Shown piece after piece: positions 1 to 64,000 of a DNA stretch of 64,000 nucleotides. Origin of the DNA: an uncultured Bacteroidota bacterium (lineage in GTDB: Bacteria > Bacteroidota > Bacteroidia > Bacteroidales > WCHB1-69); contig CACYHG010000025.1 of assembly GCA_902774175.1 (NCBI GenBank), positions 1,141 through 65,140 of the forward strand, read 5' to 3'. The notes under the pieces were generated by a model. The model made no database searches. It was not told the origin of the DNA and saw only the letters and a list, made by a program, of their open reading frames with translations. The translations under genes were made by a program, and so were the position numbers. The stretch's first letter is position 1; every line of letters starts with the position of its first letter.

Positions 1-227
1 CGCTATACCTCTTCGCCCGCTACGACCGCTACGATTCCTACATTCCTGCCCCGCTGATGCAGGACTACGGATGGAGCGACCGCCAGTGCGTCACCGCAGG
101 GCTGAACTATTTCCCGATGCCGCAGATTGCAGTAAAGGCGGAGTTCGGCTGCCGCCTGCTGAACGCCCAATACAACAACGAACCGTTCGCCGCAATGGGC
201 ATAACCTGGAGCGGAATGTTCCATTAA
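1..227 (+). CDS. Outer-membrane beta-barrel/porin-like protein, C-terminal fragment (gene starts upstream of the window)
   Basis: Frame 3 is open from the window edge to TAA at 225-227 (...GLNYFPMPQIAVKAEFGCRLLNAQYNNEPFAAMGITWSGMFH). It has an alternating hydrophobic pattern and an aromatic-rich C-terminus, and lies directly upstream of the imelysin/DUF1111 genes. The antisense ORF 3..287 is judged spurious. Confidence 0.45.
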   Translation, partial: LYLFARYDRYDSYIPAPLMQDYGWSDRQCVTAGLNYFPMPQIAVKAEFGCRLLNAQYNNEPFAAMGITWSGMFH

Positions 228-292
228 TGGTATGGCCGTCGCACTGCGGCGGCCACAAAAAAACAGATAATTAACATTAAAAAACAACAGAT

Positions 293-1468
293 ATGATGAA
301 ATTACATTTGAAGAAAGTTTTCATCGCCGTTCTGGCGATGGGATTGGCAGGCGGTGTCACCTCCTGCAAGAAAGAGAAACCCGAACCCTCCGGCACGGGC
401 AGTTACTCGGAAAAGATGCAGGCCGTGGCCGACCAGTTCGTCAACGCGACGGTGGTGCCGACCTACACGAAACTGGCCGAGGCCAGCGACCGGTTAGTGG
501 AAGCTGTCCGGACACTGAAGTCCGCGAAGACTGACGCCAATGTCAGCGCGGCATGCCAGATTTTTCTGGAGGCACGCGAATGGTGGGAAAAGAGCGAGGC
601 CTTCCTCTTCGGACCCGCCAGCGATTTCGGCATCGACCCGCACATCGACTCCTGGCCCCTTGACGAGGATGCCTTCAATTCGCTGATGAACAGTCCGGAA
701 ATGCTCTCCGCCCTTGACGCTGAAGACGGGGATGTGGTTGCCGGCGAACGTTTGGGAGCAACCCTTTTAGGATTCCACGGCATCGAGTACATCCTGTTTG
801 AGAACGGACAGCCGAAGGCGGCCTCAAAAATTTCCGACAACGACATGGTTTATGCGCTGGCAGTTGCCGGAGACCTCCGTAACTGCTGCTACCAGCTTGA
901 GGTGAGCTGGGCCGGTTCATCCGCACCCAAGGCGCACCAGGAGCGCATTGAGGAGTTGGAATGGAACAGCACGGTGGCCGGGAGCGGCTCCAGCTACGGC
1001 GAGAACCTGCGGAACGCCGGAAAGGCCGGCAGCACATACATCAGCCTGACACAGGCCATGATGGCGATTGTGGACGGCTGCAAGACCATCGCCGACGAGG
1101 TGGGCACCTCCAAAATCGGCAAGGCCTACACCGGAGAGGACAAGGACTACATCGAATCGCCCTACAGCCAGAAATCCATCACGGACTTCGCCAACAACAT
1201 CATCAGCATCTGCAACGCCTACATGGGAGGCCTTGAGGGTGAACGCAACCAGGAAAAGTCACTGCAGAACCTGATGTCCACGGTGAACCCCACCCTGAAC
1301 GAACGTGCGGTCAAGACCATGGAGGATGCCAAACAGACCATCCTCAACATGAAGGCACCGTTTGTAAACAACTACACCGACGCCTCAGCCAAGGCTGCCA
1401 TGGAGGCCTGCGCGGCGGTGGACAACGTGCTGAGCGAAGTATACGATGCCTTGAAAAGTGTGAATTGA
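293..1468 (+). CDS. Imelysin (peptidase M75-like) family lipoprotein
   Basis: Signal peptide with lipobox (LAGGVTSC). GxHxxE motif (GFHGIEYILF) characteristic of imelysins. 391 aa, followed by a DUF1111 di-haem gene as in known imelysin clusters. Confidence 0.8.
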   Translation: MMKLHLKKVFIAVLAMGLAGGVTSCKKEKPEPSGTGSYSEKMQAVADQFVNATVVPTYTKLAEASDRLVEAVRTLKSAKTDANVSAACQIFLEAREWWEKSEAFLFGPASDFGIDPHIDSWPLDEDAFNSLMNSPEMLSALDAEDGDVVAGERLGATLLGFHGIEYILFENGQPKAASKISDNDMVYALAVAGDLRNCCYQLEVSWAGSSAPKAHQERIEELEWNSTVAGSGSSYGENLRNAGKAGSTYISLTQAMMAIVDGCKTIADEVGTSKIGKAYTGEDKDYIESPYSQKSITDFANNIISICNAYMGGLEGERNQEKSLQNLMSTVNPTLNERAVKTMEDAKQTILNMKAPFVNNYTDASAKAAMEACAAVDNVLSEVYDALKSVN

Positions 1469-1494
1469 TTATAATATAAAAAACGTACAGTAAC

Positions 1495-3066
1495 ATGAAA
1501 AAATATCATCTGATGCTCGCGGTGGCGGCTCTCTCCGCGCTTTCCACCGCATGCAAAAAGGACAAGCCGGATGATCCGGTGGTTGTCAACAAGGAGTACG
1601 AGGAGACCTACGCTGGAGGAAAATTGGGGACGACCTTTAATGTCTCCGCCTCCGCCTACGAGGATCCAACACCGGCTGTGGAGCAGGCCGGATTAGTCAA
1701 CGAATTCAAATATGGGGAATACTTCTTTGAACGTCCCTTCACCCAAAGCAACACGCCGTTCAACGGACTGGGACCGCTCTACATCCGCAGCTCCTGCGAG
1801 GCCTGCCATCCGGGTTACGGCCACGGCAAGCGCATGGACCGCTACCGTGCAGGCGACTGGGGCAACGGTTACCTGTTGGTGGTGACCGACGACAAGGACA
1901 ACTACCTGAGCTCGCTGACCGGCATGCCGCAGACCAAGGCGGTCGCCCCCTTCAAGGCCCCGATCGACGAAACCAAAATCCGGATTACCTGGAAAAGCTA
2001 CACGGATGAATGGGGCAACCGGTTTGAGGATGGGGAGACCTACAGTCTGATATATCCGGAGGTTTACATTCCGGAGGATGCCTACTACGTGCCTCTCGAA
2101 GTGGGTGGCAGTCCAGTGGCCTACTCCAATGTCCGGGTACGCCTGGAGGGCACCATCGGCATCTACGGCACCGGCCTGATTGACGCCATCCCCGACGATT
2201 CGCTCAAGGCGCAGTATGCCAAGGAGGAGGCTGCGGGCGTGCAGCTGAATCCGGCCATTTTCGCCAACGGCAACTGGGTTAAGACCTACGGAAAGACCAA
2301 CCATCCGCTGCGCTACACCTACGCGCTGACCCGCGGCCCGCTGCAGGATGCCGCAGGCGCCAACGCCATCTGGAACATCACCAATGTGACCCGCAGCGAC
2401 CGCCGCTACCATTACATGACGGAGGCATACGCCAAAACCGCCTCCAACGACCCCGATGTTCAGGCGGCATTCTACCAGTATTTTCCGGATTGGAACAAGA
2501 CGGGCGATGTGTCGAAGGACATCTACAACTACCTGATGTCAAAGGAGCTTCCAGCCGAAATGAAGGATGAGGACTACAGCAACTTCATGGTATGGCACCG
2601 CGGACTGGCCGTGCCTGCCGCCCGCAACATGGGTGACGAAACGGTGCAACGCGGCAAACAGCTGTTCCAACAGTTAGGATGCGCATACTGCCACCGTCCC
2701 AGCTGGACCACCGGCGAGGACAACTTCACCGACCCCAACGGCTTCTTTGCTGACGGGGACGCACGCCTGCCCCGCTATCCTAACCAGAAGATATGGCCCT
2801 ACTCCGATTTTGTGCAGCACAGGCTTTACATGGTCAACGACATCCGCACAGGCTGGTGCCGCACCACCCCGTTGTGGGGTCGCGGGCTCTCCAGGCTCTG
2901 CACCGGTGCCGACGACCGTCTGCACGACTACCGCGCCCGCAACGTCACGGAGGCGATCATGTGGCACGGCAGCGCACAGAGCGACGCCCGCAAATCGGTG
3001 GAGAAATACCGCAAGCTGAGCAAGGCCGAACGGGACGCCGTGGTGAAATTCATCGAATCCATTTAA
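1495..3066 (+). CDS. Di-haem cytochrome c, DUF1111 / putative thiol oxidoreductase-peroxidase family lipoprotein
   Basis: Lipoprotein signal (LSTAC). Two CxxCH haem-c motifs (CEACH near the N-terminus, CAYCH near residue 400). The 523-aa size and the imelysin neighbour are typical of DUF1111. Confidence 0.8.
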   Translation: MKKYHLMLAVAALSALSTACKKDKPDDPVVVNKEYEETYAGGKLGTTFNVSASAYEDPTPAVEQAGLVNEFKYGEYFFERPFTQSNTPFNGLGPLYIRSSCEACHPGYGHGKRMDRYRAGDWGNGYLLVVTDDKDNYLSSLTGMPQTKAVAPFKAPIDETKIRITWKSYTDEWGNRFEDGETYSLIYPEVYIPEDAYYVPLEVGGSPVAYSNVRVRLEGTIGIYGTGLIDAIPDDSLKAQYAKEEAAGVQLNPAIFANGNWVKTYGKTNHPLRYTYALTRGPLQDAAGANAIWNITNVTRSDRRYHYMTEAYAKTASNDPDVQAAFYQYFPDWNKTGDVSKDIYNYLMSKELPAEMKDEDYSNFMVWHRGLAVPAARNMGDETVQRGKQLFQQLGCAYCHRPSWTTGEDNFTDPNGFFADGDARLPRYPNQKIWPYSDFVQHRLYMVNDIRTGWCRTTPLWGRGLSRLCTGADDRLHDYRARNVTEAIMWHGSAQSDARKSVEKYRKLSKAERDAVVKFIESI

Positions 3067-3093
3067 TTTTAATATTTTTGATTTCAACATGAT

Positions 3094-5322
3094 ATGATGA
3101 GAAAAACAACATCAGTCATCATAGTGCTGCTTGCAGGGATTCTTGCAGGCAGCACTTTTTTGGAAAAACAGATGGGTACCGCATTCGTGTCGGAACACAT
3201 CCACCACTCCCCTGTATTCATCGCACTATGGGCATTGCTTGCAATTGCATCCACCATCCTGATGCTCAAGGAAAAGAATTGGAAACGGATCTCCGTCTCC
3301 ACACTTCACACCGCCCTGTATCTCATTCTGGCCGGAGCCATGCTCTCCACGCTTTTCGGAGAGCACGGCAGCGTCACCCTCACACCGGGTGAGGCGGTAC
3401 AGACATTCCGGTCAGAAAAGAACGGAACCATGACACTGCCCTTCCAGCTGACCCTGGAGCGTTTTGAAACGGTCTGTTACCCGGGCACGCGCTCACCGAT
3501 GGACTATGTGAGCCATGTTTGGGTGGACGAAACGGAAAGGTCGGTCCGGAAAAAAGCCGATGTCTCCATGAACAACATACTCAAATACAGAAACTACCGC
3601 TTTTACCAGAACGATTTTGACGAGACAGGGCGCTCCGTTCTGGAGGTGGCCCGCGACCCGTGGGGGATCGGCTTCACCTACGCAGGATATATTATCTTGT
3701 TTTTCAGCCTGATTTTTATGTTTTTTGAAAAAGAGGGAAGATTCAGGACACTGCTCCGTGATCCTCTGCTGAAAAAGGGGGCGTTGGCTGCCACGGCAAT
3801 CCTTCTGCTTTGCACACAAAGCCTCTGCGCCAATCCCGCCCCCCGCACACTGCCGCGCGAATCCGCCCGCGAAATGGGGGAAATGTATGTGCTATACAAT
3901 GGAAGAATATGCCCGATGGGGACATTGGCGAAGGATTTCACCACCAAACTGTGCGGGAAAGCACATTATAAGGGGCTCACATCCGAGCAGGTGCTCTGCG
4001 GATGGATCTTCCATTTTGAAGACTGGGCGGAGGAACCTATGATCAAAATAAAGGGTAAAGAAGTTCGGAAAATATTGGGTATAAACGGAAAATATGCAAG
4101 TTTGACGGATTTTGCCGATGCCCGTGGAAAGAACAGGATTGATGCGGCCATGGAAAAACTACACATGGGCGACCCGATGTTCAAAAAACTTGCCGCCGCA
4201 AACGAAAAGCAGCAGATTATCCAAATGATCCTTAACAGGAAACTGCTTAAGATCTTCCCAGTCGCCGACAGTGCCGGAAACCTGGAATGGTATTCGCAAA
4301 ACGATGTCCTGCCCCTGAATTTGGACGGGAAAGAATATATTTTCATACGGAAACAGTTGAACTATTGTCAGGAACTGGTTGTCAAGCAGGATTTTGAGAT
4401 GTTGGACACCGTTTTCGCCAAAACCGTGAAATACCAAAAGCAGCACGCATCCGGCTTTCTGCCCTCTCCGTTCCGCCTCCATGCGGAGAAAACCTACAAC
4501 AGGGTCAGTGCCGGAAAATGGACGGCCATGTCGGCTGTTACCATCGGACTGCTGTTTTTCTTTTTCTTTCTCTTCCTGTTCTATAGCGGTAAAGGAAAAA
4601 AAATGCCGCTTGCAGCCCAAAGGTGTGGTTTGCTCCTCATGGTGCTGGTCACAATTTTTCTGGCATTCATGTTTGCGCTGCGCTGGATTGTCGGCGGGCA
4701 CATACCGATGGCCGGAAGCCATGACACGATGACTTTGATGGCTTTGTTTGTCTGCATTCTATGCCTCTGTCTGCGCAAACGCACCGGAATGGCGGTCCCC
4801 TCAGGCCTGCTCATGACAGGATTCCTGATGCTTGTTTCCATGATTGGGGGTGCGAACCCGACTGTGACACCGCTGATGCCGGTGCTCTCCTCCCCGCTGC
4901 TGAGCCTGCACGTCACCGTCATCATGATGGCATACGCGATGCTCTTTTTCGTGGCGCTCAACAGCATTTCGGCCATCGTTGCAGGATGCGGCCATGGCAG
5001 GATGCTGGAACAGATGGAACGCCAGCGGCTCCTGGGCATGCTCCTGCTCTATCCGGCCACAGCGCTACTGGCTGTCGGCATTTTCATCGGGGCGGTATGG
5101 GCGAACATATCATGGGGCAGGTACTGGTCGTGGGACCCGAAGGAAGTCTGGGCACTGATAACACTGTTTGTCTACGCCATGCCGTTACACGACAGAATCT
5201 GGCGGAATTTCCAAAAGCCCTGGTTCTTCCACATCTATTGCCTGATAGCCTTCCTGAGCGTGCTCATCACCTATTTCGGCGTAAACTTCATCTTAGGCGG
5301 CATGCACGCGTATAATCGGTAG
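3094..5322 (+). CDS. ccsBA: Cytochrome c biogenesis protein, fused ResB/CcsB-CcsA (system II CcsBA-type)
   Basis: 742-aa polytopic membrane protein. The C-terminal half carries the Trp-rich WWD haem-handling motif WGRYWSWDPKEVW. The N-terminal half is a ResB-like large periplasmic loop between TM helices. Confidence 0.75.
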   Translation: MMRKTTSVIIVLLAGILAGSTFLEKQMGTAFVSEHIHHSPVFIALWALLAIASTILMLKEKNWKRISVSTLHTALYLILAGAMLSTLFGEHGSVTLTPGEAVQTFRSEKNGTMTLPFQLTLERFETVCYPGTRSPMDYVSHVWVDETERSVRKKADVSMNNILKYRNYRFYQNDFDETGRSVLEVARDPWGIGFTYAGYIILFFSLIFMFFEKEGRFRTLLRDPLLKKGALAATAILLLCTQSLCANPAPRTLPRESAREMGEMYVLYNGRICPMGTLAKDFTTKLCGKAHYKGLTSEQVLCGWIFHFEDWAEEPMIKIKGKEVRKILGINGKYASLTDFADARGKNRIDAAMEKLHMGDPMFKKLAAANEKQQIIQMILNRKLLKIFPVADSAGNLEWYSQNDVLPLNLDGKEYIFIRKQLNYCQELVVKQDFEMLDTVFAKTVKYQKQHASGFLPSPFRLHAEKTYNRVSAGKWTAMSAVTIGLLFFFFFLFLFYSGKGKKMPLAAQRCGLLLMVLVTIFLAFMFALRWIVGGHIPMAGSHDTMTLMALFVCILCLCLRKRTGMAVPSGLLMTGFLMLVSMIGGANPTVTPLMPVLSSPLLSLHVTVIMMAYAMLFFVALNSISAIVAGCGHGRMLEQMERQRLLGMLLLYPATALLAVGIFIGAVWANISWGRYWSWDPKEVWALITLFVYAMPLHDRIWRNFQKPWFFHIYCLIAFLSVLITYFGVNFILGGMHAYNR

Positions 5323-5345
5323 AGACGCAATGCATTGCGTCTCTA
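5320..5345. terminator. Perfect palindrome, probable bidirectional terminator
   Basis: TAGAGACGCAATGCATTGCGTCTCTA is a 26-nt perfect palindrome that starts at the ccsBA stop codon. It lies 6 nt from the orphaned DUF2149 gene end at 5352-5409. Confidence 0.6.
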
Positions 5346-5351
5346 CATTCC

Positions 5352-5409
5352 AATCCTATTCAGGAACGTAGATGATTTCGCCGTTCTCCAGCTCGTATGC
5401 GGTGCCGAC
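5352..5409. repeat. Direct repeat copy 1: orphaned 3-prime end of the DUF2149 (hmuV-like) gene, left island boundary (attL-like)
   Basis: 55/58 identical to 19164-19221, with a 44-bp identical core at 5366-5409. On the minus strand it encodes VGTAYELENGEIIYVPE-stop, the same as the end of the ORF at 19168-19494. Confidence 0.85.
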
Positions 5410-5410
5410 A

Positions 5411-8400
5411 CTAACCAATTGCTTTTATCAAATCCAACATTGTTTGAAAGCTTTCAACTTCGTGGTAACGAACATTGGAAGTGGATAGGTTGTTGAACAG
5501 CTTCTTTGCACAGTCAATCTTGGCCTTTTCCACGCCTTTCAACTGCATGGAATCCATTGAACCTTTGGTTTCGGCGATGAAGAAAACATGCTTGATGCCA
5601 ATGTTGTCGTTGAAGGCAATAGCCCAGTCTGGGGCGTAGTTGCCTACGGGTGTCGGGATTTGGAACGACCTCGGCAGTTTGGCATAGACACACACTTCCT
5701 CCGCTTTGTCCAAATCTTCGGCAAAAATGCGCTCGCCTTGGCTATCGGGGAACACATAATCGAGGATGTGCTTTTTGGCTTCATATGCTTTGTCAACGGT
5801 TTGGCGGTTCTTCTCTTTGGTGAAGATGTCGGAATCGTATTGGTTTTCCGTACGATTGTAGCTGATGTGCTCCACAATCATCGTGGCTTTCTGCTCGCGG
5901 ATGATATGACTCACCTTGCGGATGAACTCTTCGGGGTTGTTCTTGAACATGTACAACTTCGACCGCTGAATGCCTTTCAGAATGCGGGTAACTGTACGGC
6001 GTGTCAGCGTGGCGGCTTTGGCTATATCGCCCACCAAGTCGTATGGCACATTGCTGGTTGACACATCACGCATCTCTTTTGTCCGTGTGCTCTGTTCGCC
6101 AGTGAAGTCCAGATTGTCATCGCCTTGGATACCTGTTGTGACCACATACTTCAGCTGCGTGACATTCAACTCGCTGTTGATGGCGGCAATAGCTTTCTGT
6201 ATCAGCTCCTCGCTGTCGTAATGCACCGTATAGACATAGCGGTGGTTGATTTCGTTCCACAATGCCTTGAATTCCATCTTCTCTGCATTGTCGTTCAAAC
6301 GCTCGTTCACCACTTCTGCCTTACCGTTGGCATCTTCCACCATATCCTCCAAAGCGGATGGATCAAAGATGCTCTGAATCAGTTTGTGCACTTGCTCTTC
6401 AATGGGTTGTAATTTCTTACTCATCGGAGCCAAAGTACCCTTTTCCATATCGGTGTGATAGCCTTGCAGGACATTGCCCTTCTCATCAATATAGTCGTTT
6501 TCATACAGGTAGGTGACGATGCTGGCGGCCTCCTGCTCTGAAATTGTGTGCTTCTCCTCACCCACTTTGACGGTAACCCCTTTGAAGTAGTCGACCGTGG
6601 CTTGTGTCGGACGTTCGCGCAAAGTCTCCTTAGTCTCTTTTTGCAAGGCATCAACAAAGGAGCTGTAGTTTTCGTTGGCGATGACGGTCAGCTTGTTAGT
6701 GTCGTGTACGGCATCGCCCAAGCGTTCTTTGTCCATACGGTTGCCGTCATTATCGACGCTGATGCGCAGACCACGACCCACCTCCTGACGTTTGGCCGTG
6801 CTTGAGTTGGCATGGCGCAAGGTACAGATTTGAAACACGTTTGGATTGTCCCAGCCTTCGCGTAAGGCGGAATGGGAAAAGATGAAACGTGTCGGCTCAT
6901 CGAAACTCAGCAGGCGTTCCTTGTTTTTCAAAATCAGGTCGTAAGCCGAGATGTCGTCGGAAGTGTCCTTGCCGCGTTTTACCTCACTATCAATTGAATG
7001 GCCTTTCTTGTCGATGGAGAAATAGCCGTTGTGCACCTGTGCAGCAGAAAAACGGCGCAGGTATTTCTGATAATCGTCCTCAAACAGAGTAAGGTTCTCG
7101 TTCAGATAGCGCATGTATTCCTCCTCAAACATCTTCCACAGCGGGCCTTGCACCTCGTTTCCATCCGTGTCATAGCTCTTGTAGTTGGCCACCTCATCGA
7201 TAAAGAACAGCGAAAGTGTCTTGATGCCTTGCTGGAACAATGCTCTCTCCTTCTCAAAATGCGACTTGATGGTTTCCCGAATCTGTATGAGTTGGATGGC
7301 TTTTTCACTAACATCGCCAACCACCTCTCCCTGACGCAGTTGCTTGCCGTTTTGGAAATAGACCGTATTAGTCAAAGGGTTGATTTCAGTAATAACAAAA
7401 TCCTTGTATGCAGGGAGTTGCGAAACGGAAAACAGTGAATCGCTTTGTTCAAATTTGCAGAGTTGGCGGCGAGTGGCGGCAGCACCTTTCACCTCAATTT
7501 CGAGTTTGACCACAGGGGCATGGTTCTTGGAAAGGATTACGCTGTCGAAATAGATGTAGCTCTGCGTGCCCAAAAGGTTCTGCACAGTGATGCCCTTCAC
7601 CTGGATTTTCTTCACCAAACGTTGCTTGTATGCATCATAAGCATCAAGCGCATAGATGCAGTTGTGAGAGGTCTTGTGCGTGGCGGAATAGTTCAGCACA
7701 AACAACGGCTTGAAGTTTTTCAAAGCTCTTTGCGTGGCTTCTCCCTCCATCTTCTGCGGCTCGTCCATAATGATAATGGGACGGTTGGCGGCAATCACGT
7801 CGATGGGGCGGCGGCTTTGGAAATCGTCGCGTTTGGAATAGATGATACGCGCTTCCTTGTTAGCCGCGCCTTCCTTGAACGAGGTGTTGAACGCCTGAAC
7901 GTTGATAATCATTACGTTGATGCTGGCATCGCTGCTGAACGAGTCGATTTGGGTAAGGTTGGCACTGTTGTAGATGAAATAGCGGGCTTTCTTGCCATAG
8001 AGTTCCATAAAATGCTCCTCTAACATGGTAAAGCTCTTATAGACTCCTTCGCGAATGGCGATGCTGGGCACAACAACGATGAACTTCGACCAGCCAAAGC
8101 GCTTGTTCATCTCAAACATAGTCTTGATATAGACGTAGGTCTTGCCCGTTCCCGTCTCCATCTCCACATCCAAAGAACAGGCACCTAGGCCGTTTGTAGC
8201 TGCTAAAGACTTGCTCAGTGGGATGTCGTTCTGAACCTGCTGATGGTTGATGTTCTCCAACAACTGACTGGCATTGAGTTCCACATCGGCATTGCGATAG
8301 CCCACAAATTCCTCCTCAAACTCAATCCTCATCTGCGGTTTTTGCTTTCCCAAGTCGCGACGGTACTGCGCGTTGGTCTTCGAGGGTTGACCCACAAACA

Positions 8401-8461
8401 CGTTCACCGTGCTTTCTACCGCATCGGTCTGGTATTGCTGTATCTTAAATTTAAATTTCAT
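5411..8461 (-). CDS. res: Type III restriction enzyme, Res subunit (SF2 helicase-nuclease)
   Basis: Walker A-like METGTGKTYVY. DEAH-variant IIMDEPQKM. Helicase motif VI SALREGWDNPNVFQICTL. C-terminal PD-(D/E)xK-like YAPDW...FIAETKG. 1016 aa, co-oriented with a Mod gene. Confidence 0.85.
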   Translation of the reverse strand: MKFKFKIQQYQTDAVESTVNVFVGQPSKTNAQYRRDLGKQKPQMRIEFEEEFVGYRNADVELNASQLLENINHQQVQNDIPLSKSLAATNGLGACSLDVEMETGTGKTYVYIKTMFEMNKRFGWSKFIVVVPSIAIREGVYKSFTMLEEHFMELYGKKARYFIYNSANLTQIDSFSSDASINVMIINVQAFNTSFKEGAANKEARIIYSKRDDFQSRRPIDVIAANRPIIIMDEPQKMEGEATQRALKNFKPLFVLNYSATHKTSHNCIYALDAYDAYKQRLVKKIQVKGITVQNLLGTQSYIYFDSVILSKNHAPVVKLEIEVKGAAATRRQLCKFEQSDSLFSVSQLPAYKDFVITEINPLTNTVYFQNGKQLRQGEVVGDVSEKAIQLIQIRETIKSHFEKERALFQQGIKTLSLFFIDEVANYKSYDTDGNEVQGPLWKMFEEEYMRYLNENLTLFEDDYQKYLRRFSAAQVHNGYFSIDKKGHSIDSEVKRGKDTSDDISAYDLILKNKERLLSFDEPTRFIFSHSALREGWDNPNVFQICTLRHANSSTAKRQEVGRGLRISVDNDGNRMDKERLGDAVHDTNKLTVIANENYSSFVDALQKETKETLRERPTQATVDYFKGVTVKVGEEKHTISEQEAASIVTYLYENDYIDEKGNVLQGYHTDMEKGTLAPMSKKLQPIEEQVHKLIQSIFDPSALEDMVEDANGKAEVVNERLNDNAEKMEFKALWNEINHRYVYTVHYDSEELIQKAIAAINSELNVTQLKYVVTTGIQGDDNLDFTGEQSTRTKEMRDVSTSNVPYDLVGDIAKAATLTRRTVTRILKGIQRSKLYMFKNNPEEFIRKVSHIIREQKATMIVEHISYNRTENQYDSDIFTKEKNRQTVDKAYEAKKHILDYVFPDSQGERIFAEDLDKAEEVCVYAKLPRSFQIPTPVGNYAPDWAIAFNDNIGIKHVFFIAETKGSMDSMQLKGVEKAKIDCAKKLFNNLSTSNVRYHEVESFQTMLDLIKAIG

Positions 8462-10019
8462 AAGACTTCATCAATTCTTTGCCCTTAACTGTCAAAGTGT
8501 ACTTCTGTTTTGAACTATTGGGATTATCCGTGATAGTAGGCTCAATAAAGCCGGCATCCAAAAGATGCCGCATGACATTGTTCTTAAATCTTCCACGATT
8601 AGTATCCCCTGTCAATTGCATCAGTGACCTTAATGATTGCGGTTCTTTTGTCAATCCTGCCATGACTTTGATGACACTTGCATAATATTCTCTCTCTAAC
8701 TTGTGACAGACTTGTGACAAGACTTGTGACAGACTTGTGACAGCTTGGGACAAACTGGGGACAGAACTTAGGACAGCTTGGGACAAATCCGTGTTTACGA
8801 CATCCTTTACGACAATCTTTATGACACTATTTGCAACATCTGTGACATTCACTCTGAATGCCGTTATGAGGTCTACAACAAACTCGGCAGGCGGGTTTCC
8901 GTTTTCCTTCAGGTCGGTTTGCACCTGGCCGACACCTCTGTTGAACATATTCACATAGCCCATCGTTTTCATGGCACTGGCTATAAGCGGATTGCGATAG
9001 TCATTGATTGTCGGAAAGTTTTCCGGCCGTGCGTTGCCATACAAGCCGCCGGCATTCGTAATTTCAAGGCGATGGGCAAACTCGTAGATTCGCAACGGCA
9101 TGTTGCTTTGCAAGTCGCGGTGCATACAGCCGTTCATTACCAGCTCGCGGATGGCCGTATAGGGGAAGTTGCTGACCATTTCCTCGCGCAACATGGAAAC
9201 AAACACTGGTTTCTTCTTGATGACGGACAGTTCCAGCAGCGACTCCAAGCGTGGCAGCAGTTCACAGTAATTGCCTTCCAGCTGAATCTCATTTTCCACT
9301 TCGCTGCTCACATCCTCACCTTTGAAACGCACATATTGCACATACAGGCCTGGCATAAAATGCCGTGGACGCTTCCCGAACAACACCATAGCGGCATTGG
9401 TGGGACAGTTGTTCTCAATGTCGTACATGCCAACGGCTGACAACTGGTCCTCAACGGGGCGTTTGTCCGCCGACAACAACTCCTTTCCGAACAGTTTCTC
9501 CAAAAATTTGCTATGCACAAGTTCGGTATCAATATCTGTAAGCTTGGCGGCGAGACAAGGCATCGTGTCAAATGTGGCCATGTAGGATGTGCGCTTTTCG
9601 GCCAACAGACGTTCCTCTGCTTCTGTGGCAATGTCACGACGTGGGCCGATGCGGATGAATGTGCGGCCACGATAGCGCACGGGCGGCAACATGGAGGGTG
9701 TCACCTCCGCCACCAGCACTTCGCCTTCGGGGAACACAAACCGATCCACGCTCATCACGGGAACAGGCAGTATGTTGCCGTCTGAACGGATAGCCGCTAT
9801 CTTCTTCAGCAAAGCATCCGTAACCTTTAATCCCGATAAGGTGCCGTTGTCGTATGCTCCTAATATCAGATAGCCGTTCTTCCTTGAGTTGGGCAGATCG
9901 TTTGAAAACGCACAGATGGCCTCCTGAAACTTATCCATGTCATTTGTTGACGTAGTGCGTTCCACCCTATAAGTCTCAGTGCTATGCAGCAGTTCCTGTA
10001 TTTCTTCTTTCGTTATCAT
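8451..10019 (-). CDS. AlbA_2/Schlafen-like divergent-AAA + HATPase_c_4-like + C-terminal wHTH protein (often mis-annotated as RecG-like helicase or transcriptional regulator)
   Basis: N-terminus ETYRVERTTS...NGYLILGAYDNG matches the AlbA_2 pattern. Central ELVMNGCMHRD...LEITNAGGLYG is HATPase_c_4-like. It also has LSQ/xQV short repeats and a C-terminal tail (FKNNVMRHLLDAGFIEPT...QKYTLTVKG). Its 3-prime end overlaps the res ATG by 11 nt. Confidence 0.7.
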   Translation of the reverse strand: MITKEEIQELLHSTETYRVERTTSTNDMDKFQEAICAFSNDLPNSRKNGYLILGAYDNGTLSGLKVTDALLKKIAAIRSDGNILPVPVMSVDRFVFPEGEVLVAEVTPSMLPPVRYRGRTFIRIGPRRDIATEAEERLLAEKRTSYMATFDTMPCLAAKLTDIDTELVHSKFLEKLFGKELLSADKRPVEDQLSAVGMYDIENNCPTNAAMVLFGKRPRHFMPGLYVQYVRFKGEDVSSEVENEIQLEGNYCELLPRLESLLELSVIKKKPVFVSMLREEMVSNFPYTAIRELVMNGCMHRDLQSNMPLRIYEFAHRLEITNAGGLYGNARPENFPTINDYRNPLIASAMKTMGYVNMFNRGVGQVQTDLKENGNPPAEFVVDLITAFRVNVTDVANSVIKIVVKDVVNTDLSQAVLSSVPSLSQAVTSLSQVLSQVCHKLEREYYASVIKVMAGLTKEPQSLRSLMQLTGDTNRGRFKNNVMRHLLDAGFIEPTITDNPNSSKQKYTLTVKGKELMKSYEI

Positions 10020-10038
10020 CTATTTCTAATTATAACTG

Positions 10039-10046
10039 CAAAAATA
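10039..10046 (-). promoter_or_regulatory. Bacteroidetes -7 promoter box (TATTTTTG on minus strand) for the AlbA_2 cassette and probably res
   Basis: Plus-strand CAAAAATA, 20 nt upstream of the ATG at 10019. Matches the TAnnTTTG consensus. Confidence 0.45.
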
Positions 10047-10066
10047 GTTCATTTTGTCTAATCAAA

Positions 10067-10119
10067 GTGCTTTCCACCGCATCGGTCTGGTATTGCTGTA
10101 TTTTGAATTTGAATTTCAT
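10067..10119 (-). pseudogene. Relic of a res 5-prime end (first ~17 codons, MKFKFKIQQYQTDAVES)
   Basis: 49/53 identical to the true res start at 8409-8461, and all 4 mismatches are synonymous third positions. The relic ATG at 10119 lies 2 nt after the stop of the PHP-ATPase gene. The frame closes after 26 codons. Confidence 0.85.
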
Positions 10120-10121
10120 TG

Positions 10122-13121
10122 CTATTGGATATATTTATCATCTCTTTTCCTAAATGCAGGCATTGCTCCCTCTAACACATCTACAATATGCTTATTTGTA
10201 TTTGGATTCTCTATACTGCCAGATTCAACATACACTTTATTACCATCTTTTTTATCTATGCAAACATAGATTATCTGTTCTGCATCTGCCACGACAGCCA
10301 AATTGGGGTTATGTGTGACCATAATTATCTGTCTTTTTTTCTTGGCTTCCTTTATAAAATCAACAAGAATATTGGCCACGCTATCATTGTCCAAGTTGTC
10401 TTCTGGTTGGTCCAAAATAAGTGGAATGTTATCCATATCCAGCAACAAATAAAAGACTAAAAGTAACGCTCCTTTTTCCCCTGGTGATAAAACAGAAAGA
10501 TCTTTATCACCCTGAAGAATTGAATAATTATTGGTCAAATAATCTAGTGAAAACAAGTAGTCGTATAACGATTGCCTATCCTCGACTTGATCTTTAACAT
10601 AAAATGGTCTTTCGTCATCCGTCTTTAGTTTGTTTATAAAAGAATTGCAAAACGCTTCAATTCCATCTTCGTTTTGAATATCACTTTCTTTTATCAATTC
10701 CTGTACCATTGTTAGACCTGTATCTTTTCCTCTAAAGGATCCACTTTTCGACTGATTTACAAATCTTAAAAACTCATCTGGAAAAGTATTCCTTATGCCT
10801 AAAGATGCACCTATTTTTATTTCATAATCCTTCAACAGCGATTTGTTTTCTTCTATTTTAGAGTCCAATTTGCTTTTAACTTGTTGATAAATGGAAATTA
10901 TCTCTTTACGTTTATTATAGATTTCCTTTAAGCATAGATTTCTTTCTTCCGCCTTCTTCTGTAAATCCTCAGATAAAGAATTTTCAACGTATTCCTTCTC
11001 TTTTTTCAACCATTTTAGAGTGTTAGGAGTTGCTTCGTCACCCTCAATTCTTCTTTTGTTTTTTTCGTACTCCTCTTTTTGTTGTAAAAATGATTGATAT
11101 ACCTTACTTGGTCCATCTAGTTTTGCTTGAAGTGAGATTATTTCGTCTTGTTTTTTCTTAATAGCAAAAACCAAATTATCTTCATTTTGTGAATCAGCAA
11201 CAATCAATTTCTCAATTTCACGCAACCTGCCTTCAAACTCCAATTGCTTTTTTTCCAATAAAGAAGTGTCCTTTTTGCCGCTTATTATAGTATTAATATC
11301 ACCTCCCAAACTCTCAACAAACGACTTGTTTTCCTCTTTAAACTCTCTGATGCTTTGAGCAATTCGATTAACCTTTATAATTAAATCATTGATTTTTGAC
11401 AATTGAATTAATAGACCACTCTTTTCATCTGTAAGCTTTTGAATTGAATCATTTAAAGCGACAATCTCTTCTTTAAGCTTTTCAATTTTTAAAACTGTTT
11501 CTTTACTTTGTTCATCATCAGGACTGGGTTTTGGAACTTCTTGAGGAACAATTAGGGCAGCAATTTCTTTTTCTTTTTGCTCGATTGAGGCATCAATGCT
11601 ATTTTTATAAGATGGGTAGTCTTTATCTTCAAGAGCAATTATATCTTTGTTGATAAGCGACAGTTTGCTCTTGAGCTGTTGAATGTCAAGTTCTAATGCA
11701 TCTGATTTTTTTGCAATGAGTTCTTTGAAATTAGCAGTTCCTAAGCGAGAAGACTCATCTATATATTGGAAAACCACAGCTTCTATTTCATCTTTAAGAT
11801 TTTCTTCTTTTTGTAGGTCATTACAAATAGATTCGAAATAGCCTTGCGGCAAATACTTTATTCGTGTGATTTCACTACCATCAAGTTTGTCCGATAATCC
11901 TTTCTTTTCACTTTGTTTATCTTCATATTTTACAGATGCATAAAAGTTACTAGCAAGATTCTTATTCCTAAATTTATCATCATTTAAAAAAGAAAAATAC
12001 TTTTGGTCTTTATAATTGCAACAATGAGCAAGTATATCTGAAATCGCACTTTTCCCATTACCTTTGTTGCCAATAATAGCGACTAACTCTTTGTTAAATG
12101 GTATCTGTATATTCTCAAACCATTTTCCTTTAATTCCAGAATAGCCATCTACAGCATCAATTAAAAGTTCCTTAATGTATTTTGTTCTATTAGCATCAAC
12201 CGTTTTAAAAATCTTTGGTTTTTCGCCTATAAAGACACGATTTTCTGGCTCGATCAATATTTGTTTCAGGCCTTCAAAAGTAGGATCTGCTTTAATCCAA
12301 GTTATTTTATTATTTGGGAAAATGTTTACCGCATCTAATGAATGAGCATCACTACCAATAACACAAGGTTTTAAACTTCCGTATTTTTGTTTTATCGTCT
12401 CTTCATCATCTACTCCTTCTCCTAAAAAATACTGGATATCTTTGTCATTAGCTGAGAATATAATATCGGACATCCTATATATCTCCTGTCGTGTTGCAGC
12501 TAATGAAGAATGTTGAATTCCGCTATTACCGTCTCTATTACTATTGGAAACTGCCGTGACAACATAATTACGAAGACTTGGCTTTTTTAATACTTCATAT
12601 AGTTCATTATGGCTAATATTGAATTGGGCGATACCTTCTTTTTTTGCACAGCCTTCTTCCAAGTGGTCATTATTTCTAAATAATCTTCCTAGTGCAATTA
12701 AATCTTGTTTTAAACAGGAGTACTCATTTCCTGCATATTTGAATTTTAGACACTGAAAGAATTCTCTATTTATTGTCTCAATTGGCAAGTTTGGATTAAA
12801 AAAAACATGAATATTAATTGGTGTGTCTGTTCTTGTTACAGGCAAGATTCTTAATTCTACATTTGGGATTAGTGTTTTGTTAGATAACCGTCCCTCTTCT
12901 TGTTTTTTCTTCAAAAACAGGTAGTTGTCAATTGAAAAATAATCCGTAATGCCTAATACTGAGATTTCTTCATTAGACTCTAATTTACTAATGTATTTCT
13001 CCCATATATCACCACCACTACCAAACTGGTCGTTTTTTGCTGTATCTGGCGTATGCACATGCAAATCCCATTTACGCCATTCCGAACCTCTTGGATATTT
13101 ATTTGTTGCCATAATTGTCAA
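10122..13121 (-). CDS. PHP-domain phosphoesterase fused to an SMC/ABC-type coiled-coil ATPase (Ppl / TrlF-family-like defence ATPase)
   Basis: PHP motifs WDLHVHTP, GITDY, NVELR, NIHVFF, GSDAH. Walker A GNKGNGKS. A coiled-coil region of roughly 450 aa. Signature-like LSPGEKG and Walker B/D-loop PLILDQPEDNLD. The track start at 13121 is TTG; the first ATG is at 13112. The family name comes from memory of the architecture, not from a search. Confidence 0.75.
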   Translation of the reverse strand: MTIMATNKYPRGSEWRKWDLHVHTPDTAKNDQFGSGGDIWEKYISKLESNEEISVLGITDYFSIDNYLFLKKKQEEGRLSNKTLIPNVELRILPVTRTDTPINIHVFFNPNLPIETINREFFQCLKFKYAGNEYSCLKQDLIALGRLFRNNDHLEEGCAKKEGIAQFNISHNELYEVLKKPSLRNYVVTAVSNSNRDGNSGIQHSSLAATRQEIYRMSDIIFSANDKDIQYFLGEGVDDEETIKQKYGSLKPCVIGSDAHSLDAVNIFPNNKITWIKADPTFEGLKQILIEPENRVFIGEKPKIFKTVDANRTKYIKELLIDAVDGYSGIKGKWFENIQIPFNKELVAIIGNKGNGKSAISDILAHCCNYKDQKYFSFLNDDKFRNKNLASNFYASVKYEDKQSEKKGLSDKLDGSEITRIKYLPQGYFESICNDLQKEENLKDEIEAVVFQYIDESSRLGTANFKELIAKKSDALELDIQQLKSKLSLINKDIIALEDKDYPSYKNSIDASIEQKEKEIAALIVPQEVPKPSPDDEQSKETVLKIEKLKEEIVALNDSIQKLTDEKSGLLIQLSKINDLIIKVNRIAQSIREFKEENKSFVESLGGDINTIISGKKDTSLLEKKQLEFEGRLREIEKLIVADSQNEDNLVFAIKKKQDEIISLQAKLDGPSKVYQSFLQQKEEYEKNKRRIEGDEATPNTLKWLKKEKEYVENSLSEDLQKKAEERNLCLKEIYNKRKEIISIYQQVKSKLDSKIEENKSLLKDYEIKIGASLGIRNTFPDEFLRFVNQSKSGSFRGKDTGLTMVQELIKESDIQNEDGIEAFCNSFINKLKTDDERPFYVKDQVEDRQSLYDYLFSLDYLTNNYSILQGDKDLSVLSPGEKGALLLVFYLLLDMDNIPLILDQPEDNLDNDSVANILVDFIKEAKKKRQIIMVTHNPNLAVVADAEQIIYVCIDKKDGNKVYVESGSIENPNTNKHIVDVLEGAMPAFRKRDDKYIQ

Positions 13122-13124
13122 TGT

Positions 13125-15014
13125 TTAAATGATTCTTCTTATCGTCTCTTTCGAATACTCCTCCCAAATCTGCTCAAAGTTGTCCGCCACATTGTCCGTG
13201 GCGAGGCTGCTGTCGCGGAGGACGAAGTAGTAGGGATGCTGGCGGGCGATTTCGGTGATGGCGGTCTCGTTCACGTCCTTATCGAAGCAGGCCATGAGGT
13301 AGTTATCGGCGACGCTCCAGACGGTCTTGCCCGCGATTTCGCGTTTCTCTATCTTGGCCGATAGCTCGATGCCAAGCTCTATCATGGCTTGGAAGAGCAG
13401 GTCCTCGTCGGTGCGGTCGTGCTTGATGTTGTCCTCGAAGAGCAGGTTCTCGTTGAACTGCTCGGGAGAGTAATAGACATCCTGCATGTTGGAGCTGTCG
13501 AGTTTCAGCACGCGGAAACCGATGTCCAAGGGCTTTTTCTCGCCGCTGAACAAATCGGTTTGTTTGGCTTTCTGCTCTTCAACGATTTTCTTTCCCGCGC
13601 GGCGGATGCGTTCCTTGCCGATTTCGCAGATAGTAGAAAATCCTTGGTCTTTCTTTTTCTCGCTGACTTGTTCGGGAAGCTGAACAAGAATAAACTTCAA
13701 ACCTGTTCCTTTTTCGGCATTCCGTTTCATCACGGCATGTGCTGTGGTTGCACTCCCAGAAAAGAAATCAAGGACAATAGAATCATCATACAGGTTTGCA
13801 AGTGTTAGCAACCTTTCCAATAATCGAACTGGTTTCGGCCCATCAAAAACTCCTTTGTCACCAAACAATGACACAACTTCTTGCGCTCCTTCCTGACTAT
13901 GGCCAACTTCTTTGAACAACAAAATAGATGTCGGTGCCATTCCTTCGAATTTCAATTCTGTTAAGAAACGCTTTATTCTGGGTGTGCCATCCCCATTTGG
14001 ACCGAACCAAATTCGGTTGTCCTGGAGTCTCTCTAAAAACGAGTTTTTAGAGAGACTCCAGCAGCGCCCTGCTGGAGGCTCTACTATTTTTCCAGATGGA
14101 GTTGTTATAGGATAATCGCACTCCGCATTGTATGTTTTAACGGAAATATCACTAGACATCCATACTCCACGAGGATCATTGTCTGGATTAGAATACCGAG
14201 CGTTAGCTTCTTCCGTCCTATCAAGTCTTCCAATCACGAACTTGTCTATGTTCTTAACGAACATCATAATATAATCATGACTGTTAGAAATAAATCTCGC
14301 ATCATTTTTCGGAGAAAAAGCGCGTTGCCAAATCAATTCCGCGATAAAGTTCCGCGCACCAAACACCTCGTCACAGACTTTTTTCAGGTTCTCTTGTTCA
14401 TTATCATCAATCGAAATAAAAATCACCCCATCCTCACTCAGCAAGTCCTTGGCCACTTTCAGGCGCGGATAAATCATATTGAGCCAGTCGGTGTGGAAGC
14501 GGCCGTTGCTTTCGGTGTTGGCCACGAGGCGGTTGCCCTCCTCGTCCTCCTGCCCGCTGTTGTGGACATAGTCGCCGGCGGTCTGGGCAAAGTCGTCGTT
14601 ATACACGAAGTCGTTGCCTGTGTTGTAGGGCGGGTCAATGTAAATCATCTTCACCTTGCCGAGGTAGTTCTCGCGCAGCAGCTTCAGCACTTCGAGGTTG
14701 TCGCCCTCGATGTAGAGGTTCTGCGTGTTATCGAAGTCCACGCTTTCCTCGCGGCAGGGGCGCAGCGTGTCGGTGGTCGGCGCGTTGGCATGGCGGATGG
14801 CGTTGCGCTTGTCGGGCCAGGTGAACTGGTAGCGTTCCTCGGGGCCTTCCACGATGTCCTTCGAGAGCTCCTGCCGCAGCTGGTCGAAGTCGATGGCCAT
14901 TTCCGGCTTCCCGTTCTCGTCGAGCCGCTCGGTGAGGCAGTTGGGGAAGAGTTCGGCTATGCGCTTTATGTTTTCGTCCACGATGTTGTGGGTTTGCATG
15001 CGAAGTTTTTCCAT
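13125..15014 (-). CDS. mod: Type III restriction-modification DNA methyltransferase, Mod subunit (beta-class N6A/N4C)
   Basis: Motif IV IYIDPPYNTGN precedes motif I DFFSGSATTAHA, which is the beta-class order with the TRD between them. 629 aa, in the same operon as res. Confidence 0.85.
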   Translation of the reverse strand: MEKLRMQTHNIVDENIKRIAELFPNCLTERLDENGKPEMAIDFDQLRQELSKDIVEGPEERYQFTWPDKRNAIRHANAPTTDTLRPCREESVDFDNTQNLYIEGDNLEVLKLLRENYLGKVKMIYIDPPYNTGNDFVYNDDFAQTAGDYVHNSGQEDEEGNRLVANTESNGRFHTDWLNMIYPRLKVAKDLLSEDGVIFISIDDNEQENLKKVCDEVFGARNFIAELIWQRAFSPKNDARFISNSHDYIMMFVKNIDKFVIGRLDRTEEANARYSNPDNDPRGVWMSSDISVKTYNAECDYPITTPSGKIVEPPAGRCWSLSKNSFLERLQDNRIWFGPNGDGTPRIKRFLTELKFEGMAPTSILLFKEVGHSQEGAQEVVSLFGDKGVFDGPKPVRLLERLLTLANLYDDSIVLDFFSGSATTAHAVMKRNAEKGTGLKFILVQLPEQVSEKKKDQGFSTICEIGKERIRRAGKKIVEEQKAKQTDLFSGEKKPLDIGFRVLKLDSSNMQDVYYSPEQFNENLLFEDNIKHDRTDEDLLFQAMIELGIELSAKIEKREIAGKTVWSVADNYLMACFDKDVNETAITEIARQHPYYFVLRDSSLATDNVADNFEQIWEEYSKETIRRII

Positions 15015-15074
15015 ATTATTTTGCTTTTTATTTACTAATAGCGTAGAATGAATACATACCCATTCTAACTACAA

Positions 15075-15683
15075 TCATTTTTTCTTTTGTTGATTTTGAA
15101 TTTGAATCAGCTTTTCCGTATTGTTCTTGATTTCTAAAGCATTCTTTTCTATCGCATTTGAGTTTTTTTCAATGGAAGGCTTGATATTTTCATCAATTGT
15201 CGTTTGTATTTTTATTATTTCCTTCTGGTTATTATTAGATTTCTGATAAGGCAACACAAAGTATCCAACAATAGCAATTATTGTTGCTATCACGATACCA
15301 ATTATCCACCTTTTATTCTCTTTTTTTTCTTTGTTTTGTTGTTCAATATCTGTTTTAACCTTTTCAATCTTCCCTTCCAATTCTTTCCTCAAACTATCAT
15401 GTGCAGCATCATTTTTTTCAGACAAAGAACTAATTTTATCTTCTAAGCGAAAATATGTATCCCCTATTTGATTAGTAACAGCATTATACTCTGTTTCTTG
15501 GGAACAACTGCTATCTACAGGAGGATAATACCTATTTTTATGTTCCTCATCCGCCCTTGTTTGATAATGATTTGAACTACGGAATCGATTAAGCTTAGAG
15601 AAACTGTGTTTCAAATCATAATCCTCTTGATTTGGAATAATCGGAGGATGTTTTAATGGCTGTTTTTTCTTTTTTCCTCCCAT
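15075..15683 (-). CDS. Hypothetical single-pass membrane protein with flanking coiled coils
   Basis: 202 aa. It has a Lys-rich N-terminus, a coiled coil (LRKELEGKIEKVKTDIEQQNKEKK), a TM helix (WIIGIVIATIIAIVGYFVLPY) and a C-terminal coiled coil. It starts 2 nt after the upstream gene stop and is strongly AT-rich. Confidence 0.6.
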   Translation of the reverse strand: MGGKKKKQPLKHPPIIPNQEDYDLKHSFSKLNRFRSSNHYQTRADEEHKNRYYPPVDSSCSQETEYNAVTNQIGDTYFRLEDKISSLSEKNDAAHDSLRKELEGKIEKVKTDIEQQNKEKKENKRWIIGIVIATIIAIVGYFVLPYQKSNNNQKEIIKIQTTIDENIKPSIEKNSNAIEKNALEIKNNTEKLIQIQNQQKKK

Positions 15684-15685
15684 AA

Positions 15686-16393
15686 TTACAAATCTTTTAG
15701 ATTCTCAAACAATTGCTTTTCAACAGATAATGATAAGATATAGGTGTCTTTGATTAGTGACTTATCGTTAATTGGTTCCTTCTCATTTGTCAAATAATTA
15801 TCTGTATCTATTGCTACTCCAACATGCTTAATTCGATATGGTTCAGCAAAGTTCTGCGCTGTAAATGCATCTTTATCGTATTTAACCGGCCCCACGCTAT
15901 ACATTCCATTCTTATAATTTAATTGAAATAGCAAATCTGTCGCTGGAAAATCCTGAAGATAAAACTGACTTGGGAATCCCTTTTTCATCTTATCAAGGAT
16001 AGTATCAAACTCTGTTGATTTCGTTTTATAAGTTCCTTGGATTCGACATCCAATTCGACGAATGTTGAAACTACACAATTCACGCTCAACACAATCGTAG
16101 ATTTTTAAAAAATTACTGTAAAAACAATCTACTGAATCAATTTTACTACTTATATAACACAACCTGTTTAGTTCTATCATCACAATATCTCTTGCATTCT
16201 CCTTATTTTCTCCATCCCAAATTATAGCATTAGCGACCCCTATTTCCCAATGAAGCGGTACAAAAATTTTTGACGCTTTAATGTTTTCAATAATTGCGCC
16301 TTTTTTGTCAGAGAGTGTCACTTTATGGTCAAATCGCAATTCTATAATAAACTTTCGATTACAAATACTTTTAGAGTCAATATTGTCTTTCAT
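15686..16393 (-). CDS. Hypothetical protein (weak, memory-based resemblance to the TIGR04255 family)
   Basis: 235 aa, no TM segment or signal peptide. FIIELRFD and IRRIGCRIQGTY are reminiscent of the conserved TIGR04255 blocks. AT-rich and tightly coupled to the downstream TM protein. Confidence 0.55.
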   Translation of the reverse strand: MKDNIDSKSICNRKFIIELRFDHKVTLSDKKGAIIENIKASKIFVPLHWEIGVANAIIWDGENKENARDIVMIELNRLCYISSKIDSVDCFYSNFLKIYDCVERELCSFNIRRIGCRIQGTYKTKSTEFDTILDKMKKGFPSQFYLQDFPATDLLFQLNYKNGMYSVGPVKYDKDAFTAQNFAEPYRIKHVGVAIDTDNYLTNEKEPINDKSLIKDTYILSLSVEKQLFENLKDL

Positions 16394-16456
16394 ATAAAAA
16401 TTATTAATTGTTTCTACTATTTTGTTTTAAATTTTACTATAAAAAATGTTTCAGCA

Positions 16457-16507
16457 TTATTTTATATTGACTACAATATTTTGGGGTTGCATGTAAAGTT
16501 TTTCCAT
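16457..16507 (-). pseudogene. Relic of a mod 5-prime end (MEKLYMQPQNIV...)
   Basis: 16471-16507 matches the true mod start at 14978-15014 at 30/37 positions, and 4 of the 7 mismatches fall on codon third positions (the others change the encoded residue). The relic ATG at 16507 lies 4 nt after the RloB stop. The frame closes after 16 codons. Confidence 0.7.
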
Positions 16508-16511
16508 ATAA

Positions 16512-17102
16512 CTATTCATTCAAATTATTATTCAACACATCAATTACCTTATTCACATTAGTATAGGATTCACCATCACCTCCAAAAGCCTCTGCCCTTG
16601 CACAGGCTTCCTCCTGTCGGCCTTCATCCACCATTTCATCCACCCATTTCTCCTGCTGCAAAAATTTCTCAGTCTTATCGTATTGAGGAATGAACTCCTT
16701 TAAGTCCTCAATCAAGGCATGTGACGTGCCAAAGTAGCGGTTTGTGTTCTTATAATGTAACAAAAACCAGTATTCTATCGAAGGCAATGAGTCGCAAAGC
16801 ATCACAGAAGGATGATCCTTGTACTTACGTCGCAAAACATTCAACTTTCTGCGCTCCGATTCATTCCATGTTGACACATCGGCATCAAACACACAAATGG
16901 CAAAGCCATCATTCCGAAGCACTTCCTCAATCCTTTTCGCCATGCCATTGGCCGTTTCCGTTCCAAAAAAGCGCGGACGTATCTTTACACGGTAATCCTT
17001 TAGCGATTTCAAATGCTTGAAATACCACTGCTCAGTAATGCCCGCTCCAATAACAGTCGGAATTGGCACTCTACCTTTTCGAATGGATACCTTTCTTGCC
17101 AT
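16512..17102 (-). CDS. RloB-like (Toprim-like) protein
   Basis: 196 aa. GITEQWYF corresponds to the TE..YF block, and the acidic VFDADVS block fits the RloB family. It starts 5 nt after the ATPase stop. Confidence 0.6.
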   Translation of the reverse strand: MARKVSIRKGRVPIPTVIGAGITEQWYFKHLKSLKDYRVKIRPRFFGTETANGMAKRIEEVLRNDGFAICVFDADVSTWNESERRKLNVLRRKYKDHPSVMLCDSLPSIEYWFLLHYKNTNRYFGTSHALIEDLKEFIPQYDKTEKFLQQEKWVDEMVDEGRQEEACARAEAFGGDGESYTNVNKVIDVLNNNLNE

Positions 17103-17107
17103 AAATC

Positions 17108-18400
17108 CTACTTTTTGATGTTAGGCAAAGCACCAAAAACACCGTTCCTATATGCTTTCTGGAGCGATGATATTCTATACAATCTCTTGTATTCCACCAG
17201 TGAATATAGGTCGGTGTTTCCTGTTTCATCTTTTTCAGTGAACCAAACAGAATCTTTACGGATAAGATCATCTCCAACGGTGTTTAACAAAGGATCGTAA
17301 TGGGTTGTGACCAACAACTGGGCCCTGTTGCGTTGCGACAAAAACTGCTCAATAACAAATTCAACCAAATCAGGATGCAGGGAGGCTTCAATTTCGTCAA
17401 TAAAAAGAAAAGCATTCTTACTGACCGCCTCAAAAATCGCCGCTTCAATACCTATAGTACGTTTCGTTCCATACGACTGGTATTCATCAGGCATAAGATA
17501 GCTTTCATCTCCACGGCTATTATGAACCCTATGGACAAAAGAAGCCTTCACTTGATTAAAAGATTTCTCTTTTTTTAACATCTCTTTTATCTCAGCAGGA
17601 GCATCTTCGTCTTGCAACATCATATTAAGCACCCTTTGAGGTATAGGTTGCTTTACCATATCAGTTTTGACATCGGATATATTGAAATCGGCCTTCTGGA
17701 CAAAATCAAGCAAATACTCCTTGAGAATTTTATTCTCAAGCATTTTTTCACTTGCATATTCAAACATTCTCGTTTGCGGCTGCACCATTGGCAAAATACC
17801 ATTGCGTAACCACTCCCTGGCTGCATCAATCTCCTTCATAGCAACATTCACCTGCTTGCGCGCGGCAAAAAAAGACATATTGGGAAGGCATCTCAATGAA
17901 AGCTCGTCTTTCGCAGCCTGACTGATTTTGACAACAACGGGATTAAAGCTCAATACAGACTCACCGCCATCCCATGTGCGCTCAAACAACTTTGTGGGTT
18001 GGACAGTAGAATAGTAGTATAATCTCTCCAAATGCACCTTTTGCCGATCAAGTTTCAACTCATACCAATACTTGGTTTTACCAACATAAAATTTCAGGCT
18101 GAATTCTGTTGGCTCATTCGGTGTCAACGTGTCTAGCAGGAAAGGTTCCGAACCGGTTTCCTCTTCGATGTCATCCGGTTTATTGAACACAAACTCATGA
18201 AGAAACGTCAAAGCCAAAAGTAAATTTGACTTGCCCGAAGCATTTGCACCATACACCATGGCAAAACGGAGCAACCGAACACCAGGTACCACTTCAACAA
18301 CATAATTTTCCTCAAATGTCTTGTCCTTTGTCGCTTCAAAACTGAGTGTCACCTCTTCTCTGAACGACATAAAGTTTTTAATTTTAAACTCTTGTATCAT
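17108..18400 (-). CDS. ABC-type AAA ATPase (AAA_21-like), partner of the RloB-like protein
   Basis: N-terminus FKIKNFMSF. Walker A GANASGKSN. Walker B/D-loop FLFIDEIEASLHPD. H-loop LLVTTHY. 430 aa. Confidence 0.75.
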   Translation of the reverse strand: MIQEFKIKNFMSFREEVTLSFEATKDKTFEENYVVEVVPGVRLLRFAMVYGANASGKSNLLLALTFLHEFVFNKPDDIEEETGSEPFLLDTLTPNEPTEFSLKFYVGKTKYWYELKLDRQKVHLERLYYYSTVQPTKLFERTWDGGESVLSFNPVVVKISQAAKDELSLRCLPNMSFFAARKQVNVAMKEIDAAREWLRNGILPMVQPQTRMFEYASEKMLENKILKEYLLDFVQKADFNISDVKTDMVKQPIPQRVLNMMLQDEDAPAEIKEMLKKEKSFNQVKASFVHRVHNSRGDESYLMPDEYQSYGTKRTIGIEAAIFEAVSKNAFLFIDEIEASLHPDLVEFVIEQFLSQRNRAQLLVTTHYDPLLNTVGDDLIRKDSVWFTEKDETGNTDLYSLVEYKRLYRISSLQKAYRNGVFGALPNIKK

Positions 18401-18437
18401 TGCAATGTATTCGATTTACCCATATTGTTTTAAAGTG

Positions 18438-18445
18438 CAAAAGTA
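18438..18445 (-). promoter_or_regulatory. Bacteroidetes -7 promoter box (TACTTTTG on minus strand) heading the island operon
   Basis: Plus-strand CAAAAGTA, 38 nt upstream of the ATPase ATG at 18400. Confidence 0.5.
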
Positions 18446-18453
18446 CAAAAAAT

Positions 18454-18481
18454 ATAACAAATATGTATACAAATTTGTTAT
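18454..18481. promoter_or_regulatory. Near-perfect 28-bp palindrome overlapping the expected -33 region of the island promoter (operator-like)
   Basis: ATAACAAATATGTATACAAATTTGTTAT has 26/28 self-complementary positions and starts 9 nt upstream of the -7 box. Confidence 0.4.
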
Positions 18482-18719
18482 TTTTTTCTATTTTATTTTA
18501 AAAATTCCGTAAATTATGCCATTATGTCATATAAACTGCCAAAAAAAACATTTTTTTCATTAAAAAAAGACATAATTTTGAATTGGAACATTTTTTGTCA
18601 TAAATAATTTCAACAGGAGACTTCAGCACCTGTATAAAGCAATCGGGCAGCTCATCCCGTCAGAATTGAGCGGCCGAGGCGGTCCGGTCTTATGACCGCA
18701 TAATTTATTCACCAAATCA

Positions 18720-18917
18720 ATGCGTATGGGAAAAAACATACATGTTGTCAAAAGAGGCGATCATTGGTCAGCTGTTCAAGAAAAAGCCAAACGCAGTTCT
18801 GGCAATTTCCGAACTCAAGCGGAGGCTGTGGAGCGTGCAAAAGAGATAGCCAAGAATAACGGACAAGAAGTCTGTATTCATGGTGTCGATGGCAGAATTC
18901 GCGAAAAGAACAGCTAA
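18720..18917 (+). CDS. DUF2188 domain-containing small protein
   Basis: 65 aa. NIHVVKRGDHWSAVQEKAKRSSGNFRTQAEAVERAKEIAKNNGQEVCIHGVDGRIRE fits the DUF2188 pattern (W..k.eg..r....f.tk.eA...a..iA......el.iH..dG.I). Confidence 0.7.
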   Translation: MRMGKNIHVVKRGDHWSAVQEKAKRSSGNFRTQAEAVERAKEIAKNNGQEVCIHGVDGRIREKNS

Positions 18918-18960
18918 GGCAACGATTCTTATCCTCCAGAAGGATAAATGAACTGCCTCC

Positions 18961-18993
18961 AAGTAGGTGTCGCTAATGTGGCACCTACTTTTT
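18961..18993 (+). terminator. Rho-independent terminator after the DUF2188 gene
   Basis: 9-bp stem AAGTAGGTG / CACCTACTT with a 12-nt loop, running into TTTTT. Confidence 0.6.
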
Positions 18994-19117
18994 ACTTCAA
19001 TAGCTTTGCGCGTTCCTCATCGATGGCCATTTGCCCAATGAGGGTGTTGCCCTCCTCAACCTCGATGTCGCCAATGGAGCGCACCCAATTGTCCCAAATC
19101 GCATCAAAAGGATGGTC
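18992..19117 (-). pseudogene. Orphan C-terminal gene fragment (41 codons, no start)
   Basis: The minus-strand frame DHPFDAIWDNWVRSIGDIEVEEGNTLIGQMAIDEERAKLLK-stop is bounded upstream by an in-frame TAA. It has protein-like composition and is GC-richer than its AT-rich neighbours. Family not recognised. Confidence 0.3.
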
Positions 19118-19163
19118 TTAATCAAGACATTGTTATCGGACGTGAAATTCCTTTGTAAAGGAA

Positions 19164-19221
19164 AATCCTACTCCGGCACGTAGATGATTTCGCCGTTCTC
19201 CAGCTCGTATGCGGTGCCGAC
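19164..19221. repeat. Direct repeat copy 2: functional 3-prime end of the DUF2149 gene, right island boundary (attR-like)
   Basis: 55/58 identical to 5352-5409, with the identical core at 19178-19221. Confidence 0.85.
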
Positions 19222-19494
19222 GCGCCTGCCGAGGGAACCGGAGCTGTTCTCATCGTTTTCCGAAGGGGTGTAGCGGTTTATCTTCTCCCCCTCCTTGGTG
19301 ATAATCTCCATATCCTCCTTTCCGGGATTCTTCACGATGGTGAAATCCTCCTTGCTGAACATCTCCGTCATGTTGTAACGGCTGACCAAAGCCACCATCA
19401 GCGCCACGGCGAACACCATGGCCACATCGAACAGATTGCTCACCACGCTCATCGGATCCTCCTCCTCAGAGGAGCGTAACAGATTCCTTCTCAT
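19168..19494 (-). CDS. DUF2149 small membrane protein (HmuV-like, last gene of the hmu-type operon)
   Basis: 108 aa. One TM helix (NLFDVAMVFAVALMVALV). Overlaps the upstream MotA/ExbB-like gene by 4 nt. Gene order is as in hmuYRSTUV loci. Confidence 0.7.
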   Translation of the reverse strand: MRRNLLRSSEEEDPMSVVSNLFDVAMVFAVALMVALVSRYNMTEMFSKEDFTIVKNPGKEDMEIITKEGEKINRYTPSENDENSSGSLGRRVGTAYELENGEIIYVPE

Positions 19495-20093
19495 TGTCCC
19501 GAATGTTTTTCTTTCAACAGTTCAGCCACAAAAACAAGCTGGTTCATCTCCTCCACGTACCAGCGGCGCTTTATCTGCTGCACGGCGAAGCCGACCGCGC
19601 TGCTGAAAAGTCCGACCACCGTGGTGGCGAACGCCACCTGCATGTTATAGGCCATGGAGGCAATGTCGCCGGTGGAAAGCCCAACCAAGGCTGGTCCCAT
19701 CGGAATAAGGGTACCCATAAGGCCGAACATCGGACCCATTTTGGCCAACATTTTGGAGGGGGTGAGCTCCTTGTCGGCGGCAGCCTCAAAATCGGCCACC
19801 ACCTTCTCAATCCTTGCCGGACTCCCCTCCGACTGTTGCAGCTCCTTCAGATGCCGCATGAAAAGTGAACGGCTTTTGGCCGGCAGTTCCGCCCAAAAGT
19901 CATCAAGATTGTCTGGAGTGAGCGTCCGAAGATGCTCCTGCGTCCGAAAATGCGATTTGCGCACGTCCAAGTACTGCCCGAAAAAGCCCCCGACCATCAG
20001 CAGGGAACGGCAGAAAAAATAGATCAGCAACAGGATGACAGGCACAAGGAGGCCGGTTGAGATCCAGTAGAGAATGTCTGAGATGTAGTGCAT
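19491..20093 (-). CDS. MotA/TolQ/ExbB proton-channel family protein (HmuU-like)
   Basis: 200 aa with three TM segments and the conserved C-terminal core MGPMFGLMGTLIPMGPALVGL...MQVAFATTVVGL. Confidence 0.8.
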   Translation of the reverse strand: MHYISDILYWISTGLLVPVILLLIYFFCRSLLMVGGFFGQYLDVRKSHFRTQEHLRTLTPDNLDDFWAELPAKSRSLFMRHLKELQQSEGSPARIEKVVADFEAAADKELTPSKMLAKMGPMFGLMGTLIPMGPALVGLSTGDIASMAYNMQVAFATTVVGLFSSAVGFAVQQIKRRWYVEEMNQLVFVAELLKEKHSGQ

Positions 20094-20112
20094 GGTTGTT
20101 TAGATTAGATGT

Positions 20113-20152
20113 TAAAATGTGAAAATGTGAAAATGTGAAAATGTTAAGTTGT
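20113..20152. repeat. 8-bp tandem repeat (GAAAATGT x3 perfect plus degenerate flanking units) in an intra-operon spacer
   Basis: TAAAATGT GAAAATGT GAAAATGT GAAAATGT TAAGTTGT, lying between the stop of 20144-20731 and the start at 20093. Confidence 0.8.
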
Positions 20153-20731
20153 TAAGAAATTGGCGGCGGATCTGCCGTTGACGGTGGCGATCACGCCTAA
20201 CGCGGCAATGACGGCATTAACCAGAAAAAGCAATTCAAGACGCAGTTCCTCCTCCGGAACAAGACGGCGCATAGCCCAAATTCCCAAGACAATGAAAACC
20301 GACACGGCGGCTGCCAGAGACCACGAGACCAACGGAAAGGAGACTCCGGGGAGCATAAAGATGAGCTGCACCTGCAGGCTGAAAATCACCACAAGATAGA
20401 GCAGTCCGGGAAATCCCTTCAGTCCGAGATAGAGCCAGCGGGAAATCCGGCTCCCCTCCTGCCGCTCCGGAAACGCGTGCCGGATGCAGAAGGCAATCTG
20501 CAATGCAACCTCGACAAAAAGCAGCACCGCAGTATCGGCCATCAGGTCGGGATTGGAGAGCCAGTCGGCAATCTGCATCCTGCTTCGGGTGATGGCCAAC
20601 GGCCAGGAAAAGCCGGTAACCAGGGCGGTGCAGACCACGACGGCGGCCACAGCCCGGCGGCTGCAGAAAGTCATCTTCAGCAGCATGCTGGCCAAAAGCA
20701 GTGCCATAAGACAAATCACCAATGCATGCAT
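20144..20731 (-). CDS. Polytopic membrane protein (HmuT-like position)
   Basis: 195 aa with about 6 hydrophobic helices, located between the CobN-like and ExbB-like genes. Confidence 0.6.
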   Translation of the reverse strand: MHALVICLMALLLASMLLKMTFCSRRAVAAVVVCTALVTGFSWPLAITRSRMQIADWLSNPDLMADTAVLLFVEVALQIAFCIRHAFPERQEGSRISRWLYLGLKGFPGLLYLVVIFSLQVQLIFMLPGVSFPLVSWSLAAAVSVFIVLGIWAMRRLVPEEELRLELLFLVNAVIAALGVIATVNGRSAANFLTT

Positions 20732-20743
20732 ATCCCTCCCTTT

Positions 20744-23700
20744 TTATTCCATATCACGGTTGTGCCTGCGCCTCCGTATCATCCATACCGACAGCACCGC
20801 AGCGGCAGCCACACCGATAATGACAATGATATTGCTGACGGTCTGGCGCAGCATGCTGCCCCTATTCAGCTCCTCCCTTTTCATCACCACACTCTTTTGG
20901 TCGGATTGGGCAACGGTCTGCGACTGGCGCACCTGACGTATCTGTTTTTTGTACTGCTCTGCGGCCTGCGCATCCACATTTTTTGAGATGAACTGCTGCA
21001 GCTTCACGTTGTCACAGACCATGCCGGAGCAGGCTGCGCCGTGGTCACGCACAAGCTCCGTATGCAGCTTCGCCACATCGGACAGCTGTTCCGCAGAGGC
21101 CTTCCACATGCCCTTGCGGGCGCTCTCCATCATCACGGCGGTCAACTCCTGCAGTGCGGCGGGATTCTCCCCCTCAAAATATTGCCGGAGGTTCATGTTG
21201 AACTTGTCCTTCACATACACACCATAAATCTCGTCCCACATTTCGTTGTCTATCGCCTCAGGCTTCATGACATTCCATCCGTAGGTGTTCTGCACAAGCT
21301 CGGAGAAGGTGTTTGCGGAGGAGGCGCCGCCCCGCATCATTTCGCGGATATAACCCCTTCCCGACCAATATCCGTTCGGTCTCCACAACCCCCGCCGCCA
21401 CCTGGTTGGCAAAGGTGTCGTTATCGGATGCGGCTGCCATCTGCACAGCGCGGTTGATGAGGAAAAGGCGCGATGCGGCGATGTCACGCAGCTGCCCGCT
21501 GGTCTGCACCACCACATCGATGCGCGGACGGCCCAGCTCACGCGAAGGGATCAGCCGCAGATCCGTCACCCGCCCGAAAGCGTCACGAAGCGGCTCCACG
21601 CCCAACATGTAAAGCACCTGCGCGACGGTTGCCCCTTCGGTCTCGATGAACTCCCCGCTCCAGAGCGTGTAGCTCACCTTGCGCGGCAGGCTGTCGTGAT
21701 GCCGCTGCCGGTAAAGTCTGATGGTGTTCTCCGCCAGCATCTTCCCCTTCTCCCACGCAGCCTCCGACGGTGTATTCTCCGCATTGATGCCGTACAGGTT
21801 GCGTCCGGTCGGCATCGTGTTGGAATTTACGATGGGGTCACCGCCGGGTGAGGGTGAAATGTAGCCACCGTCAAGCGCATTCAAGATGGAACGGAGCTCC
21901 ATGGAGGGACTATCCTGCAACAGCTGGCGGTAGCGGTTCACATTCAGGATGCTCCGTTCCACCTCCATCACCGCCAGTGCCCACTGGATCTCCTCACGGC
22001 TGTAACCGTCCTTCATCATGCCGCTGTCAGACCGGTTTGACACAGCTGCAGCGGAGGTAGTCTCCTTTTTCATGGCCTTCTCCATCTTTTTCAGAGCTTC
22101 GGGGCTAGCCCCCATCATCTTGGCCATCTTCAACGCCTTTTCAGGGCGCATGCCGCCGCCCATCCTGCGCATCATCCGGCTCATTCCATCCTGCTGCCCC
22201 GCCGGACGGCTGCGGTCGGCATGGGTGGCTCCAGGCATCTCATCAGCCATGGAGGCCATCATCGACATCATATCGACAGGTGCCTGCGCATCCGAAATTT
22301 CCCTTGCACGCTCCAACTCTTCCGGTGTGATGGCAGCCACCTTGCAGACCAACGCATCGGTCGCCACGGCAGGATTTTGGAGAATCCGCGACACCAGCTC
22401 ACGCGCCGGTTGCAGATAACGGGCTGAAAACTCCGTGCGGCGGCGTTCCGCATCGGGAACAGCCCTGCCGCGCAGCTTGTCCAACGCCAGCAGGCTGTAG
22501 GCCACCGGATCGGTCGTCATGGCGAAGACGCTGCTTTCAATATGCCTTTTTTCATAAGGTTCTCCAAGTATATAGGGATGCCCGGCCATCTTCTCATTGG
22601 CCAGCTCCTCCGCAAAGTTTTCAATGCGTCCGATATCATCCTCGCTGTACGGTATGGAGAGATTGCTGTCAAGCTCCAGTGCGCGGTGTATGCCCAGAGT
22701 TACCGCCAGCCGCTTGACCGCAAGGGAGGCCTTTTCCGCATCCCCATGCTGTTCCAATGTATGATAATAGGTTTTGACACTTTCGGACAACTCGCGGTAG
22801 CTGCCGCGCACACCGCTTTCCATGAATGGTGGCGTAAGGTATGAGAGCAGCGTGGCGTATGAGCGGCGTTTCGCAGTAAGCCCTTCGCCCACATTGCCGA
22901 TTGTATAGAGGTAGAAATGCGGCATTGTCCCGATCAGACGGTCAGGCCAGTCGTTGTCGCACAAGGCATTCTGCTTGCGCGGCGTGAACTCGAGGCTGCC
23001 GTGGGTGCCGAAATGGACAATGGCATCGGCATGGAAGCCGAACCTTGCCCAAAGATATGCGGCGATGTAGGTGTGCGGCGGAGCGCTCTCCGTACCGTGC
23101 ACTATTTTGAATGTGTTGCCGCCCAGTCCCGCCATGGGCTGCGGCATCAGCACCACATTGCCGAACTGCAGCCGCGCCACTGCCAGCTTTCCGCCGGAGT
23201 TCATATATTTTCCCGGAAAATCCCCATACTGGGAGACAACTTCGGAATATCTGTCGTCACGCAAGGCTTTCTTAACCCAGGAGAGATACTGCTCCCGTGT
23301 GACCATTTCGGGATTCCCCTCCTTCATAAAACGTTCAAAGGCACCCTCCGCGTAACTTCCGAGAACACTCCCCTGCCGCTGCAGCATTTTGCCAAGTGCA
23401 TCGGCGGATGCGGGCAGCATGCCGGTGTTATAGCCTTCATCGCGCAACAGCAGCAGCAGGCGGTACAGGGATGGCACCACCTCCATGCCGGAGGCTGTCA
23501 GGGCGTTCTGCCCCGGCCCCTTGTAATAGAAGACCACCACCCTCTTTTCGCTTTCCGGCTTTCTTTTCAAAGCGATATAACGGTTGACCGTCTCCACAAA
23601 ATCGGCAAGCCGGTGCGGCTCGGCATATATTTCGGTCAGCCCCTCGTCATTAATCCGGTGAGAGAATATGGCGTATGGCCGGATGGCACCGTCGATTTCA

Positions 23701-24629
23701 GGCGTGACAACGCTCTGGGAGAAAAAGCCGCCGCTCATGCCCATCCTGTCCGCCTCCCATTCTTCAGTAAGCTGCGGGACATATACTGTGGTGAACAGCG
23801 GAATGTTGTTCCGTTCCAGATAACGCACCATATAGTCCCCCATGCGCCCGTGTGCCATGTTAACAACTGCTGAGACCCTCACCGAATCGGCATGACCGTC
23901 ACGGATAAAGGCCCGCATGTTCCGTACCGGATACACCCTGTTCCCGCTTTTTTCCAGCTGTCGCACCAGAGCGTCCGGCTCACCCATCTGCCCGGTCACA
24001 ACCACACATGGCGACTGCTCCGAATAAAGCTTGTGCGCCTTCAAAAAGGCATGGTACTCCGCAATGGAGTTGAATCCCAGCTCCTCCTCATCGGGATGCT
24101 TTGGGTCGGCATGGTAAAGCAGCTCGCTTGAGGCCTTCACCACAGGGAGCGGCTCACGTACAAAAAAATGCTTGCCGTCCACATGGAGGCGGATATAGTC
24201 CAACATGCTGCGGTAGTTCCCCCTTCCGCCTGCGGCCAGATACTGCGCCAGCGTGTCAGCCGTCAGTGAATCCACGGAAACAATATAGTTGTCGGGATTG
24301 GTGACTGCCGTGGAGAGCATGGGAACCCTCCCCGACACCTTATACAAAAAGGCACGCTGCTCCTCCGTAATGCGCAGCCCCATGCCGTTAATCATGACCA
24401 TGTCGCAGCGGCGCAACTGTTTCAGGTTGTCAAGCCCCACCTCCCTGATGCGGATGAAGCGGCTGCTGTTGCTTTTTGAAATCTGCCCCAATGTCGTAAT
24501 CTGGTAGTTGACGAACGCGATGCGCGTGGGCCGGCAGCAAAAGTGCCAGAACAGGACGGCGGCCAGCAGCAGCACCGCGCCAATCCCGATGATTATTCTT
24601 CCTTTTCGTTTCATATACGTTTTTGTCAT
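20744..24629 (-). pseudogene. hmuS: CobN/Mg-chelatase-like protein (HmuS-like haem dechelatase homologue), interrupted by a 1-nt frameshift
   Basis: The ORFs 21258-24629 and 20744-21541 overlap in different frames. Removing one C from the C4 run at 21354-21357 joins ...ERILVGKG to YIREMMRGGASSANTF... and gives about 1294 aa. CobN motifs are present (HFGTHGSLEFTPRK, and a C-terminal YGWNVMKPEAIDNEMWDEIY block). The start overlaps the hmuR stop (ATGA). Confidence 0.75.
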
Positions 24630-26779
24630 TTGTTTTTCCCAATTTTCCCGAAATCCACCGAGAGCGCGACGGAGCAGGTGGTTCCTGTCGTGAAGGGCGA
24701 ATTGCTGTAATAATAGTCCGGCACATAGTTGAACAGGTTGTCAACGGAGAGTGTCAGGTGATATGCCTTGCGGAAATGCTGCCCGAAGGTGAGTTTCCAG
24801 ATGCTGTAGCCCGGATAGGTGACTTTTTTTGTCTCCTCGAAATTGGTCAGCGAAAGGTATTCGTCACAGGTGACGGCGGAGAGGAACCTCCCTGACAATG
24901 CCACATTGAAGCCGTAATGCGCCCATTTTTTCGCGTATGTGAGCTGCGCGGTGGCCGAATGAGGACGTGTGGCGGAAAACTCCGGCTCCCCCTTTGGAAT
25001 CTGCTCATGTGTGAAGACATAGGAGAGCTTGGTGCCCAGCCCGTTCTTCCATCTGGCGGAGAAATTGGCGTCTGTGCCGGAAATCCACAGCGGCGACATG
25101 TTCACATACTGCATCCCCTCCAGCGCACGGTTCCACGCCGTGGTGATGCGGTTCTCCACATAATTGTAAAAAGCTGTCACAGTCACATTATATGCGCCAC
25201 GGGTGAATTCGCCGGCCATGCTGAAATTGCGGCTGGTCTCCGCCTTCAGGTCCGGATTGCCGTAAATGGTGAAAATGCTGGCCATGTCGAACTGCATGTT
25301 CATCTCCTTGAGCGTCGGGGCGCGGAAGCCGTCCGCATAGGAGGCGCGGAGGGAAAAATCCCCCCATTTGTACATCAGCGCAAGCTTCGGGGAGAGGTGC
25401 CGCACATCCGCTTCGGAATAGCTGTCGTAGCGCAGGGCCGAAACCATGTTGAAACGCCGAGTGGGATTCCAGTCAAACTGGAGGAACCCGTCCGCCGTAT
25501 GCTGCAGGTGCGCCCCATCCTGTGCAAACTGGTAGCTCATCAGATAGTCATAAAGGTAGTCCCCGCCTGCGGTAAGGATATGCTTTCCACGGAAGGTGCG
25601 GTTGAAAATGGTTCTCAGGGAATGCTGCACATTGCTGTAATCCCTGATGTCCAGACCCTCCTTCAGGGTGTAGTCGCTCTTGTCGTACTGGTCGAAGGAA
25701 TAGGCCAGCTCCAAATCATTTGCCGAGTCAAGATACAGATTTGCTTTCAGGCCGCCGGTGTAGTCGCGGTAACGCTCCGTCGCATAGCTTTCCGCCTCGC
25801 GGGCGCGGAAAAAGTATCCGGCGCGGCCCGTCAGCTTCATTTTTTTCATGGTATAGGTCATACGCTCCTTCACATTAAGCGAATGGTTGGCGTAAATTTG
25901 GCTGTAGTCGCCAGCGTTGGCCAACTGTATGGCATCGCAGGCGGCATACTGGACGTTGGCCATATTGTTGAAAGCTCCCGCCCTGAATCCGAGCGAGCCT
26001 CCGAAACGCCTGTCGTTATGCGTGCCGTAACGGAGGTTGGCCTGACAGCTCCATTTGTCGTCATTCTCGCGGCTGATGATGTTCACCACGCCGCCCACCG
26101 CGTTGGAGCCGTAAAGGGATGAGGCCGCCCCCTTCACAATTTCAATCCTGGAGACATTGTCCATGTTCAGACGGCTGTAGTCCACATTGTCGAGCGTCTC
26201 CCCCGCCAAACGCTCCCCGTCCACCAGAAAAAGCACGGATTTCCCCCCGAACCCCGACATGTTGAGCCCGACCTGCTGGTTCATGGAATAGCTGAACTCG
26301 ATGCCGGGCAGCTCCGCCTGAAGCACATCCTGCACATCCGGCAGGTCAAGCGTCCGGATGTCATCTTCACCGATCAGCCGCGTGACCACCGGCGCATCCT
26401 TCAGCAGCTTCGGCGTGCGCGTGCCGGTCACCACCATCAGGGACAATGCGCGGACATCCATCTTCATGCCAACGTAAACCAATCTGGCATTATCCGTTTT
26501 CACCCTGCGCACCTCCTTTTCATAACCTATATGGGAAAAGACTATCGAATAGGTGCCGGCGGAGGGCAGAGTCACCCTGAACAGCCCGTTCCCATCCGTC
26601 ACGGCGCCGTATCTCGTCCCCTCCACACTTACGCTGACACCAACCAAAGGCTGGCCGGTGGAGGAATCCTTCACCACGCCACGGATAAAATGCCCCGTCT
26701 GCGCAAAAACATCCGCCCCCGCAAGGCCGAATGCCGCCAAAAGCAGAAAAACAAACCGATATTTCAACAAAGCCCCCAT
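24626..26779 (-). CDS. hmuR: TonB-dependent outer-membrane receptor (HmuR-like)
   Basis: The signal peptide MGALLKYRFVFLLLAAFGLAGADVFAQ begins at Met-93 of the track ORF (ATG at 26779). The longer track ORF reads through the promoter module. A CarboxypepD_reg-like domain, a plug and a beta-barrel follow. Confidence 0.8.
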   Translation of the reverse strand: MGALLKYRFVFLLLAAFGLAGADVFAQTGHFIRGVVKDSSTGQPLVGVSVSVEGTRYGAVTDGNGLFRVTLPSAGTYSIVFSHIGYEKEVRRVKTDNARLVYVGMKMDVRALSLMVVTGTRTPKLLKDAPVVTRLIGEDDIRTLDLPDVQDVLQAELPGIEFSYSMNQQVGLNMSGFGGKSVLFLVDGERLAGETLDNVDYSRLNMDNVSRIEIVKGAASSLYGSNAVGGVVNIISRENDDKWSCQANLRYGTHNDRRFGGSLGFRAGAFNNMANVQYAACDAIQLANAGDYSQIYANHSLNVKERMTYTMKKMKLTGRAGYFFRAREAESYATERYRDYTGGLKANLYLDSANDLELAYSFDQYDKSDYTLKEGLDIRDYSNVQHSLRTIFNRTFRGKHILTAGGDYLYDYLMSYQFAQDGAHLQHTADGFLQFDWNPTRRFNMVSALRYDSYSEADVRHLSPKLALMYKWGDFSLRASYADGFRAPTLKEMNMQFDMASIFTIYGNPDLKAETSRNFSMAGEFTRGAYNVTVTAFYNYVENRITTAWNRALEGMQYVNMSPLWISGTDANFSARWKNGLGTKLSYVFTHEQIPKGEPEFSATRPHSATAQLTYAKKWAHYGFNVALSGRFLSAVTCDEYLSLTNFEETKKVTYPGYSIWKLTFGQHFRKAYHLTLSVDNLFNYVPDYYYSNSPFTTGTTCSVALSVDFGKIGKNK

Positions 26780-26840
26780 CGCCGTCAGAAATTCATTAGT
26801 AATAATCCCTATATTTTCAGGTCTGTCACTTATATCCCGC

Positions 26841-26935
26841 CACGCTTTCGTGACGGTTGCAAAAGTAGTGGAATGCGAGGAGAAAGCCCCTCCCCTAATA
26901 TGATGAAAAATGCGGCTGTATCTAACCAAAAGAAA
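26841..26935. repeat. ~95-bp promoter/leader module, copy 1 (upstream of hmuR)
   Basis: About 80 percent identical to 30261-30355. Shared blocks are CACGCTTxCGTGACxGTTGCAAAAGTAG, CCCCTCCCCTAA, ATGATGAAAAAT and CTAACCAA. Confidence 0.75.
26860..26867 (-). promoter_or_regulatory. -7 promoter box (TACTTTTG on minus strand) for hmuR-S-T-U-V
   Basis: Plus-strand CAAAAGTA, 81 nt upstream of the hmuR ATG at 26779. Confidence 0.5.
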
Positions 26936-27044
26936 ACGCCGCCCATGCGGAAAAAAGTAAGGACACATTTGCGCATGTAGGGACGCGGCACGCCACGCAC
27001 CTACATTTTTCCTGTGAAATTGAAAAAGGTATTGGAATAATTTG

Positions 27045-27052
27045 TATTTTTG
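27045..27052 (+). promoter_or_regulatory. -7 promoter box (TATTTTTG) for the plus-strand AT-rich gene set
   Basis: Matches TAnnTTTG, 68 nt upstream of the mini-ORF ATG at 27120. Confidence 0.4.
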
Positions 27053-27226
27053 CACAATTTTTTTAACATTATCTGTTTGTCATTAATATTCAAAATTTAT
27101 AATCAAATATTTAAAAATAATGAATGATTCGGAAGACCCCATTGTCGGGAATGACATGAACGGTAACGGCAGCCTGCTGTTCGGCGACAAGATTGACGAA
27201 TTGAAAAAAGGAAAGGGAGTAAAGGA

Positions 27227-27821
27227 ATGAATGGTGTAAACAGGTTTGCTATAGCCATCCTAATGATGCTATCCGGATACTGGACAGTAGTCGCCCAACA
27301 GCAGATGACTGCTCCTGACAAGAAAAATGCTGTACTTGTAAGCGGAGGGGCTTTGGTGTTACAGAAAGGATATTCGCCAACATGTATTGCAGAGTTCCGT
27401 CCGGTGGCAGACCTGTTTTATCACCGCATGTTGGGGACGAAATTTTGTAAAACTTAATGACCGAACCTATTCCACCAAGTTCGATTGTTTGCAACAGAAC
27501 CATTCCTGTCTGATTGCTCTAGATTATTCTCTGGATTTTAACTATTTTAATGTTAACCCTTATGTTGCCATGGGGAGGTGTTGGACCAAATTCACTTTTG
27601 GCCACAATAATAACAGAACAGATAAGCAAACTTGCTTTATGTTGAGCCCTGGAATCCGGTTGGGATACAACATGGGGAGTTGGATGGCTTTTGCCTCATA
27701 TCATTTTGACTATTGTTTTATTAACACATATTATTACCCATATATAACTACAGCGGATGGCGTTGTTGATTTTAACCGAGGGCATCACAGCTTTAATTTT
27801 GGTGTGGGTTATAAATTTTAA
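27227..27821 (+). pseudogene. Small outer-membrane beta-barrel (porin-family, OmpA-barrel-like) protein, frameshifted
   Basis: The signal peptide MNGVNRFAIAILMMLSGYWTVVAQQ is in frame 2 (27227-27457). The barrel body, ending ...HHSFNFGVGYKF, is in frame 3 (27387-27821). The 595-nt span needs a 1-nt removal to restore the frame. A G4 run at 27433-27436 lies in the overlap. Confidence 0.55.
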
Positions 27822-27830
27822 AATCAAGGT

Positions 27831-28364
27831 ATGATGAAAAAGAATATTTTTGTCTGGTTAACATTTATTTTTATTTTATGCGATTTATCCATTTCTTGCA
27901 AAAGGGAGTTTCATGCATTTCCTTATGAACTTAGAGACTATTTCCCCTATGTGGGAAATCAAAAATTGACATTTGTCAACGACTGCAACCAACATCTTTC
28001 TGGCAGCATTTCCACCATGCACACTTCTGAGACATATTATCTTCCATATACATGCAAATGCGGTGATGGATATGATTCCCAAAAGAGTTTCACTATTGAT
28101 TCGGACAGTTTATATATTAATGGAGTTATGGATACAAGAAGTTCTGCATTTCTAATGACATTTCGTTGCAGATTTGGTACAGGCACAACGCTTGACATTG
28201 ACATGCAGAAAGAATTCTACGGCGACCCTTTTTCCGGGAACTTTTCAAAAACAGTGGGAGACACAGTGATTTTGGAAAAGGGGAATGACAGGATGGTTGT
28301 CATCAAAGGGAAAGGAATAGCCGAAATAAAAGCAGGGGATGATGTCTGGCATCTGAAAGAATAA
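27831..28364 (+). CDS. Hypothetical lipoprotein
   Basis: 177 aa. Signal peptide with a Cys lipobox (LCDLSISC). AT-rich. No recognised family. Confidence 0.55.
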   Translation: MMKKNIFVWLTFIFILCDLSISCKREFHAFPYELRDYFPYVGNQKLTFVNDCNQHLSGSISTMHTSETYYLPYTCKCGDGYDSQKSFTIDSDSLYINGVMDTRSSAFLMTFRCRFGTGTTLDIDMQKEFYGDPFSGNFSKTVGDTVILEKGNDRMVVIKGKGIAEIKAGDDVWHLKE

Positions 28365-28429
28365 AACTGAAGGAGTTATGAAAAGAAAGAAACAGATTGA
28401 CGAACTGAAAAAAGGTAAGGAGGAATAAT

Positions 28430-29023
28430 ATGAGGAAAATAGCATTTTATCTTGCTTTGTTTCTTATACTACTGCAATCCTGTGATATTCCGGAGGGAGG
28501 ATATGGCGCTGATTGCGACGGCTACAGTAAAGGCGTTGCCAAAATGAACCTTCCGCAGATTTCATCCAAGGATTATAACAGTGTGAAAACGCTGTTTTAC
28601 CGTTTGGGGCATTGGGAATCATGCGAACACGGAGGTCGTTTCAAACTTCCGCTGTCGGAGTATGATACACTGATGGTGGCCGGATATGTCACGGATACAA
28701 TCTGTATTAAGTATTTTCTTAATCCCCTATACAAGGTGACAGATGTTTCCACACCGTCCGACCAAGTGCCCTTTGTGTTTCTATATGTCGGGGATACAAA
28801 TTTCCGCAAGTTGCCTGACAGTACGGAACAGGCTATCCAGGATAAAATAAATGGCAATATGGGGAAAAAATTTTATATCAAGGATATCTTCAGAATGTGG
28901 GCGACATGGGACAAATACCCGTATAAGATCATACCCGGCAAAGGATTCGGCGATACAGGGCCGGATTTTGTCGTGCCGTATATTCTTATCAGAAGCAAAG
29001 AAAGCATTCGTTTTGAAAATTAG
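28430..29023 (+). CDS. Hypothetical lipoprotein
   Basis: 197 aa. Signal peptide with lipobox (LILLQSC). AT-rich. No recognised family. Confidence 0.55.
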   Translation: MRKIAFYLALFLILLQSCDIPEGGYGADCDGYSKGVAKMNLPQISSKDYNSVKTLFYRLGHWESCEHGGRFKLPLSEYDTLMVAGYVTDTICIKYFLNPLYKVTDVSTPSDQVPFVFLYVGDTNFRKLPDSTEQAIQDKINGNMGKKFYIKDIFRMWATWDKYPYKIIPGKGFGDTGPDFVVPYILIRSKESIRFEN

Positions 29024-29076
29024 GAAAAGATGAAAACAAAAACAATAAATTTATGAAAGACTGAAAAAGCATACAA

Positions 29077-29099
29077 TGCGGCATCTGAACGGTGCCGCA
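29077..29099. terminator. Hairpin between convergent genes (possible bidirectional terminator)
   Basis: 7-bp stem TGCGGCA / TGCCGCA with a 9-nt loop, between the stop at 29023 (+) and the hmuY stop at 29125 (-). Confidence 0.4.
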
Positions 29100-29124
29100 C
29101 TGCATGTATAAGTATTCATCGCCG

Positions 29125-29763
29125 TCAGAAAGGATAGATGTACCGGATGGTGATGTAGCCCTTGGCTCCCGAGGCGTCGGTGAAGCCGGTGAAATGGAGT
29201 GCGGCACGGCTGCCGTCAGCCAGCCGCAGTATATAGGGCCGCCCACTCATGGTATAGACGGGCGGCATGGTGGATGTGTTGACATCCATCCAGCGCGAAA
29301 GCACCGGATTTAGCAGGCAGGTGTCATAGAGGATATTCCCGTCCATCATCCCTGACATGTCTATGGCCACGCGGGAGAGCGTGTCCGGAATGAAAAGGGC
29401 GGTTGCGGGAACGCCCTGCTCCCGCAACTGCTCCAATGACACACATTCTGTTTCAAAAGCGGAGCCTCCGTTTGTCCGCACATCATAGCGATGCAGGGCA
29501 AAGTCCCATTCCGCCGGCGCCATCTCCCCCTTCAGCACATTGGAGGTGTCGGTGGTTTTGCCTTTCAGGCGGATATATGTCCAGCGCGCATAGCTGGTGG
29601 CATCGATATGGATGGTGCCGCTGTTGTCATCGTTAATTTCGATGAAGCCATATTCCGAACTGCGGACAGGCTTGTCATAAATGCCGCCGAAAATCCCTTC
29701 GCAGCCGCAACAACACAGAACAAACAGCGGCAACAGCGCAAACAGGCAGGCTCTTTTCTTCAT
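29125..29763 (-). CDS. hmuY: HmuY-family haem-binding lipoprotein
   Basis: 212 aa. Lipoprotein signal (LCCCGC). Block WDFALHRYDVRTNGG and the C-terminus ...GYITIRYIYPF are as in HmuY-like proteins. It lies in the hmu locus context. Confidence 0.7.
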   Translation of the reverse strand: MKKRACLFALLPLFVLCCCGCEGIFGGIYDKPVRSSEYGFIEINDDNSGTIHIDATSYARWTYIRLKGKTTDTSNVLKGEMAPAEWDFALHRYDVRTNGGSAFETECVSLEQLREQGVPATALFIPDTLSRVAIDMSGMMDGNILYDTCLLNPVLSRWMDVNTSTMPPVYTMSGRPYILRLADGSRAALHFTGFTDASGAKGYITIRYIYPF

Positions 29764-29769
29764 CTTTTA

Positions 29770-30219
29770 TTACATGTTAAACACAAACTGGATGGACATC
29801 GGCATGGAACCGGGCGTCAGCTGGTATTCCAGCCCTAATTTCTTGTCCTTCACCTCACCTTTAAGCGAGCCTTTCCAAGTTGTTTCGCCGGATTTGAATT
29901 CGACCTGAGTCTCCTCCAATGTGTAGTTCTTGTCCGTGTTCTTTGTGACCTGGATGCCGTTGACAGTGATTTCAGGGGCGCTCATCCTGCCCTCGCCCAT
30001 CGCGGGTATGACAAGGGTCGCCTTCTCCTCATTCTCCGCCTTCAGGGTCATGGTGGCCTCCTGCCGTCCCTTCTCCTTACCGGAGACGCTCATCACAAGC
30101 GTGCCCTTGTAACTTCCCTCCACCTCTTCGGCAGGTTTGTCTTTTTTACAGCCTGTCATCATGGCCGCACCGGCCACCAGCAGTCCCACGAACATAATTC
30201 TTAAAGTTTTCATTTCCAA
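29770..30219 (-). CDS. Small lipocalin/calycin-like lipoprotein
   Basis: 149 aa. Lipobox (MMTGC). Predicted all-beta. Lies 6 nt upstream of hmuY. Confidence 0.5.
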   Translation of the reverse strand: MEMKTLRIMFVGLLVAGAAMMTGCKKDKPAEEVEGSYKGTLVMSVSGKEKGRQEATMTLKAENEEKATLVIPAMGEGRMSAPEITVNGIQVTKNTDKNYTLEETQVEFKSGETTWKGSLKGEVKDKKLGLEYQLTPGSMPMSIQFVFNM

Positions 30220-30260
30220 TAAAGTTTAAGTTAAACATAAGTTAATTCAATTGCAATCCG

Positions 30261-30355
30261 TCACGCTTCCGTGACAGTTGCAAAAGTAGCGGAACCCAAT
30301 TGGAAATCCCCTCCCCTAAAATGATGAAAAATACGGCTGGGACTAACCAACAAAA
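30261..30355. repeat. ~95-bp promoter/leader module, copy 2 (upstream of the lipocalin-like gene and hmuY)
   Basis: See 26841-26935. Confidence 0.75.
30281..30288 (-). promoter_or_regulatory. -7 promoter box (TACTTTTG on minus strand) for the lipocalin-like gene and hmuY
   Basis: Plus-strand CAAAAGTA, 62 nt upstream of the ATG at 30219. Confidence 0.5.
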
Positions 30356-30461
30356 AAAAAGGCAACCGTCCAGACCGCAACCGGCATTTTATCCCCACAA
30401 ATGGGGATGGAAAACCGATAATCCCCCATTTCCGGTCATGCGGGGGTTGGCATTTTTTGAC

Positions 30462-30469
30462 TATATTTG
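30462..30469 (+). promoter_or_regulatory. -7 promoter box (TATATTTG) for the hemerythrin-like/LuxR pair
   Basis: Matches TAnnTTTG, 56 nt upstream of the ATG at 30525. Confidence 0.45.
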
Positions 30470-30524
30470 CAATTTGCAAACGGAAGCCGCATCGGTCTCC
30501 AATAATATTGAAAAACATATATTT

Positions 30525-31229
30525 ATGAACAATATACAGTTAAACCCCTCCATGAAGTTCTCCGATCTGCTGAATTTCAACCCGGAACTCATACTGCTGC
30601 TCTCACGCTTCCACATTCCGCTGGGATTCGGGGAGAAGACCGTGGAGGAAATCTGTGCGGAACAAAACCTTTCCGCAAACCTTTTCCTGCTGATATGCAA
30701 GGTCTACTCCATCAAAGGGTACAAAATCAGCCGCGAAGAGGCGGAACGGACCGACATGGGCGACCTGCTACTTTTCCTCTCCGACTCCCACCGCTATTAC
30801 CTTGAGGAGCGGCTCCCGCACATCGCAACACATCTGATGCACATCGCTGAAAAATGCACGGCATCACAAGGCAGGCTGCTCCAGCAGTTTTATGAGGAAT
30901 ACCGCAACGAGGTTATCGCCCATTTTGATTATGAGGAGAAAACAGTTTTCCCCTATATCCGCGTGCTGATGGAAGGAAAACAGGAGGCTTCGTTCCGCAT
31001 ACGGGAGTTCGAGAGCAACCACTCCAACATTGAGGAGAAGCTGCAGGACTTGGTAAGCATACTACTCAAATACCTGCCGCCGGAATCATCCCCGCAGGAG
31101 CGCATCTCCATCACCATGGACATCTACCACCTGACGGAGGACATCAACCGGCATTCGCAACTGGAGGACCACCTGCTGGTCCACTATGCCAACATGAAGG
31201 AAAGGGGGAATCATGACCAGACAGAATAA
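30525..31229 (+). CDS. Hemerythrin-like (HHE cation-binding) domain protein
   Basis: The start is trimmed to MNNIQLNPSMKF (ATG at 30525) because the track ORF from 30300 reads through the promoter module. His/Glu-rich helices are present (DSHRYYLEERLPHIATHLMHIAE, VIAHFDYEEKTVFPYI, HSNIEEKLQDL, HSQLEDHLL). Confidence 0.6.
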   Translation: MNNIQLNPSMKFSDLLNFNPELILLLSRFHIPLGFGEKTVEEICAEQNLSANLFLLICKVYSIKGYKISREEAERTDMGDLLLFLSDSHRYYLEERLPHIATHLMHIAEKCTASQGRLLQQFYEEYRNEVIAHFDYEEKTVFPYIRVLMEGKQEASFRIREFESNHSNIEEKLQDLVSILLKYLPPESSPQERISITMDIYHLTEDINRHSQLEDHLLVHYANMKERGNHDQTE

Positions 31230-31812
31230 AGTGCTCATTGTGGAGCATTCCCCCGTGGTGGCCGAAGGGCTTAAAAGCCTGTTTGAGGAGACGGAATACC
31301 GTGTCATTGCCACACTCCCCACATTGGAGAGCGCCTTGGAGCGTCTGCCCGCGCTGAACCCCGACATAGTGGTTCTGAACCCGATGCTGATTGATTTTTC
31401 CCAGCGGCTGAAGCTGCGCCACATTTTCCAGGAGTATCCGAACCTGCTGCTTGCGGCCATGCAGACCTTCTACTGCGAACAGAGCGTGCTGGCACAGTTC
31501 CATACGGTGCTGGACCTGGAGGACAATCCTGCACGTATCTCGACCAAGCTTAAAAACGCGCTGGAGGCCATTTCACACGAAACGGAGGGGGCTCCCGCCG
31601 GCAGCGAGCTCTCCATGCGGGAGAAGGAGGTGCTGAAAGCCATTTCGAAAGGCTATACAAACAAGCAGGTGGCTGACATGCTGCACCTTTCGGTGCACAC
31701 GGTAATCACCCACCGGAAGAACATCTCACACAAGACAGGCATAAAGACACTCTCCGGCCTCACACTCTACGCACTCATCAACCATCTGATAGACGAGAAC
31801 GAGATACAGTGA
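31213..31812 (+). CDS. LuxR/FixJ-family DNA-binding regulator with an atypical (pseudo-)receiver domain
   Basis: C-terminal LuxR HTH (LSMREKEVLKAISKGYTNKQVADMLHLSVHTVITHRKNI). The N-terminal receiver-like fold has VEHS in place of the acidic pair and DIVVLNPML in place of the phospho-acceptor Asp. It overlaps the upstream gene by 17 nt. Confidence 0.75.
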   Translation: MTRQNKVLIVEHSPVVAEGLKSLFEETEYRVIATLPTLESALERLPALNPDIVVLNPMLIDFSQRLKLRHIFQEYPNLLLAAMQTFYCEQSVLAQFHTVLDLEDNPARISTKLKNALEAISHETEGAPAGSELSMREKEVLKAISKGYTNKQVADMLHLSVHTVITHRKNISHKTGIKTLSGLTLYALINHLIDENEIQ

Positions 31813-31824
31813 ACCTGTAAAAAA

Positions 31825-32571
31825 TTATTTGGAAATAATCCGTATCCTTTTCGGCTGCGCGGCGTCGGTGCGGACCGAATAGCATTCGTTTTCAAACGCA
31901 GCGGGTGCTGCCGTCGGGAACAGCGAAACGGCATGCTGCAGATGGCGCGGCGTATCCATGACAAACAGCGTGTCCATCACTGAGAACATCCATCCGTCCT
32001 CCCGCTGGTGGCAGCGGTAGCGCGGCGAACCGGTATACGGGAAGGAGAATGTGGCTATCTCCGTGCCGGTGTACAGCTCGACAATCCGCATCCGGCTGCT
32101 GTAGCTGTCATCGTCCTCCGGCCAGCGAGGGTTCTCAAGCTTTTTCACCGAATAGTCGGCGATGACAAGGTAGACCTCTTCGCCATAGCGCACCATGTCG
32201 AGGAACATCATCTGAGTGGTGTCACGCAGCGTGTAGAGGCGCTGCGGCTTTGCTCCTGCACGCACATGCCTTTTGTACACATGGTTGCCCTCCGTGTATA
32301 TGAAATGCTTCGCATCTGTAAAAAGTGCGCCCCAATAGAACGAGGGGCTGCCGGCCACCAGAACCTCCCTGCCGTTCTTCACATTCAGCAGCAGCAGGTC
32401 GGAGCGGAAATAATCCTCCCCTTTCCACTGGTCAGGATTTGTACTGCGGGCCACCAGCGCATGGCGTCCGTTACCGTCAAGGAAGCGTCCGTCGTAATTC
32501 CATTCGCCCTGCGCATGAAGGCCGCCAACGGAAACTGTCAGCAACAGCAAAAACAATCTTACATTGTCCAT
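31825..32571 (-). CDS. Hypothetical secreted protein
   Basis: 248 aa. Signal peptide (LLLLTVSVGGLHAQ). No recognised family. Overlaps the upstream kinase gene by 13 nt. Confidence 0.5.
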   Translation of the reverse strand: MDNVRLFLLLLTVSVGGLHAQGEWNYDGRFLDGNGRHALVARSTNPDQWKGEDYFRSDLLLLNVKNGREVLVAGSPSFYWGALFTDAKHFIYTEGNHVYKRHVRAGAKPQRLYTLRDTTQMMFLDMVRYGEEVYLVIADYSVKKLENPRWPEDDDSYSSRMRIVELYTGTEIATFSFPYTGSPRYRCHQREDGWMFSVMDTLFVMDTPRHLQHAVSLFPTAAPAAFENECYSVRTDAAQPKRIRIISK

Positions 32572-33578
32572 GTCTTCAACCCTTCATTTACAAATTCATA
32601 ACGCTTGGCCTTGCCGCCGAACCGCTGCAACGCCTCAACCACAGCGTAACGGGTCACGCCCGGGCAATAGAAGAACATGAATCCGCCGCCGCCCGCGCCG
32701 GAGATTTTGCCTCCTGAGGCTCCAGCCTCCTTCGCGGCGTTGTAGATTCCGTCGATGCGTGGATTTGTGATGCTGCTGGCCATCTGCTTCTTATACCTCC
32801 ATCCGAAGTCGAGGATCTCCCCTATCCGGTCAATGTTGCCACGGAGCAGCGCCTCCTTCATCTGGACCGCCTGCTCCTTCAGCTTGTGCATCGCCTCGAT
32901 GGACTGGCTGTTTTTTGCCCGCACGTTCTTCTGCTGCTCCTCAATGATTTCCGCCGACACATGGCTGGTATCGGTATAGTACAGCACCAGATTGTGCGCC
33001 AGCTCGTCCGCGTAGCGGTTGCGGATGCGCAGCGGATTGACAATCACATTCTCCTTGTTGAACTCCATGAAGTTGAAGCCCCCGAAGGTGGCGGCGTACT
33101 GGTCCTGCTTGCCGCCGCTCATACCCAAATCCACACGCTCTATCTCGTAGGCGAGCCGCGCTATGTCATATTCGCCCAACGGCAGCTTGAGCCACTCCAC
33201 AAACGCGCCCAAAATACTTACAACCAATGTGGAGGATGTTCCCAAGCCGGAACCGGGCGGCACATCCACGTAGGAGGCGATGCGGAACGAGAGCGGCTGG
33301 TGGGTGAACTGCCGCACAATGCGGTTATAGACCCCCTTGTGCAGCACGAAAAAACCATCTGTGTCCACGCATTCCGCGCTGTCATATTCCTCCCGCAGCT
33401 TGCGGTCAGGAGACTCGAAAACCATTTTGCCGTCGTCAGTTGGCTCCAACGTGGTGTATGCGAACATGTTGATGGTGGCGTTCAGGATCGCGCCCCCGTA
33501 TAAATCTGAGTACGGTGAAACGTCGGTGCCCCCACCGGCCAGTCCCAAACGCAACGGCGCTTTGCTTCTTATAATCAT
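32559..33578 (-). CDS. GHMP-family sugar kinase (heptose-7-phosphate/fucose kinase-like)
   Basis: N-terminus SKAPLRLGLAGGGTDVSPY. GHMP motif II PPGSGLGTSS. C-terminal GKISGAGGGGFMFF. 339 aa. Confidence 0.75.
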   Translation of the reverse strand: MIIRSKAPLRLGLAGGGTDVSPYSDLYGGAILNATINMFAYTTLEPTDDGKMVFESPDRKLREEYDSAECVDTDGFFVLHKGVYNRIVRQFTHQPLSFRIASYVDVPPGSGLGTSSTLVVSILGAFVEWLKLPLGEYDIARLAYEIERVDLGMSGGKQDQYAATFGGFNFMEFNKENVIVNPLRIRNRYADELAHNLVLYYTDTSHVSAEIIEEQQKNVRAKNSQSIEAMHKLKEQAVQMKEALLRGNIDRIGEILDFGWRYKKQMASSITNPRIDGIYNAAKEAGASGGKISGAGGGGFMFFYCPGVTRYAVVEALQRFGGKAKRYEFVNEGLKTWTM

Positions 33579-33717
33579 GATATTTTTATTCTTTAAACTT
33601 TCTTATTAACGGGGAAAAAGTGGGAATATTGTGGTCAAGGGATTGCAACTCTAATAACTTGTTATAAATCTTTCTTTTCATAAAAGCCATTACATCATTT
33701 CAAGATTATTGGATTTG

Positions 33718-33725
33718 CAAAAATA
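33718..33725 (-). promoter_or_regulatory. -7 promoter box (TATTTTTG on minus strand) flanked by 15-bp direct repeats
   Basis: Plus-strand CAAAAATA. TTTCAAGATTATTGG occurs at 33698-33712 and 33731-33745 on either side. Confidence 0.4.
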
Positions 33726-33835
33726 CAACTTTTCAAGATTATTGGGTATCTATAGCCTGATTAAAAAACACCTTTTTGCAACCGGCGAAGATATTCCATA
33801 GGCGTTAGAACCGGAATTTCAGCATTGGTAAAATC

Positions 33836-34090
33836 TCATAAGTATTTCTCGGTCAAGTATTCTTCCTTCAGAACATCCGCCTCTTCATCCGACAAACTGA
33901 CCGGATTTCCGCTCCGCAAACTTGCCACTAACGGGGAAACTGACAAATCAGGTACCGATTCCTTTCTCCGCAATGACTTCACATAATCAACTACCTGCTG
34001 TAGCATTTCCTTCGGCATGGAACTGAGTTCCGTATTGATTGCCGCACGTAAATCATACACTGTCATGGCATTATATTTAGTGTTATACAT
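33836..34090 (-). CDS. Hypothetical small protein
   Basis: 84-aa ORF with a possible -7 box (plus-strand CAAAAATA near 34180). No family recognised. Confidence 0.35.
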   Translation of the reverse strand: MYNTKYNAMTVYDLRAAINTELSSMPKEMLQQVVDYVKSLRRKESVPDLSVSPLVASLRSGNPVSLSDEEADVLKEEYLTEKYL

Positions 34091-34234
34091 CTTTTTCCAA
34101 AACTACTATAACAACGGTAATATATTCCTATTTATTGTATAGACCTTTATTTTAATATATGCTTATCCATATCAGAATGCAAAAATAGTTGAAAAACGTA
34201 TACGGATTTCAAATGCAAGAGAGAAAAAAAACTG

Positions 34235-35359
34235 CTACATAATCAGCCCTTCGATGGCTTCCGTCATGGAGGTCCAGGCGTATTTTTTCTTCTCCTCACG
34301 GAGGTTCCGCTCGAACTCCTCCTGCCTGTTCTCACTGAAAAAGCGGAACAGCGCGTCGGCAATCTGCTGAGAATCCGGCTCCACAACAAAGCCCACCTTG
34401 CCGTCCGGCACAATCTCGGCCAGGCCGCCCACATTGGTCACCAGCATCGGCTTTTCAAAATGGAAGGCAATCTGGGTCACGCCGCTCTGCGTGGCGGACT
34501 TGTAGGGCTGCGCCACGATATCGGCGGCGCTGAAATGGCGGTTCACCTCGCTGTCGGGGATGAAATCGGTGCAGAGCACCACCTTCTCCCCGATGCCAAG
34601 CCGCTTAACCTGTTCCAGATATGGCTCCGGATCGCCGTAGAACTCCCCTGCCACAATCAGTTTGACCGGAAGCTCGCGCAAACGTTCGTCGGCAAAGGCG
34701 TCGAAAAGCAGGTCCAGCCCCTTGTAGGCGCGGATAAAGCCGAAAAAGAGCACATAACGGAAACTGCTGTCCAATCCGAGCAATTTAAGAGCCTCTTCCC
34801 TCGGCAGCCGCTCCCCATAATGGTCGTAAAGCGGATGCGGGCAGAAACGCGCCGGCTTGCTTTGGGTGAAAAGGCGCAAATCCTGCAGCACCGACTTCGA
34901 CATGGCCACGAAACCGTCGGTCGGGCGGATGAAATAGCGGGCGAACATTTTGTCACCGATGCGGTGCTCATGCGGAACCACATTGTCCAGGATGGATATG
35001 AGCTTCGTGTGACGGTTGCGCCTCACACACCGTGCAATGGTGCCGAAACAGGGTCCCATGAAGGGCAGCCAGAACTTGGTGATCATCAAATCGGGCTTTT
35101 TGCGCCGGATTTCCCGCCCCACCTTTATCCAGTTGAAGGGGTTGCAGGAGTTGATTTTCCGGTAGATACGCAAGTTTTCCGGTGCCGGTTCGTCACTGTA
35201 CTGGGTTTTGCCCGGAAACAAAAATCCCGGGTACTGCAGGGTGAAGGTGTAGATTTCCACCTCATGCCCCTGATTCTGGAATTCAAATGCCAACCGCTCG
35301 TTGAATGCGGAGAGCCCGCCCCTGTAAGGATATGCCGTTCCGACGATGATGATTTTCAT
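34235..35359 (-). CDS. Glycosyltransferase family 4 (GT-B fold)
   Basis: 374 aa. N-terminus KIIIVGTAYPYRGG. The C-terminal GT1/GT4 core has an E-x7-E-like region (FEKPMLVTNVGGLAEIV). Confidence 0.75.
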   Translation of the reverse strand: MKIIIVGTAYPYRGGLSAFNERLAFEFQNQGHEVEIYTFTLQYPGFLFPGKTQYSDEPAPENLRIYRKINSCNPFNWIKVGREIRRKKPDLMITKFWLPFMGPCFGTIARCVRRNRHTKLISILDNVVPHEHRIGDKMFARYFIRPTDGFVAMSKSVLQDLRLFTQSKPARFCPHPLYDHYGERLPREEALKLLGLDSSFRYVLFFGFIRAYKGLDLLFDAFADERLRELPVKLIVAGEFYGDPEPYLEQVKRLGIGEKVVLCTDFIPDSEVNRHFSAADIVAQPYKSATQSGVTQIAFHFEKPMLVTNVGGLAEIVPDGKVGFVVEPDSQQIADALFRFFSENRQEEFERNLREEKKKYAWTSMTEAIEGLIM

Positions 35360-35364
35360 GACTT

Positions 35365-36663
35365 TTATTTTTCCATGACTAACGCATCCGCCACAATCTC
35401 GGCGATGGTCTTGATCTTTACATTCAATTTATAATGGTGGCTCAGCTGCGTCAGCTGGTCCACGCAGTTGTGGCATGGGGTGACCACCACCTTCGCGCCG
35501 GTGGCGCGGATCTGATTGGCCTTAATCTCCCCTATCTTCAGCCGCCGCTCGTTGTACTCGCTCATGGCTAACTGGCCGCCGCCGCCACCGCAACAGTAGT
35601 TGTCGTTGCCGCAGGGGTTCATCTCCACAAAATCGGCGCATGACTGCCTGACCGCGAAGCGCAGCTCCTGCAGCAGACCACCGTTACGCACTAAGTTGCA
35701 GGGATCGTGCAGCGTCACCTTTTCCGCATTCAGCGCGGGATTCAGTTTGATGCGCCCGCTGCGTATGTAGTCGTTGATAAGCTCCACAACCGTCCTCACC
35801 TCAAATTCGTAGGCCTGTCCCAGATAGTTGGGCCCCTCCCAGCGCGTGGCACGTGAGCCGTGGCCGCATTCCCCTAAAATGAGCGTCTCCGCTTTCAGCT
35901 TCAGCACCTCGTCGTGCAGATGCTTTGCAATGACACCGGCCTGCTCGTTATTTCCGTTGAACAGTCCGTAGTTGGTCACGTCATACATGGTGGAGGAAAG
36001 TGTCCAGCTCTCCTTGGCGGCGTAAAAGACCTTGGCCATGGCCGAGATGGAGAGCGGGAAGAATTTCGGTTCCCTCGGATTGAGGGTATAAAGGACGTGA
36101 CAGCCCTCCTTGTCCAGCGGAATGGTTGCCTTTTCAAACCCCTCTTCCGACTGCATATCCTCCTCCATCCACTGGATGGTATCTACAAACTCCTCGGTAG
36201 GAATGCCCATATTGTTGCCTGTGTTCAGCGCGGCATCGACAGTGGCCTGCAGCGTGGCGGGAACAAGCCCCATGGCGGCCAGCATCTGCCTGCCCACACG
36301 GACGATGTAGGCAATGTCCACACCGATGGAGCAGTGCTTCACGCAGCGTCCGCACATGGTGCAGCCGCCGAACAGCACGTCGATCATCTCCTCCGCCATC
36401 TGCTCGTCCAGTTCGCGGGCATGAACAAGATGCGGAAAGATTTTGCCCGTCAGGGTGCAGTATCGGCGGTAGAGCGAAGCCACCATCTCCACTTTACGGG
36501 CCGGCATGTAGCGCGGCTCCTTCAAGGTGGTGTAATACATGCAGGAGGTGCCGCACAGCCCGCAGTGCACGCAGGCGTTCAGATGTGTCACCAGCTTGCT
36601 GTCGGCAGGCATCTTAAGCAGCTTCAGGGCTGCATCTATCTGTGCTTTGGTCAGTTTATTCAT
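35365..36663 (-). CDS. (Fe-S)-binding CCG-domain oxidoreductase, HdrD/DsrK-like
   Basis: Two 4Fe-4S motifs (CVHCGLCGTSC, CTMCGRCVKHC). C-terminal CCG-type cysteine motifs (HDPCNL, NYCCGGGGG, TPCHNC). 432 aa. Confidence 0.75.
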   Translation of the reverse strand: MNKLTKAQIDAALKLLKMPADSKLVTHLNACVHCGLCGTSCMYYTTLKEPRYMPARKVEMVASLYRRYCTLTGKIFPHLVHARELDEQMAEEMIDVLFGGCTMCGRCVKHCSIGVDIAYIVRVGRQMLAAMGLVPATLQATVDAALNTGNNMGIPTEEFVDTIQWMEEDMQSEEGFEKATIPLDKEGCHVLYTLNPREPKFFPLSISAMAKVFYAAKESWTLSSTMYDVTNYGLFNGNNEQAGVIAKHLHDEVLKLKAETLILGECGHGSRATRWEGPNYLGQAYEFEVRTVVELINDYIRSGRIKLNPALNAEKVTLHDPCNLVRNGGLLQELRFAVRQSCADFVEMNPCGNDNYCCGGGGGQLAMSEYNERRLKIGEIKANQIRATGAKVVVTPCHNCVDQLTQLSHHYKLNVKIKTIAEIVADALVMEK

Positions 36664-37315
36664 GATTCTCTTTTTTTTGTGGTGGCCACACGTTGCGCCA
36701 TCCGTAGAAAAAGCCCAGATGGTAACGCGCGGCGAAATAATAGAGCAGATGGCGGAGTTTGCCCACCGGCAGATAGAAAAACAGCCAGGCGCAGACCAGG
36801 TAATAGGCCGTGCTCACACATCGGCTGCCCCCCAAGTAACACATGGCCAGTAGTGTGAACAGCTGGAACATTGTGGTTGAGAGGTTGGAGACGAAGTCGT
36901 CCAAATGGGAAAGCTCACGCATCTCCTTTTTGATAATGCGCTTGAAGAAAAGTACAAAACCGCAAACCGTACTCACACAGAGGCAGGCTGCCAGCAGCGC
37001 ACAAAGCCATTCCAGAGAGAAAAGCCACGCCTCCACCGGCGGTATCATCAGCAGGATGAAGAGCAGAAGGCTCAGGAAAATGCCAAGGTGGAACACAATT
37101 CCGGCCGCATAGGTGGGCAGGTGCATATAGGCCGATTCCTTCTGGTTCGGCATCATTGCGGCGGTGTTGGAATAGGCCACCCCCTTCGCCACGCTGCCGC
37201 TTTTCCTGGACAGATCCTTGGGCTTGCCCAGACGGATCAGCCGCAAAAAATGCAGGCCCATCACCAAAACACAATAACAGGCGGCACATAGTGCCACTAT
37301 CCTATACCAATCCAT
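36656..37315 (-). CDS. Polytopic membrane protein, DsrM/NarI-like (putative haem-b quinol-interacting subunit)
   Basis: 219 aa with about 5 TM helices and conserved His residues (GLHFLR, IVFHLG, KLRHLLYYFAARYH). Overlaps the DsrK-like gene by 8 nt. Confidence 0.55.
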   Translation of the reverse strand: MDWYRIVALCAACYCVLVMGLHFLRLIRLGKPKDLSRKSGSVAKGVAYSNTAAMMPNQKESAYMHLPTYAAGIVFHLGIFLSLLLFILLMIPPVEAWLFSLEWLCALLAACLCVSTVCGFVLFFKRIIKKEMRELSHLDDFVSNLSTTMFQLFTLLAMCYLGGSRCVSTAYYLVCAWLFFYLPVGKLRHLLYYFAARYHLGFFYGWRNVWPPQKKENHE

Positions 37316-37339
37316 AACTGTCTGATTTCAAATAAACGA

Positions 37340-37636
37340 CTAAACGCAACCGTCCGGTTTCGGAAGGCCGGCCACACGGCATGCGCCGCGTGCGGGACCC
37401 AGCGGGAAAAGCTCGTAAATGTCCTTCAGTTTCAGGCCGGTCTCCTTGCAGATGACCCTGACCATGGGCGCCATGCCCTTCTCCTCGTAACTTTGCCGGA
37501 TGACCTTGATCACCGCCCAATGCTGCTCCGTCAGGTTTTCGATTCCGTCGGCCTTGGCAATTTCATCGGCCACCTCCTTCGTCCAGGTTTCAGGATGGAT
37601 CAGGAACCCATCCCCGTCAAATTCCAGATTGCTCAT
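37340..37636 (-). CDS. dsrC: DsrC/TusE-family sulfur-relay protein with both C-terminal arm cysteines
   Basis: 98 aa ending ...GACRVAGLPKPDGCV. This is the Cys-X10-Cys arm with a penultimate Cys, typical of true DsrC. Confidence 0.8.
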   Translation of the reverse strand: MSNLEFDGDGFLIHPETWTKEVADEIAKADGIENLTEQHWAVIKVIRQSYEEKGMAPMVRVICKETGLKLKDIYELFPLGPARGACRVAGLPKPDGCV

Positions 37637-37728
37637 GATAATGTATTGTTTTATTTCAGATTAACAAAATTTTAATACAATAAATTAATTTTACCTTCAT
37701 GGCCGCGGAAAACCCTCCGGCCAATTTG

Positions 37729-37736
37729 CAAAAGTA
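37729..37736 (-). promoter_or_regulatory. -7 promoter box (TACTTTTG on minus strand) for the dsrC-like operon
   Basis: Plus-strand CAAAAGTA, 93 nt upstream of the ATG at 37636. Confidence 0.45.
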
Positions 37737-37832
37737 GTCATTTTTCCAATACAAACGGAAAAATGCAGGCCAATATACCCACGTATTGTTTCGCGGCGAC
37801 CCCATTTTTCACGAGCAAATTGTAACACATTG

Positions 37833-37851
37833 ATATATATATATATATATA
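37833..37851. repeat. (AT)9 dinucleotide microsatellite in a divergent promoter region
   Basis: ATATATATATATATATATA, lying between the dsrC-like gene (-) and the T9SS protein gene (+), 44 nt upstream of the plus-strand -7 box. Confidence 0.9.
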
Positions 37852-37894
37852 CGTTTTTTTTCATAAAAATAGAAAAATGAAAGCTTAAAATGAC

Positions 37895-37902
37895 TATTTT
37901 TG
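37895..37902 (+). promoter_or_regulatory. -7 promoter box (TATTTTTG) for the T9SS surface protein gene
   Basis: Matches TAnnTTTG, 38 nt upstream of the ATG at 37940. Confidence 0.45.
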
Positions 37903-37939
37903 CAGAAATTTTCGAATTATTAATTAAATCATCACAGAC

Positions 37940-39876
37940 ATGAAAAGACACTTTATTATTTTGCTGTTATGCAGCATGACGGCGGCCCTTTCCGCACAGA
38001 CCTTTGGTGGCGGCAGCGGCACCCAGAGCGACCCCTATAAGATCTCCACCCCGGCACACCTCAAGGAGCTGGCCACGTGGGTGAACCAGAATCCTGTGAC
38101 AGACAAAGCAAAACTTCAGGTGGAGAATTTCATCTCCTACGGCAAGTATTTTATCCAGACCGGCCCCATCGACATGGCGGAAGTCACCGATTTCGAGCCT
38201 ATCGGGAATAACATCATACTCAATCCAAGCTACAGTGTCAGCGCATTTGCAGGCCATTATGACGGACAGAACTATCCTATTAAAAATCTTAAAATCAACA
38301 ATTCTAATTTATACGTCGGGCTTTTCGGCCTGGCTATCGGCGCCAACATCCAACGTGTCCGTCTGATCTCCTACCAGTATGCCATCCATGTAAAAGGAGG
38401 TCACTATGGCAGTATTCTAGGATACACTGTCATCACTTTGCCGCCCCAATACGAACCAACAGACATCATAAAGCGTAAAGTTTTTATTTCCGGTTGTGAA
38501 TGCACTGGAAGCGTCACCACTTCGGATTCCATCATTAGCACAACACAGTGCGGAGGCATTTCCAGCGGCGGATACATGGACATAAAGGACTGCAAAAGTT
38601 TTATGAAGGTGTATAACAACAATTCCTATAAATACGCCCAATTAGATATTGGCGGTATTGCCCGTGGTTTGTCGACATTTGCCGGTCTGGACAGTAATGT
38701 GATTGACCATTGTTTCTCCCAATTGGAAATTGTCCATACAGGCGCAACGCTCCCGTCAACTATTGTAGGCATTAGTGGTTTCAACAGCACGAAAAACGAA
38801 ATCCGCAACAGTTTCTCTTCCGGAAAAATGTATGCAAAAACCGTTTATGGAATCGGCACGTCCCGTGCTATATACGAATGCGGATGCGATGCGGAGTTGC
38901 ATGGAGCTGTTGCATACGGTATTAGCGGTAGTGGCAGGCAAGTTTCTGACTGCTATTTCACCGGTTCCATTTATGACTATGCCAATGCAGGTATAAGCAA
39001 TAAGGCACCGATAGCCTCTGGCATACAGCGGGTGGAAAACCCACGGTAAAGAGTTCCCTCATTAACCAAATTTCGCAATCCACCCCGATAGAACCCTATC
39101 CGATCCGCCACTGCTTTGTCTCCTCCAAGGTCAGCGCCAAGGACAGCGCCCGGATTTCCCGCCCCTACAATGATTCGACCCAATACCGCCTCGACATGTA
39201 CCGGATGGACGATGAGGCCATGAAGACCCCGGCGTTCGCCGACACACTGAACAGCTACAGCGGCAAAAAGCTCTGGAAACAGGATGCCGCCTGCAACTTC
39301 GGCTACCCCATCCTCGCCGCCTCCCCAATGCCCGCCTCCGCCTTCACGCGCAATGCGGACAGCATCACCGGCAGCAGCGCACGGCTGCACGCCACCTTCA
39401 ACTACGGCGATGAGGCCGCCAACGTGCTTGAACGTGGCATCGCATGGAAAATGCGGGAGGACAAGGAATGGAGCAAGGACACCAACCTGATTGACAACAA
39501 GACATTGAAGCTGAACGGGCTGAAATCGAAAAAGGTCTATATGTTCCGTGCCTACATCGAACGCGGCGTGGGCGGCACCCTCTATGGCGAGTCCCTCACC
39601 TTCGTCACCAAGCAGAGCGATGCGCTCAACGAGGCGGCTGCAGAGGAGCAGATTACTGTAAGCCCCAACCCCGCCACCGACCGGCCGCAGCTGCGCGATG
39701 CGCAAGGTTCGCTGCAAAGCCTGCGGCTGTTCAATGCCGTCGGGCAGGAGGTGCTGCGGCAGGAACTGTCAGGCAGCACCGGCACGGTGAACATATCCAC
39801 CCTCTCCAAAGGAATCTATTTCCTGCAGATCCGGACCGGCCACGGCACGGTCATGCGGAAAATCGCGAAAAATTAA
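37940..39876 (+). pseudogene. T9SS-sorted surface protein with GLUG-like beta-helix repeats, frameshifted
   Basis: Signal peptide plus GSGTQSDPYKISTPAHLKELA in frame 2 (37940-39049). The frame-1 continuation is open from 39004 (...PYPIRHCFVSSKVSA...MKTPAFADTLNSY...NFGYPIL) and ends in a T9SS C-terminal sorting domain (ITVSPNPATD...GIYFLQIRTGHGTVMRKIAKN). The 1937-nt span needs 1 nt added to restore the frame. Confidence 0.65.
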
Positions 39877-39880
39877 AAAA

Positions 39881-39914
39881 AGAGGGCTGCCGGATGGCAG
39901 CCCCCTTTTTTTTT
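39881..39914 (+). terminator. Rho-independent terminator
   Basis: GGGCTGCC-GGAT-GGCAGCCC stem-loop followed by a T-run (CCTTTTTTTTT). Confidence 0.75.
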
Positions 39915-39979
39915 GTCACATGCCGTTACGAATCTCCTTTTTGATTATTTTTGCATTTGAAATCAGATAAAAACCACCA

Positions 39980-40777
39980 ATGATGATGCAACGCGAAAAG
40001 GACGATGTCAGGGCGAAAAAAAGACTGGGACAGCATTTTCTCAATGATTTGGAGATAGCTGGAAGAATCACGTCGGCGCTCTCCCCTGAGACGGAAAGGG
40101 TGCTGGAAATCGGACCGGGCATGGGTGTGCTCACCCGTTTCCTGCTCCAGAAAAAAGGGATGCAACTTCATGCGATAGAGCTGGATGAAGAATCCGTCAG
40201 CTACCTGCAGCAGCATTTTCCGGAGCTTGCGCCAAAGCTCCATCATGGTGATTTCCTGAAGATTGACCTTAACACGGTTATTGACGCACCGTTTTCAGTC
40301 ATCGGGAACTTCCCCTACAACATCTCATCCCAAATCCTGTTCCGCATACTCGAATACCGCGACAGCATTCCGGAGGTTGTGGGCATGTTCCAGAAAGAGG
40401 TGGCGCTCCGCATCGCCTCAAAGCCGGGTAACCGCGACTACGGCATCCTCAGCGTGCTGCTACAGGCCTTTTATGACATTGAATACCTGTTCACGGTGGA
40501 TGAAAATAGGTTCAACCCGCCACCAAAGGTCAAGTCGGCGGTCATACGGCTGCGGCGCAACAGCCGCGAGCAGCTTCCCTGCGACGAGGCACTATGGAGG
40601 AGAATTATCAAGACCGCCTTCAACCAGCGGCGGAAAACCTTAAGGAATTCCTTGAAAAGCATCTCTTTTGAAGAGGGAACCACCACAACGGAGCTGTTCG
40701 GCAAACGCCCGGAACAGCTTGGCGTGGAGGATTTCATCTTCCTCACACAGCATTCAACCGAAACCACAAAACAATGA
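39980..40777 (+). CDS. rsmA: 16S rRNA (adenine1518/1519-N6)-dimethyltransferase
   Basis: KRLGQHFL motif and SAM-binding LEIGPGMGVLT. 265 aa. Confidence 0.9.
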   Translation: MMMQREKDDVRAKKRLGQHFLNDLEIAGRITSALSPETERVLEIGPGMGVLTRFLLQKKGMQLHAIELDEESVSYLQQHFPELAPKLHHGDFLKIDLNTVIDAPFSVIGNFPYNISSQILFRILEYRDSIPEVVGMFQKEVALRIASKPGNRDYGILSVLLQAFYDIEYLFTVDENRFNPPPKVKSAVIRLRRNSREQLPCDEALWRRIIKTAFNQRRKTLRNSLKSISFEEGTTTTELFGKRPEQLGVEDFIFLTQHSTETTKQ

Positions 40778-41913
40778 AAATACTGCATACAAGCGACCTG
40801 CATCTGGGAATCCGCATCTATGAGCGTTCCCTGCTTGAGGATCAGAAAGTCGTGCTCGCAAAAATTGTGGAGACCGCGCAGAGCGAACAGACCGATGTCT
40901 GCCTCATCGCCGGGGATGTCTTTGACCGCTCCGTGGCCTCCGAGGAGGCGGTCTGCCTGTTCGACGATTTTCTTACAAGGCTTAAGGAGGCCGGACAGAA
41001 AGTGATAGTGATAAGCGGCAACCACGATTCGGCGGAGCGCATCGCCTTCGGAAACCGGATCATGAACGCCGGCGGAATATACCTCTCCCCTGTCTATACA
41101 GGCCGGATTGAGCCGGTGCTTCTGGAGGACGGATATGGGACAGTTGCCTTCCATCCCATCCCCTTTCTGAAACCGGCCAATGTCAGGCCCTTCACCGACA
41201 AGGAGCTTGGCGACGACTACAACCTTGCGATGCAGCATGTGGTCGGGAGCTGCACAATCAATAGCGAATGCCGTAATGTGGCGATTGTGCACCAGTTCAT
41301 AACCAACGCGGAGCCTGCCGGTTCGGAACGCCGGATGGTGGTGGGCGGCGTGGACAATGTGGAGGCTTCCATTTTTAAAGATTTCGACTACGTCGCGCTC
41401 GGACATCTGCACAGGGCGCAGCATTGCGGAGAGCCGCACATCCGCTACAGCGGCACGCCCATGCCCTATTCGTTTGCCGAGGCCAACGATGAAAAGAGCG
41501 TGAGCATAATTGAAATGAAGGAGAAAGGCAATCTGGAAATCAAAACCATACCGATTACGCCGCCGCACGCATGGAAAATGCTGCGTGGCACCTTTGCGGA
41601 GCTGACCGACCCCTCATTTTTCCATGACAAAGGCATGGATGAGGCCTATATTCACATAACCCTCACCGACGAGGAGGATGTGTACGACGCGATAGGACGT
41701 CTCCGAAGCATCTATCCCAACCTGCTGGAGCTGCAATACGACAACAGCCGGACCCGCAGCACGGAGCTTCCGGAGGAGGCACTCTCCGCCGCCGCCGAGA
41801 AAAAGCCGATTGAATTCGTCCGGGAACTATTTAATATACAAAACAATGCTGAAATGAGTCCGGAACAGGAAAGATACCTTGAAGGGATTATCAAAAATAT
41901 TTGGGAGGAATAG
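40774..41913 (+). CDS. sbcD: Exonuclease SbcD (Mre11-type nuclease)
   Basis: MKILHTSDLHLG, GDVFD, GNHD and GHLH phosphoesterase motifs. Overlaps rsmA by 4 nt. Confidence 0.9.
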   Translation: MKILHTSDLHLGIRIYERSLLEDQKVVLAKIVETAQSEQTDVCLIAGDVFDRSVASEEAVCLFDDFLTRLKEAGQKVIVISGNHDSAERIAFGNRIMNAGGIYLSPVYTGRIEPVLLEDGYGTVAFHPIPFLKPANVRPFTDKELGDDYNLAMQHVVGSCTINSECRNVAIVHQFITNAEPAGSERRMVVGGVDNVEASIFKDFDYVALGHLHRAQHCGEPHIRYSGTPMPYSFAEANDEKSVSIIEMKEKGNLEIKTIPITPPHAWKMLRGTFAELTDPSFFHDKGMDEAYIHITLTDEEDVYDAIGRLRSIYPNLLELQYDNSRTRSTELPEEALSAAAEKKPIEFVRELFNIQNNAEMSPEQERYLEGIIKNIWEE

Positions 41914-41916
41914 ATA

Positions 41917-44691
41917 ATGAGGCCGTTACAACTCACCATGTCCGCTTTCGGCTCCTACGCCGGAAAAACCGGAATAGACTTCACCAGGCTGGGTGAAAAG
42001 GGGCTTTTTGTAATCACCGGCGAGACCGGCGCGGGCAAAACCACAATCTTTGACGCAATCTGCTTCGCCCTGTTCGGCGAGGCGAGCGGAAAAGTCCGGG
42101 AGCCGTCCGCCTTCCGTTCACGTTACGCCACGCCGGACACCCCCACCTACGTGGAGATGGTTTTCCGCTATAACTGCAAGACCTACCGCATCAGACGCAA
42201 TCCGGCCTACCAGCGGCCCGCCCTGCGCGGCGGCGGCACAACCACGGAACAGGCAAAGGCCGAACTCCAGCTGCCCGACACGACGCAGGTCATCACCAAG
42301 ACACAGACCGTCAACGAAAAAATCACGGAAATCTTAGGGATAAACCGCAACCAGTATGCCCAAATCGCCATGATTGCCCAGGGGCAGTTCCGCGACCTGC
42401 TCCTTGCCGGGACGAACGAAAGGCAGGAGATTTTCCGAAGAATATTCAACACACATAATTACAATATCTTACAAGACCAGATCAAAAGAGATGTGTCGGA
42501 CCTTACGGTAATGCTCCGGGATGCAGAAAACATTGTACGCAACGATGCGCAGAACCTGCAATGCGGGGAGACGGAAACGGCACAGAGGCTCAATGAACTC
42601 CTTTCCACGGAAAATTCACTGATGCCGCGGCTGCCGGAAATCATCACGCTCGCCGAGCAACAGATCAAACAGGACAGTGACGCGGTTCTGGAACACACTG
42701 CATGGCTTGTTGAAACAGAAAAAAAGCTTCTTGAGACTTCAGGCCGGCTTAAGGAGGCGGAAACATTCCGGCAAAATCTGCAGAAAAAGGAGGAGGCAGC
42801 CAAGGCAATCCTTGAGGCGGAACCGCAGCTTGTACTGAAAAGAAAGGCCATGGAAAAGGCAATGCAGCGCGAACCGGAAAAAGAGAAGCTCAACGCCTCT
42901 GTCACCACCATCACCCAATCGCTGCCGGACTACGACAAGCTGAATGAACTGCAGACTGAGACGGCCAGGCTGCAGCAACAGGCCGAAAAACTGGAAAAGG
43001 AATACAAAAAATGCTGCGAAGCGAAGGAGCTGTCTGAAAAAACACTGGACACACTCCAACAGGAGCAGAAATCCATAGGCGACGCCGGTTCGGAACTGGA
43101 GCGGCACAACAATGTGAAAAGGCAGTTGGAGGAGAAACTGCAGACGCTACGGCAGCTGGCCTCCAATCTGGAATCATATTTTAAAGAGTCGGAGACACTT
43201 AAGAGATACCAGCTGGGGCTGGATAAAATCATACAGGACAGACAAAAAGAGTCCAACCGGCTTACAGAGATGGAGAGCGCCTATTTTCGCGAACAGGCCG
43301 GAATTTTGGCGGAAAATCTTCAGGAGGGTATGCCCTGCCCCGTCTGCGGCTCACTGAACCATCCCAACAAGGCCGCCAAATCTGCAACGGCCCCGACACG
43401 TGAAGAGATAGAAGCGCAAAAAAAGAAATACAATGATTTGTGTGAAAGAGTCACCAATGGCACCGGAAAATGTAAGGAGGAGAAAGGACAGGTTGACACC
43501 ATGAAGGCCGGATTGGAACAGCAGATGCGCGAATTCTCTTTCGGCACAGATTTGGAGCGGCTGCCCGAAACCATACGGACACATCAGGAACAGTTGGGCC
43601 AACAGATCGGCCAGCTCACACAAACCATTGAAGACGAAAACAAACGGGTGGCGCGCAAAGCGGCGTTGGAACATACACTGATTCCACAGGCAACCTCCAA
43701 AGCAAAGGAACTTGCCGAAAAATGCTCCGAACTCTCCACAACAATGGCGGAGACCGTCAGCAAGAAAAAGGAGAAGGAGAACCAGACCGCCGATTGGAGG
43801 TCACGCCTTGCCTATCCGGACAAAAAGTCTGCGGAAGCGGCCATGAAACAACTGTCCGACCTGTGCAAAGGGATTGAAAATGAAATCCGCACCAGCACAG
43901 AAGACTACAACAAGCAGAAGGAGCTGCTTGACAAAACCGAAGGGGAAATCCAGGCCTTGGAAAAACTGACCGCAGAGGGCTGCAGCATAGATGCACAGGC
44001 CGAACAGCAGCTGCTGCAAAGCCTGCAAGAGGAAAAAAAGGTTAAGGAGAACATGGCACAGAAGCTGCGCACACGCATCGACACCAACAGCCGACGGCTT
44101 GAATCCATCCGTGCGAAGCAGCAGTCCTATGAGCATACCGCACAACAACTGGCATGGAAGAAATCCCTTTCCGACACCCTTAACGGAAAAATCAGCGGTA
44201 AGAGCCGTATTGAACTGGAAACCTTTGTGCAGACAGTGCACTTCGACCGTATCCTGCACCGCGCTAACATGCACCTTCGCACCCTGACACACGGGCAGTT
44301 TGAGCTCAAGCGCCGCATCGACTTCAAAGGCAATGCTCAGACCGGCCTCGACATCGACATAATCGACCATCACAACGGCTCGACCGACAGCGTGAAGACA
44401 CTCTCCGGCGGGGAATCGTTCAAGGCCTCTCTGTCGCTCGCGCTCGGCCTTTCCGATGAAATCCAATCCGCCGCAGGCGGCATCCGGCTTGACACGATGT
44501 TCCTTGACGAAGGCTTCGGCTCCCTTGACGAAAACTCACGGCAACAGGCGATGGAGGTGCTTGAGGGGCTGACCACCGGAAACCGTCTCATAGGCATAAT
44601 ATCCCACATGCCTGAACTCAAGGCAATTGACAAACAGATTGTGGTAACAAAACAGCCGGACGGATCCAGCCAATTGGAAATCAAAGTGTAG
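41917..44691 (+). CDS. sbcC: Exonuclease SbcC (Rad50-type ATPase)
   Basis: Walker [10 protein letters not shown], long coiled coil with Zn-hook CPVCGS, signature LSGGESF, Walker [12 protein letters not shown]. Confidence 0.9.
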
Positions 44692-45991
44692 GTAAGTTGA
44701 AGGCTTTCCGTACGCTGTCCACGGCATCGGTCTTCTCCCATGCGAAGAAAGTGACCTCCTTGTAATGGTGCGGTTTGCCGTCCACCATGCGTGTAACGGT
44801 CTCCGAATCCTCGTAGAAGACTTCAACCTCCTTGCGATAGGTGTCGCGTCCGAAATGACCGTAAGTGGCGGTGGGAAGGAAAATCGGATTCTGCAGCCCG
44901 AACTTTTTGCAGATGGCATAGGGCCGCAAATCAAACAGTTTGCTGACAACTGCGGCAATTTCCGCATCCTGGCGCACCCTGCCCTCCTCATCACGAAGAT
45001 GACAGCTGCCGAAAGTGTTCACATATATGCCTACAGGTTCGGCAATGCCGATGGCATATGCAATCTGCACAAGCACTTCGTCCGCAACTCCGGCGGCAAC
45101 CAGATTTTTGGCGATATAGCGCGCGGCGTATGCGGCCGAACGGTCCACTTTGGAACTGTCTTTTCCGGAAAAGGCGCCGCCTCCATGCGGAGCTTTCCCT
45201 CCGTATGTGTCGACAATGATTTTCCGGCCTGTCAGTCCGGTGTCACCATGCGGGCCGCCGATGACAAACTTCCCTGTCGGATTAACATAGAGTTTGTAGC
45301 TTGAGAACAGATTCTGGACATCTTCGGGGCATGTGGCTTTAACCCTTGGGATAAGTATCTCCTCAACATCCTTCCGGATAACGGCCAGCATCTCCTCCTC
45401 CGATGCGGAAAACTCGTCATGCTGGGTGGAGAGCACAATCGTGTCAATGCGGACAGGCCGCCCCGACGCCTCATATTCCACCGTCACCTGCGATTTGGCG
45501 TCCGGACGGAGATAGGTCATCTGCCTTCCCTCCTTCCGGATGGCGGATAATTCCTGTACCAATCTGTGCGCCAATTCAATCGGCAGAGGCATGTAGTTAT
45601 CCATCTCCTTACAGGCATAACCGAACATCAGTCCTTGGTCCCCCGCACCCTGCTGTTCCTCATCGCTCCGCTCCACCCCTTGGGTGATATCGGGCGACTG
45701 CCCATGGATTGCCGAGATGACACCGCAGGAATTGCTTTCAAACATGTATTCCCCCTTGGTGTAGCCGATATTGCGGATAACCTGACGTGCCGTTTCCTGA
45801 ATATCGACATAGGAGTGTGTCTTCACCTCTCCGGAACAGAACACAAGCCCTGTTGTGACCATTGTCTCGCAGGCCACCTTTGCTTTGGGATCCCTCCTCA
45901 GGAACTCATCCAGCAAAGCGTCCGAAATCTGGTCGGAAACTTTGTCAGGATGCCCTTCGGAAACGGATTCCGAGGTAAACAAATAATTCAT
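44681..45991 (-). CDS. metK: S-adenosylmethionine synthetase
   Basis: [33 protein letters not shown] and GGGAFSGKD motifs. 436 aa. Confidence 0.95.
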
Positions 45992-46011
45992 TTTATTCTT
46001 CTTTTAAAAAA

Positions 46012-46872
46012 TTATAAGTAAGGTTTCAACCGTTTTATACCGGTTTTACGCAGTTTTTTCAGTGCCTTCTCCTTCATCTGGCGGGCCGCCTCACGGGTGA
46101 GGTTGTATTTCTCACCGATTTCATCCAAGGTGTACTCGTGTGCCATTCCGATTCCAAAGTACATGCAGATCAAATCCCTCTCCTTCGGATCCAGAACCTC
46201 CAACGAATGGTTGATCTCCTTTTCAAGGGATTCCTGCAGCAGAGGCGCGTCGGTATGGCCGCCACCGTCGTTGCTGATGAAGGTGTCGATGAAGAAGGTG
46301 TCGTCCTCATTGTTGATGGGCGCATCCATGGAGAGATGACGGGCGGAAATCTTGATTATTTCACCAATCTTTTCCGGAGTCATGTCTATAACCTCCGAAA
46401 TCTCCTCAATCGTAGGCGGACGGTTGTAAATCTGCTCCAACCGTGAAATCTCCTTCTTGATACGGTTTACTGCACCCAACTGGTTTACAGGCAGTCTCAC
46501 GATGCGCGACTGGTCGGCGATGGCATGGGAAATGGACTGCCGTATCCACCAGACAGCATAGGAGATGAACTTGAATCCTCGGGTTTCGTCAAAACGCTTG
46601 GCCGCCTTTATCAGGCCGAGATTCCCCTCGTTGATCAGGTCCTGAAGACCCAACCCCTGGTTTTGGTATTGTTTTGCCACAGAGACCACAAAACGGAGGT
46701 TTGCCCGTACGAGTTTGTCCAGTGCCTCCTTGTTTCCGGCCTTTATTTGCTGGGCCAGCTCCACCTCTTCATCCGGTCCGATCATCTGTTCCCTGCTGAT
46801 GTCCTGCAGGTATTTCTCGAAGGAGCTGTTGTCCCGGTTTGTAATAGAGTGTGAAATTTTTAATTGCCTCAT
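46012..46872 (-). CDS. rpoD: Primary RNA polymerase sigma factor (sigma-70 family, Bacteroidetes SigA type)
   Basis: 286 aa. Region 2 ([34 protein letters not shown]) and region 4.2 HTH ([25 protein letters not shown]). Confidence 0.9.
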
Positions 46873-46911
46873 AGCGTATCGTTTAGTGAATATCTATTTT
46901 TTATACAATGA

Positions 46912-48048
46912 TTAAAGTGTCAAATTATAATAATGTATGAAACCGCTGTTGGGATAGAACCCTTCCACCAGAACATTCCCCCTTCTGTTACCCAAAATGG
47001 TTTCCAGATCTTCAGGACGGTTTACCGGTTTGCGGTCTACAGAAAGAATCACATACCCGTTCTGGACACCGGCCCTTTTCAGCAGTCCGTCCCCCAATCG
47101 GGTGACCATAAGCCCGTGATCCACCTGAAAGGCCTGTTTCACCTGGGAGGTCAGCGGTTGGAACTCAGCCCCCAACTGTTTCATGACAGGTGTGCCCTGA
47201 GTAACGGATTTTACCCTTCCATATTGTTTAAGCTCCGCAACAACCTTTTTCACCACATTTACAGGAATGGCGAAGGAATAGCCTGCATAGGAGCCGGTAT
47301 TGGAGGCGATGGCCGCATTGATGCCGATCAGTTTCCCCTCCACATTCACAAGCGCTCCGCCGCTATTGCCGCTATTTACAGCCGCATCGGTCTGGATGAA
47401 GGTCTCCACGCGGCTCCCGTTACCCAAAATGTCAAGATTGCGGGCCTTGGCGCTCACGATACCTGCCGTCACGGTGGAATTGAGGTTATAGGGATTACCT
47501 ACAGCCAGCACCCATTCGCCCAGACGGACATCGTCCGAATTGCCGTATTCAATAAAGTCAAGTCCTTTGGCATCTATTTTCAGCAGGGCAAGATCGGTCG
47601 CCTCATCTGTGCCTATGATCCGAGCCTCGAATTTCCGCTGGTCGTTAAGCGTCACGGTCACCTTTTGCGCCTCCGCCACCACGTGGTTGTTGGTCACGAT
47701 ATATCCGTCCTCGGAGAGGATGACGCCGGAACCGTATGCCTGATATACCTGTGGCTGTGCCTGAAAATTGAAGAAATTGAAGAACGGGTCAGAAAAAAAG
47801 TTGTCCCACATGCTGTTCTTCTGCAGCATTTCGGAATTAATGTGCACAACAGTGTTCACGGTGTGCTCGGCCGCCGGAGTCAGGTCGACCAGGGCCGGTC
47901 CGCCCGGACGTTGTTCGCGCTGTGCGCAGGCGGTTCCGATTGTGGAAAGAAAAACGCAAAGCAGCACCACCGCTGTGTGGCTGGCACGATTCTGCCCAAT
48001 ATTAACAAACCCTTTCTTCATATCCGTTGTCATTTGCTCTTTTCGCAT
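46912..48048 (-). CDS. S1C trypsin-like serine protease with one PDZ domain (HtrA/DegP-like)
   Basis: Catalytic triad context TNNHVV, DLALLKI and GNSGGALVN, with a C-terminal PDZ-like region. 378 aa with a signal/anchor. Confidence 0.8.
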   Translation of the reverse strand: MRKEQMTTDMKKGFVNIGQNRASHTAVVLLCVFLSTIGTACAQREQRPGGPALVDLTPAAEHTVNTVVHINSEMLQKNSMWDNFFSDPFFNFFNFQAQPQVYQAYGSGVILSEDGYIVTNNHVVAEAQKVTVTLNDQRKFEARIIGTDEATDLALLKIDAKGLDFIEYGNSDDVRLGEWVLAVGNPYNLNSTVTAGIVSAKARNLDILGNGSRVETFIQTDAAVNSGNSGGALVNVEGKLIGINAAIASNTGSYAGYSFAIPVNVVKKVVAELKQYGRVKSVTQGTPVMKQLGAEFQPLTSQVKQAFQVDHGLMVTRLGDGLLKRAGVQNGYVILSVDRKPVNRPEDLETILGNRRGNVLVEGFYPNSGFIHYYNLTL

Positions 48049-48090
48049 GTTGTCATGTACGTTTTTTTTGGCACTAAGTTCACTTTTTTT

Positions 48091-50169
48091 CTAATAATTT
48101 CCACTCCATTTTCGCAGAAACCACTCCCCGCCCAACAAAAGGACAAGAAGAGCCCACGCTCCGACGTGGTCAAGCAGCGGATGCCGCCTTTTGCTGTAGC
48201 GGGCGACAGGCCTGATACGGTCGTTTGAGCGCAGCAGTTTTTCAATATTACCGAGGGATGCAGGATATATCATCTCCCCACCGTTGATGGAGGCCAGATT
48301 CAACAGCAGCTGATGGTTGGCTGTGAGGTTCACCGCCTCCGTCCGGACGGCCTGAACATAAAAACTGCCGCTCCTGCGCATCGTTGTCCCCTGCCAGTCA
48401 ACGGAGGCGCTCCATTGGTACTCCCCTTCCGGCAGACGTCCCAATTCCAACCGGTAGGCCTGCAAAGTGCGTGAAAAGAGGTACTCGTGCCTGCCGCCGT
48501 CGGAAGCGGAAACCACCTCCAGGCGGACATCCGGACGGTTGTTCAGGGCGTAGTTCTTGTCATACACTTCCGCATCAAGGCGCACCTCCTCGTTTTCGCC
48601 ATACACATCCTTCCCCTTGACACGGAAGAGGCTCTGGTCCTCCCTCGTGACAAGATATTGGAAGACCTGACCAATAAAATGGTCGAACGCAAGATGGTTG
48701 CCTTCGTGCAAATAATTGTGGATGCGCCAGCGCCACCAGCCTTCACCCAGAAAAAGCGCCATTTTCCCCTGCGGACTGTCGTGAAGGAAGAAAAGCGGAT
48801 AGCGGGTGGGCACATGGTTGATCCGCTGATACAGGCATACGCTGGCGGCAGCGGAGAGCGTATAGGTTCCGAACGGCAGCTGCAGCGGCGGAAAGTCCGG
48901 AAGCATCCTTACAAAATCGTTGGAAAGTGCGAAATCGGCGAAATCGGCGTTAAGCACCGCATAGGCGTCATTTTTCATCTCCTTGTCGCGGGCGATCTGC
49001 AGGCCGCATCCGGCAGGCAGACGCACAACGCCTCCGGAAAGGTCTCCGGGGAAGAACATCAGGCCGGCCCCGCTTTTTGAGGCCTGTTGCAGCACCTGCT
49101 CCATAGGCTGGCCGGCGGTCGGAATCTGGTGCAGGATGTACATCGCATACGGCTGCGCACCCGGCTTGAACTTTTCAACGGGAAAACTCTCCACCTCATA
49201 GAGAGGGTTGTCCCTCACCGCCTCAACTATTGCGGCCACATCCGGATGCGGTGCGCGGTAGATCACCGCCACCTTGTGCCTTTCGTCGATAACCCTGACC
49301 ATAACATCCCCACTATTGTTCGCCAAAGTGTATTCGCCCTCCACCTCGGAAAGCCGTATGCGGTAATGGAGATGGCCTGTCTTTGTGGCCTCAGTATTGA
49401 ACCTCACCCATTCGGAATAATCGTTGCGGCTGATCGGCAAATCTTTCTCAAAAATGACCTTGTCCCCTTCCAAAATCTGCAGATGTGTCTGTCTGCCCTT
49501 GAGCCTGCTGGCCTGCACCAGTATCTCGATAGGAAAATAATTGTGCAGATGCACACTGCGGTTACATCGTATCTTGGCGATTCGCAGGTCGCAAACCTCC
49601 GTCGTGTCCCCCAATGCGACAGTATATATGGGATATTTCAGACGTCCGGCCGCATGAAGCGGGTCCTCGCCCTCAGTACAGATGCCATCGCTTAGGCAAA
49701 CAACCGCCCCGACATTCCTGTGCAGATAGCGCTGTTCCATCTGGGAGAAGAAACGTGACAGGTTGGTGGCCTTCTCCGAAAAATCGGGAGTGCCGCCACG
49801 TCGGACAGAATCCCCAATAAGGAAGCATTCCACATCGTAGTCCTTGGCAAGCCTTCCGGTAAGCCGTTCCAACTGGGCAGGGTATTCGTTACGGTAGTAT
49901 GCGGAATCCTTTGTAAGAGCAACGGATTCGGAATTGTCAATACCGAAAAGCAGCAACGGCTTCTCAACCTCCTTGCCACGGCCCACAACCACAGGACGCA
50001 GCAGAAGGAAGCAAAGCAGCGAAACGGCAAGCATCCTTGACAGGAAAAGCATCCGCCTGACCCTTACGGTATAGGCATAGCCATGCCTGCTCCCATAAAG
50101 CAGGAAGGCATAGGCCGTTCCAACAGCCAGACACAACGGAATGAACCACAAAGAATAGGTACTGCTCAC
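48091..50169 (-). CDS. Large membrane-anchored hypothetical protein (BatA-like N-terminal double-TM segment)
   Basis: 692 aa. Two N-terminal TM helices and one C-terminal TM helix. No catalytic motif recognised. Confidence 0.5.
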   Translation of the reverse strand: MSSTYSLWFIPLCLAVGTAYAFLLYGSRHGYAYTVRVRRMLFLSRMLAVSLLCFLLLRPVVVGRGKEVEKPLLLFGIDNSESVALTKDSAYYRNEYPAQLERLTGRLAKDYDVECFLIGDSVRRGGTPDFSEKATNLSRFFSQMEQRYLHRNVGAVVCLSDGICTEGEDPLHAAGRLKYPIYTVALGDTTEVCDLRIAKIRCNRSVHLHNYFPIEILVQASRLKGRQTHLQILEGDKVIFEKDLPISRNDYSEWVRFNTEATKTGHLHYRIRLSEVEGEYTLANNSGDVMVRVIDERHKVAVIYRAPHPDVAAIVEAVRDNPLYEVESFPVEKFKPGAQPYAMYILHQIPTAGQPMEQVLQQASKSGAGLMFFPGDLSGGVVRLPAGCGLQIARDKEMKNDAYAVLNADFADFALSNDFVRMLPDFPPLQLPFGTYTLSAAASVCLYQRINHVPTRYPLFFLHDSPQGKMALFLGEGWWRWRIHNYLHEGNHLAFDHFIGQVFQYLVTREDQSLFRVKGKDVYGENEEVRLDAEVYDKNYALNNRPDVRLEVVSASDGGRHEYLFSRTLQAYRLELGRLPEGEYQWSASVDWQGTTMRRSGSFYVQAVRTEAVNLTANHQLLLNLASINGGEMIYPASLGNIEKLLRSNDRIRPVARYSKRRHPLLDHVGAWALLVLLLGGEWFLRKWSGNY

Positions 50170-50230
50170 GTTACAATAGTCATTTTTGGACTAATAAAAC
50201 GTGGAATCGGGGAAATATTGCGCTAATATG

Positions 50231-50277
50231 AAAAAAAAATAAAAAAAAGAGGGTGTCCCTAAAAATGAGTCACCCTC
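50231..50277 (-). terminator. Rho-independent terminator of eno
   Basis: Stem GAGGGTG / CACCCTC with a 15-nt loop, followed on the minus strand by a long T-run (plus-strand A-run at 50231-50248). Confidence 0.7.
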
Positions 50278-50299
50278 CACATGATAAATTCATTTTCCT

Positions 50300-51604
<1,305 letters not shown>

Positions 51605-51696
51605 TTATAATTACAATTTAAATCTTCTTTTTTTATTTTCTGGTTTCTATTTTTTTGAATCCGGGTTAGGATAACGGGACGATGTGCACATCGTCC

Positions 51697-52566
51697 CTAC
51701 AATAATAATTTGGCAAGGCAGCGTTGCAGGGCATCCTCCCAATGCGGAATTTCAATCTGCAGTTCCTCCTTTATTTTACGTTTGTCCAGCACACTGTAAG
51801 GCGGACGTGTCACAGGTGTGGGATATTCCGAGGATACAATTGGCAGCACCTTGCAGCTTTCCGACACCGATGCAATGATCCGTCGGGCGAAATCGTACCA
51901 GCTGCAAACACCCTCATTCGTGAAATGATACACCTGAACATCATTGATTTCCGTCGCCTTTGCGGCAAAACGCATAATCACATCTGCCAGATCCGCCGCA
52001 TAGGTGGGCGTGCCGATCTGGTCAAAAACGACCTTCACGACCGGACGCTCCTGCCCCAGACGCAGCATAGTCTTCACAAAATTGTTTCCGAATGAGGAAT
52101 AGAGCCACGCCGTGCGGATAAGCACAGCACGTCCCGCATGATTCAGCAGAGCCTCCTCTCCCGCCCTCTTTGTACGACCGTAGACTGAAACCGGATTGCA
52201 TGGGTCGGTTTCAAGGTATGGCCGGCAGGAGGTGCCGTCAAAAACATAGTCGGTTGAAATGTGGAGCGGCAGAAAACCGTATTCGCTTGAAAGCCTGGCG
52301 ATATTCTCCACCGCAAAATGATTGACAGCCTCCGCAACAGCAGGTTCGCTCTCCGCCTTGTCCACCGCCGTGTAGGCGGCGCAGTTCACGACCACATCAG
52401 GACGTACCGCCTCAAAATGTAAGCGAAGGCTTTCCAGAGAGGTTATGTCCACATCAGGCAGATCTGAAAATGTAAAGTCAAATCCGGTGTGAAGTGTGGA
52501 GAGACAGCGCATTTCACTGCCTAATTGGCCGTTTGCCCCCAGAATGTCAATCCGTACCCTTTTCAT
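51697..52566 (-). CDS. rfbD: dTDP-4-dehydrorhamnose reductase
   Basis: ILGANGQLG Rossmann motif, NCAAYTAVDKAE, STDYVFDG. 289 aa. Confidence 0.85.
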   Translation of the reverse strand: MKRVRIDILGANGQLGSEMRCLSTLHTGFDFTFSDLPDVDITSLESLRLHFEAVRPDVVVNCAAYTAVDKAESEPAVAEAVNHFAVENIARLSSEYGFLPLHISTDYVFDGTSCRPYLETDPCNPVSVYGRTKRAGEEALLNHAGRAVLIRTAWLYSSFGNNFVKTMLRLGQERPVVKVVFDQIGTPTYAADLADVIMRFAAKATEINDVQVYHFTNEGVCSWYDFARRIIASVSESCKVLPIVSSEYPTPVTRPPYSVLDKRKIKEELQIEIPHWEDALQRCLAKLLL

Positions 52567-52588
52567 GCCTATGAATTATTCAAACTTG

Positions 52589-52596
52589 CAAAAGTA
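52589..52596 (-). promoter_or_regulatory. -7 promoter box (TACTTTTG on minus strand) for rfbD
   Basis: Plus-strand CAAAAGTA, 23 nt upstream of the ATG at 52566. Confidence 0.45.
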
Positions 52597-52644
52597 CAAA
52601 AAAATGAAAAATAATTTGAAGATTTGCCTGAAAAAAAATGAAAA

Positions 52645-53622
52645 TTATTTTTGGGTATCGGTTGAAAGGAACGGTGACAAATCAATGCGGTGGAAACGTG
52701 CGGGTGTTGAAAATCCGCCGTGCCTGAACGACTCGTTCGTAAGGATGTATCTGAAGCCCTCCTCCCTTACCACAGCCTCAACCTGATGGAACGGAAGCTG
52801 GAGAGAGATTTTCCGCCTGTTCCCGGAAAAAAAGTTGTTCCCTTCATAGTCATAGAGCAACAGCAGGAACGGCTGGAGCAATTGGGAGTATCCGCACAGC
52901 ACCACCACCCTGTGCTCCTCATCGATGTCGGCACCGGTGACCAGCCCTCCGACCGCATAGGTGTCCACCAGCCTGGCATCGTAACGCCCCGGCATCTTTG
53001 GCAGCGCGTACAAGGCTGTCTGCAGGGAGGCCCACTGTTTTGTGAAAAGGTATAGGCTGTCCCCTGAGGCAACCATTGCCTCGCAGTCCCAGTCGGTACT
53101 GTTTGCGGCCGCAGGGGTGGAATCGTTATGCTCCGGATAGCTGAACCGGATAGTGTCAACATGCGGCAGGGAATCATTCAGGGATGATTTCAGTATGCGC
53201 AGGATATGCAGGTCATTACGGTTGCCGGAGACATTGTTGCCAAAATCGCCCAAATAGATGTACAGGCTGTCAGTGGCGGCATCCTCCATGTCTCTGAACC
53301 GTATGCCTGGCAATGCTATCTCCCCTGCAATATGCGCATCGGACGTATCCAGACGATACAGAATCCCTTCGCGATGGTCGTTGTGGGTGTAAAAACCGCT
53401 GTCAATGCGGAGCAATCCGGAACTGCCTCCGACGACAGGCGGCAGTTCAGCAGTGAAAAACGGCGACACGGATGCCTTGGAATATCGGCAGCTGCCATCG
53501 TTAATCTCCGCCTCGGAATTGTAGTTCCGCGCCCTCGGATCGGTGCAGCCCGCAACCTGCGCCCGCAATGTGGAGCATACGGCCAATGTCAAGCATAAAC
53601 AGAGGGCCGGCAGATGTTTCAT
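52645..53622 (-). CDS. Hypothetical secreted protein
   Basis: 325 aa. Signal peptide. N-terminal Cys-containing GCTDPRARNYNSEAEINDGSC motif. No family recognised. Starts 2 nt after the fabD stop. Confidence 0.5.
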   Translation of the reverse strand: MKHLPALCLCLTLAVCSTLRAQVAGCTDPRARNYNSEAEINDGSCRYSKASVSPFFTAELPPVVGGSSGLLRIDSGFYTHNDHREGILYRLDTSDAHIAGEIALPGIRFRDMEDAATDSLYIYLGDFGNNVSGNRNDLHILRILKSSLNDSLPHVDTIRFSYPEHNDSTPAAANSTDWDCEAMVASGDSLYLFTKQWASLQTALYALPKMPGRYDARLVDTYAVGGLVTGADIDEEHRVVVLCGYSQLLQPFLLLLYDYEGNNFFSGNRRKISLQLPFHQVEAVVREEGFRYILTNESFRHGGFSTPARFHRIDLSPFLSTDTQK

Positions 53623-53624
53623 GG

Positions 53625-54506
53625 CTATTCCATGCCGGAGACTGTAACCTCCGGTGCAATCTTACCGACCAGCCCCTGCAGGACACTGCCGGGACCGAGT
53701 TCGACAAAGGCCTCAGCCCCATCGGCGACCATGGCCTTCACGCTCTGTGTCCAAAGGACCGGGGCGGTCAGCTGCGCCTTGAGGTTTTTCCTGATTTCAT
53801 CGATGTCGGTGGTCGGACGCGCGGTGTAATTCTGGTAAATCGGACAGATTGGGGTTTGCAGCGTGGCACGGTCGACCGCCTCGGCCAACTCGGCACGCGC
53901 CGGTTCCATAAAGCGCGAATGGAATGCCCCGCTGACCTTCAGCGGCAGCACACGCTTGGCTCCGGCCTCCTTCATCCGGACAGTCGCCTCCTCAATGCCG
54001 CGTCTGGAGCCGGAAATGGCCACCTGGCCCGGACAGTTGAAGTTGGCCGGCAGAACCTGTTCGGTAATCTCCAGACATATTTCGTTTACCTTTTCATCGG
54101 GGAGACCCAGCACCACAGCCATGGTGGATTCCTGCAGCTCGCAGGCCTTCTGCATGGCGGTGGCCCGTTGCGCGACAAGTCGGAGCCCCTCTTCAAATGA
54201 GAGGCAGCGGTTGGCAACAAGTGCCGAAAATTCGCCCAACGAATGGCCTGCAACCATATCCGGATGGAAATCCTTCACCCCATACAATGCCAAAGCGGTG
54301 GAATGCAGGAAAATGGAAGGCTGGGTCACCTTCGTCTGCTTCAACTCCTCCTCAGTACCCGAAAACATGATGTCGGTGATGCGGAAGCCCAAAATCTCAT
54401 TGGCCTGTTCAAAAAGCCTCTTTACTTCGTCCTTTTCTTCATAAAGTCCCCTTGCCATGCCCACATGCTGTGCGCCCTGACCAGGAAACAGGTATGCTGT
54501 TTTCAT
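53625..54506 (-). CDS. fabD: ACP S-malonyltransferase
   Basis: FPGQGAQHVGM and active-site GHSLGEFSA. 293 aa. Confidence 0.9.
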   Translation of the reverse strand: MKTAYLFPGQGAQHVGMARGLYEEKDEVKRLFEQANEILGFRITDIMFSGTEEELKQTKVTQPSIFLHSTALALYGVKDFHPDMVAGHSLGEFSALVANRCLSFEEGLRLVAQRATAMQKACELQESTMAVVLGLPDEKVNEICLEITEQVLPANFNCPGQVAISGSRRGIEEATVRMKEAGAKRVLPLKVSGAFHSRFMEPARAELAEAVDRATLQTPICPIYQNYTARPTTDIDEIRKNLKAQLTAPVLWTQSVKAMVADGAEAFVELGPGSVLQGLVGKIAPEVTVSGME

Positions 54507-54595
54507 ACATTCATATTAAATAACGGCAGGTTTTATTTTAAGACCGGAAAACAGAGGGAACACTGCCCGAACCACCGTATTTCCAAACAAGTGTG

Positions 54596-55990
54596 CTAAA
54601 CGTGCACGGCTTTGCCATAGGCGGCCTCAACCGCCTCTTTCACCGCTTCCGACATTGTCGGGTGCGGATGGACGGCATTGAGCAGCTGTTCGGCGGTCAT
54701 TTTCGCCTTACGTGCAACCACAGCCTCCGTAATCATCTCCGTGACGTTGTCCCCTATCAGGTGGCAGCCAAGCAGCAGATCGGTCTTGGCGTCAAAAATC
54801 ACCTTGACCATGCCGTCGCGGTTGCCGGCGGCGGTTGCCTTTCCGGATGCTGTGAAGGGGAAACGGCCCACTTTGATTTCATAACCGGCCTCAAGAGCCT
54901 TCTGCTCGTTCAGTCCGACGGAAGCCACCTCAGGTGTGGTGTAGGTGCAGCCCGGAATATTGCCGTAATCGATCGGTTCGGGATTGTGTCCGGCGATTTT
55001 CTCCACACATATCTGTGCCTCCTGCGACGCCACATGGGCGAGTGCGGGACCGTGAACGATGTCGCCGATGGCATATACGCCCTCCACATTGGTGCGGTAG
55101 TAGTCATCCACAACCACCTTGCCTCTTTCCACCTGGATGCCCAAAGCCTCCAAGCCGAGATTTTCGAGGTTGGTCTGCACACCGACGGCAGAAAGCACTA
55201 TGTCAGCGTCAATCAGTATCTCCTTGCCCTTCTTGTCCTTCACATGCACATGGCAGCCGTTGTCGTTAACATCAACCGTCTCAACATTGGCCTCGGTCAT
55301 CACCTTCATGCCCTGCTTGCGGAAGGCGCGGTCCAGCAGTTTGGCTATCTCCTCGTCCTCCACCGGCAGGATGTGCGGCAGCAGCTCAATCAGCGTTGTC
55401 TGCACACCGAGACTGTTGTAGAAAAAGGCAAGTTCGCTGCCGATGGCACCGCTGCCGACCACCACCATCGACTGGGGCAGTTCGGGAAGCGTCAGTGCCT
55501 CACGGTAGCCGATTATCCTCTTGCCGTCCTGCGGCAGGTTGGGCAGTACGCGCGAACGGGCGCCTGTGGCCAAAATGATGTGTTTGGCCTCGTGCTGTTC
55601 CACAGCGCCATCCGCACCGGTCACCTCAACAATATGGTTGCCAGCCAGCTTGCCGTTGCCGGCAATGACTTCAACCTGGTTTTTCTTGAAGAGGTACTGG
55701 ATGCCCTTGCTCATGGTCTCAGCCACACCGCGGCTGCGCTGCACCATGGCCGGAAAATCGGGAGCCACCTCCCCTTCCAGCTTCACACCATAGGCGGCGG
55801 CATGTTTCATGTAATTGTAAACCTGCGCCGATTTCATCAGCGCCTTGGTGGGGATGCAACCCCAGTTAAGGCAGATGCCGCCAAGTTCGGCACGCTCCAC
55901 CACAGCAGTCTTCATTCCGGACTGTGCAGCCTTGATGGCAGCGACATATCCGCCGGGACCGCTGCCGATTACTATCAGATCGTATTGCAT
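54596..55990 (-). CDS. lpdA: Dihydrolipoyl dehydrogenase
   Basis: The start is trimmed to MQYDLIVIGSGPGGYVAA (ATG at 55990; the track ORF extends to 56038). Redox-active GGICLNWGCIPTK. C-terminal HPHPTMSE. Confidence 0.9.
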   Translation of the reverse strand: MQYDLIVIGSGPGGYVAAIKAAQSGMKTAVVERAELGGICLNWGCIPTKALMKSAQVYNYMKHAAAYGVKLEGEVAPDFPAMVQRSRGVAETMSKGIQYLFKKNQVEVIAGNGKLAGNHIVEVTGADGAVEQHEAKHIILATGARSRVLPNLPQDGKRIIGYREALTLPELPQSMVVVGSGAIGSELAFFYNSLGVQTTLIELLPHILPVEDEEIAKLLDRAFRKQGMKVMTEANVETVDVNDNGCHVHVKDKKGKEILIDADIVLSAVGVQTNLENLGLEALGIQVERGKVVVDDYYRTNVEGVYAIGDIVHGPALAHVASQEAQICVEKIAGHNPEPIDYGNIPGCTYTTPEVASVGLNEQKALEAGYEIKVGRFPFTASGKATAAGNRDGMVKVIFDAKTDLLLGCHLIGDNVTEMITEAVVARKAKMTAEQLLNAVHPHPTMSEAVKEAVEAAYGKAVHV

Positions 55991-56055
55991 AGCTCTTCTT
56001 TCAAAGGCGAAGAGCGCGCAATGCACGCCCTTCGCCATATATATAACAAAAGTAA

Positions 56056-57042
56056 TTACAAATCAATGATGTCGCACCAGCCGAAAACATCCTCAGCCTC
56101 GCCATACTGGATCTGCTGCAATGCAGTATAGAGCTTCTTGCACCATGGGCCGGGCTGACCGTCCTTGGAGATGACATAGGACTTGTTGTTCTCAGGATCG
56201 TCAATCCTCTGGATTGGGCTGATTACCGCGGCAGTACCGCAGGCACCGGCCTCTTCGAAGGTCTCCAGCTCCTCAATCGGGATGGGACGGCGTTCGGTCT
56301 TCATGCCGAGATGTTCAGCCAACTGCATCAGAGACTTGTTGGTGATTGAGGGCAGAATGGACGTAGATTGCGGAGTGATATAGGTGTTATTCTTGATACC
56401 GAAGAAGTTGGCAGCGCCAGCCTCGTCAATATAGTGTTTCTCCTTTGCATCCAGATAGAACTCGCAGGCATACTCGCCGCCGTGGCAGGCTTCGGTATGT
56501 GCGCGCATGCTGGCCGCATAGTTGCCGCCCACCTTGTAGATGCCGGTTCCGAGCGGTGCGGAACGGTCATACTTGCGGGTGATCACATACGGATTGGCAG
56601 TGAAACCGCCTTTGAAGTAAGGACCCACCGGAGTCACAAAAATGACAAAAAGATACTCGTTGGCCGGCTTGACACCCACCTGCGCTCCAGTTCCGATCAG
56701 CAGCGGACGGAGATAGAGGGAGGCACCTGTGCCATAAGGGGGAATATAGTCCTTGTTCAGCCGGATGACCATTTCAACCGCCTTACGGAAAAGTTCAAGC
56801 GGGAATTCGGCCATCATAATGCCGTGTGATGTGGAGGCGAGACGTTTGGCGTTCTCGTCCATGCGGAAGACACGCACTTTGCCGTCCTTGCCGCGGAAAG
56901 CCTTAAGACCCTCAAAACCCTCCTGTCCGTAATGAAGGCAGGTGGCGGCCATGTGGATGGGAATCTCCTCGGAGGATGTCACCTCCAATTCGCCCCACTT
57001 CCCGTCACGGTAGTAGCATCTCACATTGTAATCTTTTTCCAA
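56056..57042 (-). CDS. ilvE: Branched-chain amino acid aminotransferase (class IV)
   Basis: HYGQEGFEGLKAFR, YLRPLLIG, and a PLP-fold IV pattern. 328 aa. Confidence 0.85.
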   Translation of the reverse strand: MEKDYNVRCYYRDGKWGELEVTSSEEIPIHMAATCLHYGQEGFEGLKAFRGKDGKVRVFRMDENAKRLASTSHGIMMAEFPLELFRKAVEMVIRLNKDYIPPYGTGASLYLRPLLIGTGAQVGVKPANEYLFVIFVTPVGPYFKGGFTANPYVITRKYDRSAPLGTGIYKVGGNYAASMRAHTEACHGGEYACEFYLDAKEKHYIDEAGAANFFGIKNNTYITPQSTSILPSITNKSLMQLAEHLGMKTERRPIPIEELETFEEAGACGTAAVISPIQRIDDPENNKSYVISKDGQPGPWCKKLYTALQQIQYGEAEDVFGWCDIIDL

Positions 57043-57091
57043 TCGATGTTCATGATTATTTTTTTTTATTGATTATTATTTAATTATCTAT

Positions 57092-57553
57092 TTAATGTAT
57101 ATCACATTCCTCTGTCCGTATCAGCACGCCGGTGGAATCATAGAATTTCCAGATGCCCACACGCCTGCCATGCTCATATTCGCCGCTGTAGAACAGCCTT
57201 CCGTTCGGATGCCACACCTTGTATGTGCCATGCCACTGGCCGTCACGGTAAGTACCCTCACTGTTCTTGTTGCCGTTCTCATACCAGCTGACCCAAACGC
57301 CGTCCGGCTCACCGGATTCATTATAGTTTTTCTCGATATATTTCTTCTGCCCGGGAAAATAATGGATCTCCTTGTGGAGCACCGAACTGTCGTTGACGGT
57401 GATATATTCCCTTACGACCCGTGGCCGGTTGTCAGCATACCGGCTCACAACCCGCTGCTCGACCTCCTGCCTACAGGAGACTGAGATGCAGCAAAGAAGC
57501 GCACACAAACCGCCAAACCACCGCCTATTCATGCTTTCCGTTGGTTTTTTCAT
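57092..57553 (-). CDS. MORN-repeat-variant (YwqK-like) lipoprotein
   Basis: Repeats WYENGNKNSEGTYRDGQWHGTYKVWHPNGRLFYSGEYEHGRRVGIWKFY. Lipoprotein-type signal (CCISVSC). Confidence 0.7.
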   Translation of the reverse strand: MKKPTESMNRRWFGGLCALLCCISVSCRQEVEQRVVSRYADNRPRVVREYITVNDSSVLHKEIHYFPGQKKYIEKNYNESGEPDGVWVSWYENGNKNSEGTYRDGQWHGTYKVWHPNGRLFYSGEYEHGRRVGIWKFYDSTGVLIRTEECDIH

Positions 57554-58307
57554 ATGAACGGTTCAGTTCGGCAATCACCTCTTCGGTTATGTCAAATTCC
57601 GGACTGGAATAGACGACGGCGGAACCGCTTGATGTGGCAAAGACATATTTGGCATGGTACTTCCGGTCATTAATGCGGGATGTCACACTGATGATGGAAT
57701 CGGCTATCTCCTTCTGCACGGAGGTCTGCTTGTTGGCCAGGATGGTGGCATATTTCTCCTGCAATGCCTTAAGTGTGGCCGCCTCCTGTGTCAGCTGGGC
57801 CTCCGCATTCTGCATCTGCGTCTTGGTCAGCACCTGGTTCTGCACATTGATCTGGTAATTCTTGTATTTCTCCTCCAACACGGACTGCTTGGACTGTAAT
57901 TCCTTCTGGTACCGTGACGATTCCTCCTCCAGGTCATCCGTGAGGATTTTGACAAGCACGAAGTTGGCAACTATCGAATCGTTGTTGACAGTCAGCATGT
58001 ACGGGGTCTCCCCCTTCTCCATCAAGGAGGCCAGCGCAGGATTGGCCTTGCTGTCCGCACCTTTTTGTGTGAAAAACAGGATGAAAAGGGTTATTACCGC
58101 GGCAAACAGCACAACAAACCCGACAGTTATCCAGCAGCAGCGCTGACGCTTTGGAGCGCTTTTGCATGAGTTTTCCGCCGGAGGGGTTGTCCCGACCGGC
58201 TCCGTCTTAAGTTCGTCCGATGCCACTACAGGCTGCACTTCAGCCACATTTTCGATATTGATGACATCCGCCATCCTCTCCTCGTTCTTTTCCAAATTTA
58301 TTTCCAT
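57525..58307 (-). CDS. OmpH/Skp-like chaperone with N-terminal membrane anchor
   Basis: 260 aa. TM helix (WITVGFVVLFAAVITLFILFF). Gln/Glu-rich coiled coil. C-terminus ...VVYSSPEFDITEEVIAELN is as in the OmpH family. Confidence 0.6.
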   Translation of the reverse strand: MEINLEKNEERMADVINIENVAEVQPVVASDELKTEPVGTTPPAENSCKSAPKRQRCCWITVGFVVLFAAVITLFILFFTQKGADSKANPALASLMEKGETPYMLTVNNDSIVANFVLVKILTDDLEEESSRYQKELQSKQSVLEEKYKNYQINVQNQVLTKTQMQNAEAQLTQEAATLKALQEKYATILANKQTSVQKEIADSIISVTSRINDRKYHAKYVFATSSGSAVVYSSPEFDITEEVIAELNRSYEKTNGKHE

Positions 58308-58331
58308 AAGAATTTTAATGTTATTTCGTTA

Positions 58332-60551
58332 TCAGTTGCCCACATCCGAAAGGAACTTTATGCGCATCAGACGAAGCTCCTCAAGAGTATAGTCATCCTC
58401 GCCAAGCTCCACAAGAGCCTTCTCCAAATCGTCCGACTCGGAGTTCTGCAGGTAATCCATTATCTCCTCCTGACGGCCTTCGTCAATCACTTCGTCAATG
58501 TAATAGTTGATGTCAAGCTTGATACCTGAGATGACAATGCGCTCAATGACTGTCAGCAGTTCGTCCATAGTCAGTTTTTTGGAGGCTGCAATGTCTTCAA
58601 AATCAATTCGGCGGTCTATGTTCTGAATAATGGAGACCTTAAGTCCCGATTTGTTGATGGCCGACTTGACAACCAGATCCTGCGGACGTTCTATCTCATT
58701 ATCCTCCACATATTTCCTGATCAGTGCGACAAAGGGTTTGCCATATTTTTGCGCCTTGCCGATACCCACACCTGTTATTTGGGTCATCTCCTCCAGCGTG
58801 GTCGGATACTGCACGCACATGTCCTCAAGCGAAGTGTCCTGGAAAATGACATACGGCGGCAGGTTCTCCTTCTTGGCAAGTGTCTTCACCATATCCTTCA
58901 ACATGGAATAGAGCGCCTTGTCAACAACGCCACCCTTCTGGCCCATCATCATGTCGGGAGCCTCGTCGTCATCATCGTCCATATCGTCCGAACTGTCCGT
59001 CATCTGGTGCGGTGCAGCAAGAGGTATGGAATAGGGACGTTTCAGGAACTTTTCTCCCAACGTGCTTATCTTTAAAATGCCATAATTTTCTATCTCCTTG
59101 ACAATAAGCTTTGCAAACAACGCCTGGCGGATTACCGCCTCCCAGAATTTCTCATCCCACTCGCGCCCCTCACCAAAGGAAGAAAGGGTGTTGTGCTTGA
59201 ACTTCTTTATGTCGTTTGTCATCTCGCCCCTGATGATGGAGATGATGTGCTTGTCCTTAAACTGTTGCTTTAATTCCCTGATGCAAGTAAGCAGAATAAG
59301 AATATATTCTTTCCCTTCAATCGTCTGGCGGGGATGCAGGCAGTTGTCGCAACATCCGCAATTTTCCTTGTCGTAGGTTTCGCCAAAATAGAAAAGCAGA
59401 TGCCTGCGCCGGCAGAGTGTGGATTCGGCATAGGACATCACCTCCGACAGCAGCTGCCGCGCGATTTCCTGTTCCGCCACCGGTTTGCCCTTTGCCAGGC
59501 GCTCAAGCCTGTTCAAATCCTCATAATCGTAGAAAGCGATGCAGCGTGCCTCACCGTCATCCCGACCGGCACGACCCGTCTCCTGATAGTAGCCTTCAAG
59601 GCTTTTTGGTATGTCGTAATGTATCACATATCGGATGTCGGGCTTGTCGATGCCCATGCCGAACGCAATGGTGGCGACAATCACATCGGCATCCTCCATA
59701 AGGAAACTGTCCTGGTTCTGCATCCGCACAAAACTGTCGAGACCGGCATGGTACGGAAGGGCCTTCACATGGTTAATCTGCAGGAACTCTGCCAGCTCCT
59801 CAACCTTTTTGCGGCTGAAGCAGTATATGATGCCCGATTTGCCCGGATTGCTCTTCACAATTTTCAGGACCTCCTTGTCGACATCAGCGGTCTTTTCGCG
59901 GATTTCATAATATATGTTGGGACGGTTAAAGGATGAGAGGAAGACTTCCGCATCCTGCATCTTCAAATTCTTCTGGATGTCGATGCGCACCTTGGGGGTT
60001 GCGGTGGCGGTCAGGGCCATGACCGGAACCTTCTGTCCGATATTGTCGATTATTTCACGGATTTTGCGGTATTCCGGACGGAAATCGTGACCCCATTCCG
60101 AAATGCAGTGCGCCTCGTCAATGGCGAAAAAGGAGATTTTCAATTGTCGGATCATCTCCACATTCTCCTTTTTTATCAGGGATTCCGGCGCCATATAGAG
60201 CATTTTTGTTTTCCCTGCCAGCAGATCCTCTCTCACCATGCGCAACTCCGGACGGCTTAGCGAGGAGTTATACACATGTGCCGTGGATTCCTCGCTGGTG
60301 AAATTCCGCACTGAATCAACCTGATTTTTCATGAGGGCGATCAGGGGGGAGATGATGATGGCGGTGCCTTCCATCAGCATGGCCGGCAACTGGTAGCACA
60401 GCGACTTGCCGCCGCCGGTAGGCATAATGACAAAGCAGTCTTTACCGTTCATCACACAGTTGATGATCTCCTCCTGCCTCTCCTTGAAATGGTCAAAACC
60501 GAATATCTCCTTTAACGGTTTATGAAGGTCATGTTTTGCTTTCCTCGCCAT
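58332..60551 (-). CDS. recQ: ATP-dependent DNA helicase RecQ
   Basis: PTGGGKSLCYQLPA, DEAHCISEWGHDFRPEY, a Zn-binding Cys cluster (CRRR...CGCCDNC) and a C-terminal HRDC region. 739 aa. Confidence 0.95.
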   Translation of the reverse strand: MARKAKHDLHKPLKEIFGFDHFKERQEEIINCVMNGKDCFVIMPTGGGKSLCYQLPAMLMEGTAIIISPLIALMKNQVDSVRNFTSEESTAHVYNSSLSRPELRMVREDLLAGKTKMLYMAPESLIKKENVEMIRQLKISFFAIDEAHCISEWGHDFRPEYRKIREIIDNIGQKVPVMALTATATPKVRIDIQKNLKMQDAEVFLSSFNRPNIYYEIREKTADVDKEVLKIVKSNPGKSGIIYCFSRKKVEELAEFLQINHVKALPYHAGLDSFVRMQNQDSFLMEDADVIVATIAFGMGIDKPDIRYVIHYDIPKSLEGYYQETGRAGRDDGEARCIAFYDYEDLNRLERLAKGKPVAEQEIARQLLSEVMSYAESTLCRRRHLLFYFGETYDKENCGCCDNCLHPRQTIEGKEYILILLTCIRELKQQFKDKHIISIIRGEMTNDIKKFKHNTLSSFGEGREWDEKFWEAVIRQALFAKLIVKEIENYGILKISTLGEKFLKRPYSIPLAAPHQMTDSSDDMDDDDDEAPDMMMGQKGGVVDKALYSMLKDMVKTLAKKENLPPYVIFQDTSLEDMCVQYPTTLEEMTQITGVGIGKAQKYGKPFVALIRKYVEDNEIERPQDLVVKSAINKSGLKVSIIQNIDRRIDFEDIAASKKLTMDELLTVIERIVISGIKLDINYYIDEVIDEGRQEEIMDYLQNSESDDLEKALVELGEDDYTLEELRLMRIKFLSDVGN

Positions 60552-60584
60552 TTTTATCCTTAAAATTATTTAATTCAACAAATG

Positions 60585-60592
60585 CAAAGGTA
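60585..60592 (-). promoter_or_regulatory. -7 promoter box (TACCTTTG on minus strand) for recQ
   Basis: Plus-strand CAAAGGTA, 34 nt upstream of the ATG at 60551. Confidence 0.45.
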
Positions 60593-60643
60593 CATAAAAA
60601 GCATCAATCCTTTTTATTTTTTTTAAAAAAATTTTTAACCTTC

Positions 60644-63277
60644 TTATTCACTGGCCGTATCATCATTTTGGGTGCTGTTCCTCTCCAACTCCATTTTTCC
60701 GAAACGGAAGGTGATTCCGGCACTTATATAGCGGCTGTTCATGACCTTTTTATTATTGCAACTCAGGTAGTAAGGGTTGGTTGTACCATTGCCGCTGCCC
60801 ACCTTCCGGCCCCAATTGAAAATGTCCTGCACATTAACATACACAGACATCTTTCTTTTGAAAAAATCGGAACGTATGCCGCAATTCACCGAATAATTCG
60901 CCTTTGTTTCGGAAAAAAGGCTCCTGCTTGGGGAGGTGTAGCGCGCAGATGCATGCACCTGGTAACGGTTGAACAGTTTTGCCCATCCGTTCAGCCGGAG
61001 CGAATAGGCGGTGGTCTCCGTATGGACGTTCTTCCCCAGTTTTTCATATTCCATGTCGTAAACGGCATGGTAAAGGTTTGCATAGAAACGCAGGTTAAAG
61101 AAACCGCTCGGACTGTATGTGGCATGGATTGAACTACCGTACCGGTAGGTGGAGCCCATGTTATATGGCATGGAATAGCTGACAATACGGCCAATATAAG
61201 GATCCTCCTCATCGGTGACATCGGTGATGTAGGAGATTTCGTTAGTGGAGAACCTGCCATAGAGATCGCAGCCCACAGAGCCGAACCGGTTGAAGTATTT
61301 GGTCCATCCGGCCTCCATGTTATGTGTGAACGAAGGGGTGAGATTCCGGTTGCCTACGCTGTAGCTGTCCTCCCCATAGCTGCGGAAAAGCGTCATGTAT
61401 GAGGATGAGGGCGTCTGGGTGCGCAATGTGTAGCTGGCCTTCAGGTTATGCATGGACTTTGTGCGGTAGCTCAGATGGATGGAGGGGTTGGCTGTCAGGA
61501 AACGGTAGGATGTGTCATCCGGAAAGACAATGTGCACATAGCGGCGGGAGTTCTCCTTGAAATTCAATCCGGCACCGAGCTGCAGGGTGAAATTCCCCAT
61601 ACGCTGCGTCCAGTTGGCATTGGCCCCCACAGAGCCCTCGCTGTAATGCGAGCTGTATTCACGGAGCGGATCGGACAGGCTGTAGTCATTCTGCATGGAA
61701 TCATACAACAGCTTATGGTACCAGCTTTCCCCTGAATTATAATTTGAGTTGAATCCATAGGACATCTCCCCATTTTTGCTGTAAGGGCGGTTATAACGGA
61801 GCGAAAGGCCGATGTTGCGGGAGTCCGAGTTGGAATGTTGGTATTTGTTCTGGTCCAAATCGTTATAGATTGTCGTATAGTCCCTGAGATAATATTTTTC
61901 AGCATAATTGGAGGAGAGGTTGCCGTTGAGTGAAACATGCAGGTTATGCCCCTTCCGGTCGAACTTGTGGCTGTAGTTCGCATACATCATGCCCCAAAGG
62001 GAATTGGAGCGGTTATCGTTTGTCGTGACATAGCTGTAGGCGTTGCCGCCGGAATAGCGTTCGTCCCTTCCCTCACTGCTTTCAGACCAGGATTTGTCCC
62101 AGGAATTGTTGAGGGAGAGCATGACAGAGGCGTCCGACATGGAATCGATGGTGTAATTTATATGTGTCGAGAGGTAGTTCGAGTAGCTGCGGCTCTCCGA
62201 TGCGGTCGAATAGTCCTCATAGGAGATGGTGTCGTAACTGTCAGGAACCGTTTTGCTGTCGCGCCGGTGGACGGAATAGCCGTCGGAACGGTTCTCACGG
62301 AAGGAATAGCGCAGGCCGTCATAGACGTTGAAGGACCATTTGTCGTTGGCCCAGACATACGAGAGCCACGGATTGACGTTCGGTTGGGTCGAACCGTTGG
62401 CGCCGAAACTGATAAAATGGTTCTTTTTGATGTGCGCCGTGGTGATGATGTTGATGACCGCCTCGGCCTCGGTGGCATATTTTGAGGAGGGGTTGGTTAT
62501 GGTCTCAATCCGGTCAAGGGTGTTGGCCGGAAGAATTTCCAGATAGGTTTTCAGATTTTCGGCAGTCAGCTTTGAAGGTTTGTCATTAATCCAGATTTCA
62601 ACGGATGAAACTCCGCGCAATGTGACGTTGCCCTCAATGTCCACCTCAACTCCGGGTGCGTTCTGCAGCGCATCGGCGGTGGTTCCGGTCTGGATGGAGG
62701 GGTCATCAGCCACATTGTAGACAGTCTTCTCCCCGTCCACACTGTAGATGGGACGCTCCCCTTTGATTGTCACGCCTTTCAGCCGCGTGGTTTCAGACTG
62801 CATCAGTATTTCTCCCAAGTCCACGTGGCTGTTTTTGATTGTGACCGGCCTGAAATAAGCCTTGTAACCTATAAAAGTCGCCCTGAATATGTATTGTCCC
62901 GACGGCAGGTTGGAAAGGGTGAACTTTCCGTTCTCATCGGTGGTTGTAGCTTTGGCGAAGGAGCTGTCCTTCCCGTTCAGCAAAGCCACGTTCACATACG
63001 ACATCGGGGTACGGTTGCTGCTGTCAATAAGAGTACCGTTCACCTTATACACACCGGAAAGATTAACCTTGCGGTTTTTGGTTGTCTGTTGCTGTTGCTG
63101 GCGATCCGGCCTCTCCCTGCCTGAAGGCGGCCCGCCCATTGGTGGCCGTCCGGGAAATCCGCCGGGAGGAGGTCCGCCGGGCTGTGCGCATATTTCGCCG
63201 CATGCCGCCAATAATGCGGCACAAAGTAACATTCTGAAAAATCTATGTCTCATCTCTTTTGCTATTATTTTAATCAT
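60644..63277 (-). CDS. Outer-membrane beta-barrel family protein (TonB-dependent-receptor-like, CarboxypepD_reg N-terminal domain)
   Basis: 877 aa. Signal peptide, a Pro/Gly-rich linker, a carboxypeptidase-regulatory-like domain (VNGTLIDSSNRTPMSYVNVALL), a plug-like segment, and a barrel ending ...ISAGITFRFGKMELE... Confidence 0.75.
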   Translation of the reverse strand: MIKIIAKEMRHRFFRMLLCAALLAACGEICAQPGGPPPGGFPGRPPMGGPPSGRERPDRQQQQQTTKNRKVNLSGVYKVNGTLIDSSNRTPMSYVNVALLNGKDSSFAKATTTDENGKFTLSNLPSGQYIFRATFIGYKAYFRPVTIKNSHVDLGEILMQSETTRLKGVTIKGERPIYSVDGEKTVYNVADDPSIQTGTTADALQNAPGVEVDIEGNVTLRGVSSVEIWINDKPSKLTAENLKTYLEILPANTLDRIETITNPSSKYATEAEAVINIITTAHIKKNHFISFGANGSTQPNVNPWLSYVWANDKWSFNVYDGLRYSFRENRSDGYSVHRRDSKTVPDSYDTISYEDYSTASESRSYSNYLSTHINYTIDSMSDASVMLSLNNSWDKSWSESSEGRDERYSGGNAYSYVTTNDNRSNSLWGMMYANYSHKFDRKGHNLHVSLNGNLSSNYAEKYYLRDYTTIYNDLDQNKYQHSNSDSRNIGLSLRYNRPYSKNGEMSYGFNSNYNSGESWYHKLLYDSMQNDYSLSDPLREYSSHYSEGSVGANANWTQRMGNFTLQLGAGLNFKENSRRYVHIVFPDDTSYRFLTANPSIHLSYRTKSMHNLKASYTLRTQTPSSSYMTLFRSYGEDSYSVGNRNLTPSFTHNMEAGWTKYFNRFGSVGCDLYGRFSTNEISYITDVTDEEDPYIGRIVSYSMPYNMGSTYRYGSSIHATYSPSGFFNLRFYANLYHAVYDMEYEKLGKNVHTETTAYSLRLNGWAKLFNRYQVHASARYTSPSRSLFSETKANYSVNCGIRSDFFKRKMSVYVNVQDIFNWGRKVGSGNGTTNPYYLSCNNKKVMNSRYISAGITFRFGKMELERNSTQNDDTASE

Positions 63278-63306
63278 TAACGCATAAAAAAACGTAATAT
63301 TGTGTG

Positions 63307-64000
63307 TCAGAAAACCGCCTTTACAGTAACTGTACCTGTATGTCGCAAACCCTCCGTTGACAAACGCCCCTCATACTGGCAGTCCAACTGCAGATACTCC
63401 CCCAACCGGACCTGGTAGGAGCCGTTCAGCACCCCGTTAGGCCCGTCCGACAACGCCTCCATCATGGTATATGCGACAGTAGTGTGGCTGTCCCCATGGA
63501 ACTGCAGATGCTCAAAACGGCATTTGACAGCCAGGCTGCCCTGTCCGGTCATGCGGCAGGCGGCCTCACCTTCCACACTGTTGGCAAAAAGGCTCTCAAC
63601 TCCAGATTCGTTCCGCTGCCATCGATAGCTATAGGCTAACGACATGCTCCATCGGGACGAAGCGGCATATTGCAGGCCCAACCGGCTACGTTCCCCGACA
63701 AGACTGTAGTTTCGGGTTGTGAGATATGAGGAGGATGCGCTCTGCCCGCCGCGGGTGAAAGAGGCTCTGGCCTGAAGATTCCTCCAAATCCGGTATCTGG
63801 CGGAAAACTGCCAGCTTTCCGATGAGGTATATTCAAAACCATTGACCGTAAAATATTTGTTCTGCTGCTGCTGGTACAACGCCTCCGCCCCATAGACCGG
63901 ATGTGAGGGATGGAATGAAAAGAGATTCCGGAACTGGAGGCTGCCGCTACGCAAAGAGCTGTCCGACAAATCGCCGCAAACCGGATTCAACAGCACAGCC
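63307..64000 (-). CDS. Outer-membrane beta-barrel protein, C-terminal part (gene continues beyond the window)
   Basis: The frame is open to the window edge. It shows an alternating beta-strand pattern and a C-terminal ...GTVTVKAVF with a terminal Phe. Confidence 0.5.
   Translation of the reverse strand, partial: AVLLNPVCGDLSDSSLRSGSLQFRNLFSFHPSHPVYGAEALYQQQQNKYFTVNGFEYTSSESWQFSARYRIWRNLQARASFTRGGQSASSSYLTTRNYSLVGERSRLGLQYAASSRWSMSLAYSYRWQRNESGVESLFANSVEGEAACRMTGQGSLAVKCRFEHLQFHGDSHTTVAYTMMEALSDGPNGVLNGSYQVRLGEYLQLDCQYEGRLSTEGLRHTGTVTVKAVF

What the first reader, a model, noticed from the sequence alone, without database searches (positions are those of the whole stretch)
5352..19221. 13.75-kb defence island inserted into the 3-prime end of the last hmu-operon gene, bounded by 58-bp direct repeats, with no recombinase
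5352-5409 and 19164-19221 are direct repeats, 55/58 identical. They share a perfectly identical 44-bp core (ACGTAGATGATTTCGCCGTTCTCCAGCTCGTATGCGGTGCCGAC) at 5366-5409 and 19178-19221. On the minus strand both copies encode VGTAYELENGEIIYVPE-stop. The three mismatches are synonymous third-position changes in the last three codons. Copy 2 is the working end of the 108-aa DUF2149 gene. Copy 1 is an orphaned gene end lying 6 nt from the palindromic terminator shared with ccsBA and 1 nt from the res stop codon. So the 13,754 bp between them was inserted and carried its own replacement gene end. It also carries a 7-bp inverted repeat (TTCCTTT-GT-AAAGGAA, 19148-19163) that could substitute for the displaced terminator. 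The mismatches are confined to the 14 bp farthest from the gene body, which places the crossover inside the identical core, as in att-site recombination. However, I recognise no integrase, transposase, tRNA or transfer gene in the island. Nearly all of its recognisable cargo is defence-type.
Basis: partly seen in the sequence, partly recalled or inferred. Interest (0 to 1): 0.7.

Follow-up and report, generated by a model that had tools for sequence, protein, structure and literature searches.

The report
Defence island with duplicated gene end
In some strains of an uncultured gut or rumen Bacteroidales species, a 13.75-kb block of anti-phage defence genes sits in the tail of a haem-uptake gene; it most likely arrived by ordinary recombination rather than through a mobile-element enzyme, so it is a clean but fairly ordinary example of defence-island exchange.

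Summary
5352-5409 and 19164-19221 are 55/58 identical with a 44-bp exact core. They occur nowhere else in the window and flank 13,754 bp of low-GC DNA. The insertion reading is also correct. Four related contigs (L010, L090, L004, L003) have an empty site where one DUF2149 gene end abuts the ccsBA hairpin. Other contigs carry a different 5.3-kb Type IIG restriction-modification (R-M) island at the same spot. The cargo is defence genes: a Type III R-M system, AbiL, a DUF2188/PDC-S16 gene and two ATPases. No recombinase or tRNA occurs in the island or in the whole 64-kb window.

The att-site reading is not supported. The second island shares only 43-47 bp at the left junction and has no DUF2149-end copy. 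The island starts inside a truncated DUF4391 gene. It is a 5'-truncated copy of a widespread, recombinase-free Bacteroidales locus (SNF2-DUF4391-AbiL-mod-res). A 1.66-kb AlbA_2 cassette nested inside it has the same footprint, a 53-58-bp orphan res start.

The best explanation is homologous exchange on the hmu side plus an illegitimate join on the ccsBA side, as in homology-facilitated illegitimate recombination (HFIR), at a strain-variable defence hotspot. It is a new member of a known kind, of moderate interest.

The parts
5319..5346 (.). 12-bp-stem palindromic hairpin shared by the convergent ccsBA and (originally) hmu operons; marks the right edge of the insertion site
   Evidence: Read. 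DNA fold -12.8 kcal/mol, z -6.95. Conserved next to the DUF2149 end in the empty-site contigs.
5352..5409 (-). Copy 1: orphaned last 17 codons, stop codon and 4 nt of DUF2149, of the resident (empty-site) type
   Evidence: Its codons GTT CCT GAA TAG GATT and the following GGAATG match the empty alleles L090, L004 and L010.
5411..8461 (-). Type III restriction subunit Res (1016 aa)
   Evidence: Pfam ResIII and RE_endonuc. PADLOC REase_III E 1.6e-292. More than 100 homologues at 94-96% aa identity in Bacteroidales.
8451..10019 (-). AlbA_2/Schlafen, HATPase_c_4 and wHTH protein (522 aa). This is a nested 1,658-bp cassette inserted into the 5' end of res.
   Evidence: Pfam. L196 has the AAA gene and res contiguous without this gene.
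10062..10119 (-). Orphan res start (53-58 nt from the ATG), displaced by the AlbA_2 cassette
   Evidence: Identical over 50/50 nt to the L175 res start and 53/53 nt to the L192 res start.
10122..13121 (-). 999-aa AAA_21/SMC-type ATPase (Ppl-like C-terminus), GC about 32%, occupying the slot between mod and res
   Evidence: Homologous to the 906-aa gene in L196 (77.7% DNA identity).
13125..15014 (-). Type III methyltransferase Mod (629 aa)
   Evidence: Pfam N6_N4_Mtase. PADLOC MTase_III E 5e-235.
15075..16393 (-). Two genes of unknown function (202 aa and 235 aa), GC about 31%, in the variable slot between AbiLii and mod
   Evidence: No confident Pfam or PADLOC hit. The same slot holds a TIR gene in L175 and a 119-aa gene in L186.
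16473..16530 (-). Degenerate orphan mod-like start (about 40-55 nt from the ATG, 74% over the 58-nt repeat; similarity clearest over the first ~40 nt), overlapping the AbiLii stop codon
16512..18400 (-). AbiL pair: AbiLii/RloB (16512-17102) and AbiLi AAA_21 ATPase (17108-18400)
   Evidence: Pfam RloB and AAA_21. PADLOC AbiLii E 3.5e-16 and AbiLi E 5.8e-80.
18720..18917 (+). DUF2188 small protein (PADLOC candidate PDC-S16), followed by a hairpin with a T-run at 18961-18990
18995..19117 (-). Truncated DUF4391 gene fragment (41 codons, no start codon). It marks the broken left end of the imported locus.
   Evidence: tblastn against DUF4391 of L175-L179. BLASTP 45% identity, E 3e-9, aligned to residues 130-167 of 200. 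Pfam DUF4391 for the L175 protein.
19117..19163 (-). 43-47-bp segment just after the DUF2149 stop codon (contains the inverted repeat at 19148-19163), shared with the unrelated island B
   Evidence: Unique in the window. Absent from other-species loci (the loci fetched later gave a match only in contigs of the same island). A 36-bp core of it is absent from viral contigs.
19164..19221 (-). Copy 2: the working 3' end of DUF2149, of the island-linked type
19168..19494 (-). DUF2149 gene (108 aa), last gene of the hmu-type operon
   Evidence: Pfam DUF2149 E 1.3e-34. MotA/ExbB, a 195-aa ORF of unknown function, CobN, a TonB-dependent receptor and HmuY lie upstream.

Best explanation
Positions 5410-19163 are a strain-variable defence island. 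It occupies a hotspot between the convergent hmu-type and nrf/ccsBA operons of an uncultured Bacteroidales species (UBA1195 lineage). It is not an autonomous or att-bounded mobile element.

It is a 5'-truncated copy of a composite defence locus that is widespread in Bacteroidales: SNF2 helicase, DUF4391, AbiLi/AbiLii, a variable slot, Type III mod, a second variable slot, then res. In other species that locus lies between unrelated core genes.

Most likely, DNA from a strain that already carried cargo after DUF2149 recombined into an empty-site strain. One crossover was homologous, in the hmu/DUF2149 side. The other was an illegitimate join between the base after the res stop codon and codon 92 of the resident DUF2149. 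This is homology-facilitated illegitimate recombination (HFIR), also called terminal displacement. The incoming DNA supplied the working gene end (copy 2 plus the 47-bp segment). The resident last 17 codons were pushed 13.8 kb downstream as an orphan (copy 1).

What is shown: the insertion polymorphism, the allele types of the two copies, the truncated left end, the absence of recombinases, and the same footprint at a nested cassette. What is inferred: the order of events and the homologous-plus-illegitimate mechanism.
For: 1. Empty sites L010, L090 and L004 have a single gene end 43 nt from ccsBA; L003 has a shorter variant.
2. The same site holds a different island (a Type IIG R-M system plus two unknown genes) in L001, L002, L007 and L009. 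It has an identical left junction TAGGATT|TTCCTTT... for 43-47 bp. Its right end is unrelated and finishes in an orphan AraC-type 3' end, with no second DUF2149 end.
3. Copy 1 is of the empty-site type and copy 2 is of the island-linked type.
4. The island starts with a DUF4391 fragment that has no start codon. Full-length SNF2-DUF4391-AbiL-mod-res loci occur elsewhere between core genes without any integrase. DNA homology to them ends at or just before the res stop codon.
5. The nested AlbA_2 cassette leaves a 53-58-nt orphan res start that is 100% identical to res starts in other loci. L196 provides the uninterrupted AAA-res arrangement. This repeats the footprint at a place where no DUF2149-specific integrase could act.
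6. There is no recombinase or tRNA in 64 kb, and no match to plasmids or phages beyond one 123-bp chance-level hit.
7. The 58-mer has no hairpin (z about 0).
8. HFIR with displaced, orphaned gene ends has precedent in T6SS effector-immunity arrays and Rhs loci (PMC5361080, read).
Against: - A direct repeat that rebuilds the 3' end of a gene is also the classic signature of integrase-mediated insertion, and the sequence alone cannot exclude a lost or trans-acting integrase.
- No donor configuration was found, meaning island A followed by something other than the DUF2149 orphan.
- SNP patterns in the flanks are too mosaic to delimit a donor tract.
- The illegitimate join falls 1 nt after the res stop codon, which is a coincidence unless selection for intact res is invoked.
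- At least two events are needed to explain the 47-bp segment shared with island B.
- Natural competence or another DNA delivery route is unknown for this uncultured organism.
Confidence: 0.55

Rival explanations
1. The island is a decayed integrative element, or a CIME-like cis-mobilizable element. A recombinase-bearing element integrated site-specifically into the DUF2149 3' end, and the two 58-mers are attL and attR. The integrase was later lost, or is supplied in trans by an element elsewhere in the genome.
For: - The direct repeats restore the gene end, and the identical 44-bp core is flanked by allele-specific ends.
- Islands A and B share the same left junction and a 43-47-bp arm, as members of one element family would.
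- Empty sites look like precise excision products or unoccupied attB sites.
- CIMEs, which are att-flanked and lack recombination genes, are a recognised class (PMC5704250, found).
Against: - There is no recombinase in the island or in the 64 kb.
- The right-hand arm is absent, because the res stop codon lies 1 nt from the repeat.
- Island B lacks the right repeat altogether.
- The left end lies inside a truncated gene.
- Parent loci elsewhere have no integrase.
- Of 172 loci with a DUF2149 gene (101 with at least 5 kb downstream), none except this island has a second gene-end copy.
- The core and a 36-bp core of the arm are absent from viral contigs.
- The same footprint occurs at the nested AlbA_2 cassette.
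Confidence: 0.2
2. Campbell-type insertion without a recombinase. A circular DNA molecule carrying the island and a 58-bp piece of the DUF2149 end, closed by an illegitimate join, integrated through a single RecA-dependent crossover within the 44-bp identical core. The repeats could then mediate precise RecA-dependent loss and re-insertion, acting as a pseudo-att site.
For: - The topology is exactly that of a single crossover between a circle and the chromosome.
- The mismatches lie only distal to the core.
- The nested repeats are of similar length: 53-58 bp at res and about 40-55 bp at mod.
- No recombinase is present.
Against: - It needs an extra step, illegitimate circularisation, compared with linear HFIR.
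- A 44-58-bp homology is near the lower limit for efficient RecA recombination (general knowledge, not tested here).
- Related loci with other cassettes show no flanking repeats, so this is not a general cassette mechanism.
- No circle junction is available to test.
Confidence: 0.15
3. The occupied state with both repeats is ancestral, and the empty sites are secondary deletions between the two repeats.
For: Recombination between the 44-bp cores would yield exactly the empty allele. The short empty allele of L003 (CCGGAGTAGAGACGC) looks like a microhomology (GTAG) deletion of an occupied allele.
Against: - The island is low-GC mosaic DNA (31-52% against 53-60% in the flanks).
- It is a truncated copy of a locus that resides elsewhere in other species.
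- Empty alleles occur on several divergent haplotypes, including the species representative.
- Copy 1 carries empty-type codons and copy 2 carries island-type codons.
Confidence: 0.05

Closest known systems
Core defence hotspots flanked by conserved genes (cDHS of Pseudomonas aeruginosa, PMC10250203; E. coli defence-island hotspots, PMC10121019)
   Same: The site lies between conserved core operons. It is empty in some strains and holds different defence cargo in others. It has no hallmark genes of a mobile element. Exchange through flanking homology has been proposed for such hotspots.
   Different: Here the hotspot is a 43-nt gap between two convergent operons of one Bacteroidales species. 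One allele also preserves a 58-bp duplicated gene end, which records how the island was installed.
Homology-facilitated illegitimate recombination (HFIR) and terminal displacement (T6SS effector-immunity arrays in Vibrio cholerae, PMC5361080; Rhs C-terminal displacement, cited there)
   Same: Incoming DNA is anchored by homology on one side and joined illegitimately on the other. The resident gene end is displaced downstream as an orphan.
   Different: The displaced end encodes the same peptide as the new one, so no toxin tip is exchanged. The cargo is a 13.75-kb defence island. The mechanism is inferred from sequence only.
Integrase-borne genomic islands and prophages inserted in the 3' ends of genes, and their recombinase-less derivatives (CIMEs; PMC5704250)
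   Same: Direct repeats contain the gene's 3' end, the gene is restored by element-borne sequence, and empty sites exist.
   Different: There is no recombinase, no conserved right arm and a truncated gene at the left end. A sister island lacks the second repeat, and no cognate integrating element was found.
Restriction-modification operons with embedded 'restriction-linked' (rlo) or Abi genes, as in Type I hsd loci
   Same: Variable defence genes sit between the conserved mod and res genes and next to RloB/AbiL-type genes.
   Different: The scaffold here is a Type III mod-res pair coupled to SNF2-DUF4391 and AbiL, with two variable slots.

Membership tests
att-bounded integrative element (integrase-mediated genomic island) | Direct repeats (attL and attR) flank the element and share a core with the empty attB | tested here: met
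   58-bp repeats with a 44-bp exact core; empty sites carry one copy.
att-bounded integrative element (integrase-mediated genomic island) | A tyrosine or serine recombinase is encoded in the element, usually next to an att site | tested here: not met
   Pfam scans of all island ORFs and of the rest of the 64-kb window found none.
att-bounded integrative element (integrase-mediated genomic island) | Defined, conserved element ends in independent insertions | tested here: not met
   Islands A and B share only 43-47 bp on the left. Their right ends are unrelated, and B has no second repeat. The left end of A lies inside a truncated DUF4391 gene.
att-bounded integrative element (integrase-mediated genomic island) | Excision to a circle and restoration of attB | not testable with these tools
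   This needs read-level data or PCR on a population that carries the island.
CIME (cis-mobilizable element) | Flanked by att sites of a cognate ICE or IME, while lacking recombination and conjugation modules | tested here: inconclusive
   The lack of modules is met. No cognate element carrying the 58-mer was found in the 203 fetched loci, in viral contigs, or in plasmids and phages. The full genome could not be searched.
Core defence hotspot | Conserved flanking core genes with variable content, including empty alleles | tested here: met
   The hmu and ccsBA flanks are conserved. Four empty alleles, island A and island B were found.
Core defence hotspot | Cargo enriched in defence systems and lacking mobile-element hallmark genes | tested here: met
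   Type III R-M, AbiL, PDC-S16 and ATPases in island A. A Type IIG R-M system in island B.
HFIR / terminal displacement product | An illegitimate junction without extended homology on one side, with a displaced orphan copy of the resident gene end | tested here: met
   The junction res-TAG-T|GTCGGC. The orphan is of the empty-site type. There is an analogous orphan res start, and L196 serves as the uninterrupted comparator.
HFIR / terminal displacement product | A homologous anchor crossover on the other side, seen as a donor tract in the flanking gene | tested here: inconclusive
   SNP profiles of the hmu flank are mosaic, with no clean tract boundary.
Integron cassette (attC / '59-base element') | An imperfect palindromic attC hairpin and an IntI integrase | tested here: not met
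   The 58-mer folds no better than shuffled sequence (z -0.02 and -0.26), and there is no integrase.
Type III restriction-modification system | A Mod (N6/N4 methyltransferase) together with a Res (ResIII helicase plus endonuclease domain) | tested here: met
   Pfam and PADLOC. The two genes are separated by two inserted genes.
AbiL | An adjacent pair of AbiLi (AAA_21 ATPase) and AbiLii (RloB-like) | tested here: met
   PADLOC AbiLi E 5.8e-80 and AbiLii E 3.5e-16.

The most novel reading that the evidence does not exclude
The roughly 55-bp duplicated gene termini are not mere scars. There are three in this island: the DUF2149 end, the res start and the mod start. In this reading they act as recombinase-free 'pseudo-att' sites that let whole islands and single defence cassettes loop out and re-insert by RecA-dependent recombination wherever the conserved gene terminus exists. 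That would make the conserved SNF2-DUF4391-AbiL-mod-res scaffold a docking platform for cassette exchange across Bacteroidales.
Probability: 0.1. Interest if true: 0.65.

Novelty: new member of a known kind. Interest (0 to 1): 0.35.

Why it matters
The locus is an unusually legible record of how a defence island without any mobility gene reached a chromosomal hotspot. The empty site, two alternative occupants, the displaced resident gene end, the truncated donor gene and a nested cassette with the same footprint are all available for comparison. It supports the view that defence islands in gut and rumen Bacteroidales turn over by general homologous and illegitimate recombination rather than by dedicated recombinases. 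It also points to a conserved Type III R-M scaffold with variable slots, where the uncharacterised genes in those slots (202 aa, 235 aa, 999 aa) are candidate new defence genes.

Tried and rejected
- **Dispersed repeat:** rejected. The core occurs only twice in the window and once per related locus.
- **Assembly artefact:** rejected. Three contigs carry the exact Res protein with similar neighbouring genes, and independent samples cover the left junction.
- **Integron-like attC:** rejected. There is no hairpin.
- **Phage or plasmid origin:** no matches apart from one 123-bp hit of no significance.
- **tRNA target:** none found.
- **Recombinase elsewhere in the window:** none. The genes scanned in the rest of the window are housekeeping or give no Pfam match.
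- **Donor tract from SNP profiles of the flanks:** uninformative, because the population is highly recombined and the ccsBA side is 94-98% identical between all pairs.
- **Exact-protein look-ups of Res, RloB and AlbA_2:** these returned only the same island at the same site, and AbiLi had no exact record.
- **Orphan gene ends as a universal feature of related mod-res loci or of the MmeI-type module:** not found in L171, L175, L199 or L201.
- **The 47-bp left arm in other species or other loci:** not found.
- **The 7-bp inverted repeat as a replacement terminator:** weak.

Full report
**Observation**

The window was read at both ends of the finding and scanned for repeats. Positions 5352-5409 and 19164-19221 are direct repeats, 55/58 identical, with a 44-bp exact core. 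With up to 3 mismatches allowed, the core occurs only at these two places in 64 kb, against 0 expected in shuffles.

On the minus strand both copies encode VGTAYELENGEIIYVPE-stop, and the three differences are synonymous. Copy 2 ends the 108-aa DUF2149 ORF at 19168-19494 (Pfam E 1e-34). Copy 1 is an orphan. It lies 1 nt from the stop codon of a 1016-aa Type III res gene. It lies 5 nt from a strong 12-bp-stem hairpin at 5319-5346 (-12.8 kcal/mol, z -6.95), which follows the ccsBA-type ORF at 3094-5322. The interval between the copies is 13,754 bp, and its GC content falls to 31-52% against 53-60% in the flanks.

**What the island carries**

All large ORFs are on the minus strand. Pfam and PADLOC give the following, listed in window order from the ccsBA side:
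- Type III Res (5411-8461)
- an AlbA_2/Schlafen, HATPase_c_4 and wHTH protein (8451-10019)
- a 999-aa AAA_21/SMC-type ATPase (10122-13121)
- Type III Mod (13125-15014)
- two unknown genes (15075-16393)
- AbiLii/RloB (16512-17102) and AbiLi (17108-18400)
- a plus-strand DUF2188/PDC-S16 gene (18720-18917)

No ORF matches an integrase, transposase or transfer protein. ARAGORN finds no tRNA in the window. Pfam scans of 30 further ORFs covering 27.8-64 kb gave housekeeping families (HmuY, SbcCD, MetK, RpoD, enolase, RecQ and others) or no match, and no recombinase.

**Is it an insertion?**

An exact-protein look-up of DUF2149 and two collection scans returned the same locus from related strains. 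The species representative is 'Bacteroidales bacterium UBA1195' (L010, 99% aa identity).

In L010, L090 and L004 the DUF2149 stop codon is followed after 43 nt by the ccsBA end. The junction reads ...TACGTTCC(G/T)GAATAGGATTGG(A/G)ATGTAGAGACGC, which is exactly copy 1 and its right flank. L010 aligns to window 21352-19164 and then to 5411-224, with a 60-bp overlap, so it holds one copy of the repeat. L003 has a shorter empty junction, CCGGAGTAGAGACGC.

The hmu|ccsBA adjacency is specific to this species.

**A second occupant**

L001, L002, an NCBI contig and the partial contigs L007 and L009 carry a different 5.26-kb island at the same site. It holds an MmeI-type Type IIG R-M enzyme and two unknown genes. 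Its left junction is identical to that of the window island: TAGGATT|TTCCTTTACAAAGGAATTTCACGTCCGATAACAATGyCkTGAT. After 43-47 bp the two islands diverge.

Its right end has no DUF2149-end copy. It finishes in an orphan AraC-type 3' fragment (...FFKKHTGMTPMEYRNGIRM*) that abuts GAATGTAGAGACGC. L090 (empty) is the nearest neighbour of L001 and L002 on both flanks, so gain or loss there is recent.

Among 172 fetched loci with a full DUF2149 gene (101 with at least 5 kb downstream), only this island has a second partial copy.

**Where the island came from**

Res has more than 100 homologues at 94-96% aa identity in Bacteroidales MAGs. Their contexts reveal a conserved composite locus: SNF2 helicase, DUF4391, AbiLi, RloB, a variable slot, mod, a second variable slot, then res.
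- The first slot holds a TIR gene, a 119-aa gene or a 215-aa plus a 119-aa gene in different loci.
- The second slot holds an AAA_15 gene with a 247-aa gene, a 650-aa gene, a Fic gene, a 906-aa AAA gene, or Abi_C with AlbA_2 and a 391-aa gene.
- The locus lies between unrelated core genes, for example UDG and Ham1 on one side and AlaRS or ClpB on the other.
- No recombinase is present in these loci either.

DNA homology between the window island and these loci (88-91% in mod and res, about 76% in AbiL) ends at or just before the res stop codon.

In the window, the 123 nt that follow the shared 47-bp segment encode 41 codons with no start codon. They align to residues 130-167 of DUF4391 (45% identity, E 3e-9). 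Island A is therefore a fragment of such a locus, broken inside DUF4391 on the left and 1 nt after res on the right.

**The same footprint inside the island**

Two further repeat pairs are duplicated gene starts.
- The sequence at 10062-10119 is a 53-58-nt copy of the res start. It lies between the AAA gene and the AlbA_2 gene. It is 50/50 identical to the res start of L175 and 53/53 identical to that of L192.
- L196 has the homologous AAA gene and res contiguous. A three-way alignment shows that the window has a 1,658-bp insertion (the AlbA_2 gene plus a new res start), which displaced the resident res start.
- A weaker orphan mod-like start at 16473-16530 precedes the low-GC 235-aa and 202-aa genes.

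Such orphans are absent from L171, L175, L199 and L201. They are occasional scars, not an obligatory feature.

**Mechanism**

The data fit import by general recombination. A homologous crossover occurred in the hmu/DUF2149 side, and an illegitimate join linked the base after the res stop codon to codon 92 of the resident DUF2149. The product has a working gene end of the donor (island-linked) type and a displaced orphan of the recipient (empty-site) type. That is what the allele comparison shows.

This is the HFIR or terminal-displacement model that has been proposed for T6SS effector-immunity arrays and Rhs loci, where orphaned 3' regions accumulate (PMC5361080). It also fits the idea that core defence hotspots are exchanged through flanking homology (PMC10250203).

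The att-site alternative keeps some weight, because a repeat that rebuilds a gene end is its classic signature. CIMEs, which are att-flanked elements without recombinases, are also known (PMC5704250). That alternative would, however, have to accommodate all of the following:
- a missing integrase
- a missing right arm
- a sister island without attR
- a left end inside a truncated gene
- an unrelated explanation for the identical footprint at the AlbA_2 cassette

A Campbell-type single crossover of an illegitimately closed circle within the 44-bp core is a third variant, also recombinase-free.

The position of the three mismatches does not discriminate between these models. They fall at third-codon positions that are polymorphic among strains. 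The 58-mer has no hairpin, so it is not attC-like. The core and a 36-bp core of the arm are absent from viral contigs, and the island is absent from plasmid and phage collections.

**Limits**

No donor allele was found, meaning island A with a different right junction. The flank SNP profiles are too mosaic to delimit a donor tract. The rest of the genome of this uncultured species could not be searched for a trans-acting recombinase. All mechanistic steps are inferred from sequence comparison.

**Verdict**

The repeat, the insertion, the empty site, the defence cargo and the absence of a recombinase are all real. The att-recombination inference is not supported. The locus is a strain-variable defence hotspot occupied by a truncated copy of a widespread Type III R-M/AbiL composite locus. 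It was most likely installed by homologous plus illegitimate recombination. It is a new member of a known kind, of moderate interest (0.35).

Noticed in passing
window 21352 (inside the cobN/hmuS-like ORF 21258-24629): The window lacks about 442 bp that L010, L001-L005 and L090 all have. The CobN ORF matches only positions 2-862 of the 1090-position Pfam profile, and a separate ORF (20744-21541) covers the rest. The haem-uptake operon next to the island therefore looks broken in this strain. L007 and L009 have a 4.66-kb deletion that joins window positions 24391 and 19731.
   Followed up: partly
window 8404-8461 / 10062-10119 and 14980-15037 / 16473-16530: Nested duplications of the res start (53-58 nt, 90% identical) and the mod start (about 40-55 nt, 74% over the 58-nt repeat). 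They flank a 1.66-kb AlbA_2 cassette and a 1.49-kb low-GC two-gene cassette. L196 shows the uninterrupted AAA-res arrangement.
   Followed up: yes
L171, L175-L180, L186-L198 (related loci): A conserved composite locus in many Bacteroidales MAGs: SNF2 helicase, DUF4391, AbiLi, RloB, a variable slot, Type III mod, a second variable slot, then res. The two slots hold unrelated genes (TIR, Fic, Abi_C, AlbA_2, AAA ATPases, unknowns). In L192 and L196-L198 it follows the core genes UDG and Ham1. No recombinase is present. The uncharacterised genes in the slots are candidate defence genes.
   Followed up: partly
L199/L200 and L201/L202: The MmeI-type Type IIG enzyme and its 230-aa partner (the core of island B) also occur as a cassette between the mod and res genes of another Type III system (L199). 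They also occur alone between core genes (L201). In neither case are there flanking repeats.
   Followed up: partly
L003 4370-4390: A short empty-site allele, CCGGAGTAGAGACGC. It has the island-linked GAG codon and lacks 13-14 nt of the usual spacer. This fits a microhomology (GTAG) deletion of an occupied allele rather than a never-occupied site.
   Followed up: no
L001 8040-8128 / L002 7772-7860: An orphan AraC-family 3' end of about 69 bp (...PLSFFKKHTGMTPMEYRNGIRM*) forms the right end of island B, directly against the ccsBA hairpin. Its source gene was not found in any fetched locus.
   Followed up: partly
window 8698-8787: An imperfect 11/33-bp tandem repeat (about 8 units of 11 bp, 82-84% matches) inside the AlbA_2 gene. 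It encodes a low-complexity linker (SQAVLSSVPSLSQAVTSLSQVLSQV) between the ATPase-like domain and the wHTH domain.
   Followed up: no
L171 1102-1210, 2648-2748, 4737-4837: Three intergenic arrays of an 8-bp unit (TCCATAAC-like) lie upstream of successive genes of a defence locus. They are unexplained.
   Followed up: no
window 18961-18990: A 13-bp-stem hairpin with a T-run lies between the DUF2188 gene and the DUF4391 fragment. It is a better candidate than the 7-bp inverted repeat at 19148-19163 for stopping read-through from the hmu operon.
   Followed up: no

What the first reader, a model, noticed from the sequence alone, without database searches (positions are those of the whole stretch)
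5411..15014. Type III R-M operon with a PHP-nuclease/SMC-like ATPase gene wedged between mod and res
The minus-strand order is mod (13125-15014), PHP-SMC-like ATPase (10122-13121), then res (5411-8461). The mod stop and the ATPase start are 3-12 nt apart. The ATPase stop lies 2 nt from the relic res ATG at 10119. So before the later AlbA_2 insertion the three genes formed one tightly coupled mod-ATPase-res unit. Classical Type III systems have two genes. The 999-aa insert combines a complete PHP metal-phosphoesterase motif set with an ABC/SMC ATPase head split by a coiled coil of roughly 450 aa. That makes it a Rad50/SbcC-like scaffold with its own putative nuclease. I recall this architecture as the single-gene defence system Ppl (Gao et al. 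2020) and as the NCBI TrlF family. Its translationally coupled position inside an R-M operon suggests one of two things: a three-component restriction machine, or a second defence layer sharing expression with the R-M system. The gene is visibly far more AT-rich than mod or res, so it was probably acquired separately.
Basis: partly seen in the sequence, partly recalled or inferred. Interest (0 to 1): 0.7.

Follow-up and report, generated by a model that had tools for sequence, protein, structure and literature searches.

The report
Defence cargo nested inside restriction operon
A Bacteroidales Type III restriction-modification operon carries two extra defence-type genes between its methylase and nuclease genes, and near-identical operons in related genomes hold different defence genes at that spot, so the site is a swappable cargo slot rather than part of a three-subunit restriction enzyme.

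Summary
The gene order, spacings, low G+C and relic res start are all real. The 996-aa gene is a clear TrlF-family protein (NCBIfam 701 bits, cut-off 350). It has an N-terminal PHP phosphoesterase fold and an SMC/Rad50-like ABC ATPase head split by a coiled coil. It is not Ppl (91 bits, cut-off 1000).

The "three-component restriction machine" reading is not supported. Res proteins 94-96 % identical to this one occur in more than 100 Bacteroidales protein clusters. In all nine backbones examined (the window and eight sampled loci) the mod-res gap holds cargo, in eight different gene sets: TrlF alone, TrlF plus an AlbA_2 gene, complete Septu, SIR2-HerA, an AbiJ-like gene and unknowns. DNA homology stops exactly at the mod stop and the res ATG.

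Family-wide, TrlF sits in Type I, III and IIG R-M loci, but alone on conjugative plasmids.

The "later AlbA_2 insertion" has the TrlG architecture (Schlafen/AlbA_2 + GHKL ATPase + wHTH). It belongs to a cassette bounded by res-5' direct repeats, which also occurs behind SIR2-HerA.

TrlF is itself mosaic: its PHP core was swapped between lineages.

Best reading: independent second-layer defences embedded in a Type III operon. This extends the known "embedded defence" phenomenon.

The parts
17108..18400 (-). AAA_21 ABC ATPase, AbiLi/RloA-like. First gene of the conserved island backbone.
   Evidence: Pfam AAA_21 1.6e-35. PADLOC AbiLi 267 bits. 76 % nt identity to L172/L176.
16512..17102 (-). RloB/AbiLii-like partner of the ATPase.
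   Evidence: Pfam RloB 1.4e-19. PADLOC AbiLii.
15075..16393 (-). Variable slot 1, between RloB and mod. Two low-G+C ORFs (235 aa and 202 aa) without family matches. The 202-aa product has one predicted membrane helix flanked by coiled-coil-like sequence.
   Evidence: No significant Pfam, PADLOC or NCBIfam hits. 29-34 % G+C. No nt homology to relatives, which carry a TIR gene (PDC-S66), a 93-119-aa ORF or nothing at this position. Translations.
13125..15014 (-). Type III mod (N6_N4 methyltransferase, DPPY at residue 127). The target-recognition region at about 13632-14340 is variable between relatives.
   Evidence: PADLOC MTase_III 780 bits, residues 1-627 on profile 2-620/621. Pfam N6_N4_Mtase. 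nt homology to relatives covers 15030-14340 and 13631-13125 only. DPPY.
10122..13112 (-). TrlF-family gene (996 aa from ATG 13112). PHP domain = aa 1-310 (12183-13112). ABC head N-lobe with Walker A GNKGNGKS = aa 331-460 (11733-12122). Coiled coil = aa 461-760 (10833-11732). ABC head C-lobe with LSPGE, DQPE and H-loop = aa 761-996 (10125-10832).
   Evidence: NCBIfam TrlF_fam_ATP 701 bits, cut-off 350. AF2 model pLDDT 86. Foldseek matches to SMC/Rad50/MukB/JetC/LmuB heads. Motifs.
12303..13037 (-). PHP core (aa 26-270): a module exchanged between TrlF lineages.
   Evidence: 17-29 % identity to L171/L003/L004/P0004, whose remaining 726 residues are 80-96 % identical. 69/61/60 % identity to P0013/P0030/P0033, whose remainder is 59/46/44 % identical. 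nt homology to L003/L004/L171 is missing for 12303-13047.
10067..10119 (-). Relic res 5' end, the left repeat of the trlG cassette.
   Evidence: 100 % identical over 53 nt to the consensus res 5' end. Encodes the 18 N-terminal Res residues, then diverges to a stop. Aligns to the real res start of L171.
8451..10019 (-). TrlG-like gene: Schlafen/AlbA_2 (aa 15-128) + HATPase_c_4 (GHKL-type, aa 309-390) + C-terminal winged helix (aa 449-510). Its stop overlaps the res start by 11 nt.
   Evidence: Pfam. Same domain order as Photorhabdus TrlG (PMC7554251). 77-79 % nt identity to the res-proximal gene of L003 and L189.
8404..8461 (-). Functional res 5' end, the right repeat of the cassette.
   Evidence: Direct repeat D1, 90 % identical to 10062-10119. 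Carries synonymous differences from the consensus that the relic does not carry.
5411..8461 (-). Type III res: helicase (GTGKT at 104, DEPQ at 233) plus a C-terminal PD-(D/E)xK endonuclease.
   Evidence: PADLOC REase_III 971 bits, residues 1-1013 on profile 1-987/989. Pfam ResIII + RE_endonuc. More than 120 protein clusters at 94-96 % identity. Motifs.

Best explanation
Window 5411-18400 is a Bacteroidales defence island built on a conserved backbone: an AbiL-like ATPase, RloB, Type III mod and Type III res. The mod-res junction of this R-M family is a hypervariable cargo slot.

In this window the slot holds two separately acquired, co-oriented genes.

1. TrlF is a single-polypeptide, Rad50/SbcC-like ABC ATPase. 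A coiled coil of about 300 residues splits its head, and a PHP metal-dependent phosphoesterase replaces the Mre11/SbcD nuclease.
2. The TrlG-like gene encodes Schlafen/AlbA_2 + GHKL ATPase + wHTH. It arrived later as a cassette bounded by direct repeats of the res 5' end.

Shown here:
- the domain identities;
- the ancestral mod-TrlF-res state;
- cargo replacement between conserved flanks;
- solo occurrence of TrlF elsewhere.

Inferred:
- The cargo genes are transcribed with the R-M operon, given the 12-nt and 2-nt gaps and the 11-nt overlap.
- They act as autonomous second-layer defences, not as R-M subunits.
- TrlF dimerises through its ATPase heads on DNA, and its PHP site degrades nucleic acid. 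The precedents are the Ppl architecture and the nuclease activities of known PHP domains.
- The TrlG-like protein is a Schlafen-type RNA/tRNA nuclease or regulator that causes growth arrest.
- Cassettes are exchanged by homologous, or homology-facilitated illegitimate, recombination. The anchors are the highly conserved mod 3' end and res 5' end.
For: Identity.
- NCBIfam TrlF 701 bits against a cut-off of 350, matched end to end.
- The whole-protein model hits SMC, Mre11-Rad50, MukB, JetC, LmuB, RecN and AriA.
- The N-terminal model hits only PHP proteins in its top 19: RNase AM and Pol III alpha PHP.
- Catalytic and ATPase residues are conserved in 155 homologues.

Cargo slot.
- The window's Res has more than 120 protein clusters at 94-96 % identity.
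- Nine backbones examined (window plus eight sampled loci) carry eight different cargo sets between mod and res: TrlF+AlbA_2 (window, L001), TrlF alone (L171), AbiJ-like+AlbA_2+391 aa (L169), complete Septu with PtuA 459 bits and PtuB 220 bits (L172-175), a 650-aa unknown (L176-178), AlbA_2+483 aa (L179-181), 290 aa+AlbA_2 (L182), and SIR2+HerA+TrlG-like (L189).
- blastn homology to the window ends at the mod stop (13125) and restarts at the res ATG (8461). Cargo is 33-43 % G+C against about 50 % for res.

Autonomy of TrlF.
- It stands alone on 5 of 5 conjugative plasmids inspected.
- In 67 species-representative genomes with enough flank, 30 have a recognised R-M gene within 4 genes and 11 have one on both sides. 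These are of Types I, III, IIG and IV.
- On an NJ tree only the window's clade is uniformly mod-TrlF-...-res.

Order of events.
- L171, L088, L089 and L186 have mod-TrlF-res with nothing between TrlF and res.
- The window's relic equals the real res 5' end of L171.
- The segment relic + trlG + res 5' aligns continuously (77 %, 1850 nt) with L189, where it lies behind SIR2-HerA.

Literature.
- Ppl is a single PHP+ATPase gene with anti-phage activity and no known mechanism (PMC11482910).
- Defence genes embedded in other defence operons are documented (bioRxiv 10.1101/2024.01.29.577857; PMC11411939).
- TrlG is needed for growth arrest in Photorhabdus (PMC7554251).
- Prokaryotic Schlafens cleave tRNA (PMC13462974).
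Against: - There are no functional data for any TrlF protein. In Photorhabdus no phenotype was assigned to trlF (PMC7554251).
- Every sampled operon of this R-M family has some cargo. A plain two-gene version was not seen, so a general dependence of the operon on having cargo cannot be excluded.
- TrlF's recurrent placement inside R-M operons of several types, with very tight gene spacing, could reflect a functional link to restriction rather than mere co-expression.
- Promoter and terminator scans were uninformative for this organism, so co-transcription is inferred from spacing only.
- The Walker-B catalytic Glu position is Gln in 97 % of homologues (DQPE). The ATPase cycle may therefore differ from that of Rad50.
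Confidence: 0.7

Rival explanations
1. R-M guardian, PrrC-like. TrlF binds the Type III (or Type I) complex, is held latent, and is switched on when a phage anti-restriction protein disables the enzyme. It then degrades nucleic acid and aborts the infection.
For: - TrlF recurs inside R-M operons of several types: hsdS-TrlF-hsdR, mod-TrlF-res, and Eco57I/MmeI-linked loci.
- Translational-coupling-like spacing.
- Precedents among ABC-ATPase defences that guard R-M or sense anti-restriction: PrrC, RloC and PARIS (PMC12707154; bioRxiv 10.1101/2024.01.29.577857).
Against: - TrlF stands alone on plasmids and in more than half of genomes, with no recognised R-M neighbour.
- One lineage moves between Type I and Type III scaffolds, whose subunits are unrelated.
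- The same R-M backbone hosts autonomous systems such as Septu and SIR2-HerA in the same slot.
Confidence: 0.13
2. TrlF and the TrlG-like protein form one two-component module, a TRL system embedded in the R-M operon. One is the sensor or regulator and the other is the effector.
For: - Photorhabdus trlR-trlF-trlG is an operon outside any R-M context (PMC7554251).
- A long-form AlbA_2+HATPase_c_4 gene lies directly after TrlF in the window, L001, L003, L012, L042, L047, L099 and L100, in both Type I and Type III scaffolds.
- The pair was assembled in two steps in this lineage, which could indicate selection for the combination.
Against: - Only 5 of 105 TrlF loci with adequate flanks have AlbA_2 at position +1.
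- The same relic+trlG cassette sits behind SIR2-HerA without TrlF in L189.
- AlbA_2-type genes are cargo in L169, L179 and L182 without TrlF.
- Close TrlG-like relatives (more than 120 clusters at 65-94 %) far outnumber close TrlF relatives.
- No trlR-like small HTH gene lies upstream of TrlF here.
Confidence: 0.12
3. Three-subunit restriction enzyme. TrlF is an obligatory third subunit that supplies a second nuclease or DNA-end processing to Mod2Res complexes.
For: - Tight mod-TrlF-res arrangement, conserved in one clade down to about 50 % TrlF identity.
Against: - Mod and Res are complete by themselves. Res keeps its own PD-(D/E)xK endonuclease.
- Res proteins 94-96 % identical work from operons without TrlF.
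- The TrlF PHP core is swapped while Res stays constant.
Confidence: 0.03
4. Non-defence role. TrlF/TrlG act in DNA repair or stress (temperature)-induced growth control, and are only hitch-hiking in the island.
For: - The only published phenotype of the locus is temperature restriction of growth (PMC7554251).
- The SbcCD-like architecture.
Against: - Neighbours are overwhelmingly defence genes.
- The slot alternates with validated anti-phage systems.
- Plasmid carriage.
- The mosaic, fast-diverging PHP core is typical of arms-race genes.
Confidence: 0.04

Closest known systems
TrlF of the Photorhabdus laumondii Temperature Restricting Locus (trlR-trlF-trlG; NCBIfam NF045780)
   Same: Family membership by a curated HMM (701 bits against 350). 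A large protein formerly annotated as 'histidinol phosphatase', with an ATPase. Followed by an AlbA_2 + HATPase_c_4 gene with the same domain order as TrlG.
   Different: Here it is embedded between Type III mod and res, not between polA and dsbA. There is no trlR. The TrlG-like gene was added in a separate event and is res-linked. TrlF function is unknown in both cases.
Ppl (Gao et al. 2020 single-gene anti-phage system; NCBIfam NF042955, PADLOC PDLC02208)
   Same: Same overall idea: one polypeptide with a PHP domain and an ABC-type ATPase. Weak HMM similarity, mainly in the C-terminal ATPase lobe.
   Different: Fails the family threshold by a wide margin (91.5 bits against 1000). It is a distinct, much larger sister family: 1,912 representative clusters (one per 50 %-identity cluster) at E<=1e-30.
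PrrC within the EcoprrI Type Ic R-M locus (and RloC)
   Same: An ABC-ATPase-containing defence gene wedged inside an R-M operon and co-expressed with it.
   Different: PrrC/RloC carry an anticodon-nuclease domain, and PrrC is almost exclusively found embedded. TrlF carries a PHP domain and is often solo. The host here is a Type III system.
'Embedded' defences in Hma, BREX, DISARM and Type I R-M (Payne et al. 2024 preprint); TgvAB in the V. cholerae Type I R-M
   Same: Diverse autonomous defence cassettes nested between the genes of a multi-gene defence system. Septu is a frequent guest in both.
   Different: Those surveys did not cover Type III systems. Here there is one specific junction (mod stop / res ATG) with res-5' repeat scars, in a very highly conserved Bacteroidales R-M backbone.
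SbcCD / Mre11-Rad50
   Same: ABC ATPase head split by an antiparallel coiled coil, working with a metal-dependent phosphoesterase nuclease.
   Different: The nuclease is a PHP fold fused in cis rather than a separate calcineurin-like Mre11/SbcD. There is no CxxC zinc hook. The coiled coil is much shorter. Walker B is DQPE.

Membership tests
TrlF family AAA-like ATPase (NCBIfam NF045780) | Score above the curated cut-off over the full model | tested here: met
   701.2 bits against a cut-off of 350. Residues 11-997 of the 999-aa TTG ORF (10122-13121) on profile 1-943/944.
TrlF family AAA-like ATPase (NCBIfam NF045780) | N-terminal PHP phosphoesterase domain with metal-binding residues | tested here: met
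   Foldseek top 19 hits are all PHP proteins, E 1e-6 to 1e-3. H18/H20/D57/E86/D255/H257 are conserved in 92-98 % of 155 homologues and H102 in 79 %. Pfam PHP hits 5 of 21 relatives but not this sequence.
TrlF family AAA-like ATPase (NCBIfam NF045780) | ABC/SMC-type ATPase head with Walker A, Q-loop, signature, Walker B and H-loop, split by a coiled coil | tested here: met
   GNKGNGKS 348-355, Q423, LSPGE 875-879, DQPE 901-904, H934. Helices 462-755. SMC/Rad50 structural matches.
Ppl anti-phage protein (NCBIfam NF042955) | Score above the curated cut-off | tested here: not met
   91.5 bits against a cut-off of 1000. The best stretch covers only residues 870-993. PADLOC Ppl 73 bits.
Ppl anti-phage protein (NCBIfam NF042955) | Confers phage resistance as a single gene | not testable with these tools
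   Needs plaque assays.
Type III restriction-modification system | Mod: beta-class N6_N4 methyltransferase with DPPY before the target-recognition region | tested here: met
   PADLOC MTase_III 780 bits, matched end to end. Pfam N6_N4_Mtase. DPPY at residue 127.
Type III restriction-modification system | Res: SF2 helicase motifs plus a C-terminal PD-(D/E)xK endonuclease | tested here: met
   PADLOC REase_III 971 bits, matched end to end. ResIII + RE_endonuc. GTGKT at 104, DEPQ at 233, PD...ETK at 944-966.
Type III restriction-modification system | Two adjacent genes, mod immediately followed by res | tested here: not met
   4.66 kb of cargo separates them. All nine backbones examined (the window and eight sampled loci) also have cargo.
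TRL operon (trlR-trlF-trlG, Photorhabdus) | Small HTH regulator gene trlR upstream of trlF | tested here: not met
   mod ends 12 nt upstream of TrlF. No small ORF lies between them.
TRL operon (trlR-trlF-trlG, Photorhabdus) | trlG: AlbA_2 followed by HATPase_c_4, directly downstream of trlF | tested here: met
   AlbA_2 at 15-128 and HATPase_c_4 at 309-390, compared with 14-128 and downstream in TrlG.
PrrC-type R-M guardian | Gene embedded in an R-M operon | tested here: met
PrrC-type R-M guardian | Latency through binding to the R-M complex, and activation by an anti-restriction factor | not testable with these tools
   Comparative data argue against it: solo copies, and several R-M types as hosts.
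SMC/Rad50 proper | Zinc hook (CxxC) or hinge at the coiled-coil apex | tested here: not met
   No CxxC anywhere in the protein. No residue between 448 and 863 is conserved at >=90 %.

The most novel reading that the evidence does not exclude
The mod-res junction of a very widespread Bacteroidales Type III R-M family works as an integrase-free cassette-exchange site for defence genes. The nearly invariant first 50-60 nt of res (together with the mod 3' end) serve as the recombination anchor, leaving res-5' direct-repeat scars. The guests themselves (TrlF) swap their nuclease module between lineages. The R-M operon would then be a 'defence docking station' comparable in logic to an integron. TrlF would be an untested, very large anti-phage family with a PHP nuclease driven by an SMC-like ATPase.
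Probability: 0.35. Interest if true: 0.7.

Novelty: new variant of a known kind. Interest (0 to 1): 0.5.

Why it matters
- It extends "guilt by embedding" to Type III R-M systems. It also points to a single, precisely bounded slot in gut and rumen Bacteroidales that samples many defence systems. That slot is a ready-made list of candidate defences: TrlF, the TrlG-like Schlafen-GHKL protein, and the 650-aa, 483-aa, 391-aa and 290-aa unknowns.
- It gives TrlF, a family of about 1,900 representative clusters (one per 50 %-identity cluster) with no known function, a testable role as a Ppl-like nuclease-ATPase. It also flags the PHP core as the fast-evolving, exchangeable part.
- It removes the more exotic idea of a three-subunit Type III enzyme.

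Tried and rejected
- Sigma-70 promoter and terminator scan: counts equal the shuffled expectation, and the host is probably Bacteroidota with other promoter rules, so it says nothing about the operon.
- tRNA genes in the whole window: none.
- Rfam over 4800-19500: none.
- PDB sequence-profile search: only ABC/SMC head matches and no PHP by sequence. The PHP call therefore rests on the fold search and on Pfam hits in relatives.
- Fetching Yersinia ruckeri pYR3, to compare a published TrlF-TrlG pair: the accession is not in the collection.
- TrlG-like protein against plasmids: only 22-28 % identity hits, useless for pairing statistics.
- TrlF against phage genomes: no full-length homologue.
- PADLOC scan of 147 immediate neighbours: the listing was saturated by redundant Type I specificity models, so it only confirmed about 10 HsdS neighbours.
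- Considered and rejected: that the window contains an Hma or SNF2-DUF4391 system. The flanks are cobN, exbB-like, DUF2149 and ccsB.
- Considered and rejected: that the relic is a chance ORF. It is 100 % identical over 53 nt to the consensus res start and recurs in four other loci.

Full report
**1. What is in the window**

Six to eight co-oriented minus-strand ORFs fill 5411-18400. Their products are as follows.

- 17108-18400: an AAA_21 ATPase (PADLOC AbiLi, 267 bits).
- 16512-17102: an RloB/AbiLii-like protein.
- 15686-16393 and 15075-15683: two ORFs with no family match.
- 13125-15014: Type III Mod (PADLOC MTase_III 780 bits, matched end to end).
- 10122-13121: a 999-aa ORF.
- 8451-10019: a 522-aa protein with AlbA_2, HATPase_c_4 and Fic-like_C domains.
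- 5411-8461: Type III Res (REase_III 971 bits, matched end to end; ResIII plus RE_endonuc).

The flanks are housekeeping genes: ccsB/resB, a di-haem peroxidase and imelysin on one side, and DUF2149, an ExbB-like gene and cobN on the other. None of them hits PADLOC.

- The mod stop is followed after 3 nt by a TTG and after 12 nt by an ATG. The ATG is the likely start, because the NCBIfam model begins at residue 11 of the TTG ORF.
- The stop of the large ORF is followed after 2 nt by ATGAAATTCAAATTC...

That downstream reading frame encodes MKFKFKIQQYQTDAVEST, the exact first 18 residues of Res. It then diverges and stops. The two res-5' copies form a 58-nt direct repeat with 90 % identity.

G+C is 31-34 % in the large ORF, against 42-58 % in mod, 47-51 % in res and 43-53 % in the AlbA_2 gene.

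**2. The large protein**

It is an unambiguous TrlF-family member: NF045780 scores 701 bits against a cut-off of 350, over the full length. It is not Ppl: NF042955 scores 91.5 bits against a cut-off of 1000, and PADLOC Ppl scores 73 bits.

An AlphaFold2 model built on a 20-sequence alignment has pLDDT 86 and pTM 0.68. Its best PDB matches are heads with coiled coils: an Smc head, Mre11-Rad50, MukB, JetC, LmuB, RecN and AriA.

A separate model of residues 1-310 (pLDDT 87, pTM 0.87) matches only PHP-fold proteins in its first 19 hits. These are RNase AM at E 1.2e-6 and the PHP domain of Pol III alpha.

Pfam PHP does not hit the window protein itself. It does hit 5 of 21 relatives, best E 1.6e-14.

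Conservation in 155 homologues:

| Feature | Residues and conservation |
|---|---|
| PHP ligands | H18 92 %, H20 94 %, D57 95 %, E86 98 %, H102 79 %, D255 98 %, H257 94 % |
| Canonical motif-II His | Tyr in 80 %, His in 18 % |
| Walker A | K354 100 % |
| Q-loop | Q423 |
| Signature | LSPGE |
| Walker B | D901-Q902-P-E904 |
| H-loop | H934 |

So the PHP set is largely, but not fully, canonical. The position of the catalytic Glu is a conserved Gln.

The coiled-coil insert spans helices 462-755. There is no CxxC hook.

The family is large. 1,912 clusters (one representative per 50 %-identity cluster) match at E<=1e-30 and 5,444 at E<=1e-10. RefSeq already names its members "TrlF family AAA-like ATPase".

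**3. Where the name comes from**

TrlF is the middle gene of the Photorhabdus laumondii Temperature Restricting Locus, trlR-trlF-trlG. TrlG has AlbA_2 at residues 14-128 followed by HATPase_c_4. Point mutations in trlG relieve growth arrest at 36 °C, and no phenotype was assigned to trlF (PMC7554251).

The window's 522-aa protein has the same domain order.

**4. Relatives of TrlF and their contexts**

Every close relative with enough flanking sequence lies directly after a Type III mod and before res:

| Locus | TrlF identity | Between TrlF and res |
|---|---|---|
| L001 | 94 % | a 599-aa AlbA_2+HATPase_c_4 gene |
| L003 | 72 % | two AlbA_2 genes |
| L004-6 | 68 % | a YhcG gene |
| L087 | 67 % | only the first 52 codons of a trlG-like gene |
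| L088 | 52 % | nothing (about 70 nt) |
| L089 | 51 % | nothing (about 70 nt) |
| L171 | - | nothing (stop abuts the res ATG) |
| L186 | 62 % | nothing |

Sources. On a neighbour-joining tree these loci form one clade.

Outside that clade I examined 80 species-representative genomes and 79 metagenome loci. I clustered the neighbouring proteins and labelled the clusters with Pfam.

- Of 67 genome loci with at least 2 genes on each side, 30 have a recognised R-M gene within 4 genes, 18 have one immediately adjacent, and 11 have them on both sides.
- The corresponding numbers for 38 metagenome loci are 18, 16 and 9.

The commonest pattern is hsdM-hsdS-TrlF-(AlbA_2, RhuM or GmrSD)-hsdR. Others are mod-res-x-TrlF, TrlF-mod-x-res, and Eco57I- or MmeI-type IIG enzymes upstream.

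On five conjugative plasmids TrlF stands alone.

TrlF is therefore a mobile single gene with a strong but non-exclusive tendency to sit inside R-M operons of any type.

**5. The R-M backbone and its slot**

Res has more than 120 distinct protein clusters at 94-96 % identity, named Bacteroidales where a name exists. Only three clusters of TrlF reach 94 %.

I sampled seven further Res alleles, plus one found through the TrlG-like protein. The content of the mod-res interval in each was:

| Locus | Content of the mod-res interval |
|---|---|
| L169 | AbiJ-like (Abi_C) + AlbA_2 (347 aa) + 391 aa |
| L171 | TrlF alone |
| L172-175 | complete Septu (PtuA 459 bits, PtuB 220 bits, both matched end to end) |
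| L176-178 | a 650-aa unknown |
| L179-181 | AlbA_2 (346 aa) + 483 aa |
| L182 | 290 aa + AlbA_2 (344 aa) |
| L189 | SIR2 + HerA + TrlG-like (78 % identical to the window's) |

Sources. None of them is a plain two-gene operon.

blastn of the window island against these loci gives:
- 87-93 % identity over the mod 5' part (15030-14340);
- no homology over the target-recognition region;
- 82-93 % over the mod 3' part, ending at the stop codon (13125);
- nothing across the cargo;
- 87-89 % from the res ATG (8461) to the end of res.

Cargo is 33-43 % G+C in every locus, against about 50 % for res.

A second, smaller variable slot lies between RloB and mod. It holds two unknown low-G+C ORFs here, a TIR protein (PADLOC PDC-S66) in L172 and L189, and small ORFs or nothing elsewhere.

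**6. The relic and the order of events**

The first 50-60 nt of res are almost invariant at the DNA level. Second copies occur in several loci:

| Locus | Position of the second copy |
|---|---|
| window | 10119-10067 |
| L001 | 4463-4522 |
| L003 | 13025-13077 |
| L179-181 | 5465-5497 |
| L189 | about 7713 |

The second copy always lies directly upstream of the AlbA_2/HATPase_c_4-type gene that abuts res.

The window's relic is 100 % identical to the consensus. The functional copy at 8461 carries four synonymous differences, as expected if it arrived with the cassette from another allele.

The window segment from relic through trlG to the res 5' end aligns continuously with L189 (77 % over 1850 nt). 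In L189 it lies behind SIR2-HerA rather than TrlF. L087 keeps TrlF, the relic and a 5' stump of trlG.

From this I conclude three things.
- mod-TrlF-res came first in this lineage.
- A [res-5' repeat + trlG] cassette was added later by recombination in the res 5' end.
- That cassette is linked to res, not to TrlF.

In L176 and L179 the first cargo ORF begins with ATGAAATTCA, the first ten bases of res. This is a shorter scar of the same kind.

The recombination mechanism itself is inferred, not shown. The candidates are double crossover, or homology-facilitated illegitimate recombination using the conserved flanks.

**7. TrlF is mosaic**

| Compared with | Identity, residues 26-270 | Identity, residues 271-996 |
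|---|---|---|
| L171, L003, L004, P0004 | 17-29 % | 80-96 % |
| P0013 | 69 % | 59 % |
| P0030 | 61 % | 46 % |
| P0033 | 60 % | 44 % |

Sources. P0013 lies in another mod-TrlF-res operon. P0030 lies in a Marinifilum hsdS-TrlF-AbiE-hsdR operon.

Many family members also match the query only from about residue 240 onward.

The catalytic residues are kept in both versions. The PHP core is therefore an exchangeable, rapidly diverging module. That fits a part of the protein that meets phage-encoded partners or inhibitors.

**8. Interpretation**

The comparative data favour embedded, autonomous second-layer defences that share the R-M operon's expression and mobility. They speak against a three-subunit enzyme.

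A PrrC-like guardian role remains possible but is less likely, given the solo copies and the range of host R-M types.

A dedicated TrlF-TrlG partnership is weakened by L189 and by the large excess of TrlG-like genes without TrlF. The recurrent adjacency in Type I and Type III scaffolds keeps it alive.

The mechanism proposed for TrlF is ATP-driven head engagement on DNA, with hydrolysis by the PHP site. This rests on structural analogy (SbcCD/Mre11-Rad50; PHP exonucleases such as RNase AM and Pol III alpha PHP) and on Ppl, whose mechanism is itself unknown (PMC11482910).

For the TrlG-like protein the leads are:
- the growth-arrest phenotype in Photorhabdus (PMC7554251);
- tRNA cleavage by prokaryotic Schlafens (PMC13462974);
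- Schlafen-GHKL fusions in SLFN-pAgo defence (bioRxiv 10.64898/2026.05.29.728809), whose N-terminal region is what PADLOC's pAgo model matches here.

**9. Novelty**

Already known:
- the TrlF family and Ppl;
- defence genes embedded in other defence operons. Examples are PrrC (PMC12707154), TgvAB (PMC11411939), and the Hma, BREX, DISARM and Type I survey (bioRxiv 10.1101/2024.01.29.577857).

Not found in the papers searched:
- Type III operons as hosts;
- a single precisely bounded slot in a highly conserved Bacteroidales R-M backbone;
- the res-5' repeat scars;
- PHP-module swapping in TrlF.

I rate this a new variant of a known kind, of moderate interest.

Noticed in passing
window 15075-16393 (minus strand): Two low-G+C ORFs (235 aa and 202 aa) lie between RloB and mod, with no Pfam, PADLOC or NCBIfam match. 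The 202-aa product has one hydrophobic helix flanked by Lys/Glu-rich coiled-coil-like sequence. The same position holds a TIR protein (PADLOC PDC-S66) in L172 and L189, so this is a second variable cargo slot and the pair is a candidate defence module.
   Followed up: partly
window 12303-13037 (TrlF aa 26-270): The PHP core is only 17-29 % identical to that of TrlFs whose other 726 residues are 80-96 % identical. It is 60-69 % identical to that of more distant TrlFs. The nuclease module has been swapped between lineages.
   Followed up: yes
window 10401-10412 (TrlF aa 901-904): Walker B reads D-Q-P-E. The residue that is normally the catalytic Glu of ABC ATPases is Gln in 97 % of 155 homologues, with a conserved Glu three positions later. 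This may mean slow or switch-like ATP hydrolysis.
   Followed up: no
window 8699-8786 (inside the TrlG-like gene): An imperfect tandem repeat (11-nt unit about 8 times; 33-nt unit 2.7 times) encodes LSQ(A)V repeats in the linker before the C-terminal winged helix. L189 has a similar repeat. Changes in copy number of the 11-nt unit would shift the frame.
   Followed up: no
L004-L006, about 14110-17223 (L004 coordinates): In the loci with YhcG cargo, res is split into 129-aa and 902-aa ORFs. It is possibly inactivated or phase-variable.
   Followed up: no
L171, L172, L182, L186 (upstream of mod); partial in L003 and L179 (DUF4391 only): An SNF2 helicase (about 1080 aa) plus a DUF4391 gene precede the AbiL-like pair and mod in L171, L172, L182 and L186. 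Only DUF4391 was seen in L003 and L179. Both genes are absent from the window. The Type III pair may be part of a larger conserved island or composite system in Bacteroidales.
   Followed up: no
window 14022-14061 (inside the mod variable region): A perfect 19-nt inverted repeat with a 2-nt spacer (CTGGAGTCTCTCTAAAAAC / GTTTTTAGAGAGACTCCAG) lies within the target-recognition part of mod.
   Followed up: no
window 20744-24629 (minus strand): cobN appears split into two overlapping ORFs. One is 1123 aa and covers profile positions 2-862 of 1090. The other is 265 aa and covers 1005-1090. This could be a frameshift, a sequencing error or a pseudogene.
   Followed up: no
L176 5052 and L179 4418: The first cargo ORFs start with ATGAAATTCA, the first ten bases of res. 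This is a short scar, suggesting that these insertions also occurred inside the res start.
   Followed up: partly
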